Assembly: GCF_004010195.1 (NCBI RefSeq)
Contig: NC_057754.1
Location: 7,684,695-7,748,694 of the forward strand
Reading direction: 5' to 3'
DNA: 64,000 bases
DNA from: Chiloscyllium plagiosum
Taxonomy: Eukaryota
The position numbers and the translations under genes were made by a program. Each line of letters begins with the position of its first letter. Within the stretch, counting starts at the first letter, position 1. Positions 1-64,000 of the stretch are shown here, piece after piece. The notes below the pieces were generated by a model. That model saw nothing but the letters and a program-made list of their open reading frames with translations. It did not search any database and was not told the DNA's origin.

Positions 1-737
1 ATGGTAAGGTCCTAGGGAGTGTTGCTGAACAAAGAGACCTTGGAGTGCAGGTTCGTAACTCCTTGAAAGTGGGGTCGCAGGTAGATAGGATAGTGAAGAA
101 GGCGTTTGGTATGCTTTCCTTTATTGGTCAGAGTATTGAGTACAGGAGTTGGGAGGTCATGTTGCGGCTGTACAGGACATTGGTTAGGCCACTGTTGGAA
201 TATTGCGTGCAATTCTGGTCTCCTGCCTATCGGAAAGATTTTGTGAAACTTGAAAGGGTTCAAAAAGATTTACAAGGATGTTACCAGGTTTGGAGGATCT
301 GAGCTACAGGGAGCGGCTGAACAGCCTGGGGCTTTTTTCCCTGGAGCGTCGGAGGCTGAGGGGTGACCTTATAGAGGTTTACAAAATTATGAGAGGCATG
401 GATAGGATAAATAGGCAAAGTCCTTTCCCTGGGGTTGGGGAGTCCAGAACTAAAGGGCATAGGTTTAGGGTGAGAGGGGAAAGGTATAAAAGAGACCTAA
501 GGGGCAACTTTTTCTCACAGAGGGTGGTACGTGTATGGAATGAGCTGCCAGTGGAAGTGGTGGAGGCTGGTACAATTGCAACATTTAAGAGGCATTTGGA
601 TGGGTATACGAATAGGAAGGGTTTGGAGGGATATGGACCCGGTGCTGACAGGTGGGGCTAGATTGGGTTGGGATATCTGGTCGGCATGGACGGGTTGGAC
701 CGAAGGGTCTGTTTCCGTGCTGTACATTTCTATGACT
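1..737 (+). mobile_element. CR1 (HER1-like) LINE 3' fragment
   Basis: LYRTLVRPLLEYCVQFWSP, LSYRERL..LGLFSLERRRLRGDLIEVYKI and NFFSQRVVRVWNELP, then a 3' UTR ending in ctatga repeats. Confidence 0.9.
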
Positions 738-2488
738 ATGTCTCTATCTCATTCTCTGATGTAAGCGTTGCCAGTCCTTGGGGGCGAGGAGTGATCGAAT
801 TGACTGGTATGGATCAGATTAGCGCCAACAGCATGGGCTTTGATCCCTGTTCCCGGTAGGTTGGATATGGGACTTGCCCTTCCCTATGGGCGAGGCCATA
901 GCACTCAGCAAAGAACCCAGAAGAATAAGCAAACTAGTGGCAAACAAAATATGACTTTGTTTTGTTTTACTGAAACATCGTGCATCACATGTGCGTGTTC
1001 AGATTCATTTACCTTTGCCACTCTGGAGAGTTCTCCTTTACCCTATCTGTCTAATATCTTTTCCAGATGTTGTCATCCATTCTCCTCATCAGATGATCTT
1101 GCTCGCCTTTAACCCAATATATGTCCCATTAATGATTCAAGAATGACCAAAAGAGGGCAGCGTTTGGTAAACCTTCCAGGCCTGTCCTTGTGTTGGCTGC
1201 CCGTAGAATCATACAGCACTGAAACAGACCCTTCAGTCCATGTTGACCAGGTTCCCAAACTGATCTAGTCTTGCCTGCATTTGGCCCAGATCCCTCCAAA
1301 CCTTTCCTATTTGTGTAATTATCCAAATGTCTCTTAAATGTTGTAACTGTGCTTGCATCCACTACTTCCTCTGGAAGTTCATTCCACACACAAAGAACTC
1401 TTAAAAAATAAGTTGCCCCTCATTTCCTTTTTAAATCTTTCTCCTACTCACCTTGAAAATATGACCCCCAATCTTAAAATCCCTCAGCTTAAGGAAAACA
1501 TGTTTCTTATTCACCATATCTAAGCCCTGTCTGATTTTATAAAACCCCTGTAAGGTCACCCCTCAAACCTCCTACACTCCAGTGAAAACAAAATCCCAGT
1601 CTATTTTTATATCTCAGACTTTCTACTCCTGGTAACATTCTGGTAATCTGTTTTGAACCCTCTCCAGCTTACTATAGCAAGACAAACATAACTGCACACA
1701 CTACTCCAGAAGAGGTCGCTCCCACCAACGTCATCCCATCTCCTGTCCTCAAAGGCATAAGCACTGGAGGCAAGCATACTAAACACAGCCTGTCTATCTG
1801 AGACATCCCTTCTCCACTGCCCACTGGGCTGCTGTCTATGGTTAGTGCCAGGCAGCCAGTTGAGCCAATCTACTTCTCTTAACCTCCCCTACCCAGGACA
1901 TTGACTTCAGCCAAGTACTTATTGGGCAGCTCAAGGTCACGCACCATGACCATTGGAAGGGTACGAGAGTCATGGAGACTTTAAAGCAGAGGCCCCTTGT
2001 GTAAACACTGGTCATCAAACATCCTTCTATTCCATTCTAATCCCACTTTCCTGGATGGAAGCTTCACTCACTGCACTGCACCTACCTGCCCCCACCTCCC
2101 CTCCAAAACCAGGAAAACACCTCATAGGAGCACAGGACTAGTAAAGAAGCAGGCAGAGGCAAAAGAAGGCTGGCACAGGGGTGATCAGTAACTGATGGAT
2201 GGCAATTCAGTTGAGATACTTGATCAATTTATTTTTGGAGCAGGATTTGATGTTGGCATTCCCCCTTACACCCACTGACAGCCATGATCTCGGCGGTGTG
2301 AGGTTTTGACTAGCAAATCTAATTAGGCATTCAGGAAAGGCATCATTACTCAGAGGGTGGTGAAGGGGTTGCAGTGAGCGATTCACAGAATGGTTACAGT
2401 GCAGACGCAGACGATTCAGCCCGTCATGTTTGCGACAGCTCTGTAGGAGAGAAATTCACTCAGTGCCACTCTGCTACCTCCTCCCCAT

Positions 2489-2614
2489 TCCTGAAGAAGG
2501 GCTCATGCCCAAAACGTCGATTCTCCTGCTCCTTGGATGCTGCCTGACCTGCTGCGCTTTTCCAGCAACACATTTTCAGCTCTGATCTCCAGCATCTGCA
2601 GTCCTCACTTTCTC
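2489..2614 (+). mobile_element. Short hammerhead-family insertion (core mutated GAAA to AAAA)
   Basis: Same family as 15876-15988; imperfect 15-bp TSD at 2474-2488 and 2615-2629. Confidence 0.75.
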
Positions 2615-4879
2615 CTACCTCTTCTCCATACCCCTGCCCGCTCTTCCTGTTCAAATAATGATCCAATTCTCTCTGGGTAGCCTTAATCAAACCTGCCTCT
2701 CTCCCGTGCTCTCAGGTGGCATATTCCAGACTACCCACTGCCAGAAAAGATTTGCCCCTCTGTCGGTGTTGCCTTCCAATCATCTTAAATCTGTGCTCTC
2801 GTTCCATGAATGGGAACAGTTTCTCCCTTTCCACTCTGTTCAGACCCCTCGTGATTTTGAACACCTCAATCACACCTTCTTCAAAGGAGGACAGTCTTAA
2901 ATCTGCCCCCTCCCCTACCCCACCCCACCGATCCAGCTGGTTGAGGCACCTCATGTAGATATATTAAAGGTTGACTGGAGAATCATGAGGGAGAAAAGGA
3001 AAATTATGTTGATAGAGGGAAATGAGGGGGTAGGAGGAGATCTGTTTGATGCATAAACATCACTTGGGACGAATCTGTGCTCTAAAATACTGTTATGTAT
3101 ATTCCTTGAGATTGCACTGTCAGAAGACTGAGGTTGGTGGTAGTAATGGCAAGGTGATAAAGGTTTATGGCGGCGTAGATGTATGAGAATGGCCTCCATG
3201 GTTCAAGGAGCCACTTTCTGAAAGAGTTCAGGCAGGAGTGAGTGCTCCTGATGGCCAACATTAAGGGTGTTGGCCAGTCTCCTTCCTACAATGGTAAGGC
3301 ATTGCCTTTGTCACCTTGAAGAAACCCAGGGCAGAACAGTTAAAAACAGAACATAGAACATTCCAGCGCAATACAGGCCCTTCGGCCCTCGATGTTGTGC
3401 CAAACTGTGAAACCAATCTGAAGCCCATCTAACCTACACTGTTCCATTATCATCCATATGTTTATCCATTTAAATGCCCTTAAAGTTGGCGAGTATATTA
3501 CAGTTCCACTTTCTTACTACCTCTGACATCTGTCCTATAGCTATCGCCCCTCAAGTTAAAGAAAGCTATGTCCCCTAGTGCTAGCCATCACCATCTGAGG
3601 AAAAAGGCTGTCACTGTCCACCCTATCTAATCATCTTATATGTCTGTATTAAGTCATCTCTCAACCTTCTTCTCTCTAACGAAAACAGCCTCAAGTCCCT
3701 TAGCCTTTCCTCATAAGACCTTCCCTCCATACCAGGCAGCATCCTGGTAAATCTCTTCTGCAACCTTTCCAAAGCTTCTTACAATGCAGCGACCAGAACT
3801 GTACACAGTACTCCACACCGGAGTTTTATCCAGAGGTGATTTTGAAAGGCCCGGGCAGTGTTGTTCAGTGCCCTGTGAGTTGTGACTGCAGCAGTTGGGA
3901 TAGCTCAATGATCTTCTCCAAAGGATCATCTCAGATTCTGATCCTCTGTTGATGTGCGAGAAGGGGGTCGTAGAGTACTACAGCATACAAACAGGCCCTT
4001 CGGCCCACCACGTCCATGCCACACTGAGCTACACTAATCCCATTTAACTGCATAAATGGTCCATAGCTTCGCATGCCCTGGCATTTTTAGCACTACTTCA
4101 AATGTTGCAGGGTTACCTGCCTCCACCACCCTCTTGGGGAAGACGTTCCGGAACAAAAACAAATTGTTGGCAAAACAGAACCGGTCTGGCAACACCTGTG
4201 GGAAGAAAGTACAATTAACATTTGGAGTCCGGTGACTCTTCATCGGGGATATGTGTTAGCAGTGAGGGAGAAGTGGTATTTATGCTGAAGATGAAGTTGG
4301 GGAGAGGGGAGATTAGCAGATAAGTGGAGATGGAGACCAGGGGAGAGAGAGAGAGAGAGAGATGAAAGAGGTAGGTAAACAAGGAGATTATGGATAGCAG
4401 GCCCAGGGCAGTGGTAATAAGAGTTGGAGAGAATGGGTGGGTAAGCTGTACTAAAAGCAGAGCCGAGATTAGAGTGGTGCTGGAAAAACACAGCAGGTCA
4501 GGCAGCATCCGAGGAACAGGAAAATCGANNNNNNNNNNNNNNNNNNNNNNNNNNNNNNNNNNNNNNNNNNNNNNNNNNNNNNNNNNNNNNNNNNNNNNNN
4601 NNNNNNNNNNNNNNNNNNNNNNNNNNNNNNNNNNNNNNNNNNNNNNNNNNNNNNNNNNNNNNNNNNNNNNNNNGGGTTGAAGATGAGACGTTCTTCCTCC
4701 AGGCGTCAGGTGGTGAGGGAGTGGCGGTGGAGGAGGCCCAGGACCTGCACTAAAAACAGCCCATGTAATGTGATAATAGGCAGAAGAGTAGGTGAGAATG
4801 GGTGATTGTGCTAAAAGAAACCCATGTCATAAACAGTGTGTGGAGTGGGTAAAAAAAATCATTGAAGGATGGAATCAGG

Positions 4880-5135
4880 CTCTAAAATTGACACAAAAGC
4901 AGAACTTGCTGGAAAAGCTCAGTAGGTCTGGCAGCATCTGTGAAGAGAAATCAGAGTTAACGTTTCTGGTCCGATGATCCTTCCTTTGAAGGGTTTTGGG
5001 TCACTGAGGGCATCTTCTAGGAAGGATTATCGGACCCAAAACGTTAACTCTGATTTCTCTTCACAGATGCTGCCAGACCTGCTGAGCTTTTCCAGCCATT
5101 TCTATTTTTGTTTCTGATTTTCAGCATCCACAGCT
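4880..5135. mobile_element. Older fold-back hammerhead-family insertion
   Basis: Inverted arms (ctggaaaagctcag..gagttaacgttt / aaacgttaactc..ctgagctttttccag) with degenerate cores at the pivot. Confidence 0.65.
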
Positions 5136-5145
5136 CTTTATGTTT

Positions 5146-6100
5146 TTATCTCAAAGTATTGAACACGATGTTTATTCCTCGAGACGGTAGGCTCCCCCAG
5201 CAGAAAATGAGATGTTTGTGCTGAGGCTTGCTGGAATACTGCAGGAACACAGAGGTGTGTGGATGTGCGGGCAGAATGTAAATCTCTCGCAAAGCGGTCA
5301 CCCACTCTGTGTTTCGTCTCCCCTCAGTATAGAGGAGACCACATTGTGAGCAGCGAATGCAGTAGACTGGATTGGATGAAATGCAGGCAAAGTGCTGCTT
5401 CATCTGGAAGGTGTTTTGGGGCCTTGGATGGTGAGCTGGGAAGAGGTAGATGCGGTAACGTTGCACCTTTCATGATTGCACGGGAGGGTGCATGAGGTTG
5501 AGGGGAAGTGTTCGGAATGGAGGAGGAATAGACTGGAGCGTCCCGGAGGGAATGGTCCCTGCGGAATGCTGACGAGGGAGGGGAGTGGAATGTGCGTCTG
5601 GTCTTGGCGTCCTATTGGAGGTGACAGAAGTGGCGGCTTGGATGCGGAGGCTGGTGGAATGACACATAAGGACCGGGGAACACTATCATTGTTATGGGAG
5701 GGATGGGAAGTGGTGAGGGCTGAAGTTGGGGAGATGGGTCAACATGGCTGCGTGTCCTGTAACAGTAACAGGGAATCTTCGGTTGAGTAAAAAAGTGGAC
5801 ACTTCTGAGACCCCCCCTTGCAGAAGATGGAATTGTCAGAACAGATGTGACAGAGACGGAGAAACTGGGAGAATGGGATAGAATCCTTCCAGGACATGGT
5901 GTGAGGATGTATAGTCAATGTAGCTGTGGGAGTCGGTGGATTTGTGGTGGATGTTGGTGGCTAGTCAGAAATTAAAACAGGTGTCAAGGAAGGGAAGGGA
6001 GATGGACCAGATGGTGAGGACAGAGTGAAAATTGGAAGTTAAATTGCTAAATTTCTCCCCTTCAGAATGAGAGGGAAGCAGCACCAGTGATGTCATATAT
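5146..6100 (-). mobile_element. Penelope-like element fragment (RT C-terminus + GIY-YIG)
   Basis: FACISSNPVYCIRCSQCGLLY...HLIFCWGSLPSRGINIVF. Confidence 0.8.
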
Positions 6101-7735
6101 CTACCACCATCTGGGTGCAAAACAGTTTTCTCAGATCTCCTCTACACCACTTGTTCCTCAACTTAAACTTCCACCCTCTGGCATTAGCCACGTCTCGTGA
6201 TCAACTCTGTCTATGACTCTCAGAATTTTGTGTACCTCAATCAGATCAACCATCAGCTTCCATTGCTTCAAGGTAAACAAATCCAGCCTGTCCAGTCTCT
6301 CCTCATAACGGAAACTTTTCATCCTAGGGAACATCCTGGTGAATCTCCTCTACACACTCTCCAGGGCAATCAAATTTTTCTAATAGTGTGGCAACCAGAA
6401 CTGCACACAATATTCCACCTGTGGCCTAACCGGTGTTTTATAAGGTTGTAACAGGACTTCTTTGCTCCTTTATTCTACATTCCGAATGCCTTCTTCACCT
6501 GTCTACCTGCTCTCACACCTGTTCAGGGATCTATGGACTTATACTTTCAGTACTCCTTGAGAATCTGCCATTCGGTGAGTATATCCTTCCCTTAGACCTC
6601 ACAAAATGCGTCACCTCACATTTCGGGATTAAGTTCCATCTGCCATTGCTCTGTCCATTTTACCAGCTGATCAATATCAGACTGTAACCTGAAACCATCC
6701 TGCTCACTATCAACACCTTAATTTTTGTGTCATTTGCAGATTTACTCATTATACCTTCTATGTTCATATCCAAGCCGTAAATGTACATAACAAAGGTCCC
6801 AGCACTGATCCCTGTGGTACACTAAAGGTTACAGACTTCTAATTACAAAAACAAATCTCCACAATCACCTTTTGCTTCCTATTTGTAAGTCAATTTTGGA
6901 TCCCATGGGCTCTTACCTTTTAGACAAACTTTCCAATATGGAACCTTGTCAAAGGCCTTACTGAAGTCCATGTACACCACATCAACTACATTACCCTTAT
7001 CAAACATGTTTAGTCACCTTTTCGAAAAACTCAAATTAGACAGGATCTCCATGTAACAAATCCTTGCTGACTTGCCCCAATCAATCCCTGCATTTACAAG
7101 TATTGATTAATCCTGTCCTTCAGATTTTTTTCCAATAATTTCCCGACCACTGAGGTCAAACTAACCAGTCTGTAATCACCTGGCCTATCCCTGCTGCCCT
7201 CCTTAAACAAAGGAACCACATTAGCTGTCTTCCAGTCATCTGGAATGCATCTCCTCAGGCCCTGGGGATTAATGCACCTTTATGCCTGCTAAAACATCTA
7301 ATACCTCTTCCTTATTAAACTTTAACATGCTGTAGATTCTCACCATCCCAAATGACATTCCCAGCTACAGTGTGAATACAGATGAGAAATAAGACCTCAC
7401 CCATGTCCACTGGCTCCACACACAGGATGCCCCTTTGGTTTCTCATAGGTCCCATTCTTTTCTTTGTAATCCTCTTAATATACTTACAAAACGCCTTGGG
7501 ATTTTCTTTGAACAAAGAACAAAGAAAATTTACAGCCCAGGAACAGGCCCTTTGGCCTTCCAGGCCTGAGCCGATCCAAATCCACTATCTAAACCTGTCG
7601 CCCAATTCCTAAGCATCTGTATCCCTCTGCTCCACACCTACTCATGCATCTGTCCAGACTCATCTTAAATAAATCTACCATGCCTGCCTCTACCACCTCT
7701 GCTGGCAACGCATTCCAGGCACCCACCACCCTCTT
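6100..7735 (-). mobile_element. Old CR1 RT fragments plus a nested CR1 3' end
   Basis: Reverse strand shows degenerate [18 protein letters not shown] and FADD regions, and KENPKAF.KYI. Confidence 0.75.
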
Positions 7736-7879
7736 TGCTCCCATCTGGCCTTGTAATTTCTTTTTAAAGTAACCTCCTATACTCTCCATACTTTTGAAGG
7801 GGCTCGTCCGTTTGTATTGAGCTATCCCCTACATATGCTTCCTTCTTTTTCTTTATCCAACTCTCAATATCCCTTGACA

Positions 7880-8676
7880 CCACCATTGTAGGCCGGATCT
7901 CAAACAATGACGAGACAGAACACGGGAAAGAGATAAAGTGCTTTTGGTGGCCTGTTGTAAAGATAACAATCTCTCCCTCAATGTCAGCAAAACAGAAGAG
8001 CTGGTCACTGATTTCGGGAAGAAAGGTGGAGGGCCCATCCCTTTCTATATCAATAGTGCTGAGGTGGAGCTGGTCAAGAGAGCCAAGTTCCTCGGAGTGA
8101 TGATCACCAACAGTCTATCCTGGGTGAAAGTCAGGCACCACTCCAATGTTGACAACAGTCTATCCTGGTCTCCCCACATTGATACGATGATGAAAAAAAG
8201 CACAACAATGCCTCTGCTTTCTCAGGGAGCTATGGAAATTTGGCATGTCTGTAAAGACTCCTACCAATTTTTATAGATGCACCACAGAAACCATTCTATC
8301 CAAATGCATCGCTGCTCTGCCCAGGACTGTAAAAATCTACAGGGAGTTGTGAAAACAGCCCAGTCCATCACGCAAGCCAACCTTCCATCCACTGACTCCA
8401 TCTGCACTTCTCGCTCCCTTGGGAACACATTCAACATAATCAGAGATCCTTCCCACCCCAGTTAAAATCTCTTCGAACCTCTTCCGTCGTGCAGCAGATC
8501 CAAAAGCTTAAATGCACATATCAATAGATTCAAGAACAGCTTCTTCTCCGATGTTATTAGACTTCTGAATGGACCTCTCAAATTTTAAATTTAATGTTGA
8601 TCTCGCTCTCTGTGCACCTTCTCTGCAGCCGTAACGTTTTACTCCTCACTCTGTTCTATGACCCTAATGTATTTTG
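7880..8676 (+). mobile_element. Rex1/Babar-like LINE 3' fragment
   Basis: CKDNNLSLNVSKTEELVTDF..INSAEVELV..KFLGV.ITNSLSW; DPSHP; RFKNSFF. Confidence 0.75.
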
Positions 8677-8677
8677 T

Positions 8678-8984
8678 GATTAGATTCCCTACAGTGTGGA
8701 AACAGGCCCTTCAGCCCAACCAGTCCACACCGACCCTCCAAAGAGTAACCCACCCAGGCCCATTTCCCTCTGACTAATGCACCTAACACAATGGACAATT
8801 TAGCATGGCCAATTCACCTGACTTGCACATCTGTGGGAGGAAACCGGAGCACCCGGAGGAAACCCACGCAGACACGGGGAGAATGTGCAAATTCCACACA
8901 GACAGTCGCCTGAGGCTGGAATCGAACCTGGGACCCTGGTGCTGTGAGGCAGCAATGCTAACCCACTGAGCCACCGTGCTGCCC
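8678..8984 (-). mobile_element. HE1-like tRNA-derived V-SINE
   Basis: Minus strand: GGGCAGCACGGTGGCTCAGTGG (A box) ... GGTTCGATTCC (B box), central domain, and a (tctaa)n tail. Confidence 0.85.
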
Positions 8985-11052
8985 TATTCTGTTACCCTAA
9001 TGCATTTTATATGGTATGGTCTGCCTGTACTGCATGCAAAACAAAGTTTTTCACTGTACCTAGGTACAGGTGACAATAATAAATCAGATCAAATCAAAAT
9101 CAAAGACATTCAGGATTCCCTGGATTTGCTACCCTTGCCCCTTAACAGGGAAAACATCCAGCACCAAACAGCACTGTTGTGAATCAGAAAAGGTCCAAGT
9201 TTGGCCAAACCATTGATGACCATCCTCAAAACCTGTTCGAATTGAGGTTGGAAGGGTGCGCAGTTCCCCTTTCTCTTCCCACTCTTCCAAGAGTCAGACC
9301 AAATTCTAAATTCAACCCATTTGGTATCAAGGTCAATTGTATCAGTCTTAGGATTGTATGAGGTTCAGTATTAAGAACAAATTCAGGTCTTTTTCAGTCA
9401 ACAATTATAACTAGTTTATTGCAAAATCAAAACTAGAGATGCAAAGAATATTGACAAACAGTTTGAATTGTGCAAATATATTTATACAGCCTTTTGAAAA
9501 TGAAGCTAACACACACACACACACAATAGTTGGGGGGGATAGTTAAAACTGTGCCAATTCCTAACTTTAAGGTACTTTGGCCAGGTAATATTTAGATTCA
9601 GCAAAGAGGATTGTCCGAAATGGAATTCCAAAGACGTGTCGTACAAAACTTGAGACATTAATTCTGCTTCGGTCTCCACAGATGCTAGCAGACTTGCTGA
9701 GTTTCTCCAGCCTTTTCTGTTTTTCTTTCAGATTTCCAGGATCCTCAGTGTTTTGCGAATTCCGTTTTATTTAAGTTTATCACCAGTTTTGCTTCTCGTG
9801 GTTGTTCAAGGAGCTCTGCCAACTGTACCACGTGATCTTTCCAGGACTTACAAAAGATCACTACGTCGTCCAAATAGACTGCACAGTTTGTTAACCCAGC
9901 CACAACTCTGTCATGAGTCTTTGGAATGTGGCAGGTGCGTTCTTCATTCCAAAGGGCATCACTTTAAACTGATTTAGCCCACTTGAGGTTACAAACGCAG
10001 AAATTTCTTTTGCCGTCTCTGATAAAGGTACCTGCCAGTAACCACGCAGTAAGTCCAACTTGGTGATGTAACTGGCTTGTCCGACTTTCTCAATACTGTC
10101 CTCCAATTTAGGAATTGGATATGAGTCCGATTTAGTACTGGCATTGACTTTCCGATAATCCACGCGGAATCGTTGAGTCTCATTTGATTTGGAAACAAAG
10201 ACGGTCAGCGAACTCCACTCACTCTGGCTCCATCTCCATCAGGACCTGTCTGGCTTTGAAAAGATTAAGCCCGATAGGGGTGTTGTTTTATCAGAGCAGT
10301 ATTCCCTATGTCTACTTCATGTACAATAGCATTAGTCCTCCCCATCTGATTCTTACATATGTCCTTATCCAACAATAACAAATCTTTCAACTGCTTTTCA
10401 CGCTCCTGAGACAAATAGTTTACTAACCTATCCCATTCCTCAAGGACGTCTTCATTTTTTAATCTATTTTGAGGCATCTCAAAATCCATATCAACTGGAT
10501 TTGATTCCTCACTCTGCGGGACAGTAACTAACACCTGTTTCTCCAGTCCTTTCTCTCTAGTATAGTATGGTTTCAATATGTTCACATTGACATACCTGAT
10601 ACCTGTTTTCTCAATCTGGCATCTTTACTAGATAGTTCACCTGACTCAACTTTTTCTCAATTTGATAGGGACCACTAAACCTGGCTTTGAAGGGATCTCC
10701 TACAGTACTAATACGTCATCCCCTCGGGAAAACATCTGAGTCTCAGAGCTTTTATCTGCTACCTGCTTCATTTTACACTGTGCCCTCTTTAGGTGCTGTT
10801 TGGCTAACTCACCTACTCGACTTAATCTCTCCCTCACCCCCGATACACAATGTAAATGTGAGATCTCTGACATTGGTCCCGTCAATTTTTCTTTAATTGC
10901 ACTTCATGCCCGAATATTAATTCAAAAGAGAGTGTACTAAGTAGATTCATTTGGGGCATCTCTAACGGCAAACAATACAAATGGGATGCCTTTATCCCCA
11001 TCATTCAGGTAATCCTGACTGCACGCTCTCAACATGGTCTTCAGGGTCTGAT

Positions 11053-11274
11053 TTGAAGTTGAAACTTTATTGCTGGAACAGCACAGCAGGTCAGGCAGTA
11101 TCCAGGGAACAGGAGATTCGACGTTTCGGGCACAGGCCCTTCTTCAGGCCTGAAGAAGGGCCTGTGCCCGAAACGTCGAATCTCCTGTTCCCTGGATGCT
11201 GCCTGACCTGCTGTGCTGTTCCAGCAATAAAGTTTCAACTTTGATCTCCAGCATCTGCAGACCTCACTTTCTCC
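11053..11274. mobile_element. Short fold-back Penelope-derived insertion with two opposed hammerhead cores
   Basis: Near-perfect ~95-bp inverted arms pivoting at cttcaggcctgaag; 15-bp TSD tcttcagggtctgat at 11038-11052 and 11275-11289; inserted in the gypsy integrase. Confidence 0.85.
11150..11177 (+). ncRNA. Minimal type I hammerhead ribozyme core (mirror copy at 11120-11147 on -)
   Basis: CTGAAGA-A-GGGC-ctgt-GCCC-GAAA-CGTC. Confidence 0.65.
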
Positions 11275-14142
11275 TCTTCAGGGTCTGATGTCACCTATCT
11301 TGAGCTCCCTGGGATTCAGGGTGATACGCACTGGATTTAAAGTGCTGTATACCTAAGCTATCCATAACCTCCATAAACAGCCTAGCAGTAAAATTTGACC
11401 CTCAGTCTGACTGAATCTCTCTGGGTAGCCCATACCCTGTGAAGCAAGCTACTAACACCTCGACCACCCTTTCTACTCTGTAATGGAATTGCCTCCGGAA
11501 ATCTGGGAGACACATCCATTCTGGTTAACAAGTACTGGTTCCCACTTTTAGTTCTCAGAAGGGGACCTACACAGTCAATTATAACCCACGTGAAAATTTC
11601 TTCAAATGTGGGAATTGGCAACAAAGGGGCTGGTTTTATTACCGCCTGTGGCTTACCTACCATTTGGCATGTATGACGTACGGCAAAAGTTAACCACATC
11701 CTTGTGCATTCCAGGCCATAAAGAATGTTTTTGTACCTTAGCCTGAGTCTTTCGTACCCTTAGGTGACCTCCTACAGGTAGTTCAAGTGCTACCCGTAAC
11801 ACCTCCTGTCTGTATGTTACCGACAACACAATCTGGTGCACTTCGGCCCATTTCTCCTCTGCACTCACCTGCTGTGGTCTCCATTTCCATCTTAGGATTT
11901 TATCTTTCAGATAATAACCCTCCAGAATATTCTCTGCCTCCTTTTCGGAGTACGCATCCACATATGTATCTCTTTTATCGTCTTGTCTTACTGTTGCAAG
12001 TATCTTAGCCTTTTAGGACTAAACACTTCTGCCTGACCCTCTGCCTGTTCAGGTGCTTCTGGCACCATTCCATCAAACAGGGTATCCATTAACTGAACTT
12101 CAATTCCTTCATCTTTCTCTTTACTTTTCGCTTCATGCTATTACATATGATAGTGGGATCTGGTTACCACACAGTCTGGGAAAATACCAGGATATTTCTG
12201 TTTTAATTCCTCAGTTTCTTGGTCTTCCTTGGGATTCTCCACAACAAGCGGCGTCACTCCCACCTTGGACCCTGCCAAATCATTCCCAAGAACAAACTGA
12301 ATTCCTGGAACTGACACTCTGTCAGTCACTCCCACTGTAACTTCCCCAGTCTTTAGATAGCACTCCAACCTAATCTTACATAGGGGAACGCTAAATTTCT
12401 GTCCATCTATCCCACAAATTACCACACTCTCGGGTAACAGATCAGAAAGAGTGCATATTCGCTCATCCCTTACTATCAGCGACTGGCTAGATCTTGTATC
12501 TCTCAAAATGATAATTTCTTGGCCTTCTCCCCCTGTTCTTTCTGAGTAAACTTTACCCACAGAGGCGAATTCTTTGTAGAGATCAGGTAATAACTCCATA
12601 CCCAGCCCCTGCCTAGGCCATGCACTCTCCTGCAGCTCTTCAGCTCTTCTTGGGGTCTCCTTTACTACCTTCACTAATACCACCGGCTTAGCTTCTTTTA
12701 TCACATCTTTTCCCACAGTGTCTTTCTTTAACGACCAGCACTGTGACTTGACGTGACTTTCTGGCAGTGCCCTACTGAAACCACCAGCACTGTAATTTTC
12801 TGTGTCCCACTCCATTTTAGTGAAAATACCTGAGGCCTTTCACCTCTTTTCCACCTCTTGGGCTTCCTTTTTATCCTGTGGTAAATTCTTACCAGTGCTC
12901 TCTACTCTTGGTTTAGTAGTGTAGGATCTCCCCTTCTCCCAACTTCTATCCCTCACAGGACAAAATTCTGACCAGAAACCTGTCTTCTGCACCAACATGT
13001 ACTCATCTGCTAATTCTGCTGCCCTTCGCACTTCCTGAACTTTCTGTTCCTCCACATGAATTCTTACCATCTCTCGAAGTGAGTTTTTAAACGCCTCCAG
13101 CAGAATAATCTCTCTTCGAGCCTCAAAGGTCTTATCTATTTTCAAAGCACCTACCCATCAATCAAAATGACTATCTTTAATTCTTTTGAACTCAACATAA
13201 GCCTGACCTGGTTTCTTCTTTATGTTTTTGAACCGCTGTCTATATGCTTCTGGTACAAATTCATAAGTAGTTAAAATAGCCTATTAAACCTCTTGATACC
13301 TCATCTGACAGAGTGGAAAATACCTCACTAGCTCTGCCTACCAGTTTAGTCTGAACTAGCATTACCCATAAATCCTCGGACCACTCCATCTGCTTCACCA
13401 ATTTTTCAAAAGAAATAAAGGAGGCTTCAACATCTTTCTCATCAAAATGTGGCAGCGTTTTGACATATTTATGTATATCACTACCTTCTCTTTTAATCTC
13501 CATCCTGTTAACTTGACTTTGCTGAGTAAGTTGCAACTTCTCAAGTTCAAATTCTCTCTCTTTTAGCTCCACTAAAAACTTTCTCTTTTTCCTCTCTCTC
13601 TCTCTTTCTCTCTCCCTTTCTCCTCTCACTCTTTGCTCAGCGAAGAACCTTCGATCTCTCTCTCTTTTTCCTCTCTCTTCCTATCTCCTCTCTTTCTTCT
13701 CTCTTTCCCTCTCTCTCTCTATCTTTCCCCTCTCTCTCTCTTTGTTTATCTTCTAATTCCATTTTGCTCAATTGTAATGTAAGTTTTCCTACCTCTACTG
13801 CACTTGTCTATTTCTCTGACACACCAAAAGTGTGTCAGTAATTCCCTTGCAGCTTCAGCTTGACTTTTGTCCTTGGTTAAACTGAAATCTAATTTATTTG
13901 CTATTTCTAAAGTATGGCCTTTTTCTTTTCTTCTCAATGTCTTTCAAAACCCAGAATCTCTTTAGCAATTTTAAGAGCCATTTCTGTCACTTATAATTTA
14001 ATCAACCGCAAGTAACTGAAATTAAACAAATTGCCTCACCTAAGTTTTATTTAAAGGTTTAGGACACTAACCTGCAAGTGTTTAAAACTGCTGGGATTTT
14101 CCATACCCCCAAATCTATTCAAATCTGTCTAAACCAGTTCAA

Positions 14143-14162
14143 ATCACGGACCTGAGCCCCCA
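14143..14162 (-). promoter_or_regulatory. Primer-binding site, tRNA-Pro-like
   Basis: Minus strand reads TGGGGGCTCAGGTCCGTGAT, 3 nt inside the LTR; resembles the tRNA-Pro PBS TGGGGGCTCGTCCGGGAT. Confidence 0.7.
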
Positions 14163-14656
14163 AACTGTTATGACCCGGGGCTAAACCCCTTTGCTAATTT
14201 AAAAACCAGCAACACAGAAAAGATTTATCCCGTGCAGTAATCTGTGAAAATCCGATAAGCCAAGAACTAGTTAAAGTAAAAATTAGCAACTTTATTTCTT
14301 AAAGTATAAGAGAAAATAATTAACTAACAACTATTTACAAGTCTTTCCTCAAACCTATCTTTTACCTTCCCCTTTGTGGGAGATTTGTTATAACCAAAGC
14401 AGCCATCTTGTCACATATTAAAAGGCTGGAATCCATTTTAAATCTCATATTAGTGACTGCTTGTTAAGTTTGTACATACCCAGGCCCAGTACAAGAGTTG
14501 GCAGGTCATGCTACAGTTGTACTGACCTTGCAGCTGTCCTAGAACCTGATAGTGACCTCTTTCCCAGCATGAGAATGTTCTTCTTTTACAAGAATCTGTT
14601 TTAATATTAACACTTGCTTATCAGCTATCAACTAGCACTATCTAGACACTATGTGA

Positions 14657-14912
14657 TTCGGAGATGCCGGTGTTGGACAGGGGTGTACAAAGTTAAAAAT
14701 CACAAAACACCAGGTTATAGTCCAACAGGTTTAATTGGAAGCACACTAGCTTTCGGAGCGACGCTCCTTCATCAGGTGATTGTGGAGGGCTCGATCGTGT
14801 GTTACGATCGAGCCCTCCACAATCACCTGATGAAGGAGCGTCGCTCCGAAAGCTAGTGTGCTTCCGATTAAACCTGTTGGACTATAACCTGGTGTTGTGT
14901 GATTTTTAACTT
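14657..14912. mobile_element. Short fold-back insertion, second hammerhead-bearing family
   Basis: ~110-bp inverted arms around cgatcgtgtgttacgatcg; 14-bp TSD tagacactatgtga at 14643-14656 and 14913-14926. Confidence 0.85.
14821..14869 (+). ncRNA. Type I hammerhead ribozyme with stem I
   Basis: aatcac-CTGATGA-A-GGAGC-gtc-GCTCC-GAAA-GCTA-gtg-[tgcttccg]-att; stem I = aat.cac/gtg..att with an internal loop; a mirror copy lies on the - strand. Confidence 0.7.
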
Positions 14913-15324
14913 TAGACACTATGTGACTGAGACTAGTGACTGAACAAAGTGTCCATTTACTCATTATACTATAATTAACTGTTTGCTAATTGTTAAATGA
15001 TTGTAACCAATATAATCACGCAACTCTCCGTATCTTGTTGGAGTGACTCCGCAGCCTTGTACCTCCAAAGCATTGGATTGTGTCATTGGCTTTCAAGGTT
15101 GTCAATATACTAAATCCAAATTTGATTGGAGTTTGGTATTTGTTTTGTGGTATACTTAAACTGATTGGCCCAATTCAAATCTGTTTCTGTCTCCAGGCAA
15201 CTAACTACCCCAGTAGCTGGACCACATGTTTACATCGTATCTTATTGAGAACGCTTGGTGCTGTCACTGCTAGCTTTTAACTCTCTTAAAGGTACAGTAC
15301 ACCTACATCTTCATGACAAATGAA

Positions 15325-16245
15325 AATCATCCTAATCTACTCAACCTCTCTTCATAACTAGTGCTCTCCATACCAATCAACATCTTAGTGAACCTCCTCT
15401 GCACCCTCTCCAAAGCATTCACATCCTTTTGGTAATGTGGCGACCAGAACTGTTCACAGTATTCCAAATGTGGCCAAACCAAAGTCTTATACAACTGTAA
15501 CATGACCTACCAGCTCTTGTACTCAATACCCCGTCCGATGAAGGAAAGTATGCCGTATGCCTTCTTGACCACTCTATTGACCTGCGTTGCCACCTTCAGG
15601 GAACAATGGACCTGAACTCACAAATCTCTCTGTACATCAATTTTCCCCAGGACTTTTCTATTTACTGTACAGTTCACTCTTGAATTGGGTCTTCCAAAAT
15701 TCCTCGCATTTGCCTGGATTGAACTCCATCTGCCATTTTTCTACCCAACTCTATCTATATTCTGCCATTTTTCTACCTAACTAATATCTATCTATATTCT
15801 GTTGTATTCTCTGATCATTCCCTTCCCTATCTGCTACTCCACCAATCTTAGTGTCATCTGCAAACGTGCCAATCAGGAAAGGTCTTCAGGACCTTTCCTG
15901 AAGAAGGGCTCATGCCCGAAACGTCGATTCTCCTGCTCCTTGGATGCTGCCTGACCTGCTGCGCTTTCCCAGCAACACGTTTTCAGCTCAAACGTGCCAA
16001 TCAAACCACTTATACCTTCCTCCAGATCATTTATGTATATCACAAATAGCAGTGGTCCCAAAACGGATCCCTGTGGAACACCACTGGTCACAGTTCTCCA
16101 TTTTGAGAAACTCCCTTCCACTACTACTTTCTGTCTCCTGTTGCCCAGCCAGTTCTCTATCCATCTAACTAGAACACCCTGGACCCCATGTGACTTCACT
16201 TTCTCCATCAGCCTACTATGGGGAATCCTATCAAACGCCTCATGG
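15325..16245 (-). mobile_element. CR1 RT fragment
   Basis: [46 protein letters not shown]. Confidence 0.9.
15876..15988 (+). mobile_element. Short hammerhead-bearing insertion in a CR1 fragment
   Basis: Core CTGAAGA-A-GGGC-tcat-GCCC-GAAA-CGTC at 15898-15925; 15-bp TSD caaacgtgccaatca at 15861-15875 and 15989-16003. Confidence 0.8.
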
Positions 16246-16659
16246 AACAGGCTTGAGGGGCTGAAGGGCCTAATGCTAAGTCCCACGTTCCTATGTTAGT
16301 AGCGTGGGTCTAACACATGATGTATCAGCCATTGTTTTAAATCCTGATTGTGCCACTAGACTCAACAGGACAGTTGTAAAGGGCTCATTCCCGGCCTGAG
16401 CTCTTTGAAGTTTGACATTTTGTAAGTGGGAAGTGCTTTGTAACTGTCTGCACTTCTGTCTCCTATGAACCTATCTTTACAACTTGACATAATATAAGAT
16501 TAAGGTGGTTTCAAAACTCATTTAACCATTAACTATAATGCACAATGAACAGCTGGACCTGACTCACTTTCCAGTAAGTATTGTTCACCAGGACCTGAAA
16601 CTGAGATAAGTAAACATAACCCATTCAGTTTAGCACAGGCAACATTTGCTGTCAAATTG

Positions 16660-17800
16660 TTTTCACTTTTCCTACACCGCTCCCCTCCTCAAATCTCCCT
16701 CTTCCCTCCCATCTCTCATCTCCACTCGCCTCTATCTCACTCCCATTTCTCCCAACCCTGTTTCACTTATTGTCCCTCTCTCTCTCTGTCTCCAATCTGC
16801 CATTTCTTATCTCCCGAATTCTTTGTCACTTGCACTTGTCCTGTCCCCCATTTCTTTCAATATTCCTCCACTCACATTTCCTCATTATCCCCCTACATGC
16901 TCCCATACACCCACCACTCCATATCTTTCACTCCTGCTCTATGTCTGCTCCCCCACTCCCCTCTCTTTTTCCTCCACTCACTGTCTTCCTGTCTCCACCC
17001 ACTTTCTTTTTTTACCTCCCTCCCAATGTTCCCATTTCACTGTAATTCTGTTATACACCCAATCCCACCTATTCAGCCTCACCATTGCACTATATCTTAC
17101 CCTCACCCACCCTCACCCTCTATCCTATCTCATTGTCCGGTACCCACTCCCAGGCTCTCCTGATCCCGTTCCTGCTCCCAGTGTCTCCTAATGCTGCTCC
17201 CACCCCAAAATTCTCTTATTCCGGTTCCCTCTCCCAGACCATCCTGATCCTGTTCCTGATCTTAGGCTCTCCTAGTCTATTTCCCACTTGCAGTCTCTCT
17301 GATGCTGTTTCCATTCCCAGACTCTCCTGATCCAGTTCCTACTCCCAAACCCATCCTGATCCTGTTCCTGCTCCCAGACTGGCTTACTCCAGTTCCTGCT
17401 TCCAGTCTCTTCTAATTTTGTTCCCATTTTCAATCTGTTCTCAATCCCAGACTCTCCTGATTTAGTGACCACGCCCAGACCCTCTTAATCCTGTTCCACT
17501 CCCAGTTTCTTTTATCCCATTTCCACTCCCAGACTCTTTTAATCCTGTTCCGGTTCCCAGTCTCTCTGACCTGTTCTCACTTCCATTCTCTCCTGATTCC
17601 GTTCCCACTCACAGTCTCACCTAATCCTGTTCCTGCTCCCAGACCATCTTGACCCTGTTCCTGCTTCCAGACTCTCTTGATCCTGTTCCTACTCTCAGTC
17701 TCTTTCGATCTGTTCTCATTTCCCATCTCTCCTGATCCTGTTCCCCCTGTCAGTCTCACCTAATCCTGTTCCCACTCCTGGCCTCTCTTGATCCTGTTCA
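16660..17800. repeat. Pyrimidine-rich tract and degenerate minisatellite
   Basis: CT-rich at 16660-17130; gatcctgttcctgctcccagactctc-like units at 17130-17800. Confidence 0.8.
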
Positions 17801-19904
17801 CTCACCTGGTCTAATTCTTGGTCCCTTCCAATCCTCACTCCTGGACCCCGGCCCTGTCCTACTCCCAAGACCTTAGGTTGGGCAACGTCAATCAGGAATT
17901 TCCCTGGTGATGTTCAGACTGTTTTCCAGCCTTGACTAAGTTGAGAGCTTCTTCCCCATAGCAAAACATGTGGGAAATGTGTCAGCTCCACTCTCCTGCT
18001 GTAATGACCAGACACTTCCAACCCTCCCTCCCCAGGCCCTGTAGTCCTCTGACTGAGAGAAAGTGAACTGTTGTCATTTCCTTTCTACCCTCCTGACTGG
18101 AATTTGAGTGTTTGAAAAGTGTTTAGAAACAGGCACTTGCTTATACGCAGCCTGAATATTACTGCCAACAGAGACCAAACTTTTTCATTTTGCACTCCTC
18201 AGGGGCAATGCAAGAACGCCAAATTTGAAATATCAGGACAATTTACACTATAGTATAGCTGATGCCTTGACAGCACCTCAGCCAATCAAGTCAACAATCA
18301 GTCAACCAGCGTCAACTTTCCCACCAATCATCGACCTTCTTTCCTGCAGTGCGCATTATTTGAAATTTGACACTCTTGCATTTTGTCCTGAAATGCGCAA
18401 AATGGAATCTTCGGCGACGAGGAAGGAGGAAAATTCATGTCCCAATCTCCACCGAGCAGATCTCTTTGCCGCCTTCCTCTCCCCATTCCCCATTCCCCAC
18501 CCCAGTCCGTATCCAGGAAGATCGCCGCTCAGAGTTTCTTGACAGTGAATGGGAAGTGCTTCCTTTCGAGAGCACGGGAACCAATTTACAGGAAGAAGCC
18601 GTAGGCTGAATTTCACTGAAACCCTGCAGAGATCCTCTTTAGCAAATATCACTTCCCTCTCCGAGCTATTTCTGGAAACATTTCGCCTTGCCAAGAATCT
18701 GTGGAGCAGTTGCAGTATCAAATTCTGAACAGCATGACTCAAAGGTTAATCAACTCAAACTCAACAGGGCTGCACTGTAACTCACGTGCTCATTTTGAGA
18801 AATGGAAGGGGGACCTGCATTTCTCTGGCGCCTGTCCGGTGACTTTTGGGATGTCGCCTCTCCGCTGATGGAGCATTTAAGAAGCAAGAGCAGGCCATCT
18901 GACCCATTGAGCCCGCTCTGCTATTCCATAAGACTGTGGCTGGTCTTTTCGTGGAATCAGCTCCATTTTCAGACACATCCTGAAAAAAACACCCCGCAAA
19001 CAACAAAGTAGCAGCGGACCATATCACTCCTCATGGGATAAATATTCACCCCAGAACTTTCTGATTGAGCGATCTGAAATATATTACTGCTGGGCTGAGG
19101 GATGGCAACTAGAACAACTATCACTGATGTTTGTTGTAAAAATCGCCACCTGGTTCACGAATGGGGAAGGAAATCAGCTGTCCTTACCTCGGTCTGGGCC
19201 TACATGTGACTCCAGTTCCAGAGTTACCCCTTAACCGCCCCCTGCAATGGCTGAGGGAAGCCATTTGGTTTGAGGGGCAATTAGGGACAGGTGGCAAACG
19301 CAGGCCTCACCAGCCTCCACATCTTGATGGGGCAACGTAAAGTTTTACATCCACCCGAGGAGGCAACTGGGGAGGGCCTCTTCTTAAAGGCTCCTCTGAC
19401 AGTGTGGCACGCCACCATATGGCACTGAGTCCCTGGAGCAGAGATCGAACCAACCACATATTTCCAATCAGCCATGATTTCATTGACTGGCGGAATAGAC
19501 TCGATGGCCTGATTGGCTATCTTCACTCCGACGTCATACTGAGGCATGGTTGATATCTGAGGTCATCAACTACTACTTTTGATGCCCTGTGTGAGTCTTT
19601 TAACAAATGGAAAAGATGGTTCTGTGTTCACCCATGGATTCCATTTCTGTTGCGCCTTCTAGCCTGACAAGGCGACCCACAGTGCTTCGCAAGAGGAAAT
19701 ATTTGGCACTGAACCACACTGCGAAATGCTGGGGGGCAAGTCCACCAAAAGATCACTCAAAGTGATCAGTGTTAAGAGACATTTCAAAACAAGAGAGAGA
19801 GTAAAACAGTAAAGGTTTCAGAGGGAATTGCAGAACTTAGGGCCCCATGCAGTTGTAGGCAACCAATGAATTAGCGATTAAAATCAGAAAACTCTCAGGA
19901 ATTC

Positions 19905-20510
19905 ATAGAATTCGGCCCATCAAGTCCACGCTGACCGTCCAAAGAGCATCCACTCAGACTCGCTTCATCTCTGTTACCCTGCATTTCCCATGGCTAACTC
20001 AACCATCTCAGGGCTCTATGGGACAATTTAGCATGGCCAATCCACCCTAACCTGCACATCCCTGGGCACTATGGGACAATTTAGCACGGCCAATCCACCC
20101 TAACCTGCACATTTCTAGGCACTATGGGACAATTTAGTACGGCCAATCCACCCTAATCTGCACATCTCTGGGCACTATGGGACAATTTAGTACGGCCAAT
20201 CCACCCTAACCTGCACATCCCAGGGCACTATGGGACAATTTAGTACGGCCAATCCACCCTAACCTGTACATCCCAGGGCACTATGGGGCAATATAGCACG
20301 GCCAATCCACCCTAACCTGCACATCCCTGGGCACTATGGGGCAATTTAGCATGGCCAATCCACCCTGACCTGCACATCTTTGGGACTGTGGGAGGAAACT
20401 GAAGCCCCCTGGAGGAAACCCACACAAACACAGGAAAAGCCATGCAAACTTCACACAGACAGTCGCCTGAGGAACCCAAGTCCCCAGCAGCAGTGCTAAT
20501 CGTGCTGCCA
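19905..20510 (-). mobile_element. V-SINE with 7 tandem copies of a 53-bp central unit
   Basis: ctatgggacaatttagcatggccaatccaccctaacctgcacatccctgggca repeated from 20016 at 53-bp spacing. Confidence 0.85.
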
Positions 20511-20796
20511 TTAGGGAGGGATGAAGATTTTACAACCAAGGCTTCACCAGGGGCTGGTGTCAATATAGATCAGTGAGCACGCTGTGGTGCAGGGTGACAT
20601 TACTGGAAGCAGAGATTTGGGACCACTCGGAATTGGTGTAGTGTTGGGAGACCGGCTAAAGGAGGATGAGGTGAGTAAAAAGGGTATTGGATCGTTCAAT
20701 GGTGTTGAATGACAGGGGCAGACTTGAAGGACTGAATGGCCTACTCCTGCTCCAAAGTTCCTTAGCCCATTGGGATAATCAGTGATTAGTGTCAGA

Positions 20797-21025
20797 GTCG
20801 ATAAAGTGTGGAGCTGGAAAAAGCACAGCAAGATAAGAGGCATTAGAGGAGCAGGAGAGTTGACATTTCAGTTGAAGAGTTGACTCTTTGTCAGGACTGA
20901 TGAAGGATCTGACCTGAAATATCAACTCTCCTGCTCCTCCGATGCGTCTTGACTTGCTGTGCTTTTTCCAGCTCCACACTTTATCGACTCTGACTTGCCA
21001 GCATCTGCGGCCCTCACTATCTGCA
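20797..21025. mobile_element. Fold-back hammerhead-family insertion
   Basis: Inverted arms; degenerate CTGATGA..GAAA at the pivot; imperfect 16-bp TSD at 20781-20796 and 21026-21041. Confidence 0.7.
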
Positions 21026-21771
21026 AGTGATTGGCGTCAGACACCCTCACTCAGTTAGAGGCAGAGATCAAACTCGTGCTGAGACAGTAGGAAGAGAGTC
21101 TCCTTGAAGTGTTGGTCAGCTATTGTCGCTGGAGCTTGCGACATGCTCAGCAGTCGGATGATCAACAAGATCAGATCACTAATCATCCTGAGGACAATTC
21201 CAAACCCAAGAGGGAAGTGAGACCAACAGAGCTAGAAGCAGTGGTTGTTTGAGGGGATTTGGACCACATGGCCCAAACCTCAGTTCCATCGCTGAACTTC
21301 TGCTTTTTCTAAGCCTTGTTGCCAGGGAGATGGCTTGTTTCACGGTGTTACCGAGCTGCAAGTTAAGTCAAATGGGTCACTTTTGAGATGCACCTTAAGG
21401 GAGGAGGGAGAGTGGTGGAGACGTTTGGAAAATGAGAGAGAAAGTAGGCCACCCAGCCTCTTGACCTGGCCTGATTTTCAGCCGATCACGATGGAATTTC
21501 TCCCTCAGCAACATTTTCCCATTCTATCCCCAACTTCCTCAACATTTTTAATATCTAGTTATCTGTCAACCATTGCCTTTTATACACCCAATAACTACTC
21601 CTTACAACAGAGAGACCACAGCAGTTGGAAATGGAAGAGTGAGTGGTGACCTTATTGAAACATGTAAGATTCTGAGGGGTCTAGGTGGGATAGACATGGA
21701 GAGGCTGTTTCACCTTGTCAGAGAGTCTAGGGCCAGAGGTCGTCATCTCAGATTGACGGCTCACCCATTTA

Positions 21772-22115
21772 GGGTGGATCGGTGGTTAGCACTGCCTCAC
21801 AGTGCCAGAGACTCCGGTTCGATTCCATCCTCGGGTGACTGTCTGTGCAGTGTTTGCACATTCGCCCTGTGTCTGCCTGGGTTTCCTCCGGGTGCTCCGG
21901 TTTCCTCCAACAGTCCAGAGATGTGCAGGTTAGGTGGTGGATTCACTGTACTAAGTTGCCTGTTGTGTCCAGGCATGTGTGGGCTACGTGTGTTAGCCAT
22001 GGGAAATGAAGGGTTACAAGGATAGCTTAAGGAGTGGGTCTGGGTGGGATGCTCTTCGGAGGATTGGTGATGATGGCTGAACAGGCTGCTTCCGCACTTT
22101 TGGGACTCTATGATT
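21772..22115 (+). mobile_element. V-SINE
   Basis: gtggttagcactgcctcacag..ggttcgattcc..gtgcaggttagg. Confidence 0.8.
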
Positions 22116-22849
22116 TAAGATGTGGATAAGTAGGAATTTCTTCTCTCAAAGTTGGGGGGGGGGGGTGCATCTGTAGAATTCTTTACAATAGATGGCAGTG
22201 GAGGCTGGATCATTAAGTATTTTCAAGACTGAGATAGTTTTTTAATCAGGAAGGGGAATTGAAGGGGAGGGGGTGAAAGTAAGAAAGTAGTGTTGAGGAT
22301 GATCAGATTAACCATGATCTTATTGAGTAGCGGAATAGACGTGATGGGCTGAATGGCCTACATCTGCTCCTGTGCTTTACAGTGTTAAGAAGGAAGCTCA
22401 GCACCACCGTCACCTGCTCGATGGCAATTGGAAGTTGGACCATGAGCGAAGCCTGGTCAGCGATGCACACAATCTAAAAATGAAACTTAAAACGCTAAAC
22501 AACTGAATCTCCTGTGGGACAGAGTATTCCAAAAATTCACCCTTCCCCCCGCCTCTGAGTGAAGAAACTTACCTCAACTCAGTCCAAAATGGCCGATCAC
22601 TTACCCAGTAGTCACCCAGTTGTAGACCCTCCCCCATGCCCCCTCACACACAGCTCGGGGAATTGTCACTCCCCACTCGAGACCATTTTTCTCCCATCTC
22701 ATTCGATGTTATAATATTTCAAGTGCTCATCCAAATAATTTTTAAAGTTTGTAAGGTTTCCGACCTACCTTTCCAGGCAGTGCCTTCCCAACCCCCTCTG
22801 AGTGAAAACATTTTATTCGCGATTCCCCTCTGAATCTCCTGCCCTTTAC

Positions 22850-23200
22850 CCTGCTCTCCTTCCTATTGGAAGGATGTTGTGAAACTTGAAAGGGTTCAGA
22901 AAAGATTTACAAGGACGTTGTGAGGGTTGGAGGGTTTGAGCTATAGGGAGAGGCTGAACAGGCTGGGGCTGTTTTCCCTGGAGCGTCGGAGGCTGAGGGG
23001 TGACCTTATAGAGGTTTTCAAATTATGAGGGGCATGGACAGGGTAAATAGGCAAGGTCTTTTCCCTGGGGTCGGGGAATCCAGAACTAGAGGGCATAGGT
23101 TTAGGGTGAGAAGGGAAAGATATAAAAGAGACCTAAGGGGCAACTTTTTCACACAGAGAGTGGTACGGGTATGGAATGAGCTGCCAGAGGATGTGGTGGA
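22850..23200 (+). mobile_element. CR1 3' fragment (runs into a gap)
   Basis: Same ORF2 C-terminus as 1-737. Confidence 0.85.
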
Positions 23201-23943
23201 NNNNNNNNNNNNNNNNNNNNNNNNNNNNNNNNNNNNNNNNNNNNNNNNNNNNNNNNNNNNNNNNNNNNNNNNNNNNNNNNNNNNNNNNNNNNNNNNNNNN
23301 NNNNNNNNNNNNNNNNNNNNNNNNNNNNNNNNNNNNNNNNNNNNNNNNNNNNNNNNNNNNNNNNNNNNNNNNNNNNNNNNNNNNNNNNNNNNNNNNNNNN
23401 NNNNNNNNNNNNNNNNNNNNNNNNNNNNNNNNNNNNNNNNNNNNNNNNNNNNNNNNNNNNNNNNNNNNNNNNNNNNNNNNNNNNNNNNNNNNNNNNNNNN
23501 NNNNNNNNNNNNNNNNNNNNNNNNNNNNNNNNNNNNNNNNNNNNNNNNNNNNNNNNNNNNNNNNNNNNNNNNNNNNNNNNNNNNNNNNNNNNNNNNNNNN
23601 NNNNNNNNNNNNNNNNNNNNNNNNNNNNNNNNNNNNNNNNNNNNNNNNNNNNNNNNNNNNNNNNNNNNNNNNNNNNNNNNNNNNNNNNNNNNNNNNNNNN
23701 NNNNNNNNNNNNNNNNNNNNNNNNNNNNNNNNNNNNNNNNNNNNNNNNNNNNNNNNNNNNNNNNNNNNNNNNNNNNNNNNNNNNNNNNNNNNNNNNNNNN
23801 NNNNNNNNNNNNNNNNNNNNNNNNNNNNNNNNNNNNNNNNNNNNNNNNNNNNNNNNNNNNNNNNNNNNNNNNNNNNNNNNNNNNNNNNNNNNNNNNNNNN
23901 NNNNNNNNNNNNNNNNNNNNNNNNNNNNNNNNNNNNNNNNNNN

Positions 23944-24440
23944 NTCGTCGTGTTGTCATGGTCTGGCGATGGAGGAGTCCAAGGACCTGCATGTCCTTGG
24001 TGGAGTGGGAGGGGGAGTTGAAGTGTTGAGCCAAGGGGTGGTTGGGTTGGTTGGTGTGGGTGTCCCAGAGGTGTTCTCTGAAAACATTCCGCAAGTAGGT
24101 GGCCTGTCTCCCCAATGTAGAGGAGGCCACATCGAGTGCAGCGGATGCAATAAATGATGTGTGTGGAGGTGCAGGTGAATTGTTGCGGATATGGAAGGAT
24201 CCCTTGGGGCCTTGGAGGGAAGTAAGGGAGGAGGTGTGGGCGCAAGTTTTGCATTTCTTGCGGTTGCAGGGGAAGGTGCCGGGAGTTGAGGTTGGGTTGG
24301 GGGGGGGGGGGTGTGGACCTGATGAGGGAGTCACGGAGGAAGTGGTCTTTTCAGAACGCTGATAGGGGAGGGGAGGGAAATATATCCCTGGTGGTGGGGT
24401 CCGTTTGGAGGTGGCGGAAATGATGACGGATGATACGATG
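23944..24440 (-). mobile_element. Penelope-like GIY-YIG fragment
   Basis: PGTFPCNRKKCKTC; FTCTSTHIIYCIRCTRCGLLYIGETG; FREH..AQHFNSPSH. Confidence 0.85.
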
Positions 24441-24974
24441 GTTTCATGTCACGCAAGGCCCAGGGTGGGGTGGGGAGCTACACCAGGGCCTTAAGGCTCT
24501 CAGGGTGCCCCTGCAGTGCCCGCAGATTGGTTTCTGCCTCTGCCAGAGAGAGATAAGGCACCCACAATCTGCACCTCAATTTTAACATAATCTGCCTGTT
24601 ATGTTTTTTTTTCAGTTTTAACTGTGGGAATCGCTGATAAGGGCAGCACTTGCAAGACCATAACGTATAGGAGCAGAATTAGGTCATTTGGCCCATCAGG
24701 TCTGCCAATCCTTAATTGCCCCTTGAATCAAGTGCCTCACTCAGCCATTGCAGGGAGCGGTTAAGAGTTGACCATGTCACTGTGGATCTGGAGTCACGTG
24801 TAAGCAAGGATGGCAGATTTCCTTCCCTAAATGGCATGAATGAACCAGATGGGTCTTTTACAACAATTTAATGATAGTTCATGGCCACCATTACTGTGAC
24901 AAGATTTCAATTCCAGGTTTATTCACTGAATTAAAACTCCCCCCAGATGCCATGGTGGGATTTGAACTCCTGTC

Positions 24975-26040
24975 ATGGAGTTGACCAGCACGGAAACAGA
25001 CCCTTTGGCCCTACCTGTACATGCTGACTAGGTTTCCTAAAGTGAACTAGTCCTATTTGCCTGCATTTGGCCCATATCCCTCTAAACCTTTCCTATCCAT
25101 GTGTCTATCTAAACATCCTTTAAATGTTGTATTTGTACCTGCCTCTACCACTTCCTCTGGCAGCTCGGTTCATATAGAAGCCACCCTCTTTGTGAAAGAA
25201 TTGCCCCTCAGGTCCTTTTTAAATCTTTCCCCTCTCACCTTCAACCTATGCCCTTTAGATTTGGACTCCCCTACGCTTGGGCATAGACCTTGGCCAATCA
25301 CCTTATCTATGCCCCTCATTATATAATAAATCTCTCTCAGGTCACTCCTCAGCCTCTAACGCTTCAAGGACACAGGCCCCAGTCTTTTCAGGCTCTCATT
25401 ATAGTCAAACCCTCTAGTCTTGTTAACAGCCTTGTATATCTTTTTTGCACCCTTTCCAGTTTAATAACATCCTTCCTAAAACAGGATGACCAGAATTGTA
25501 CACAGTACTCCAAATGTGCCCTCATAAAAAGTTTTGTGCAGCAGCAACAAGACACAGAAACATAGAAGAGAGAAGCAGGAGGAGGCCATTCGGCCCTTTG
25601 AGACTGCTCTGCCATTCATCACGATCATGGCTGATCGTCCAACTCAATAGTCGAATTCCACTTTCTCCCCATAACCTTTGACCCCATTTGCCCCAAGTGC
25701 TATATCTAACCGCCTCTTGAATACATTCAACGTTTGGGCATCAACCCCTTCCTGTGGTAATGAGTTCCACAGGCTCACCACACTTTGGGTGAAGAAATGT
25801 CTCCTCATCTCCGTCCTATATGGTCCAGTCGGAATCCTCAGACTGTGACCCCTGGTTCTGCACACACCCACCATTGGGAACATCCTCCCTGTATCTACCC
25901 TGTCTAGACCTGTTAGAATTTTATAAGTCTCTGTGAGATTCCCCTCATTTGTCTGCACTGCAGCAAAAACAATCCTAACCTAGTCAATCTCTCCTCCCAA
26001 CTCCTATACTCAGTGCTCTGACCAGTGAAGGCAAGTGTGT
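24975..26040 (-). mobile_element. Two adjacent CR1 3' fragments of different subfamilies
   Basis: HLEYCVQFWS..KDVIKLERVQ; NLTETYKILTGLDRVD..FFTQSVVSLWNSLP. Confidence 0.8.
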
Positions 26041-26531
26041 GAAAGGCCCCAAAATGGGCCTCTGAATAACTAGGCCAGGGCATTACTATGACACCAGCAT
26101 TGCATGATGGGATTGGTTAAAACAAAAACTAGTTCTGACTCCCCACCACCAGTGGAGAATTAAGTACTGGGACTGAATGGGTGAAACGACAGGGAGAGGT
26201 CACGCAGACTGAACTGTGAATGTTGAAAATCAAGGGGTGACCCAGTCAAGTTTTCAGCCGAAGAATGGAGTTGTTAGGGTTGACAGAAAGAAACGATTTC
26301 CCAGTTTCCAGCACAAGAGGGTGGAACTTTAGAACGAAAGTCAGGCCATTTGTCTGGGGGCAGGGGGAAGGGTTAGCAGGTGCCACTTCCTCACACAAAG
26401 GGGAATGGAAATCTGGAGTCCTCCCCACCCTCGAAGCAAAAGCTGTGAAAATTCGGTTGCTGCCTTTTGTTTTTTGTTTCATTACGCAGCAGCACGAGGG
26501 GTTCAGGAATCAAGTTCGGTTCATGGGGTTA

Positions 26532-26870
26532 AATCATAGAATCCCTACAATCTGGAAGCAGACCATTTGCCCATTGAGTCCACACTGATCCTCTGAAGAG
26601 CATCCCACCCTCCTGCTCTATCCTATCCCAGTAACCTTGCATTGTCCGTGGCTAACCCACCTAGCCTGCACATCCCTGGAGCAATTTAGCAATGGCCAGT
26701 CCACCTAACCTGCACATCTTTGGATTGTGGGATGAAACCAGAGCACTTGGAGGAAACCCACACAGACACAGGGAGAACATGCAAACTCCACACAACACGG
26801 TCACCCAATGGTGGAATTGAACACGGGTCCCCAGCGCTGTGAGGCAGCAGTGCGAACCATCTTGCCACCC
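26532..26870 (-). mobile_element. V-SINE
   Basis: Same family as 8678-8984. Confidence 0.8.
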
Positions 26871-29107
26871 AACTAGCTAGACAAGCAGCCTCAAGAGGGG
26901 AATGAATGGCCTCTTCCTATGTTGCTATATCAGCTGGGATGTTAAAGCAATCTCCCCATCAGTCTCATAATGGTTGAGTTGAAATTCCTGCTGTATCCAT
27001 CGCTAGAGGAGCAGCCAGATAGTCTAATCTCACTCTTCGGCCATTGCTGGTCTCTGCTCAGAAGCAGTCTTTAATGGATAAGGAACGATCCTCCGTTAGA
27101 ATATTTTCTCTTCCTTCCCACCTCACTATCTTGCTTCCTCTGCGTTGGCTGAGGATTTTCTGCCAATTGCTAATGGTGAGTTGCCACATACTTATACCCT
27201 GCACCTTGTAATGAGGGACAGAAATCCTCTAGAAGGATTTGCATCATGAAAGTGGCAGCATTGTGCTCAGTATCCCTGTGAGTTGCTTAACTTGGGCATG
27301 ACCCTACCCATTAAACGCACCGCAGAAACATTGGGCTGGTATTTACGAGCTTAAGGAGCCTTTCAGTGAGAGTTTCATTCTCCTGCACTCTCGCTCAACC
27401 TCTCTAGCCCAGAAAATGAACTATTTCAACGGTAGACTGTCATTCCTGCAGGTAGGAAGTTGTTCTTATAGATTTCAGAAATTTTATTTCTGATGTTTGA
27501 ACTCTGAATTGACTCATTTTTTTTCCAGCCTCATTTCTCCTTGGTTTAAGGAGAGAGAAAATGGTGTCTCTATAAATCACTGAGGTTACAGTTGCCCTGC
27601 TCAATGTACTTTGAGCACCCTGCAGGCTTTTCAAGCTAAAGTTCAAAATTAATAATTCCAACTAAATGTTGAAAATTACATAGTTCACAAATATGGAATT
27701 AAATTCACTCCTTAGTATCCAAAATCCAATTGATTTGGATATTGAACGAACACCTTTGATTAGTTTAGTATTCTGGATTTTTTTCCAATCAACTTTAATC
27801 ATCTACTGTGGTGAGAATTGAACCCTTGCCCCCAGGACACTACTGGGGATTTCTTGAAGCACTAGTCCAGTGACATTACTATTAAGGCACTACCACCCCC
27901 CCCCCTCCACTATACAGTCCCTATTCCACTAGCTTGTCTTGTTGTTTAACTCTTTCCTGACTGTTCACAAGTTTTGTGTCATCTGCGAAGTTTAAGATCG
28001 TACATTAAGGTTTCTTGATCTACACGGACAGCAGAGGTTGTAGTACTGACCCCTGGAGAACCCTACTGCTGCACACCTTCTGAAAGACAACTGTTTCCCA
28101 CTGCTGTCTCTTTCCCTGTCACTCAGTCAACTTTGAATCCACACTGCGGCTGTCCCATTTATCCCCTGGGCTTTGACTTTGAGGTGTGCCCTTTGTAAGT
28201 CTATTTGGGACAAATTTAACCTCATCAACCCTCTCTGTTCCTTTGTCAGAAAACTCAGTCAAGTCTGCTGGACATTGGTTAGGCACACTTTGGGAATACT
28301 GTATTCGAATCTGGTCGCCCTGCTACAGGAAAGATGTTGTGAAACTTGAAAGGGTGCAGAAAACATTTACAAGGATGTTGCCGGGGTTTGAGCTATAGGG
28401 GGGGAGGCTGAGTAGGCTGGGGCTGTTTTCTCCATTTGCTGATCTGTGTTCAACAGCAGTCTTGACTAGATAAGGAATATTTTCTCTTCCTTCACGCCCT
28501 GCCATCTTGCTTTCTCTGGAGCACGAGGCTGAGGAGGTGAACTTCATAAAATCATGAGGGGCATGGAAACGGTGAACAGCTAAGGTCTTTTTTTCCCAGG
28601 GTAGGGGAGTCCAAAATTAGAGAGCACAGAGTCATAAAGATGTACAGCATGGAAACAGACCCTTCAGTCCAACCTGTCCATGCCGACCAGATATCCCAAC
28701 CCAATCTCGTCCCACCTGCCAGCACCGGGCTCATATCCCTCCAAACCCTTCCTATTCATATACCCATCCAAATGCCTCTTAAATGGTGCAATTGTACCAG
28801 CCTCCACCATTTCCTCTGGCAGCTCATTCCATACACGCACCACCCTCTGTGTGAAACAGTTGCCCCGTAGGTCTCTTTTATATCTTTCCCCTCTCACCCT
28901 AAACCTATGCCCTCTAGTTCTGGACTCCCTGACTCCAGGGAAAAGACCTTTGCCTATTTACCCTATCCATGCCCCTCATAATTTTGTAAAACATCTATAA
29001 GGTCTCCCCTCAGCCTCCGACGCTCCAGAGAAGGGACCTGAGGAGCAACTTTTTCTCGCAGAGGGTGGTGCTTGTCTGGAATGAGCTGCCAAAGGAAGTG
29101 GTGGAGT

Positions 29108-31405
29108 CAAAAAGTGTGGTGCTGGAAAAGCACAGCAAGTTAGGAGGCATCCAAGGTAAGGGGTGATGGTGATAGGTTGGAGCAGCTAGGTGGGAAGGAA
29201 GATGGACAGGTAGGACAGGTGAAGAGTGCGGTGCCGACTTGAAGGGGTTGGATCGGGGAATGAGGAAACTGGTGAAATCGACATTGATGTCGTGTGGTTG
29301 GAAGTTCCCAAGGCAGAAGATGAGGTGTTCTTCCTCCAGGCATCAGATGGCTATGATTGGCGATGGAGGAGGCCGAGGACTTGCATGTCCTTGGCGCAGT
29401 GGGAGGGGGAGTTGAAGTGGTCAGCAACAGGATGGTGGGGTTGTTTGGTGTGTCTATCCTGGAGATGTTCTCTGAAACATTCCGCACGTTGGCGTCCTGT
29501 CTCCCCAATGTAGATCAGACCACATCGAGAGCAACGGACACAGTAGATGAGGTGTTTGGATGTGCAGGAAAATCTCTGCCGAATGTGGAAGGATCCTTTG
29601 GGGCCTTGGATGGAGGTGGGGAGGAGGTGTAGGTGCAGGTTTTACACCACTTGCAGTGGCAAGGCAAGGGGCCGGGTGAGGACGGTGGGTTGGTGGGGGG
29701 GCATCGGTGGGTTGGTGGGGGGCATGGATCTAATGAGGGAGTTGTGGAGGGAATAGTCTCTGCGGAATGCTGAAAGGGGTGGAGAGGGAAATATGTCTCT
29801 GGTGGTGGGGTCTGACTGTAGATGGTGGAGGATGATGCATTGCGCCTGGAGATTGGTGGGGTGGAAGGTGAGGACTAGGGGCCTTCTATCCTTGTTGCGG
29901 TTGGAGGGGTAGGGTTCAAGGGCGGTGATGCAGGAAGTGGAGGAGATGCGCTGGAGGGCACTGTTGACCACATGGGGGGTGAACTTGCGGTCCTTATAGG
30001 AGGAGGCCATCTGGGATATTCTGGAGTGGAATTGCTCCTCCTGGGAGCAGAGGCGGTGGAGGCAGAGGAATTGGGAGTAAGGGATCGCGTTCCTACAGGA
30101 GGAGGGGTGGGAGGAGGTGTAGTCCCGGCAGCTGTGGAAGTCGGTGAGTTTTAAGTAGATGTCCGTGCTGAGTCTCCACTGGAAATGGAGACAGAGAGGT
30201 TCAGGAAGGAGAGGGAGATGTCCAAGATGGTCCAAGTGAACTTGAGGTCAGGGTGGATGGTGTTCGTGAAGTCGATGAACTGTTCGACCTCCTCATGGGA
30301 GCACGAGATGACATCAATACAGTCATCAATGAAGCAGAGGAAAAGGTAGGGAATAGAGCCAGTGTAACTATGGAAGATGGACTGTTCCATGTACTAAACG
30401 AAGAGGCAGGCAGAGCTGGGGCCCATGCAGGTGTCCATGGCTACCCCTCCTTCTGCAGGAAATGGAAGGACTCGAAGGAGAAATTGTTACGGGTGAGGAC
30501 CAGTTCAGCTAATTGAATGAGTATGTCAGTGGAAGGGTACTGGTTGGGTCGGCGGGAGAGGAAGAAACGGAGGGCTTGGAGGCCTTCATCTTGGCAGATG
30601 GACGTGTACAGGGTCTGGATGTCCATGGTGAAGATAAGGCAGCGGGGGCTGAGAAACCGAGTCATGGTGGACATGGAGGGTGTGGGCGGTATTCTGAATG
30701 TATGTGGGGAGATCCTGGCCCAAGGGGGACAGGACGGTGTCAAGGTATGAGGAGATACGGTTCAGTGGGGCAGAAGCAGATGGACACAATGGGTCGACTG
30801 GGGCATTTTGGGTAAGAGATAGAGCTGGGTGGTGTGGGGTTCCTGGACTGTGAGCGAAGAGGCTGTGGTTGGGAGATCCCCTGAGGCAAAGTGGTTGTGG
30901 ATGGTCTGGGACTGATAGTTTGGTGATGGGAGGTGAGGTTGTGGTCGAAGAGGTGCAATCCAGGTAGCTGTGGGAGTCGGTGGGTTTGAAGCAGTTGTCC
31001 GTGTTGAGTTGGTCGCTGGAAATGGTCGGAGTAGGAGGAGGTGTCCATGGGTTGGCGCCTGGCTTCAGCCGTGTATAAGTCGTTGCGCTAAACTACCACT
31101 GGGCCTCCACCCTTGTCTGCTGATTTGATGGTGAGGTTAGGGTTGGAGCGGAGGGAGTTGGGCTGCACATTGCGAGGGTGAGAGGTTGGAGTGATTGAGA
31201 GGGGTGGACAGGTTGAGGTGGTCAATGTCACGGTGGCAGTTGGAGATGAAGAGATCGAGGGTGGGTAACAGATCGGCATGGGGTGCCCAAGTGGATGGGA
31301 TACATTGGAGGCAAGCGAAGGGGGTTCTCGAAGGATAGGTGGGAGTCCTGATGGAAAAGGTAAGCATGGAGGTGGATGCAACGGAAGAAAAATGCGATGT
31401 CACAA
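29108..31405 (-). mobile_element. Penelope-like element (RT + GIY-YIG), decayed
   Basis: Fragments RPIVS, FTMDIQTLYTSI, VLTRNNFSF..FLQ, FIDDCI, AIPYSQFL and PLVLTFHP, plus the C-terminal endonuclease region; nested inside a CR1 3' end. Confidence 0.88.
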
Positions 31406-31574
31406 CGTGTGTGGAAGCTGGTACAACTGCAACATTTAAAATGCATCTGGATGGGTATATGAATGGGAAGGTTTCAGAGAGAAAAGGGCCCAAATGCTGG
31501 CAAATGGGACTAGATTAATTTCGGATATCTGGTCGGCATGGTTGAGTTGAACCGAAGTGTCTGTTTCTGTATGG

Positions 31575-31801
31575 AAGTGGGTACTGCAGATGCTGGAGAT
31601 TGGAGTCATGATTAGAGTGGTGCTGGAAAAGCACACCAGGTCAGGCAGCATCTGAGGAGCAGGAAAATCGACATTTCGGGCAAAAGCCCTTGATCAGGAT
31701 GAAGGCCTGATGAAGGGCTTTTGCCCGAAATGTCGATTTTCCTGCTCCTCAGATGATGCCTGACCTGCTGTGCTTTTCCAGCACCACTCTAATCTTGACT
31801 C
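31575..31801. mobile_element. Fold-back hammerhead-family insertion
   Basis: Inverted arms; CTGATGA-A-GGGC-tttt-GCCC-GAAA-TGTC at 31707-31734. Confidence 0.8.
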
Positions 31802-33341
31802 TGTGTCTGTTGCTGTGCTGTACATCTCTATAGCTGCACCTGCCTTTAACCTCATCGATCCTCTCTGTTCCTTTGTCAGAAAACTCAGTCATGTCGCTGT
31901 TTTGCCTTCAACTAATCTGACCCAGCTTTCCCGTTGGAACCAAGCGAACAGTTAATTATGTCCCGGCTTATCAAGGACTCCTCCAACCACGGAAGTTAAA
32001 AGTCCTGCCCTTTTGACCGGTGTGCTTGTCCCTCACCAGCCCTCTAACAGTTCTCCAAGTCCTCTCACATGGCCCTCCTATGTATAGAGGATGGGAAGGT
32101 TAAGGTCAGTGTCTCTGCCAATCTCAAGGTGACTGCCATCCAGGCAGACTTTAGATCCCTGCTCTTAACTAATTGTAAACCCCATCCCGTTTCTCAAACG
32201 CCACAAGTTGGTTGGTGTTTACACCCTTGGTCAAGGCAGTTGCAAAGTGCACATTGAGTGCTTCAGATGTGCTGTGTGCCTCTACCTATCAGGTCCTTCA
32301 TCTGTTTCCCTCTTCAACTGCAGCCCTTCCCAGTACCACAGTTTTACTATGTAACTAAAACGTGTGCTTATGAACAAGCTTGTGTTGGATATGTTTGCTC
32401 TTTCCAACCATCATAATGAAGGAATACTAAATTAACACGGTGAAGGCTTGCCCAAGATCACCCTGGACCGTAAACTGGTCTCAGCGTTTGTTTCTTACAG
32501 AATCCAACTTTAGTTCTGCAGATGTGTTTCTGTTCTTTGTTCCTGATTCTAAGCAGGCAGTCCATTCTGGGAATGTATTGCAGAGAGGTATTTCTGAGAA
32601 TTTTAAAAGGCGACGGTCATTTCGAACCAACCTTCCACATCTTGGGATTTACTCGAGGGATTCGATTTTCTCTGTCACATTCTTCCGGGCAAAGATCGCT
32701 TTCTGCTGTCAGTGTTAAAATGGAGAGATTCTCCCCCCCCCAGCCACCCCAAGCTGGACAGCGCCCAAGAGGACTTTCTTAAAGAAAATGTAACAGCAGG
32801 GAGGTAGTTGCTATTAATCAGTGTAGCAAAGGGATGAATAATCATTTCTGATCGTGCCAGTTGGTTTTGCCTGGTTTAACCCCAAATGTGATACGGTACA
32901 TACCACGCTATGACCTCCCCCACCCCCTGTCCTGACTTGGAAATATATCCGTCACTGTTGCTGCTTCAAAATCCTGGAATTCCCTCCCTCATAGAGTCCT
33001 GCAAATAGCCCATCAAAAACAAATTCCCAACTCTTCTAATCCCATTTTGCAGCACTTGGCTCATAGTTCTGTAGGCCTTGTTCTTCGGGCTAAAAGGGTG
33101 GAAGGGAATGTTGAGTGACCAGTCTTGATCATACAGACTGGTGAAGCTAATAGAACTATACACAGACTGAAGGGACTGTACACATCTATGACTCTGAGAA
33201 AATGGCTCACCATCACCTCATCCAGGGCAATTATGGGATGGGCATATTCTGGATCTAGCCGGCAGCATTGACCTCCCATGAAAGAATATGTTTTTTAAAA
33301 AAGATAGGATAAAAGCTCCTATGGCTTCCGATCAGGAGGTG

Positions 33342-34145
33342 ACTCACATATACACAAGCTCTCACATGTGTACACACTCTCACATACACACTCTCACATG
33401 TATAGACTCTCACGTGTACGCACTCACACATACACACACTCATATGTGAATACACCCTCACACGTACACACTCTCATATGTACACACTCTCGTACTCAGA
33501 CTCTCACATATTCACACTCTCACATGTACACACACTAATGAAATCACTCTGACATGTACACACTGTCTCACATGTACTCACATTCTCACATGTACACACA
33601 TTCACATGTACGCACTTCCTCACATATACACATCCTCTCTCTTGGACATACTCACATGTACACACTTTCTCATGTACACAAACTTTCAAATATATACACA
33701 CTCTCACACGTACACACAATCTCACATATACATGCACCTTCACATCGACACTCACATGTACAGACACAATTATACACTCTCTCATATATATATATATATA
33801 TATACACTGTCTCACATGCACATACACTCTCACACATACACTCTCATGTACACATTCTCACATGTAAACTCACAAATGTACATGCACACTCACATTTACA
33901 CACTTTCACGTACACACTCTCACATGAACACTCTCACATAAGCACACTCTCATGTATGCACATTCTCATGTACACACACATGAACAAACTCTCACGTGTC
34001 TACACTCTCACATGTACACACACTCTCACGTGTATACAATCTCCCATGTACACACCTTCAAACATATATACTCTCTCATGTATACACTTTCACATCTACA
34101 CATACACTCACACATACACACACTGTCACATGTGCACACACCCAC
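33342..34145. repeat. Degenerate CA/TA/CT simple repeat
   Basis: Units resembling cacactctcacatgta. Confidence 0.9.
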
Positions 34146-34863
34146 TCAAATGGACACATACATCCCATTTCCAAGGCAGGGGGGATGTGGTGTGGGAGGG
34201 GAGCCCTTGTGACAATGTAAAAGATCCCAGATTTGGTCACCATCAGCACGTGGCAGTGTCTGCTTGCAATTTGGCCTTAACAGCACCCTCCAAACCCATT
34301 GGTGGCAGGGAGTCGGCCTTGAGAGACTAAGGAAAAGTAGAAGAATTTTATCTGGGAAAGGAAAAACAGGGGATTTCTCTCGGATCTCCAGCCAAAATGT
34401 ATCCCTCTTGGCCAAAAGAGGTTTGCTCACATTCCTTTTGCTTGTATTGTCAGTCCTTTTGAAGGTGAAAGAAACAGATCTAATGTGAATGCAGGATACT
34501 TCCACTGTTCTGAACCAAAGTTGAATTGTGAAATTTATTTCCAGTAACACTGTGCTGGTACTCTGCTGGAGCCCGAAAGAAATCAGTCAACGTGGTTTTG
34601 AAATTTTAGACTGTTCCTCAACGCCTCCAAAGGCTTTCCTTTTGTGAGTGGGGGAGACTGAGCTTTCCTATCTCCTGAGGGATGTGTTTCCACATCTACC
34701 ACCACCTCCCCAAACAGCTTGGCTCCCATTTTAAGATTCTGCCCATCCCTCCACCCTTGTTCTGGACCCTTCCCCATCATCAGAGGAAATAGGGTCACTG
34801 AAGAAAAACTGCTTCAATCATCTTAAACCCCTCGATTACACCATCCCCTTAATCTTCCCCATT

Positions 34864-35612
34864 CATAGAGTTGTACAGCTTGGAAACAGACCGTTCTGCC
34901 CAACCCGTCCATGCTGACCAGATATCCTAAATTAATCTAGTCCCATTTGCCAGCATTTGGCTCCTATCTCTCTAAGCCCTTTCTATCCATGTACCCATCC
35001 AGATGCCTTTTAAATGTTGTAATTGTACAATCCTCCACCACTTCCTCTGGCAGCTCATTCCATACACACACCACCCTCTGGGTGAAAAGGTTGCCCATTA
35101 GATCTCTTTTAAATCCTTCCCCTCTCATCTTAAGCCTACGCCCTCTACTTTTGGACTCCCCCACACAGGGGAAAATACCTTGTCTATTTATCCCATCCAT
35201 GCCCTTCATAATTTTATAAACCTCTATAAGGTCACCCCTCAGCCTCCGATGCGCCAGGGAAACCAGCCCCAGCCTGTTCAGCCTCTCCCTATAGGTTAAG
35301 TCCTCCAGCCCTGGCAACATCCTTGTAAATCCTTTCTGAACCCTTTCAAGTTTAACAGCATGATATCTATAGCAGGGAGATTAGAATTGAATGCAGTATT
35401 CCAAAAGTGGCCTTTGTCCAGTCCAGTATAGCCACAGTATGACCTCCTAACTCCTACACTCAATGCACTGACCAATAAAGGCAAGCACACCAAACACCTT
35501 CTTCACCGCCCTGTCTACCTGTGACTCCACCTTCAAGGAACCAAGAACCTGCTGCCCAAGATCTCTTTGTTCAGTAACACTCCCCAGGACCATACCATTA
35601 AATGTATAAGTC
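34864..35612 (-). mobile_element. CR1 3' fragment
   Basis: MLPGLEDLTYRERLNRLGL..RGDLIEVYKI..FTQRVVCVWNELP. Confidence 0.9.
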
Positions 35613-36439
35613 CACTTGAGGGACCACGAGTCCAGCCTCTTCACCTCCTGGGTCTTTCTGGGTGATGTTGTACTGAAGCCCCTCTGATACCTTGCCCGTT
35701 GCCTGAAAGATGGCACCTCTAACACTTCTTGAAGTTTGGGCCTGGATTAGTCGCTCAGATCTATAGATTGGGGCATGAATTGATGATCTTCCAATTCGGA
35801 GACTATTATGAGGATTAAGCCCATGGCAGCCATGACTAATGCCCCTCCCCCCACCTTGAAAGCAAACCCATTAACTTCGTCCCGTTACAAATACCGATTG
35901 ATACAGGACTGTGGGAGGGAGAACAGGACTGTGTGTATAATTTGGGGATTAATTCAGGGCTTTGGAGAGGGTGTGGGCAGAGGGATAACCTTGAAGATTA
36001 ATACCAGGGTAGGGGGGAGAGAACGGAGCAGATTTTTTTTGTTATTCACTGTGAGGATGTTGGCTTTGCTGGCTGGGCCAGTATTTATTGCCCTGTCCCT
36101 AGATGTCCCTTGAGAAGCTGCCTTCTTGAACCACTGCAGTCCAGGTGCTATAGGTTGACCCGCAATGCCCTGAGGGAGGGAATTCCAGGATTTTGACCCA
36201 GCGACAGTGGTGATATATTTCCAAGTCGGGATGGTAAATGGCTTGGAGGGGAAGTGCTCGTGGGTTTGGAAAGTGTGTCTAAGGATCTTTGAAGAATTTC
36301 TGCAGTGCATCTTTGTTTAGCAACACTCTGCTGCTACTGAGTAAGAGTGGTGGAAGGGGTGGATGTGGTACTGGTCAAGTGGGGCTGCTTTGCTCTGAAG
36401 AGTCATAGAATCATACAGCACAGAGCCAGGTCATTTGGC

Positions 36440-38385
36440 CCAAACTGATCTCAGCTATCTGTCGGAATAACAGGGTGGTTATGGTAGGGGAGTTTAACTT
36501 TCCAAACATACACTGGGACTGCCATAGTGTTAAGGGTTCAGATGGAGACGAACTTGTTAAGTGTGTCCAAGACAATTTTCTGATTCAGTATGTGGATGTA
36601 CCTACGAGAGAAGGTGCAAAACGTGACCTACTCTTGGGAAATAAGGCTGGGCAGGAGACTGAGGTGTCACTGGGGGAGCACTTTGGGGCCAGCAACCATA
36701 ATTCTATTAGATGTAAAATCGTGATGGAAAAGGATAGGCCGGATCGAAAAGTTGAGGTTCTAAATTGGAGGAAGGCTAATTTTGATGGTATTGGGCAAGA
36801 ATTTTCAAAAGCTGATTGGGGGCAGATGTTCACAGATAAAGGGATGGCTGGAAAACGGGAAGCCTTCAAAAATGACATAACAAGACTCCAGAGACAGTAT
36901 ATTCCTGTCAGGGTGAAAGGGAAGGCTGGTAGGTATAGGGAATACTGGATGACTAAAGAAATTGAGGGTTTGGTTAAGAAAAAGAAGGAAGCATATGTAA
37001 GGTATAGACAGGATAGAGCGAGTGAATCCTTAGAAGAATATAAACTTGATGGAGTTTTTTGAAGAAGTAACAAAGAGGATTGATGAGGTAGAGAGTCCAT
37101 GATCTATATGGACTTCAGTAGGGCATTTGACAAGGTCCCCCATGGGAGACTGGTTACCTGTAGTGGACAGCGAAGAGGGTTACCTCAGATTACAACAGGA
37201 TCTTGACCAGATGGGCCAATGGGCTGAGAAGTGGCAGATGGAGTTTAATTTAGATAAATGCGAGGTGCTGCATTTTGGGAAAGCAAATCTTAGCAGGACT
37301 TATACACTTAATGGTAAGGTCCTGGGGAATGTTGCTGAACAAAGAGACCTTGGAGTGCAGGTTCATAGGTCCTTGAAAGTGGGGTCGCAGGTAGATAGGA
37401 TAGTGAAGAAGGCGTTTGGTATGCTTTCCTTTATTGGTCAGTGTATTGAGTATAGGATTGGGAGCCATGTTGCGGGTGTACAGGATATTGGTTAGGCCAC
37501 TTTTGGAATATTGCGTGCAATTCTGGTCTCCTTCCTATCGGAAAGATGTTGTGAAACTTGAAAGGGTTCAGAAAAGATTTACAAGGATATTGCCAAGTTT
37601 GGAGGATTTGAACTATAGACAGAGGTTGAATAGGCTGGGGCTGTTTTCCCTGAATCGTCAGAGGCTGAGGGTGACTTTATAGAAGTTTTTAAAATCATGA
37701 AGGGCGTGGATAGGGTAAATAGACAAAGTTTTTACCCTGGGGTGGGGGAGTCCAGTAGTAGAGTGCATAGGTTTAGGGTGAGAGTGGAAAGGTATAAAAG
37801 AGACCTAAGGGGCAACTTTTTCATGCAGAGGATGGTATGTGTATAATTAGATTAGATTCCCTACAGTATGGAAACAGGCCATTTGGCCCAACAAGTCGAC
37901 ATCGACCCTCTGAAGAGGAACCCACCCAGACCCATTCCCCTACCCTACATATATTCCTGACTAATGTACCTAACACTACGGGCAATTTAGCATGGCCAAT
38001 TCACCTGACCTGCACATCTTTGGACTGTGGGAGGAAACCGGAGCACCCGGAGGAAACCCACGCAGACACGGGGAGAATGTGCAAACTCCACACAGACAGT
38101 CGCCCGAGGTTGGAATTGAACCTGGATCACTGGTGCTGTGAGGCAGCAGTGCTAACCACTGAGCCCTGCGCTGCCCACGTATGGAATGAGTTGCCAGAGG
38201 AGGAGGTGGAGGCTAGTAAAATTGCAACATTTAAAAGGCATCTGGATGGGGACATGAATAGGGAGGTTTGGAGGAATATAGGCCGGATGGTGGTCGGTGG
38301 GACTAGATTGGGTTGGGATGTCTGGTCGGCATGGACGGGTTGGACCGAAAGGTCTGTTTCCGCGCTGTATATCTCTATGACTATG
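36440..38385 (+). mobile_element. Internally deleted CR1 (APE endonuclease part + RT C-terminus + 3' UTR), interrupted by a SINE
   Basis: GEFNFPNIHW..QYVDVPTREGAKRDLLL..GASNH (endonuclease), DFSRAFDKVP, LQQDLD..WQMEFNLDKCEVLHFG. Confidence 0.9.
37847..38177 (-). mobile_element. V-SINE inserted in a CR1
   Basis: Full-length copy; the CR1 sequence resumes at gtatggaatgag. Confidence 0.85.
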
Positions 38386-39000
38386 GTCAATGCTAGCCAA
38401 TTGTCCGTCTGTACTAACCCCAGTTCCCTGCACTTGGCCCACATCCTCCTAATCCAAGCTTCTTGAGTGTTGTTGAGCGATCTATCCAGGGCATATGGGG
38501 AGTATCCACCACACTCCTGACTTGTGCCTTGTGGATGATGGATAGGCCTTGGGGAGTCAGGAGAGGAGTCACTCGCCACAGTATTCCTAACCTCTGACCT
38601 GCTTTGTAACCATTGTCTGACTCAAAAAACATTTTCTAACATTTGTATTGTATCTCTTAGCCTCTCTTATTTCTGGCTGAATCAGGCTTATTAAGATTGA
38701 CTGGAAACAGGATTTGAGAGTCTCTGCTGCGCTCTGCAAAGTTAGTCAGAGGTTTCTGAAAGGAAGTTGTAAAAGGATTAAGTGAAAGTTGTAAACATAT
38801 AAGCACTTGTTGAAACAGGGAGTTAACACTACAAAGTACACTGGCAGCTACAGAGTCTGAGTGAAGATTAAGTTGTGTACAAGTACTATAGGCATAAAGT
38901 GAGCTAAAAGCTGTCAAACAAGAAAGACTACTATACCAAATTTACAGTATTAAAGGCCATTTAGCCAATCAGGTTTGTGCTGTTTTTTTGAGAAGAACAA

Positions 39001-39512
39001 TCCAAACTAATCCCACTGCCCCGCTCTCTCCCCATAGCCCTGTATCGATCCCCAAACTAATCCCACTGCCCCGCTCTCTCCCCATAGCCCTGTATCGATC
39101 CCCAAACTAATCCCACTGCCCCGTTCACTCACACAACAGCCCAGTATCGATCTTCAAATTAATCCCACTGCCCCGCTCTCCCCCATCGCCCTGTATCAAT
39201 CTCCAAACTAATCCTACTGAAACCGGTCTCTCCCCCCTTAGCCCTGTATCACTCCCCAAACTAATCCCACTGCAACCGGTCTCTCCCCGTATCAATGCCC
39301 AAACTAATCCCAATGCTCCGCTCTCTCCCCGTATCGCAGTATCAAATCCCAAACTAATCCCACCGCCCCACTCTCTCCCCATGGCCCTGTATCAATCCCC
39401 AAACTAATCCCACTGCCCTGCTCTCTCCCCATGGCCCTGTATCAATCCCCAAACTAATCCCACTGCCCTGCTCTCTCCCCATAGCTCAGGATCAATCTCC
39501 AAACTACTCCCC
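39001..39512. repeat. ~50-bp minisatellite
   Basis: ccccaaactaatcccactgccccgctctctccccatagccctgtatcgat, ~10 diverged copies. Confidence 0.9.
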
Positions 39513-39887
39513 TAGCAAAATTGGAATTATTGGATGTCTGCGCAAACTCTCCACTAGCGAGTTGGAGATGTGAGACAAGTACAGGTCCTTCCTGTGTGAA
39601 ATTATTGATGTGTAGCCCCTGCAGGCCACTGAATATAAAATTCTTATCTGTAACAACGTGTAATTATGATGCCCCTGCAGTCAAATAGCCACCTCGTGCA
39701 CACTGTCAAGTTGTGATAATCAGTCTTGAGTGGGTACACCTCTTTGCCAGGTCTAAGTGCAGTCTTCTATCCCACTATAACCCAACCCAACACTGCCAGG
39801 GCCTGACATCTGCACAGAATAGACTGATGTGACTTTGGACTGAGACCACATGGTGCACTAAGCCAATGCCAGCTAATCATTTATCCT

Positions 39888-40205
39888 GATTAGATTAGAT
39901 TAGATTACTTACAGTGTGGAAACAGGCCTTTCGGCCCAACAAGTCCACACCAACCCTTCAAAGAGCAATCCACCCAGACCCATTCCCCTACATTTACCCT
40001 TTCACCTAACACTACGGGCAATTTAGCATGGCCAATTCACCTAACCTGTACACCTTTGGACTGTGGAGGAAACTGGAGCACCCAGAGGAAACCCACACAG
40101 ACACGGGGAGAATGTGCAAACTCCACACAGACAGTTGCCCGAGCCGGGAATTGAACCCGGGTCCCTGGCACTGTGAGGCAGCAGTACTAACCACCGTGCC
40201 GCCCA
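39888..40205 (-). mobile_element. V-SINE
   Basis: Full-length copy with a (ttaga)n tail. Confidence 0.85.
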
Positions 40206-41367
40206 TTAATTAGTCCCACGCTATCCGCCAACTCTCCCCCCATGCCTTTGCTCTTTCTCCCGTGGGCCCTGCACGTTTATTACTCTCAAGTGTCGGAGGT
40301 GCCACTTTTCTGACAAGGCCCCCACCATCTTGCCCTCACAGGTGGGCACAAAGAATCCCAGAAAGGGTCGGAGGGGCTGGAGGAGGGGGCTTAGGCAAGC
40401 TGTCTGGTGTCCTATACACACCCATCAGTCAACTGATCCAGGCTTGGCTTGTTTGTGGGATCTTGCTGTGTACCGATTGCCAGCTGAGTTTCCAGCAAAA
40501 AGTCCTGTCACAGGCCTTAATGTTAAAACCCACCTTTTCGCAAAATGCTATAAATGACATGACGTCCAAGGTTGAGCGAGAATCCTTTTAGACTCCCTTT
40601 ATAATGCAAACCCAATGAGCCATCCTGAAGGTTTTGATTGTTCTCAAAAGACTGAAATAAAAGGAACAAATGTGCACGAAATGTGGATAGAGATAGCCTT
40701 CAGTACCTCAAACACTGGTTCAGTCTTAACTCGAATATTGTGTCCATTTGTGGGCACTGGAAGGAAGGATAGGAAGGTTTTGCGGGGAGAATTGCTCATT
40801 CAGAGAGCCACTAAAGGCTTGACTGGCCTAGCGACCTACTCCCGCAGTGTAACCAATCTAAAAAACCACCTCGTGCATACAACACTGCCAAACTATGAGT
40901 GATATACTGTTTCAATAGGGGCCAAACAAAGAAAGCTGGAAATCACTGTTCCGCTCTAAGCAAAACATTTAATCGGGTTAGACAGTCGAAAAAACTCAAA
41001 CAACTCAAACGGTCAATGGAGAGTTTCAGAACTGGAATGGAAAATCAGCTCAAAAAGGCATTGTCAATGGTGATAATGGAGTTCAGGCCCTCAGTAGCCA
41101 CTGGTCTCGAAGAATCTCTATCCTTACTGATATAACTACAGAAGAGGGGGCAGACTATCAGGTATTACAAACCCATCAATGGCCTATTGCCCAGACCTTT
41201 TGATTACTTTGGCCAGGCCCAGGAGCAGTCCAGTTGAGGAGATCTTCTTTTCTGCCATCCCTCCACACGGAGAGCCCATTAGTCTAGGACATTCAGAAAT
41301 TTAAAAGTAACCCTTCCAAGAACCCATTGTTCTACATGGGGGCGGGGCGGAACAATTCAGACCGTTA

Positions 41368-41840
41368 AGCATGCTGGCTCAGTGGTTAGCACTGCTGCCT
41401 CACAGCAGCACGGACCCAGGTTTGATTCCCGCCTCAGGCAACTATCTGTGTGGAGTTTGCACATTCTCCCTGTATCTGCGTGGGTTTCCTCAAAGGTATG
41501 GAATGAGCTGCCAGAGGAAGTGGTGGAGGCTGGTACAATTGCAATATTTACGAGGCGTTCAGATGGGTATATGAATAGGAAGGGTTTGGAGGGATATGGG
41601 CTGGGTGCTGGCAGGCGGGACTAGATTGGGTTGGGATATCTGGACGGGTTGGACTGAAGGGTCTGTTTCCATGCTGTACATCTTTATGACTCTATGTGCG
41701 GGGTCAGGTGAACTGGCCATACTGAACTGCCTGTAGTGTTAGGTGCCATTAGTCAGAGGGAATGGGACTCTTCAGAGGGTCGGTGTGGACTTGATGGGCC
41801 GAAGGGCCTGTTTCCACACTGTAGGGAATCTAATCTAATT
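41368..41840 (+). mobile_element. V-SINE interrupted by a CR1 3' end (~41496-41695)
   Basis: SINE head, CR1 3' UTR, then SINE body and tail. Confidence 0.8.
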
Positions 41841-42074
41841 TCAGGAGAAGGTCAAAGCTGCTTTATTAATGTTACCAAATTCTCTTTCTTTTTAAAGAAA
41901 GCTCCCAGTTTACAGGCAGAACCTGTTGACACACACAAAAAGTACTGAGCCACTTGAGATATGCCTGCTTTAAAAAAAAAACGACGGGGCTCAAATTCTC
42001 GTCTTAATTTCCAGGATTTTACCATTTTTGCACAAGTCAGGGTTTTTTTTTTCGCGAGACTATTTTAATCTCGA

Positions 42075-42275
42075 CACGTGGGTGGCCTTGCCGGGCAATG
42101 CGAAAGAGAGAGATACACACACACACACCAAATGAAATACTCTGAAAAGTAGGAGGAGGAGGAAACTATGGGACTTTCCCAGACACGTGACTTCTTATTA
42201 AGGCCGGATGAAATATTTTTCCATCACTGAGGGATCGGCTTACAGTCAAACGAAACTGCAGCTTCCTCATAAAAG
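42075..42275 (+). promoter_or_regulatory. Proximal promoter of the BATF-like gene
   Basis: CACGTG at 42075-42080 and 42184-42189; canonical kB site GGGACTTTCC at 42170-42179; IRF-type AAACGAAACT at 42248-42257; ETS-like GAGGAAGC on - at 42261-42268; TATA-like CATAAAAG at 42268-42275; all 165-370 bp upstream of the ATG. Confidence 0.65.
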
Positions 42276-42440
42276 GGAGCTGACTGCGTTGGGGAACTGG
42301 CGTCTTTGCAAGAGAGAGCTTCGAGGCGATTGACGGGAGGGGAGGTCTCTCGCCTTTTGCAACACATTTTGAGCTGTTCTCACAGTCCTCCCTTACCCAG
42401 TACCTATATGAAGTTGCTCAGCCTCCCCACGCTCTGCAGC

Positions 42441-42509
42441 ATGGCTGAAACAGCCCTGGACTTCTCCCCAGAATTTGAAACGGACGACTCCAGCCAGAAC
42501 TCGGAAAAG
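42441..42509 (+). CDS. BATF2: BATF-family bZIP transcription factor (BATF2-like), coding exon 1
   Basis: ATG in strong Kozak context (agcATGG); encodes MAETALDFSPEFETDDSSQNSEK; donor AAG|gtaaga, phase 0, which joins in frame to the basic-region exon. A weaker in-frame ATG lies at 42408. The paralogue assignment is inferred. Confidence 0.8.
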
Positions 42510-42816
42510 GTAAGACACCACACCACCGCCTCCTCTCCTCCAGCAGCAGATTCTCTCTGACAATCAATTGACTCTTTACACGCGGAGAGTGGAAACCCAG
42601 TGCCAGGGTCATCTACAGCCAGGACTCGGGTGGGCTTCACTGACCCGCTCAGTGCCAGGTCAGCAGGGCAAAGGGCCAGTGCTCAGAGTGGCAATTTCAG
42701 TCTGTAATTTTTATTCTGAAGAAAGCAGAAAAATCTGTTGATTGTCAAAGTGACACACGTTGCAACTGGCAATTCTCTGCAAACAGCAGTCCACCCATGC
42801 ACACAGACTCAGTGAT

Positions 42817-43470
42817 AGCTGAGGGAGTGCCGCACTGTCGGAGGGTCAGTGCTGAGGGAGNNNNNNNNNNNNNNNNNNNNNNNNNNNNNNNNNNNNNNNN
42901 NNNNNNNNNNNNNNNNNNNNNNNNNNNNNNNNNNNNNNNNNNNNNNNNNNNNNNNNNNNNNNNGGGAGCTCTGCACTGTCGGAGGGTCAGTGCTGAGGGA
43001 GCTCTGCACTGTCGGAGGGTCAGTACTGAGGGAGTGCTGCACTGTCGGAGGATCAGGGCTGAGGGAGCTCTGCACTGTCGGAGGGTCAGTGCTGAGGGAG
43101 TGCTGCACTGTCGGAGGGTCAGTGCTGAGGGAGTGCCGCACTGTCGGAGGGTCAGTGCTGAGGGAGCGCTGCACTGTCAGAGGGGTCAGTGCTGAGGGAG
43201 CGCTGCACTGTCGGAGGGTCAGTGCTGAGGGAGCGCTGCACTGTCGGAGGGTCAGTGCTGAGGGAGCGCTGCACTGTCGGAGGGTCAGTGCTGAGGGAGC
43301 GCTGCACTGTCGGAGGGTCAGTGCTGAGGGAGCTCTACACTGTCGGAGGGTCAGTGCTGAGGGAGTGCTGCACTGTCGGAGGGTCAGTGCTGAGGGAGCG
43401 CCACACAGTCGGAGGGTCAGTGCTGAGGGAGCGCCGCACTGTTGAAGGTTCAGTGCTGAGGGAGCACTGC
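42817..43470. repeat. 33-bp minisatellite in BATF intron 1
   Basis: gagggagcgctgcactgtcggagggtcagtgct tandem array spanning a gap. Confidence 0.95.
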
Positions 43471-43969
43471 GGAAGTTTCCATCCTTTGCATTGGATCTTA
43501 ATCTGGACCCCAAAGTGGCCCTCTCACAGGCAGAAGAGACTATTCAATAAAGGGGTGTGGTCTCATGGAGGGGTGAGGGAGGGGTTAGTATGCATCATGG
43601 CACCTTGGGGTTTAAACGTGCCCCTACATTAGCAGCGTAATTTGAGGATTTATTGCTGACCGTGGACAGCGCTGAATGAAAATGAGACTTGAATATGTTA
43701 CTGAGGGGATACCAGGCTCCAATCTGCTGTGGGTTGAGTGGTGGAGGTGAGTAGTGCAAGGTCTTTCAAAAGCCTCTTGATATTGGGGGAGCACAGGGCT
43801 GTGGCCGCTGTCAGATCAGCACCCAGTGCACAGCCGATCAGAAGCTGGGATTCCTGCCTCAGGGAGCGCTTTGGGTCAGGACTGGGTGTATGTTTGCAGA
43901 GGGCAGGAGGGAGGGGGAACGGTTCCTCTGACCCTACGTTCACGAACGTTTTTCCCCTTGCACGCGCAG

Positions 43970-44074
43970 GATTACGACGGTGATCATAAAAAACTGAGAC
44001 GAAGGGAAAAGAACAGGATTGCAGCTCAAAAAAGCAGACAGAAACAGACACAGAGAGCAGACAGTTTGCACCAG
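43970..44074 (+). CDS. BATF2: BATF-family bZIP, coding exon 2 (basic region)
   Basis: Acceptor tttccccttgcacgcgcag|, donor CAG|gtaagc; 105 nt; encodes DYDGDHKKLRRREKNRIAAQKSRQKQTQRADSLHQ, the BATF basic-region signature (EKNRIAAQKSRQ..T..AD.LH). Confidence 0.92.
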
Positions 44075-44204
44075 GTAAGCAGTGATGCCCTGATAGAATC
44101 CCTAGTGTGGAAGCAGGCCATTCGAGTCAACAGTGATCCTCTGAAGAACATCCCTACCAGATCCAGCCGCCCCCAGCCTATCCCTGTAACCCTGCATTTC
44201 CCAG

Positions 44205-45293
44205 GGGTGGTGCGTGTATGGAATGAGCTGCCAGAGGAAGTGTTGCAGGCAGGTACAATCACATTTAAAAGGCATCTGGATGGGTATATGAATAGGAAGG
44301 GTTTAGAGGGGTAGGGGTTAGGTGCTGGCAAATGGGACTAGATAAGGCTAGGATATCTGGTTGGGATGGATAAGTTGGGCTGAAAGGTCTGTTTCTGTGC
44401 TGTTAATCTCAGACTCTCTGACTCATACCCTTTCTCCCATACCCTTTGCTCCCTTTAGCCCTAAAAACTATATCTATAACTCCTTCTTGAAAATATTCAA
44501 CGTTTTGGTCTCAAGCATTTTCTGTGATAAAGAAATCCATAGGGTTCCCCCCCACTCTCTGGGGAACACATTTCTCCCCATCTCAGTCCAAAACGGCCCA
44601 TCCCATAATCCTTAGCCTGTGACCCCCTGGTTCTGGATTCCCCAGGTCATCAGGAACATCCTTCCTATGTTTACCCTGTCTAGTCCTGTTCGAATGGTAA
44701 AGGTTTCTATGCATTTTTCTAAACTTGAGCGAATATAGTCCCAAACAATCCAGATTCTCTTCATATAATGGTAAGGTCCTGGGGAGTGTTGCTGAACAAA
44801 CAGACCTTGGAGTGCAAGTTCTTAGCTCCTTGAAAGTGGAGTCACAGGTAGATAGCATAGTGAAGGCAGCGTTTGGTATGCTTTCCTTTATTGGTCAGAG
44901 TATTGAGTACAGGAGTTGAGAGGTCATGTTGCGGCTGTACAGGACATTGGTTAGGCCACTTTTGGAATATTGCATGCAATTCTGGTCTCCCTCCTATCGG
45001 AAAGATGTTGTGAAACTTGAAAGGGTTCAGAAAAGATTTACAAGGATGTTGCCGGGGTTGGAGGATTTGAGGAGGAGAGGCTGAACAGGCTGGGGCTTTT
45101 TTCCCTGGAATGTCGGAGGCTGAGGGATGACCTTATAGAGGTTTACAAAATTATGAGGGGCATGGATAGGATAAATAGGCAAAGTCTTTTCCCTGGGATG
45201 GGGGAGTCCAGAATTAGAGGGCATAGGTTTAGGGTGAGAGGGGTAAGATATAAAAGAGACCTAAGGGGCAAATTTTCACACAGAGGGTGGTAC
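44205..45293. mobile_element. Cluster of CR1 fragments in BATF intron 2
   Basis: + 3' end at 44205-44420, - fragment at ~44420-44760, + fragment at 44767-45293. Confidence 0.8.
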
Positions 45294-45690
45294 NNNNNNN
45301 NNNNNNNNNNNNNNNNNNNNNNNNNNNNNNNNNNNNNNNNNNNNNNNNNNNNNNNNNNNNNNNNNNNNNNNNNNNNNNNNNNNNNNNNNNNNNNNNNNNN
45401 NNNNNNNNNNNNNNNNNNNNNNNNNNNNNNNNNNNNNNNNNNNNNNNNNNNNNNNNNNNNNNNNNNNNNNNNNNNNNNNNNNNNNNNNNNNNNNNNNNNN
45501 NNNNNNNNNNNNNNNNNNNNNNNNNNNNNNNNNNNNNNNNNNNNNNNNNNNNNNNNNNNNNNNNNNNNNNNNNNNNNNNNNNNNNNNNNNNNNNNNNNNN
45601 NNNNNNNNNNNNNNNNNNNNNNNNNNNNNNNNNNNNNNNNNNNNNNNNNNNNNNNNNNNNNNNNNNNNNNNNNNNNNNNNNNNNNNNNNN

Positions 45691-46070
45691 GCCTCCTCCA
45701 TTGCCACAACGAACTACACCGCAAATTGGAAGAACAACAGCTCATCGTCCACCTGGGCAGCCTACACCCCGGAGGACTCAACATTGAATTCTCCAATTTC
45801 AAATAACCTCCCTTCCTGTCCACTGACTCCCCAGCCCCTCCCCCTCCCCCTCCACTCCTCCCTGCCACCAACTGGATTAATTCATCCCATTGACCAACCA
45901 GGTCATACCCTCTACCTGTCTTCACCCATCCCCACTTCACCACCCTGCCCCCTTTATCTGCAGCCCTCCCTACACTCACCCCCAGTCCTGATGAAGGGTT
46001 ACACCTGAAATGTCGACCTCTCCACCTCCTGGTGCTGCCTGGCTTGCTGTGTTCTTCCAGCCTCCTGTTT
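45691..46070 (+). mobile_element. Penelope 3' end with pseudo-LTR carrying a hammerhead motif
   Basis: RKLEEQQLIVHLGSLHPGGLNIEFSNFK*, then a C-rich UTR, then gtc-CTGATGA-A-GGGT-tac-ACCT-GAAA-TGTC-gac at 45985-46017. Confidence 0.8.
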
Positions 46071-46565
46071 GCTGTTTACTTTCAGTAACTGGTGTTCAAG
46101 GACACTCAGGTCTTGCTGCACCTCCCCTTCTCTCCCAATCTATCGCCTTTTAGATAATAATTAGCCTTCCTGTTTTTGTACCAAAGTTGATAACCTCACA
46201 TTGCACTTCAAATAACCTCTCTTCCTGTCCACTGACTCCCCATTGCCCATTTGGTCACTTGAATGGTGCCTGTGTGCGCTGCACCTAATCTCTGAATCTG
46301 TGACTGTTTTACTTTCAGTAAGAATTGAATTTGCAAAGGGGGATCTGTTACTTCTGTCTCTGGGTTACTGCTCCTTCCAGATAGACTTTAACAATGCGAA
46401 GTTTGGACACGAGGTGTGCGTGAGATTAGGCTTGTAAGGATGTGGTTAGTGACAAAAGTGTTGTAGCTGTGAGCGAGCATGTGAATCTCATCCTCTTGGC
46501 CCTGATTCGACTGAGAGAGCAGCCTTTCACTGGCGTGCTTTTGAGGGCAAAGCAGCGAATGGAGT

Positions 46566-46870
46566 TAGATTAGATTCCCCTACAGTGTGGAAATAGGCCC
46601 TTCGGCCCAACCAGTCCACACTGACCCTCTGAAGAGTAACCCACCCAGACTCATTTCCCTCTGACTGATGCATCTAACACTATGGGTAATTTATCATGGT
46701 CAATTCACCCTGACCTGCACGTCTTTGGACTGTGGGAGTAAACCAGAGCACCCGGAGGAAGCCCACACAAAGAATGTGCAAACTCCACACAGACAGTCGC
46801 CCGAGGCTGGAATCGAACCTGGGACCCTGGTGCTGTGAGGCGGCAGTGCCAACCACTGAGCCACCATGGC
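46566..46870 (-). mobile_element. V-SINE
   Basis: Full-length copy. Confidence 0.85.
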
Positions 46871-47499
46871 ACCCACATTTTCCCCACCGGTGTCCTCATG
46901 GGCTCGAGAGTGATGGGTAAAAGTCGGGGTATGGTCGTGCTCCCCTGTGATACTGCCTCCCACCTCCAACGTCCAGTCGAATACCCCACCGGGGCGAAGG
47001 GGTTTGTGAGGACACTTTGGAACAGGCAGAAGGGCAGGGTCGGGTGCCCGAACATTCTTCCTATCAAAATATTCAAGAATCATCAAGGAGCCAGGCGAGG
47101 GATTTTAAATGGTGTCATTCTGTCCAAAGAGCACAGGAACGAACATAGGATTTAGGAGCCAGAGTAGGCCCTTCAGCCCCTTGGTGAAAGTGAGGACTGC
47201 AGATGCTGAAGATGAGAGTCAAGATTCGAGTGATGCTGGAAAAGCACAGCAGGTCATTCCCGATGAAGGGCTCCTGCCCTGAAATGTCGATTTTCCCGCT
47301 CCCTCGGATGCTGCCTGACCTGCCCCTTGAGCTGCCCTGGGCATTGAGACAGCATTCAGGAGCACTGAGATTCCCTTGCCAACTAACTGTTAAGAGTTAA
47401 CCAAAGGCGCATTACAGCAGAAGCAATAGGAACAGGATCAGGCCATTTGGTCCCTCGAGTCTCTCCTCCAATTCAATAGACAATAGAGGAGGCCTTTGA

Positions 47500-48700
47500 G
47501 CCAGCACCACCATTCATTATGATCATGGCTGATCATCCACAATCAGTATCCTGTTCCTGCCTTATTCCTTGATTCCACTATCTTGAAGAGCTCTATCCAT
47601 CTCTTTCTTGAAAGTATCCAGAGACTTGGCCTCCACTGCCTTCTGGGGCAGAGCATTCCATACACCCACCACTCTCTGGGTGAAGAAGTTTCTCTTCAAC
47701 TCTGTTCTAAATGGCCTCCCCCTTATTTTTAAACTGTGTCCTCTGGTTCTGGACTCGCCCCTCAGCGGAAACATGCTTCCTGCCTCCAGAGTGTCCAATC
47801 CTTTAAGATGTCTCAATCAGATCCCCTCTCATCCTTCTAAACTCAAGTGTATACAAGCCCAGTCGCTCCAATCTTGCGACATATGATAGTCCCGCCATTC
47901 CAGGAATTGACCTCGTGAACTATGCTGCACTCCCTCAAATAGCCAGAATGTCCTTCTTCAAATTTGGAGACCAAAACTGTACACAGGTGCGGTCTTGTTC
48001 GGTAAGATCGCTCCCTGTTTGTGGCCTCCTCCTGTCCATCTCCCATGATCCTTCACTCCACATTGATCAAAAGAATCTGTCCAATGCAGTAATAAATAAA
48101 TTTAAAGACCCTCCTCCCACAGCACTCTGGGCAAGAGAATTCCAGAGGCTAATGATTGTCTGAGAAAAAATATTTCTCCTCATCTCAGTCTTAAAAGGGG
48201 GGGGCCCTAATTCTTAAACCATCTTCCTTTGTCCTAGACTCTGTCATAAGAGGAAAATAACCTCTGAGCTCCCTCAGGATGGGGTGTCATAGTCATAGAG
48301 ATGTACAGCACGGAAACAGACCCTTTGGTCCAACTCATCCATGCCAACCAGATATCCCAACCTAATCTAGTCCCATTTGCCAACACTTGGCCCATATCCC
48401 TCTAAACCCAGGTATGCTCAATAAGATCGCCTCTCATTCTTCCAGTGGATACAGGCGTAACCTGTTCAACGTCTCCTCATCAAACAACTCCCCCTCCTCT
48501 CCCCAGGAACCCACTGAGCAAACTTTCTTTGAACTGCTTCTGAAGCAATCCCGTATCCTTCCTTAAGTAAGGAGACCGAAGTGAAGAGGCCAGATGTGGT
48601 TTAACCTACAACTGCAGCAAAACGTTTATGCTTGATTCCTCATGCAATAAATGCCAACATGCTATTTGCCTTCCTAACTACTTGCTGCACCTACATACTA
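47500..48700 (-). mobile_element. CR1 fragments in BATF intron 2
   Basis: GESRTRGHSLKIRG..RNFFTQRVVGVWNALP and related 3' ends. Confidence 0.75.
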
Positions 48701-49192
48701 AGGTTCTGTGATGGACTCATGCCACAGACTGGCACAGTATGGCACTTTGTTCCCACAATGCAACCCCGGCTCAATAGGTCAATGTACTAAAGCAGACCGA
48801 AGGGGGAGTGGAACAGTGGCTAAGTGATTGGCTCTGCTGCCTGCCAGACCTGGGTTCAATTCCACCCTTGGGCGACTGTCTGTGTGGATTTTGTACATTC
48901 TTCCATGTGCGCGAATGGGTTTCCTCCCACAGTCCAGAAACATGCATGTTGGTCGGAGTGGCCTTGTGGAATGGATGGGTGGATTAGCCATGAAGGCAGG
49001 GTTAAAGGAAGGAGGGGTGGTGGGGAGGTCGGTCTGGATGGGACGCTCTTCAGATGGGCCGAATGGCCTCTTCCAGCACCGCAGGGGATTCTGTGAGCCG
49101 GGGGAGGGGGGGGGGGGGTGGGGGTGAGTCGCGTCTGGGTGCCTTAGCGTGAGCTGTCTCTGAGCGGAGCTCTCTTGTGCTTGCCCCTTCAG

Positions 49193-49408
49193 GAGTACGA
49201 GCAGCTGGAGAGAGAGAACGCCTCGCTGAAGAAGGAAATCCAGGGCCTGCAGGATGAGCTGAAGCAGTGGAGACAGGTCGTTCAGCAGCACGAGCCACAC
49301 TGCTCCATGCTGCCCGCGTCTGGCGCTGCCCTCATCGGCAAGCAACACGTCAACGTGACAGACTTCCTCGCTGAAGACTGGCAGAAAGCGGAGGTCATGA
49401 TGTACTAG
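49193..49408 (+). CDS. BATF2: BATF-family bZIP, coding exon 3 (leucine zipper, HEPHC motif, stop)
   Basis: Acceptor ttgccccttcag|; encodes EYEQLERENASLKKEIQGLQDELKQWRQVVQQHEPHC...EVMMY*; heptad leucines and the H-x-x-x-C end motif of BATF/ATF3/FOS zippers. Confidence 0.92.
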   Translation, partial: EYEQLERENASLKKEIQGLQDELKQWRQVVQQHEPHCSMLPASGAALIGKQHVNVTDFLAEDWQKAEVMMY

Positions 49409-50886
49409 ACTGCAGCTCTCTCTCAAGAGAGAGTGTTGGGGTGGTGGGGGGGGTGGTTGGGGTTAGGGTGCAATGGGGCTAAAGGGGGTGGGGTGGGGGG
49501 GGGGAATGTGGGGTAACTGTGGACTTCCAGCAGGCGCCATCCAGAAGCAGGTGGGCTGTGAAGTTCCCCCTGACTCCCCTACCTTACGGTGAGTGACTCC
49601 CGACGACAACTGGAGTGAAATTGCTGGACCCGCAGCCGACAGGCACGTACAATGGGAGCAGAAGGAGGCCATTCTGCCCCTTGAGCCCGCCCCGTCCCTA
49701 TCAGCTTTGTTCACAGACTCCCCAGAACGGTGGCACGCGACGTGGACCGTGCAGCGGATATCCGTGACTTCGGAGCGATTTTTTTGGGGCAATCTCTGAG
49801 GCGGGTTTGAGAATCCCGCGGCGGTAAAGGGGGCGGCACGAACCGCACGCCGGCGTGTCACCACGTGTTTGCCAAAGCCCCGTGAACTGCGCCGGCTCCT
49901 GTCGCCTGGAAAGAGAAGCCTTTTCCTTCTTTCTTTCTTTCCTTCGATCTCCGGTCTCGTGAACAGACGCAGCGTTGGATACGCGCTTTGCTGGATGCTC
50001 AGGGAGTGAGCGAGAGAAGGAAGCCATCAAAGATTTGGGAAGCAGTTTGGATCTCTTCCATTTTGTCATATTTGGGAGAGTCCATCTTCCCCCACTTTGC
50101 AATTCCTGTTCCCTTTCTTATCGCAGATGTAATGCTCTTTTTTTTTAAGTATCTATTTCAAACCTTTCACACATGCGAGTGCATTTTTGACCTGGATAGG
50201 GTGCAGTCTGTAAAGAGGTTAAAATGTGCAGCATTTTAAAAAAAATGTGTAATTGAGGTGGGCATCGCTGGTTGGGCTCAGCATTTATTGCCTTGACCTA
50301 ACTGCCCCTTGAAGTTGGTCGTGAGCCATCGCCTCGAACTGCTGGGGTTCACCGGGGGGGGGGGGAAGGTACACCTGAGGGTCACCCAAGGTCTACCCAT
50401 CACCTCGAACTGCCAGGGTTCACCAGGGGGAGGGTGCACCCAAGGGTTTTCGTGACTGCACGCTCGACGAAGCCCAGAATGAGAGCCAGGCTGTTAAATG
50501 GGGAGATGTCTGGGAACATTTCTTCAAATGTAGTGAAACGCTTAGCTCCCTCTGTAAACAACAAATGCTGCTCTCAGTCAGTTAAGATCTCAACTGAAAA
50601 TTGACAGATCTTTCTTTTAATGGGACCAAATTGAGTTTCTCTTTCTTGATTCATTTGAGGTGAGGGTTACTGGTGAGCATCTGTTGTCCATCCCTAACTG
50701 CCCTTGGACGGAGTGTTGCTCTACCACTCCGACTGGGGGGCGGTTCAGAATCAACGCTGTGGGTCAGACGTCAAGCATAGGCCAGACTGGGTAAGGAAGG
50801 CAGATTTCCTTCCCTGAAGGGCATTGGTGAGCCAGATGGCATTTTCACCACAATGGCTTCATGGTTGAGGATGTGAACGGTCTCCT

Positions 50887-50967
50887 CTTGCTCAGACAAG
50901 AGCTGCCTTGTTTGGTTGCTAGGGTCCACCCCTAGCAACCAAACAAGGCAGCTCTTGTCTGAGCAAG
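50887..50967. repeat. Perfect inverted repeat, 38-bp arms, 5-nt loop
   Basis: 50887-50924 is the exact reverse complement of 50930-50967; loop tccac. Confidence 0.95.
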
Positions 50968-52380
50968 TCATGCAGAGAGAGATTGGGGTAAAATGTGCTC
51001 TCTTCCCCCTCTTCCCTGCGCGACAAGACATCCATTCCAAACATGCATGGGTAAGTGTGTTTAAATGTAATTAGCATTCAGTTCCCCCCAAAACCAGCTT
51101 CCTTGAGCATTCCCTACTGTGTTGTTCCAAAGCATCTAATCTTAAAAAAAACCTTATTTAGGACACTGTTAGATCCTCAGTTGGAGTATTGTGTGAACTT
51201 CTGTGCACCACTTGGTACAAAGGAATGCATGGAGAGAGTAGTGAAAGCAGATTACAAAAATAGTTCCAGGGATAGGAAGTTTCAGGTCGAGGTTGGAGAA
51301 GTTGGGACTGTTCCCCTTGGAGAGTAGAAGTCAAAAGGGAGGTTTCATCGAAGCCGTTGGGGGTCCGGACTGAGGGAGAAACTAGTCCTGCTTGTCAAAG
51401 GATGGAGGAACAAAGGGCACAAGGGTTTTCAAAAATGTTCCGTGAAAGAAGCAATTGTAAAGTTTAGAAAAAAGCTTTCTCACACTGCAAGTAGTCAGGG
51501 TCTGGGCTCACTGCCCTGCTGGAGGCAGGTGCAGTTGAGGCGTTCAAGAGAGACACTGGGATGATTATTTAAATGGGAACAACTGGCAGGGTTACAGGGA
51601 AAACGCAGCAGTTGGGCACTGAGGCAAAATGCGCAAACAGGCCAAATGGTCTCCATTCTTCGGTTCTGTAATGCCGATGGGGTTGATCGAGTCAAAACCG
51701 TTCCCAAGGTCGGGAGGCTCAGTAATCATGGGGTGGTGGGGGGGGGACACTGATGACCAGCAAAGACACCCAAATGGGAGACGAGAACCTTTCTTTAACG
51801 CAGTGCGATCTTGGAAGTGCAGCCTCAGAGAGCGGTGGAAGGAGATTCAATAGGAACTTTTGGCAAAAAAAAACCAGGGGTGGAGGATAAATACCTGAAG
51901 AGAGGGGGAGAAACGGAATTTGTAGAAAGATGGCAGGGTGGATTGGGGTGGTGGTGGGGTCAATCGGACAGCCCAGTGGAGACACATTGGCCTGGATGAA
52001 CCCGCCAGTGTCGTAGGAATCCACAACCACTTCACCCCCCCCCCAGCCCCTTAGTGGTTTTGGGGAGAAAAGTGTGGATTTGTGTGCATTAATCCCTGGG
52101 GCTTGTGAAACAGATGAAGTCCTGCCCATGTTGCTCTGATGTAGTGTGCTCTCTACACGTGCCACAGAGTCTATGGAGGAAACTCGCAGCATTACAGAAA
52201 CAATTCCTGCCGAGGAGATTTATACACTAAACAGGAGTAAGCTCTATAGACATTGTCCCCTTACCTCAGTGTAAGATACGCCTTCATTTTGTAAAGTTAA
52301 TGTATAAAGTTGTGTAAGTCCAGTTTTGGATGTGCATCCATTCTTGTTGAATTCAGTCAATCCTTTTTATATATAAAAAA

Positions 52381-52386
52381 AATAAA
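52381..52386 (+). terminator. Candidate polyadenylation signal of the BATF-like gene
   Basis: AATAAA at the end of an AT/GT-rich non-repeat segment about 3 kb after the stop; a second AATAAA lies at 52601. Confidence 0.35.
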
Positions 52387-53204
52387 GATTAGAAAACAGA
52401 CTCAGACTGTGGACTTTCCCACATGACACATTTGAATTGAGTGGGCGCTGGAGGGGAGGTGAGATGGTCTCCCAATAGCAACTCACTCTGGTGGGTTCTG
52501 AGGCCCCACTTGAGGGTGCGGTTGTATTTTTTTTGAGGGGATGTGCTTGGGGGGTGGGGGGGGGAAGTGGGGAAACCCACTGGCTTAACATGCTTTTAAA
52601 AATAAAGCCCCGTCGAAGGGAACATCGAAACAACTAAACATTAATTTTAGCTGGGGGCGAGGGAAGGGAAATTTTAAATAGTTGTTGGGGGGGGGAAGAT
52701 AACCCGCAGAAAGTGGGTCACTGGCAAAGAGCTCACGGTGGTGTGCGAGGGGAAAACTTCTCGCAAGCGGTTAAAACGGAGGAGGTGAGCCATCAGTGCT
52801 CTATCGCACAGGTACCTTTACCCAAGAGAGAGCTGCGTCAGAGTTAGTCCTTTCTCCCTGACCACGCGTGTACTCGCAGCTGGAGGATTGATACCTTTTC
52901 ACCAAGCAGACACCCACCCGCATCCTGTTTTGATCGGCTTTCCAGTAAATGACCTTTGTGAGATTTTTTTTTTTGGGGTGCTTTAGCCGACGTGACGTTC
53001 AGACATCCTGATGTCTGAAATTCCATTCTCTCGAACAGGATGTTTTTTTTTTCAAACCTGTGCTTTTTTTTTACTACGAGAGAGAGAGAGAGAGTACAAT
53101 TGTCCTCGCAAAGTCTCCACAGGCCCATTTTGTGTTCCACCAAACTCCCTCCACCCAGCCCATCATCTCAACCTCATCACCATGTCCTTTTCTCCCCTCT
53201 TAAG

Positions 53205-53370
53205 AATCACACAACACCAGGATACAGTCCAACAGGTTTGATTGGAGGCACTAGCTTTCAGAGCGCTGCTCCTTCATCAGGTGATTGAAAGCTAGGTGAG
53301 CTTCCAGTCAAACCTGTTGGACTTTAACCTGGTGTTGTGTGAATTTTAAGTTTGTCCACCCCTGTCCAAA
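53205..53370. mobile_element. Fold-back copy of the second hammerhead family (another copy at ~58252-58372)
   Basis: aatcacacaacaccagg...cctggtgttgtgtga arms; minus-strand core CTGATGA-A-GGAGC-agc-GCTCT-GAAA-GCTA at 53252-53280. Confidence 0.75.
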
Positions 53371-53494
53371 TCATGACTTTTCTCCCCTTGACTTTATCCA
53401 TCAGTCCTCCGAGGAACGTGTCTGTTGTATTCACATCTGCGGTTGATATTTCCACACTCGCCCACTCTCTGGTGAAGGAGGTTTCTCCCATGGA

Positions 53495-54293
53495 ATTCCG
53501 ATGTGGAAGCAGGCCATTCAGCCCACACCAAACCCGTCCCCTTCCCAGGGAGCATCCCATCCAGACTCATCCCTCTGCTCTATACCTGCATTTCCCATGA
53601 CTAATGCACTTAAGCTGCACCTCCCTGAACACTGTGGGCAAGTTAGCACGGCCAATCCACCCTAACCTGCACATCCCTGGACACTATGGACAATTTAGCA
53701 CGGCCAATCCACCCTAACCTGCACACCCCTGGGCACTATGGGACAATTTAGCATGGCCAATCCCCCCAACCTGCACATCCCTGGGCACTATGGGACAATT
53801 TAGCACGGCCAATCCCCCCTAACCTGCATGTCCCTGTGCACTATGGGACAATTTAGCGCGGCCAATCCATCCTAACCTGCCCATCCCTGACACTATGGGA
53901 CAATTTAGCACGGCCAGTGCACCCTAACCTGCACACCTCTCGGCACTATGGGACAATTTAGCATGGCCAATCCACCCTAACCTGCACGTCCCTGGGCACT
54001 ATGGGACAATTTAGCACGGCCAATCCCCCCTAACCTGCATGTCCCTGGGCACTATGGGACAATTTAGCATGGCCAATCCACCCTAACCTGCACATCCCTG
54101 GACACTATGGGACAATTTAGCATGGCCAATCCACCCTAAGCTGCAAATCTTTGGACTCTGGGAGGAAACCAGAGCATCCAGATAAAACCCCACGCAGACA
54201 TGGGGAGAACGTGCAAACTCCACACAGTCGCCCGATGGTGGGATTGAACCCGGGTCCCTGATGCTGTGAGGCAGCAGTGCTAACCACTGAGCC
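53495..54293 (-). mobile_element. V-SINE with ~10 tandem 52-53-bp central units
   Basis: Units run from ~53632 to ~54150. Confidence 0.85.
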
Positions 54294-54805
54294 CTTCCTT
54301 CGATTATTTATGGCTCTGCATTCCTTTGAGAAGGAAACCTACTTTGTCCCTGGGATTTGGATGCCGTTGGTTAGACCAGTATTTACTGTCTGGGCTGTTG
54401 CAACCATCAGACAACCATTGGCAAGTTCCCATTTAACACCTGCCCTTATCCCTGCTATAAACTTTGAATCCCCTAACAAAAACCTCCAGCTTAATAGCCC
54501 TATCTCTGCCAACTTCAGAGATGCAGAGATCACCCCTCTGAGAGGAAAACGGCTCCTCTTGATAGATTTCCGTGTGTTCATGTTCTAACCCTCACCGAAA
54601 TCTTGTTGTATTCCTCGTTCGTCTACACTATTCCAAAGCTGCAAAGCAATAAATGATATTTTTAAAACGGGTGCAAGTGGGTACTGCAGGTGCTGGAGAT
54701 TGGAGTCAAGATGAGAGTGGTGCTGGAAAAGCACAGCAGGTCAGGCAGGGTCCGAGTGCACGAGAATCGATGTTTCGGGCAAAATTTGATCCAACCCACT
54801 CTATC

Positions 54806-55308
54806 TTAGAATCCCTACAGTGTAGAAACAGGCCGTTCGGCCCAACAAGTCCACACCGACCCTCTGAAGAGTATCACAATCAAATCCATTCCCTATTACT
54901 CTACATTCATCCCTGACTAATGCACCTAACTTGCACACCCCTGGGCACTATGGGACAATTTAGCACGGCCAATCCACCCTAACCTGCACATCCCTGGACA
55001 CTATGGGACAATTTAGCATGGCCAATCCACCCTAACCTGCACATCCCTGGGCACTATGGGACAATTTAGCACGGCCAATCCACCCTAACCTGCACATCCC
55101 TGGACACTATGGGACAATTTAGCGTGGCCAATCCACCCTAACCTGCACATCTTTGGACTGTGGGAGGAACCCGGAGCACCCAGAGGAAACCCACGCAGAC
55201 ACGGGGAGAACGTGTAAACTCCACACAGACAATCGATCGAGGCCGGAATCGAACCCAGGTCCCTGGCGCTATGAGGCAGCAGTGCTAACCACTGAGCCAC
55301 TGTGCCAC
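54806..55308 (-). mobile_element. V-SINE with 4 tandem 53-bp units
   Basis: Units start at 54948, 55001, 55054 and 55107. Confidence 0.85.
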
Positions 55309-56699
55309 CATAAAGCGGCGATTATTGCTAACTGCCCTTTGTAAAGGTGAGTGGTGAGCTGCCTTCTTGAACTGCCGCAGTCTATCTGGTATAGGTGGAC
55401 CCACATTGGGAAGTGAGGTCAGGGACCAAAGGTTGACTGATTAACGTTGACTGATATAGAGGAAGGCGGGGATATAGAGGAGATTCACCAGGATGTTGCC
55501 TGGGAGGGAGCATTTCAACTATGGAGAGAGGCTGGATAAGCTCGGGTTGCTTTCTTTGGAGCAGTTGGGGGGTTGGGTGGTGCCTGACAGAGGTGTAGAA
55601 GATTATGAGGGTGGATAGAAAGCAGCTTAGAGGAAGGGTCAAGAACAGGAGCATAGGTTTAAAGTGAAAGACAGGAGGTTTAGAGGGGATTTGAGGAAAA
55701 ATAGAGGGTGGAGTGGGTCCGAAATGGAGGATAGTTGAGACAGGAAACCTTACAACCGGTACTTGAATGAGCACTTGAAGTGTCATAACATTCAAAACGC
55801 TATGGCTAGTGCAAGCAAGTGGGACTGGAGTGTTTTTTTGAGCAGTACAATCTTGATGGGCTGAAGGGCCTGTATGGTTCTATGAATGTGGACTGCTTGA
55901 GGCCTGAATAGTGGCAGTGCGTTCAAGAAGAGGTGGTGGCGTTGCGGGAACGTCACAGGTTCACTGATCCGGTGAGTCAGGCTAATGGTCTTGGAGGCAT
56001 GAGTTCAAATCCCATCACGGCAATCGGTGGAATTTGAGCTCAACAGATGAACCTGGAAGTTGAGGCCATGGTGATTGTCATAAAAACACATGGGCTGGTT
56101 CACCGAAGCCCTCAAGGGAAGCACATTCCCTTCACTAAACTGGTCTGGCCTACATGTGACTCCAGACCCCTCACAAATTAACTGCTCCTAACAGTTGTAT
56201 CAAACTACTACCCCAGTCTAAAAGGAATGCACTGCATTGATTTGAAAGGTAGCTCATCACCTAACATTTTGGAGGGAGATTAACATGACCTCAAGGCGTA
56301 TTTAGGGACAGGCAACAAATTCGGGCCTAGCTAGGATTGCCTACATTCTGTGGACAAGTACGTCAACTGGATAAATACATGGTGGAAGAGGGAGGTAAAG
56401 AAATAGGTAGAAAGACAGGGGTAAGGTGAAGAGGGGTTGGCCTATTTTCATGCTGCACATTTCTATTCATGTCAGATTGACCACATCTTCTCCTCCCTGG
56501 AGATGGTAAGGGAGGAGATGAGAAGGGGGAATAATGGGAGCAAGATGGTCTTGGGGATTGACTGTCCTGCTTTGCCACCTTTGCAATTAATTTCTAGGCA
56601 CAAAGTTCCACTTTCTCAACCTGCTGCTAATTAAGTCCATTAACTGATCACTTAATGGCTAGTTAAGGCACTCAAGCCCACTTCTTCCATCATCTACCT

Positions 56700-59600
56700 C
56701 TGTGTCCAGGGTGCAGGGATGGATTGTATGGCTGCCAAACTGGCTGATGACACAAAGATATGTAAGTTGTGAAAGGGACATTAAGGGGGCTATAAAACAA
56801 GAGAGACTGGCTAAGTATGTGAGCAAAGATCTGGAAAATGGTGTCCAATGTGACAGCAAGTATTTATGTGATCAAAATGCTGAGAGATTGCAGAGCTTTG
56901 AGATGCAGAGAGATCTGGGTGTCCTCATGCACAAATTACAAAAGGCTAGCGTACAGGCACAGCAGGGATTTAGGAAATTTAATAGAATGCATGGTTTATC
57001 GTGAGAGGAATTGAATACAAAAGTAGGGAGGTTATGCTTCAGGTCTGCAGGGCACTGGTTGGACTCCATCTGGAATACTGTGTACTGTATTCATCTCTTC
57101 TCATTCAAAGGAAGATGGAAATGTGTTCAAAGCAACTCAGAGAGGGTTTGTTAAATTAATAGAACATAGAACAGTGCAGCACAGGACTGGGACCTTTGGC
57201 CCACTATGTTGTGCCAAACATAGACTACAACAGCGCAGTACAGGCCGTTCGCCCCTCGATGTTGCGCTGACCTGTGAAATCAATCTGAAGCTCATCTAGC
57301 CTACACTATTTCCATTCTTGTCCATTTACCTATCCAATGACCATTTAAATGCCCTTAAAGTCGGTGAGTCCACTACTGTTGCAGGCAGGGCATTCCATGC
57401 CCCCTACTTCTCCCCGAGTAAAGAAACTAGCTCTGACATCTGTACTATATCTATCACCCCTCAATTTAAAGCTATGTCCGCTCTTGCTAGCCATCGCCAT
57501 CCAAGGAAAAAGGCTCTCACTGTCCAATGTGATGCCAAATTAAACTAATCCCTTGTGTCTGCCCATGGTTCACATTAATCTGTTCTTTGCATATTCATTC
57601 CCTTCTGTAAAAATTGCTTAAACACCCCAATCATATCTGCCTCAACACCACCCCTAGCAGCATGTTCTAGACTTCTACCACCCTCTGTATAAAAAACATG
57701 CCCCTCACATCTCCTTTGAACCTCCCCCCCCCACCACCCACCTTAAATGCATGCCATATAATTTCAGACATTTCAACTCTGGGAAAAAGATTCCGATCAT
57801 CAACCTCATCTATGCATCTCATAATTTTATAGACTTCTATTACGTCTCCCCTCAGTCTCCACCTCTCCAGAGAAAACAACCTGAGTTTTTCTAGCTTCAG
57901 CTTACAGTCCATACGCTTTGATCCAGGCAGCATCCTGGTAATTGTCTTCTGCGCCCTCTCCCAGGCCTCCACATCCTTCCTGTGATGTGGCGGCCAGAAT
58001 CGAATGCGATGATAATACCTGAGTTGTTTTATGAGGAAAGGCTGGACAGGCTGGGCTTGCCTCCACTGGAGTTTGGACGACTAAGCGGTGACTTGCTTGA
58101 AAGATGTGGAGAGAATGCTTCCTGTCATAGAGAGAATTGAGAATGAGGCGCCAATCTTCCAAATGAAGGGGTCAGCCATTTGAGACACTGATGAGGCGAG
58201 AGGGTCAGGAGTCACAGAGCGTCAAGAATCTTTGGAGTCCTCTTCCTTAAAAGTTTAAAAATCACAACGCACCAGGTTACCGTCCAACAGGTTTATTTGG
58301 AAGCACTAGCTTTCAGAGCGCTGCTCCATCATCAGGTTGTGTGATTTTTAAACTTTGCGCACCCCAGTCCAAACCATTCCTAAAAAGGCAGTGGAAGCAG
58401 AGTCTTTGAATATTTTTACAGCAGATGCCGAGTAAGCAATGAGGGGGAGTGGGATGGCGAAGTTGAGGTGGCAGTCCGATCAGCCATGGTTTTATGAAAT
58501 GTACAAGCCAGCTGGAGGGCTAAATGTGCTACTGCTCCTTGTCTGTATGTTCGATAAGATGACCTCTCAATTTGCCTTTCTAATCACTTGCTGGACCTGC
58601 ACACTAACCTTTTGGGTTTCATGTACCAAGAGCATTCAGAGCTCCCGTACCGCAGTGTTGTGCAATCTCTCCCCACTTAAAGTGTTTGATGCTTTTTAAA
58701 AAATTCATCCTGTTAAATTGAACAAGATTGCACTTTCCCATTTTATAGTCCTGCTGCCAATTTTATTGTGGTGAATGGAGGGGAACAGGTGGATGTAGTA
58801 TACTTGGATTTCCAGAAGGTGTTTGATAAGATGCCACATAAAAGACTCACCCCTAAGATAAGAATGCATGGAGTAGAGGGGAATGTACTAGCGTGGATAG
58901 AGGACTGGTTAATCAATAGAAAGCAGAGAGTTGGGATAAATGGGTGTTTCTCTGGTTGGAAATAAGTGGTGAGCGGGGTGTCAAGGGGCCGGTGTGGACC
59001 CACAACTGTTCCTGATATATATAAATGCTTTGGAAGAGGAGACTGAGTGTAACGTATCCAAGTTTGCTGATGACACTTTATTGAGTGGAAAGGCAAACTG
59101 TGCAGGAGATGCGGAGGGTCTGCAGAGAGATTTAGATGCAGTGTGAGCGAGCAAGGGTCTGGCAGGTGGAGCACAATGTTGGTAAATGTGAGGTTATTCA
59201 CTTTGGAAGTAAAAATAGTAGGTCAGAGTATTATTTAGGGAGAAAGTGAGGTCTGCAGATGCTGGAGATCAGAGCTGAAAATGTGTTGCTGGAACTGCGC
59301 AGCAGGTCAGGCAGCATCCAAGGAACAGGAGAATCGACGTTTCGGGCATAAGCCCTGTTCCAGCAACACATTTTCAGCAGAGTATTATTTAAATGGTGAA
59401 AGACTGCAGCATGCTGTTGTGCAGCAGGACTTAGGAGAGCTCGTACATGAATCACTAAAATTTGATTTGCAGGTACAACAGGTGATCAGCAAGGCAAACG
59501 GAATATTAGCTTTCATTGCTAGAGGGATTGAATTTAAGAGCAGGGAGGTTCTGCTGCGATTGTACCTGGAGTATTGTGTGGAGTTCTAGTCTCCTTTCTT

Positions 59601-60086
59601 GAGGAAGGATATACTGGCTTTGGAGGGGGTGCAGAGGAGGTTCACTGGCTTGATTCTGCAGTTGAGGGGGTTACCCTATGAGGAGAGGTTGAGCTCCCTG
59701 GGACTGTACTTGCTAGAATTTAGAGGGATGCGAGGGCATCTGATAGAAACATTCAAAATTATGAAAGGAATAGATAAGGTAGAGGTTGTTTCCACTGGTG
59801 GGTGAGACTAGGACCAGGGACATGGCCTCAAGATTAGGGGGAGTAGATTTAGAGATGTGGAGGAACTGCTTTTCTCAGAGAGTAGCGAATCTATGGAAAT
59901 CTCTGTAAAGACAGCTTCATTAAATATAGTCAAGACACAACTGGATGGGTTTTTACATGGTCGGGGAAGTTAAGGGTTATGGGGATAATGCAGACAGGAG
60001 CAGCTGAGACGATGGATAGATCAGCCATGGTCTTAATGAATGGCAGAGCAGGTTGATGGGCCAAATGGCCTACTCCTGCTCCTAAT
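56700..60086. mobile_element. Cluster of CR1 fragments in both orientations
   Basis: VDVVYLDFQKVFDKMPHKRL..WIEDWL (58768-58965), LEGVQRRFT, LFSLERWRLRGDVIEVYKI. Confidence 0.8.
59238..59377 (-). mobile_element. Short hammerhead-family insertion, partial fold-back
   Basis: 14-bp TSD cagagtattattta at 59224-59237 and 59378-59391; inside a CR1 RT fragment. Confidence 0.8.
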
Positions 60087-60586
60087 NNNNNNNNNNNNNN
60101 NNNNNNNNNNNNNNNNNNNNNNNNNNNNNNNNNNNNNNNNNNNNNNNNNNNNNNNNNNNNNNNNNNNNNNNNNNNNNNNNNNNNNNNNNNNNNNNNNNNN
60201 NNNNNNNNNNNNNNNNNNNNNNNNNNNNNNNNNNNNNNNNNNNNNNNNNNNNNNNNNNNNNNNNNNNNNNNNNNNNNNNNNNNNNNNNNNNNNNNNNNNN
60301 NNNNNNNNNNNNNNNNNNNNNNNNNNNNNNNNNNNNNNNNNNNNNNNNNNNNNNNNNNNNNNNNNNNNNNNNNNNNNNNNNNNNNNNNNNNNNNNNNNNN
60401 NNNNNNNNNNNNNNNNNNNNNNNNNNNNNNNNNNNNNNNNNNNNNNNNNNNNNNNNNNNNNNNNNNNNNNNNNNNNNNNNNNNNNNNNNNNNNNNNNNNN
60501 NNNNNNNNNNNNNNNNNNNNNNNNNNNNNNNNNNNNNNNNNNNNNNNNNNNNNNNNNNNNNNNNNNNNNNNNNNNNNNNNNNNNNN
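60087..60586. other. Scaffold gap of exactly 500 N
   Basis: The round number suggests a placeholder of unknown true size. Confidence 0.9.
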
Positions 60587-60747
60587 CAGAGAGTGGGGGC
60601 GGGTTCATCTGGAGGGATGGCCCTGGGCCGTCATTTAACGTTCGACAAACGTCAGCGACACACAGACCTGTTGGTCGTTATCATATTGCTATTTGTGGAA
60701 TCTTGCTGCCACGTCTCCCTACGTTACCGTGGTGCTATATAAATAAA

Positions 60748-61317
60748 TGTCAGAGATATACAGCATGCAAATAGACCCTTCGGTCCAACCCGTCCATGCT
60801 GACCAGATATCCCAACCCAATCTAGTCCCACCTGCCAGCACCCGGCCCACAGCCCTCCAAACCCTTCCTATTCATATACCCATCCAGATGCCTATTCAAT
60901 GTTGTCATTGTACCAGCCTCCACCACTTCCTCTGGCAGCTCATTCCATACACGTACCACCCTCTGTGTGAAAAAGTTGCCCCTTAGGTCTCGTTTATATC
61001 TTACCCCTCTCACCCTAAACCTATGCCCTCTCGTTCTGGACTCCCCGACCCCAGGGAAAAGACCTTGCCTATTTATCCTGTCCGTGTCCCTCATAATTTT
61101 ATAAACTTCCATAAGGTCACCCCTCAGCCTCTGACGCTCCAGGGAAAACAGCCCCAGCCTGTTCAGCCACTCCCTGTAGCTCAAACCCTCCAACCCTGGA
61201 AACATCCTTGTAAATCTTTTCTGAACCCTTTCAAGTTTCACAACATCCTTCCGATAGGAAGGAGTCCAGAATTGCACGCAATATTCCAATAGTGGCCTAA
61301 CCAATGTCCTGTACAGT
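60748..61317 (-). mobile_element. CR1 3' fragment, young and uninterrupted
   Basis: LYRTLVRPLLEYCVQFWTP...GAGRWD* in one frame. Confidence 0.9.
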
Positions 61318-61399
61318 CTTTTGACTCTTTCCAATCTCTGTCTGAGAGGTACATCTAGGTGAGGACACTTGACACATTCCCATAACACAGATCCAGGCT

Positions 61400-61570
61400 C
61401 GGCGCTGAGGGAGCGCCGGGCCGCCGGAGGGGGTCGGCGCCGAGGGAGCGCCGCGCTGTCGGAGGGGGACGGCGCCGAGGGAGCGCCGCGCTGTCGGAGG
61501 GGGACGGCGCCGAGGGAGCGCCGCACTGTCGGAGGGGGACGGCGCCGAGGGAGCGCCGCACTGTCGGAGG
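61400..61570. repeat. 33-bp minisatellite, CpG-rich variant
   Basis: ~5 copies of gagggagcgccgcactgtcggagggggacggcgcc-like units. Confidence 0.9.
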
Positions 61571-62484
61571 TACCACCTTTCAGATATTGAGACCCCAGCC
61601 TGCCCTCAGGGGTGTCACTATTGGTGGGGGGGGAGCTGGAACAGTGTTCTCCCTGATGATCTGGGACTTCTTTGAGAGAACCTCCCAAATCCCAGAGCGC
61701 CAAGGATATGGGCAACAGATGCCTGGGGTACCCCGGCGCTCCAACCTCCACCCCATGGAGTGCAGCGGTTCAAGATGGCAGCTCTACACCTCCTTCTCAA
61801 GGGGCCATATGGAATGGCAATCAGGGGCCAATCCCACCAACAAATGCGTCCCTCAACCAACGCCTTGATCAATGAACCATTCAGATCACTGCTGCTCTGC
61901 GGAATCTTACTGTGTACAAGGTGGTCATCTCTTTTCTGATGGAAGCAAACACCCTTAGGCCACTGGAAAAGGATCCGTTGTTGCCGTAGGAAAGTCAGAA
62001 ATAGGAATGGGAGTTGTCCCCGAGCCTGCTCCTTTGTCTGATAGGATCCCGGCCTAGTCGACCCACCTCCCATCCTGCCCTTCTCCCGTAACCCGCAAGT
62101 CCCCAAAAACAAAATCTCCTCAGTCCTGGGCTGGTTCTTGTCGAACCTGCTCTGAACCTTGCCCACACCAGGCCCCTGGTCGCCGTGGGAGATAGCTGCT
62201 TTCCTGTGTGGTCTCGCCTCGTTTACCCCCACGGCCTTCAGGCTGGGAGACTGGGGTTACTGGGCCCCAAAGCCTCGGGGGTGGGGGAGGGGCGGAGCAG
62301 AAGGCTCCCCCGTTACCCTCTGTCCCATTCATTGCTTCATCACCTACCTATCCCTCACTCCACTGCTCCAGCAGGGAGGGAGAGGACAGGGGGATAAAGG
62401 TTTCTGGGGAGTGGCGAGGGGGCAGTTTCTCTAGCAGCAGGTTTCAGGGGTGACTGGTCCACAGCAGGCCTCCCACACACTCAC

Positions 62485-62681
62485 CATCTTCATGACCTCG
62501 GGGTAGATGGGTTCAATGAGTAAGCCGCGGCCTGTAGCAATGCTCTCCACCAGCTCGTTGAGGGCCGCTCGCTTGATCTCCTTCCCCTTCAGGTCAGCAA
62601 CACAGTCCATGAAGTCAAAGACAATACAACACTGCTGCAGCTTCTTACAGAACAGGTCATGTAAATCCGACACCGCGGCAT
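62485..62681 (-). CDS. PPP2R5B: PP2A regulatory subunit B56-beta, internal coding exon
   Basis: Acceptor ctctctctccccccag| (phase 1), donor ATG|gtgagt; 197 nt; encodes (D)AAVSDLHDLFCKKLQQCCIVFDFMDCVADLKGKEIKRAALNELVESIATGRGLLIEPIYPEVMKM. DCVADLKGKE, RAALNELVE and IEP.YP match the beta paralogue better than alpha, as recalled from the human sequences. Confidence 0.88.
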
Positions 62682-63509
62682 CTGGGGGGAGAGAGAGACA
62701 CACACACAGGAGAGTAAGTGAGACAGGGATAGAGAGAGGGGGTGGGTGAGTGAGAGAGAGAGAGAGAGAGGGGGAGAGGGAGGGTGAGAGATAGAGAGTC
62801 GATGAACTGTGAGAGAGATCGACTGCAAGATGGAGGGGGAAGAGGGAGGGACCGAGAGATAGGCCATGGGGACAGTCACAATGTGAGATGGAAATTCAGA
62901 GAGAAATGGACACAGAGAGACATAGACACGGAGACAGAGTCAGAGAGAGGAGGATCAGAGGGCAGGCTTGGTGAGAGTGGGTGAGGTTTCAGACCACGAT
63001 AGTCCAGCACCACAGAATACAACTAAACCATGGCCACCCGGCTGCTCGAGTCTGCTGCCCCATTCAGCAAGCCTCCCTTGCCTTCAATCCCCCCTCCCCC
63101 ACTGCCTCAACTCTCTGGGACCCCAGAAAGATCCAACGCTCCCTCTGCCATTTCCACGGTGGGTCAGAGTCACGTCTCTCCCCCACCCCCCCACCCCCCG
63201 CCCAGGGTAGAGGTTTCCAGAGACGCAGAGTCATCACCTGATATGCCCAAGGATGGGAGAATGCCCTAACCCGGGTGGGAACGTGAACTAATCTGGTCCG
63301 GGAGGGAGGGGAGGGGGCAGGGTTGGTGCACACTGGTTTGGGCAGGGAGTAGGGAGGAGTGATGTGGACCAGTGGTGGCACACCACCAGGGGGCAGGGTG
63401 AACTGCTGGGACTCCTGGCTCAGAGGCAAGGGCACTACCCACCACAGATGCCCCTGGGGACAGTGTGATGGTGGGGACTGGTCTGTACAATCCATGAGCA
63501 CGTACTCAC

Positions 63510-63552
63510 GCATCTTAGAGCGAGGGCGCGCTACAGTCACTGGGACATCCAT
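63510..63552 (-). CDS. Candidate alternative first coding exon of PPP2R5B
   Basis: aagATGG Kozak; encodes MDVPVTVARPRSKM plus 1 nt; donor |gtgagta in phase 1, matching the phase-1 acceptor at 62681. Confidence 0.4.
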
Positions 63553-64000
63553 CTTGGAGGGGTGTCTTCCTGAGTCCTTCCCTCATGGGGGGAGGGGTGG
63601 GCAAGGTGGCCAACTCAGAAGGAAGGCAGCCGCGCGTAACCCCTCACTCCCTCCACGCTTCCATCTCCTCGCTGGCCTCTTCCACATACCCCTGGTCCCA
63701 GCCACATCCACTCCCACCTCCCAGACTCACCCCACCCCCTCCCCAGCAAACAAACCCCCGGGCACTCCCCACCAACCTCGCCCACCGATACACCCCCCCA
63801 CCCTTCGGCTCTGCCCGCCTCACAACAGCACCCCGGCCCCACCCTCTAATCCCCCCCCTCCCCACCCCACCACCCTCGCTACTCGCTCTGAGAGGGCCCA
63901 CTCCCAGCTTCTGTGACATCACAGACTAGGCACCAGGGCTCACACTGAGCCTGGGGGGGTGGGAGAGGGGGTTTAAGTGGAGGAGGGCGGGTCCATCACA

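Follow-up and report, generated by a model that had tools for sequence, protein, structure and literature searches.

Hammerhead motifs in a shark genomic window as likely traces of short Penelope-like element insertions

A hammerhead-like motif recurs on both strands of this stretch of Chiloscyllium plagiosum DNA, and the question is what these motifs are and how so many of them came to lie so close together. The original prediction took them for dimer-requiring ribozymes of short Penelope-derived elements. We consider it likely that they are the minimal type I hammerheads of Penelope-like element (PLE) 3' ends (pseudo-LTRs), found mostly in short abortive insertions made by target-primed copying of uncleaved RNA.

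Hammerhead cores and their fold

A descriptor composed of CTGANGA, an optional extra base, a stem II of at least 4 bp, GAAA and NN-T-H matched nine full cores in the window (the whole 64-kb stretch analysed), whereas 200 dinucleotide shuffles averaged 0.015 sites and never gave more than 1, which refutes a chance match for the motif. The seven main cores named in the original prediction all have the coordinates and strands given there; however, the core at 14775(-) had been overlooked, and the one at 58335(-), called degenerate, is full by the descriptor. Five further copies that had been listed carry core changes, and in the supposed copy at 4957-5047 the CUGANGA box is absent from both arms. 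The set around the nine full cores comprises 26 related arms in 17 insertions in the window (Table 1). That the motifs are chance matches or assembly artefacts is a practically negligible possibility: N gaps are present in the assembly and palindromes may be misassembled, but the inserts are bounded by target-site duplications (TSDs), their arms differ by 1-14%, and the family is found in runs of several studies.

No hammerhead was among 17 Rfam hits with E up to 10, the best of which were sub-threshold miRNA-hairpin matches falling on the palindromes. A covariance model built on loci retrieved with the family A pattern, and for that reason no independent test, found 10 family A/D sites (E up to 0.005) and none of families B and C. 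The same pattern had no match among viral contigs.

The predicted fold resembles the min-HHR of metazoan PLE pseudo-LTRs (Cervera & de la Peña 2014, PMC4209133), with a type I core, an unpaired base between 9 and 10.1, G10.1-C11.1, a palindromic 15.2-16.2 and no loop III. One base separates A9 from stem II in all nine cores, although the predicted A is a T in one of them. Neither the extra A, rejected here as a new variant, nor the palindrome of stem III is new, both being consensus features in the available text of that paper. Stem III is a loopless ACGT or AGCT in seven of nine cores, with ATGT at 31707 and 45988 (CpG decay). Pairing in stem II is kept, GGGT/ACCT and one GGAGC stem being closed by G-U; the 10.1-11.1 pair is G-C in six of nine cores and, through CpG decay, G-U in three. 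The announced GAGTC/GACTC stem II does exist, at C3 4246 on the minus strand, in a copy with U4>C, G12>C and no stem I.

A 3-bp stem I forms at 14775, 14827, 45988 and 53280 (families B and D), the four sites where the core and stems I-III are retained. The stem I pairing that had been claimed does not reach this length in the other five cores: it is 2 bp in two and 1 bp in three, the latter having had the 5' strand taken away by the inversion junction; family A has 2 bp or a junction-lost stem. Metagenome relatives pair strongly here, at positions 1-3 in 68, 70 and 72 of 85 distinct matches, stem I being absent from the search pattern. Covariation inside the window covers only four to five families, and a first mixed alignment, with families B and C off by one column, was excluded from the pair counts.

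Many solo copies and dual motifs on opposite strands are further likenesses to the published min-HHR. The shark copies differ in stem lengths (3 bp only for stem I, 4-5 bp for stem II) and in the distance between opposite-strand pairs, often 0-50 nt as against 100-700; the available text of PMC4209133 names no sharks and describes neither a poly(A) site nor any 5' boundary that is fixed.

Stem III is unable to close in a monomer, and therefore the dimer is the only canonical fold, as predicted and in agreement with the available part of PMC4209133, where monomers are reported not to cleave. Nearest-neighbour energies, however, do not favour the dimer: in family B the dimeric fold reaches -17.7 kcal/mol and the cofold minimum -32.7 kcal/mol, and in family D the corresponding values are -2.4 and -16.1 kcal/mol. 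In the majority of copies in the window, stem I or core bases are gone or the motif is buried in a long hairpin, and most genomic stubs are unable to fold into the hammerhead. For a ribozyme the finding is ordinary, as this fold, its additional A and the proposal of a dimer are already in the literature.

Coding remnants of Penelope-like elements

The assignment to PLE ends, already part of the original prediction, agrees with one core behind a GIY-YIG ORF end and with the motif near PLE ORF ends in metagenomes, where it lies 84-125 nt behind the ORF end in 22 of 32 loci with a PLE protein match. The hammerhead stands downstream of a GIY-YIG ORF directly in family D and across an N gap in family A2; that the 45988 copy begins immediately at the ORF end proved inexact, the gap to the stop codon being 181 nt. 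For family B, since the window has no ORF alongside it, we infer the PLE origin from architecture.

The closest relatives of the ORF remnants are shark PLE proteins, and in a zebra-shark predicted protein the reading continues into the same hammerhead motif. The Cx2-5CxxC linker between RT and endonuclease, which is common to Neptune and Nematis in the available text of Craig et al. 2021 (PMC8557442), occurs in the window frame 23018-24448 and in relatives P0003 and P0008; judged from sequence, families A and D appear to go with Neptune-type ORFs. The short PLE fragments (proteins 1-6 and 11) gave no Pfam family and were recognised by tblastn with shark relatives as queries; a PLE ORF piece had no match in phage records.

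Table 1. Insertions and PLE fragments in the window; -1 to -6 denotes 1-6 nt upstream of the hammerhead core.
Feature	Positions	Strand	Structure	TSD
Family A1 single-arm stub	2488..2614	+	tailed; C3 at 2491, G12>A; 5' end -2 to -4	probable, 2474-2487 / 2615-2628, 2 mismatches in 14
Family C 3' end	4131..4259	-	decayed core, C3 at 4246, below long pyrimidine-rich region	
PLE ORF-end fragment and family A2 3' piece	4453..4750	-	ORF end 4750-4679, N gap, 3' piece 4528-4453	
Family C-like head-to-head insertion	4879..5137	.	arms 87% complementary, both from about +6; 33-nt spacer; right arm tailed	sought, none found
Decayed PLE ORF remnant	5149..6072	-	RT thumb to GIY-YIG end	
Old C-like tailed stub	9618..9749	+	core gone	convincing TSD not found
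Perfect head-to-head insertion	11053..11274	.	centre 11148/11149; both arms from -1; right arm tailed; cores 11147(-), 11150(+)	15 bp, 11038-11052 / 11275-11289
Family B head-to-head insertion	14657..14912	.	both arms from -23; 5-nt spacer; left arm tailed; intact cores 14775(-), 14827(+)	14 bp, 14643-14656 / 14913-14926
Family B poly(A) signal and addition site	14716..14735	-	ATTAAA +41 to +46; site +59/+60; predicted cut 14747	
Family A1 untailed arm	15876..15988	+	from about -3, behind short scrambled fold-back	15 bp
Family D head-to-head insertion	20797..21025	.	tailed right arm to about -1; left arm from about +20	16 bp, 2 mismatches
PLE linker (Cx4CxxC) and GIY-YIG remnant	23945..24440	-	3' end inside N gap	
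Decayed 5'-truncated Neptune-type PLE	29104..31422	-	RT to GIY-YIG, frameshifted; hammerhead lost from 3' end by internal deletion	
Family A2 head-to-head insertion	31571..31802	.	both arms from -1; 7-nt duplicated slip; left arm tailed; cores 31697(-) (G8>C), 31707(+)	14 bp
GIY-YIG ORF end and family D hammerhead	45693..46090	+	stop 45806; pyrimidine-rich 3' UTR to C3 45988; predicted cut after 46014; end untailed	
Family A2 near-overlapless inversion	47184..47319	.	tailed arm stops about +62; opposite arm +64 to -5; core U4>C	weak, 10 bp
Family B head-to-head insertion	53199..53376	.	left arm to -6, core 53280(-); tailed right arm from +21	12 bp
Family A2 tailed arm	54675..54784	-	from about +13; partner arm not found	not found
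Family B insertion	58254..58376	.	left arm to -2, core 58335(-); short tailed right arm from about +66	weak, 11 bp
Family A1 insertion	59238..59377	.	tailed arm from +8; short right arm about +70	14 bp

Insertion architecture and the 5' boundary

TSDs of 10-16 bp flank ten insertions of 113-256 bp each. Eight of the ten are head-to-head and combine a tailed arm with an untailed one, and those five whose arms match over a long stretch fold into hairpins; a single tailed arm is the rule in all nine insertions that have two arms. The 5' truncation, inverted copy, one-sided 30-40-nt tail and TSD that mark endonuclease-positive PLE insertions are all found, and most of the copies are probably dead. 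While the hammerheads had been recognised, neither these TSD-flanked insertions turning head-to-head at the ribozyme nor the poly(A) site formed part of the original prediction.

The same head-to-head inverted arms, junction palindromes, TSDs and 30-40-nt tail at one end only are described, in the available texts, for PLE units by Arkhipova et al. 2013 (PMC3846280) and Craig et al. 2021, and inverted pseudo-LTRs with a one-sided tail are thus published. Unlike those units, the shark insertions are only 113-256 bp long, have no ORF and turn at the 5' edge of the ribozyme. Arkhipova et al. proposed self-priming on an antisense template, whereas the shark data fit two-site priming on sense RNA.

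The 5' stop falls at -1 to -6 in eight of the ten TSD-bounded insertions and in none at the cut site (+30); cleaved RNA was accordingly rejected as the template. Of the nine joints in public runs at which the strand changes, seven have a far end lying between -9 and +9, and the 3' ends in DNA contigs form two classes, +116 (829 contigs) and +89 (253) with +85 (296). The boundary is not general, since just 2 of 87 copies from five metagenome families end within 7 nt of the core, together with 2 contigs breaking exactly at C3.

We propose that the PLE protein would nick both target strands 10-16 bp apart, the spacing of the observed TSDs, and that each nick would prime internal reverse transcription (RT), one at a distal site and one ~30 nt closer to the ribozyme. 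Two RT start sites would therefore give one tailed and one untailed arm, the pattern observed, with a chemistry borrowed by analogy from PAc of the anole. The template is RNA uncut by the hammerhead, as the arms are seen to cross the cut site and none begins there. Copying halts 1-6 nt upstream of the core, and the two cDNA ends may then be joined by microhomology or fold-back into the head-to-head palindromes whose junctions are seen. In the parent element the hammerhead would probably cleave slowly, as a dimer and helped by protein, again by analogy.

PAc, an Anolis PLE of the Poseidon type (Frangieh et al. 2024, PMC11167929), is described in the available text with two internal RT start sites defining the tail, extension of both target strands, uncleaved RNA as the main substrate, no RNA-seq ends at the cut site and protein-assisted cleavage. 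The shark ORF remnants differ by their Cx2-5CxxC linker, and the PAc ORF begins inside the ribozyme; palindromes, polyadenylation and transcription start go unmentioned in the main text as available.

Could the stubs instead form a non-autonomous family in its own right, similar to SINEs, MITEs or retrozymes, in which entire units are copied and hammerheads process the RNA? Their density is high (17 insertions in 64 kb, and 44,059 contigs matching one family B arm), their sizes are uniform and TSDs are present. The available text of a 2026 preprint (Li, Clavereau & Pollet, 10.64898/2026.07.22.740005) also reports non-LTR retrozymes, likewise short, non-coding, PLE-derived and with a type I hammerhead, from one chondrichthyan genome. 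Those are head-to-tail tandems of at least two consecutive ribozyme units, however, while the shark stubs are head-to-head or solo: every close pair in the window is inverted, with no head-to-tail tandem observed. Junctions vary between copies, and therefore the palindrome is made anew at each insertion; moreover, no arm begins at the cut site, and the ribozyme is buried in long hairpins in the five long-armed inserts. We regard an independent family as quite unlikely and disfavour palindromes as copied units; that a solo pseudo-LTR gave rise to a short master RNA serving as template would be compatible with abortive PLE insertion, the preferred explanation.

As to the cause of the boundary, the likeliest is that the stop at -1 to -6 marks the RNA 5' end, to which we give slightly less than even weight. 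That RT is blocked there on a longer RNA, by bound protein, a pyrimidine tract or cDNA fold-back, is possible but somewhat doubtful. Long copies crossing the boundary exist (45988, 4246, 29156), one insertion extends to -23, small scrambled or duplicated segments of the kind typical of slipping occur at three junctions (15876, 20871-20897 and 31699-31706), and one 3'-primed RNA run listed no accumulation of transcript starts at -1 to -6. However, the stop falls after the entire ribozyme has been copied, not at its entry, and a strong local hairpin is unlikely in the family D UTR because it has just 14 G in 181 nt. Fold-back via the stem I mirror was rejected: the -3/+33 junction that it predicts occurs neither in the window nor among the nine listed joints (nearest, -3/+39). 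In the D. virilis PLE, according to the available account, transcription does not start at the ribozyme edge but 46 nt ahead of an intron of 75 nt, which ends directly against helix I; a splice acceptor at helix I was rejected here, as AG stands at -3 in family D only.

Polyadenylation of family B and a possible strong-stop route

Poly(A) follows 30 nt behind the predicted cut in 965 of the 2,598 RNA reads placed on family B, which may stem from any family copy and not necessarily from the one at 14716..14735, and the reads are uncleaved through the cut. Addition is at +59/+60, 30-31 nt past the predicted cut, with ATTAAA or, in other copies, AATAAA as the signal. A poly(A) signal as a general feature behind the ribozyme was rejected, being absent in A1, A2 and D and found in 13 of 122 metagenome matches.

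With family B RNA polyadenylated directly past the cut site, and four copies retaining the core and stems I-III, individual genomic copies might be active, host-relevant ribozymes that cut through-transcripts, e.g. to remove the poly(A) tail 30 nt downstream. We consider this very unlikely: the depth of poly(A) reads shows no drop across the cut site, 14775 and 14827 lie inside a 116-bp hairpin, solo copies have no tandem partner, G12 is hit by CpG decay in ~10% of family B depth, and the published monomers fail to cleave.

The 5' boundary and the poly(A) site together suggest an LTR-like 'strong-stop' route to pseudo-LTRs. In its full form, which we hold to be unlikely, the transcript starts at the hammerhead 5' edge, family B is polyadenylated 30 nt past the cut, the ribozyme lies in a terminally redundant 'R', and strong-stop synthesis plus a jump rebuild the pseudo-LTR. 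U3 would correspond to the 3' UTR, R to the ribozyme up to the poly(A) site, and U5 to +60 up to the tail. Target-primed RT from U5 of the 5' copy would run off the RNA end and leave a 90-120-nt strong-stop cDNA; its jump to the 3' R copy, perhaps aided by helix III dimerisation of two hammerheads, would rebuild the pseudo-LTR, and a failed jump would leave palindromic stubs.

Schostak et al. 2008 described pseudo-LTR regeneration in PLEs as unexplained, and the available text of Craig et al. 2021 describes the role of the hammerhead as unclear. What makes this locus valuable is its record of insertions: stubs occur roughly every 4 kb, their 5' boundary is sharp, RT has two start sites and a poly(A) site is mapped, so that the strong-stop and strand-transfer model becomes directly testable. 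Shark transcripts may also owe much hairpin RNA and many poly(A) sites to the stubs; if the LTR-like reading is true, host transcripts would receive poly(A) sites from family B stubs numbering in the tens of thousands.

Hammerhead cores and their metagenome relatives

The hammerhead motifs are real: the window contains all cores claimed in the original prediction, and a search of it by structural descriptor yields 9 sites against 0.015 in shuffles. With C3 of the core numbered +1 and upstream bases negative, the predicted cut falls after +27 to +29, by family. Of the 26 arms that profile HMMs recognize, six belong to family B and 20 to families A, C and D; we grouped the 26 as 17 insertions. 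Stem II keeps its pairing despite sequence change in all nine descriptor sites, as had been claimed; the loopless palindromic stem III, however, holds in seven and is CpG-decayed in two, and stem I, said to vary while pairing, has 3 bp in four sites but 2 bp in two and 1 bp in three. Every element is intact only in the cores with C3 at 14775(-), 14827(+), 53280(-) and 45988(+). Compensatory changes in the window distinguish four to five families, a number too small for a formal test.

A family A pattern lacking stem I matched at least 120 metagenome-contig stretches; stem II is fixed by this pattern in the matches used for covariation. Among the 85 distinct matches listed, stem I positions 1-3 are Watson-Crick in 68, 70 and 72, and, counted by class, pairing is seen at 34 of 54 positions in the matches listed, against 17.6 in shuffles (34 is reached by 0/10,000). 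The predicted covariation of stem I stood by score (0.382 vs 0.163; 0/500 shuffles) but not by pair and pair-type counts, which were no better (280 and 305 of 500). The alignment, 24 of 33 stem I types, was hand-picked, and some of the nine omitted were unpaired or at junctions, which biases the outcome upward. A PLE (Penelope-like element) protein match occurs in 32 of the 120 loci listed, and in 22 of these 32, by our own count, a PLE ORF in the orientation of the motif has its end 84-125 nt upstream.

The dimer-type hammerhead with an extra A agrees with the PLE consensus in the accessible text of PMC4209133 (a base between 9 and 10.1, G10.1-C11.1, palindrome at 15.2-16.2), where monomers did not cleave and dimers cleaved at low levels; since both the features and the dimer activity stand there, the inference is the published consensus and holds nothing new. 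The same text already describes solo copies and opposite-strand pairs, and the dimer model is set out in the available part of a review (PMC6765202) that cites Lünse et al. 2016. Our energy model does not favour the dimeric fold. This agrees with the reported low or protein-assisted activity, but spontaneous dimers gain nothing from it. In the accessible literature searched (main texts, with few subscription papers) we found no description of shark PLE hammerheads, of truncation bounded by the ribozyme or of a poly(A) site behind it, and the accessible parts of PMC6155905, PMC5753468 and PMC8969392 hold nothing contrary to this; a 2026 preprint, seen in part, reports tandem retrozymes in one chondrichthyan (10.64898/2026.07.22.740005).

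Insertion architecture and the boundary at the ribozyme

Ten insertions of 113-256 bp are edged by 10-16-bp direct repeats with 0-2 mismatches. Their target-site duplication (TSD) score is at least 10 in eight, a value reached by 4/290 random window pairs, and 8 in two, reached by 18/290. Two head-to-head arms make up eight of the ten, as well as the 4879 insertion, which has no TSD, and in all nine two-armed insertions exactly one arm carries a tail of ~30 nt. The same two end classes, +116 and +85/+89, occur in contigs of the public DNA run X11 (44,059 placed on one family B arm), which may derive from the same DNA as the window. The window insertions and X11 ends match the one-sided tail and inverted pseudo-LTRs (pLTRs) in the accessible parts of PMC8557442 and PMC3846280, and the tailed and untailed classes match PAc, in which RT starts at two sites and both target strands are extended (PMC11167929, in part). 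Long hairpins of -87 to -215 kcal/mol, burying the ribozyme, are predicted on both strands of the five long-armed inserts.

An octamer, TCTTCAGG, is shared between the TSD of the 11053-11274 insertion (11038-11052) and the central junction of that insertion, by chance or through target choice. This palindrome sits within a decayed LTR-retrotransposon-like region at 9891-13700 (-), with an RVT_1 match, which we take to be of Gypsy type.

The farthest copied point lies at -1 to -6 in eight of the ten TSD-bounded insertions, at -23 in one and at +8 in one, and no window arm starts at the predicted cut site. Under memoryless truncation at its most favourable, P comes to ~1e-10, or ~1e-8 once five long copies enter as misses, with the 6-nt window picked after the data were seen and three TSD-less insertions (~+6, +13, +23) excluded. 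Nine strand-change joints are listed in public runs, five in the single-cell poly(A) RNA run X22 and four in X11, 11 with letters between being excluded; their far end falls within -9 to +9 in seven (P ~0.001 vs uniform) and within -6 to +1 in four (P ~0.008). Both classes of 3' end recur in four of five metagenome families. Across the five, only 2/87 copies have their end 7 nt or less from the core, which counts against a general boundary. Two further metagenome contigs terminate exactly at C3 and may be assembly breaks at palindromes.

Metagenome loci whose contigs have their end precisely at C3 or on the base preceding it are L046, L072 and L036, where the assembly may have broken at perfect palindromes.

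The insertions carry TSDs, start in two classes and differ from copy to copy at their junctions, and the templates were uncleaved at the ribozyme, with a boundary at its 5' edge. Both target nicks would prime copying, and the two cDNA ends would be joined through microhomology or fold-back. The boundary could be the RNA 5' end, a reading we hold tentatively at somewhat under even chances; that it marks a block to RT we regard as unlikely. An RNA start here would be lineage-specific, since the D. virilis PLE has its start site far to the 5' side of the ribozyme (PMC2377424, in part). The junction TCAGG-CCTGA recurs in two or three families; speculatively, each cDNA end might gain one C and both then anneal.

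Family D has a pyrimidine tract ending in CAG 3 nt before the core (45985-45987); measured from helix I, this is the position of the intron end in D. virilis, and families A, B and C have no AG at this place.

Polyadenylation of family B

Family B is polyadenylated at +59/+60. From ~2% of X22, 2,598 records were placed on 14657-14798, with T-run loose ends before 14715 (526) and 14718 (439), where the depth of the first mate, presumably barcode plus oligo-dT, climbs from ~370 to ~1,500. Both classes fit the single site, the 14715 class overlapping two templated T and the 14718 class ending in a variant base. No A-run stands at +59/+60 in the element, and neither position is one of the six X11 DNA loose ends listed (302 further rows). 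The stretch from +41 to +46 reads ATTAAA, and its common variant AATAAA makes up 39% of X11 depth and 295/1,475 X22 reads. The poly(A) signal is family-specific: three of five family B arms have it at the same place, in the 11150 family it follows the cut by 49 nt, and the remaining arms checked lack it.

X22 depth does not fall across the predicted cut (1,539 at 14747-51; 1,350 at 14742-46, where there is a 2-nt deletion variant; 1,499 at 14737-41), and the RNA ends anticipated at this cut did not appear as a start or end pile-up among those listed for family B. These reads are no measure of cleavage, because a 30-nt product would be under-sampled; only 110 of them are 99% alike to the 14657-14798 copy, and they may include PCR duplicates and come from several loci. 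Boundary and poly(A) site together could delimit an LTR-like R region, with RNA beginning at the hammerhead 5' edge and failed jumps of a strong-stop cDNA leaving stubs, which we consider doubtful.

At -12 (14787), 304 RNA reads depart from the family B arm with a common upstream sequence, belonging either to one highly expressed locus or to another subfamily.

PLE remnants and other features

Proteins of sharks and rays (Chiloscyllium, Rhincodon, Stegostoma, Hypanus; 59-68% identity) are the closest relatives of the window retroelement ORF, so that the DNA probably comes from a shark; seven of eight of these proteins served to map the remnants by tblastn. We take the bZIP exon in the table to be BATF-like. 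The Cx2-5CxxC linker, a mark of Neptune and Nematis PLEs in the accessible part of PMC8557442, is found in the window ORF and in two relatives.

PLE remnants and host exons in the window
Feature	Position	Strand	Evidence
PLE remnant	4679-4750		tblastn
PLE remnant	5149-6072		tblastn
PLE remnant	23945-24440		tblastn
Decayed Neptune-type PLE, ~2.3 kb	29104-31422	-	tblastn match 29259-31422
Host exon, bZIP domain	43985-44078	+	
PLE remnant	45693-45818		tblastn
Host exon, PP2A B56 subunit	62480-62680	-	

In the Neptune-type PLE an internal deletion took out exactly the hammerhead region of the 3' end. A predicted zebra-shark protein (P0004) does not stop at the GIY-YIG end; its frame crosses the 3' UTR and enters the hammerhead motif ~120 codons on. 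At 5126-5149, a few bases at most separate the 4879-5137 palindrome from the stop codon that closes another PLE ORF remnant, which recalls the cutting near the PAc ORF-pLTR junction in the accessible part of that report. A perfect palindrome at 50887-50967 (38-nt arms, 5-nt spacer) has no hammerhead, and neither a TSD nor a second copy was found within the window. The ORF list also shows a short unit repeated in a long tandem array at 42700-43550, partly inside an N gap.
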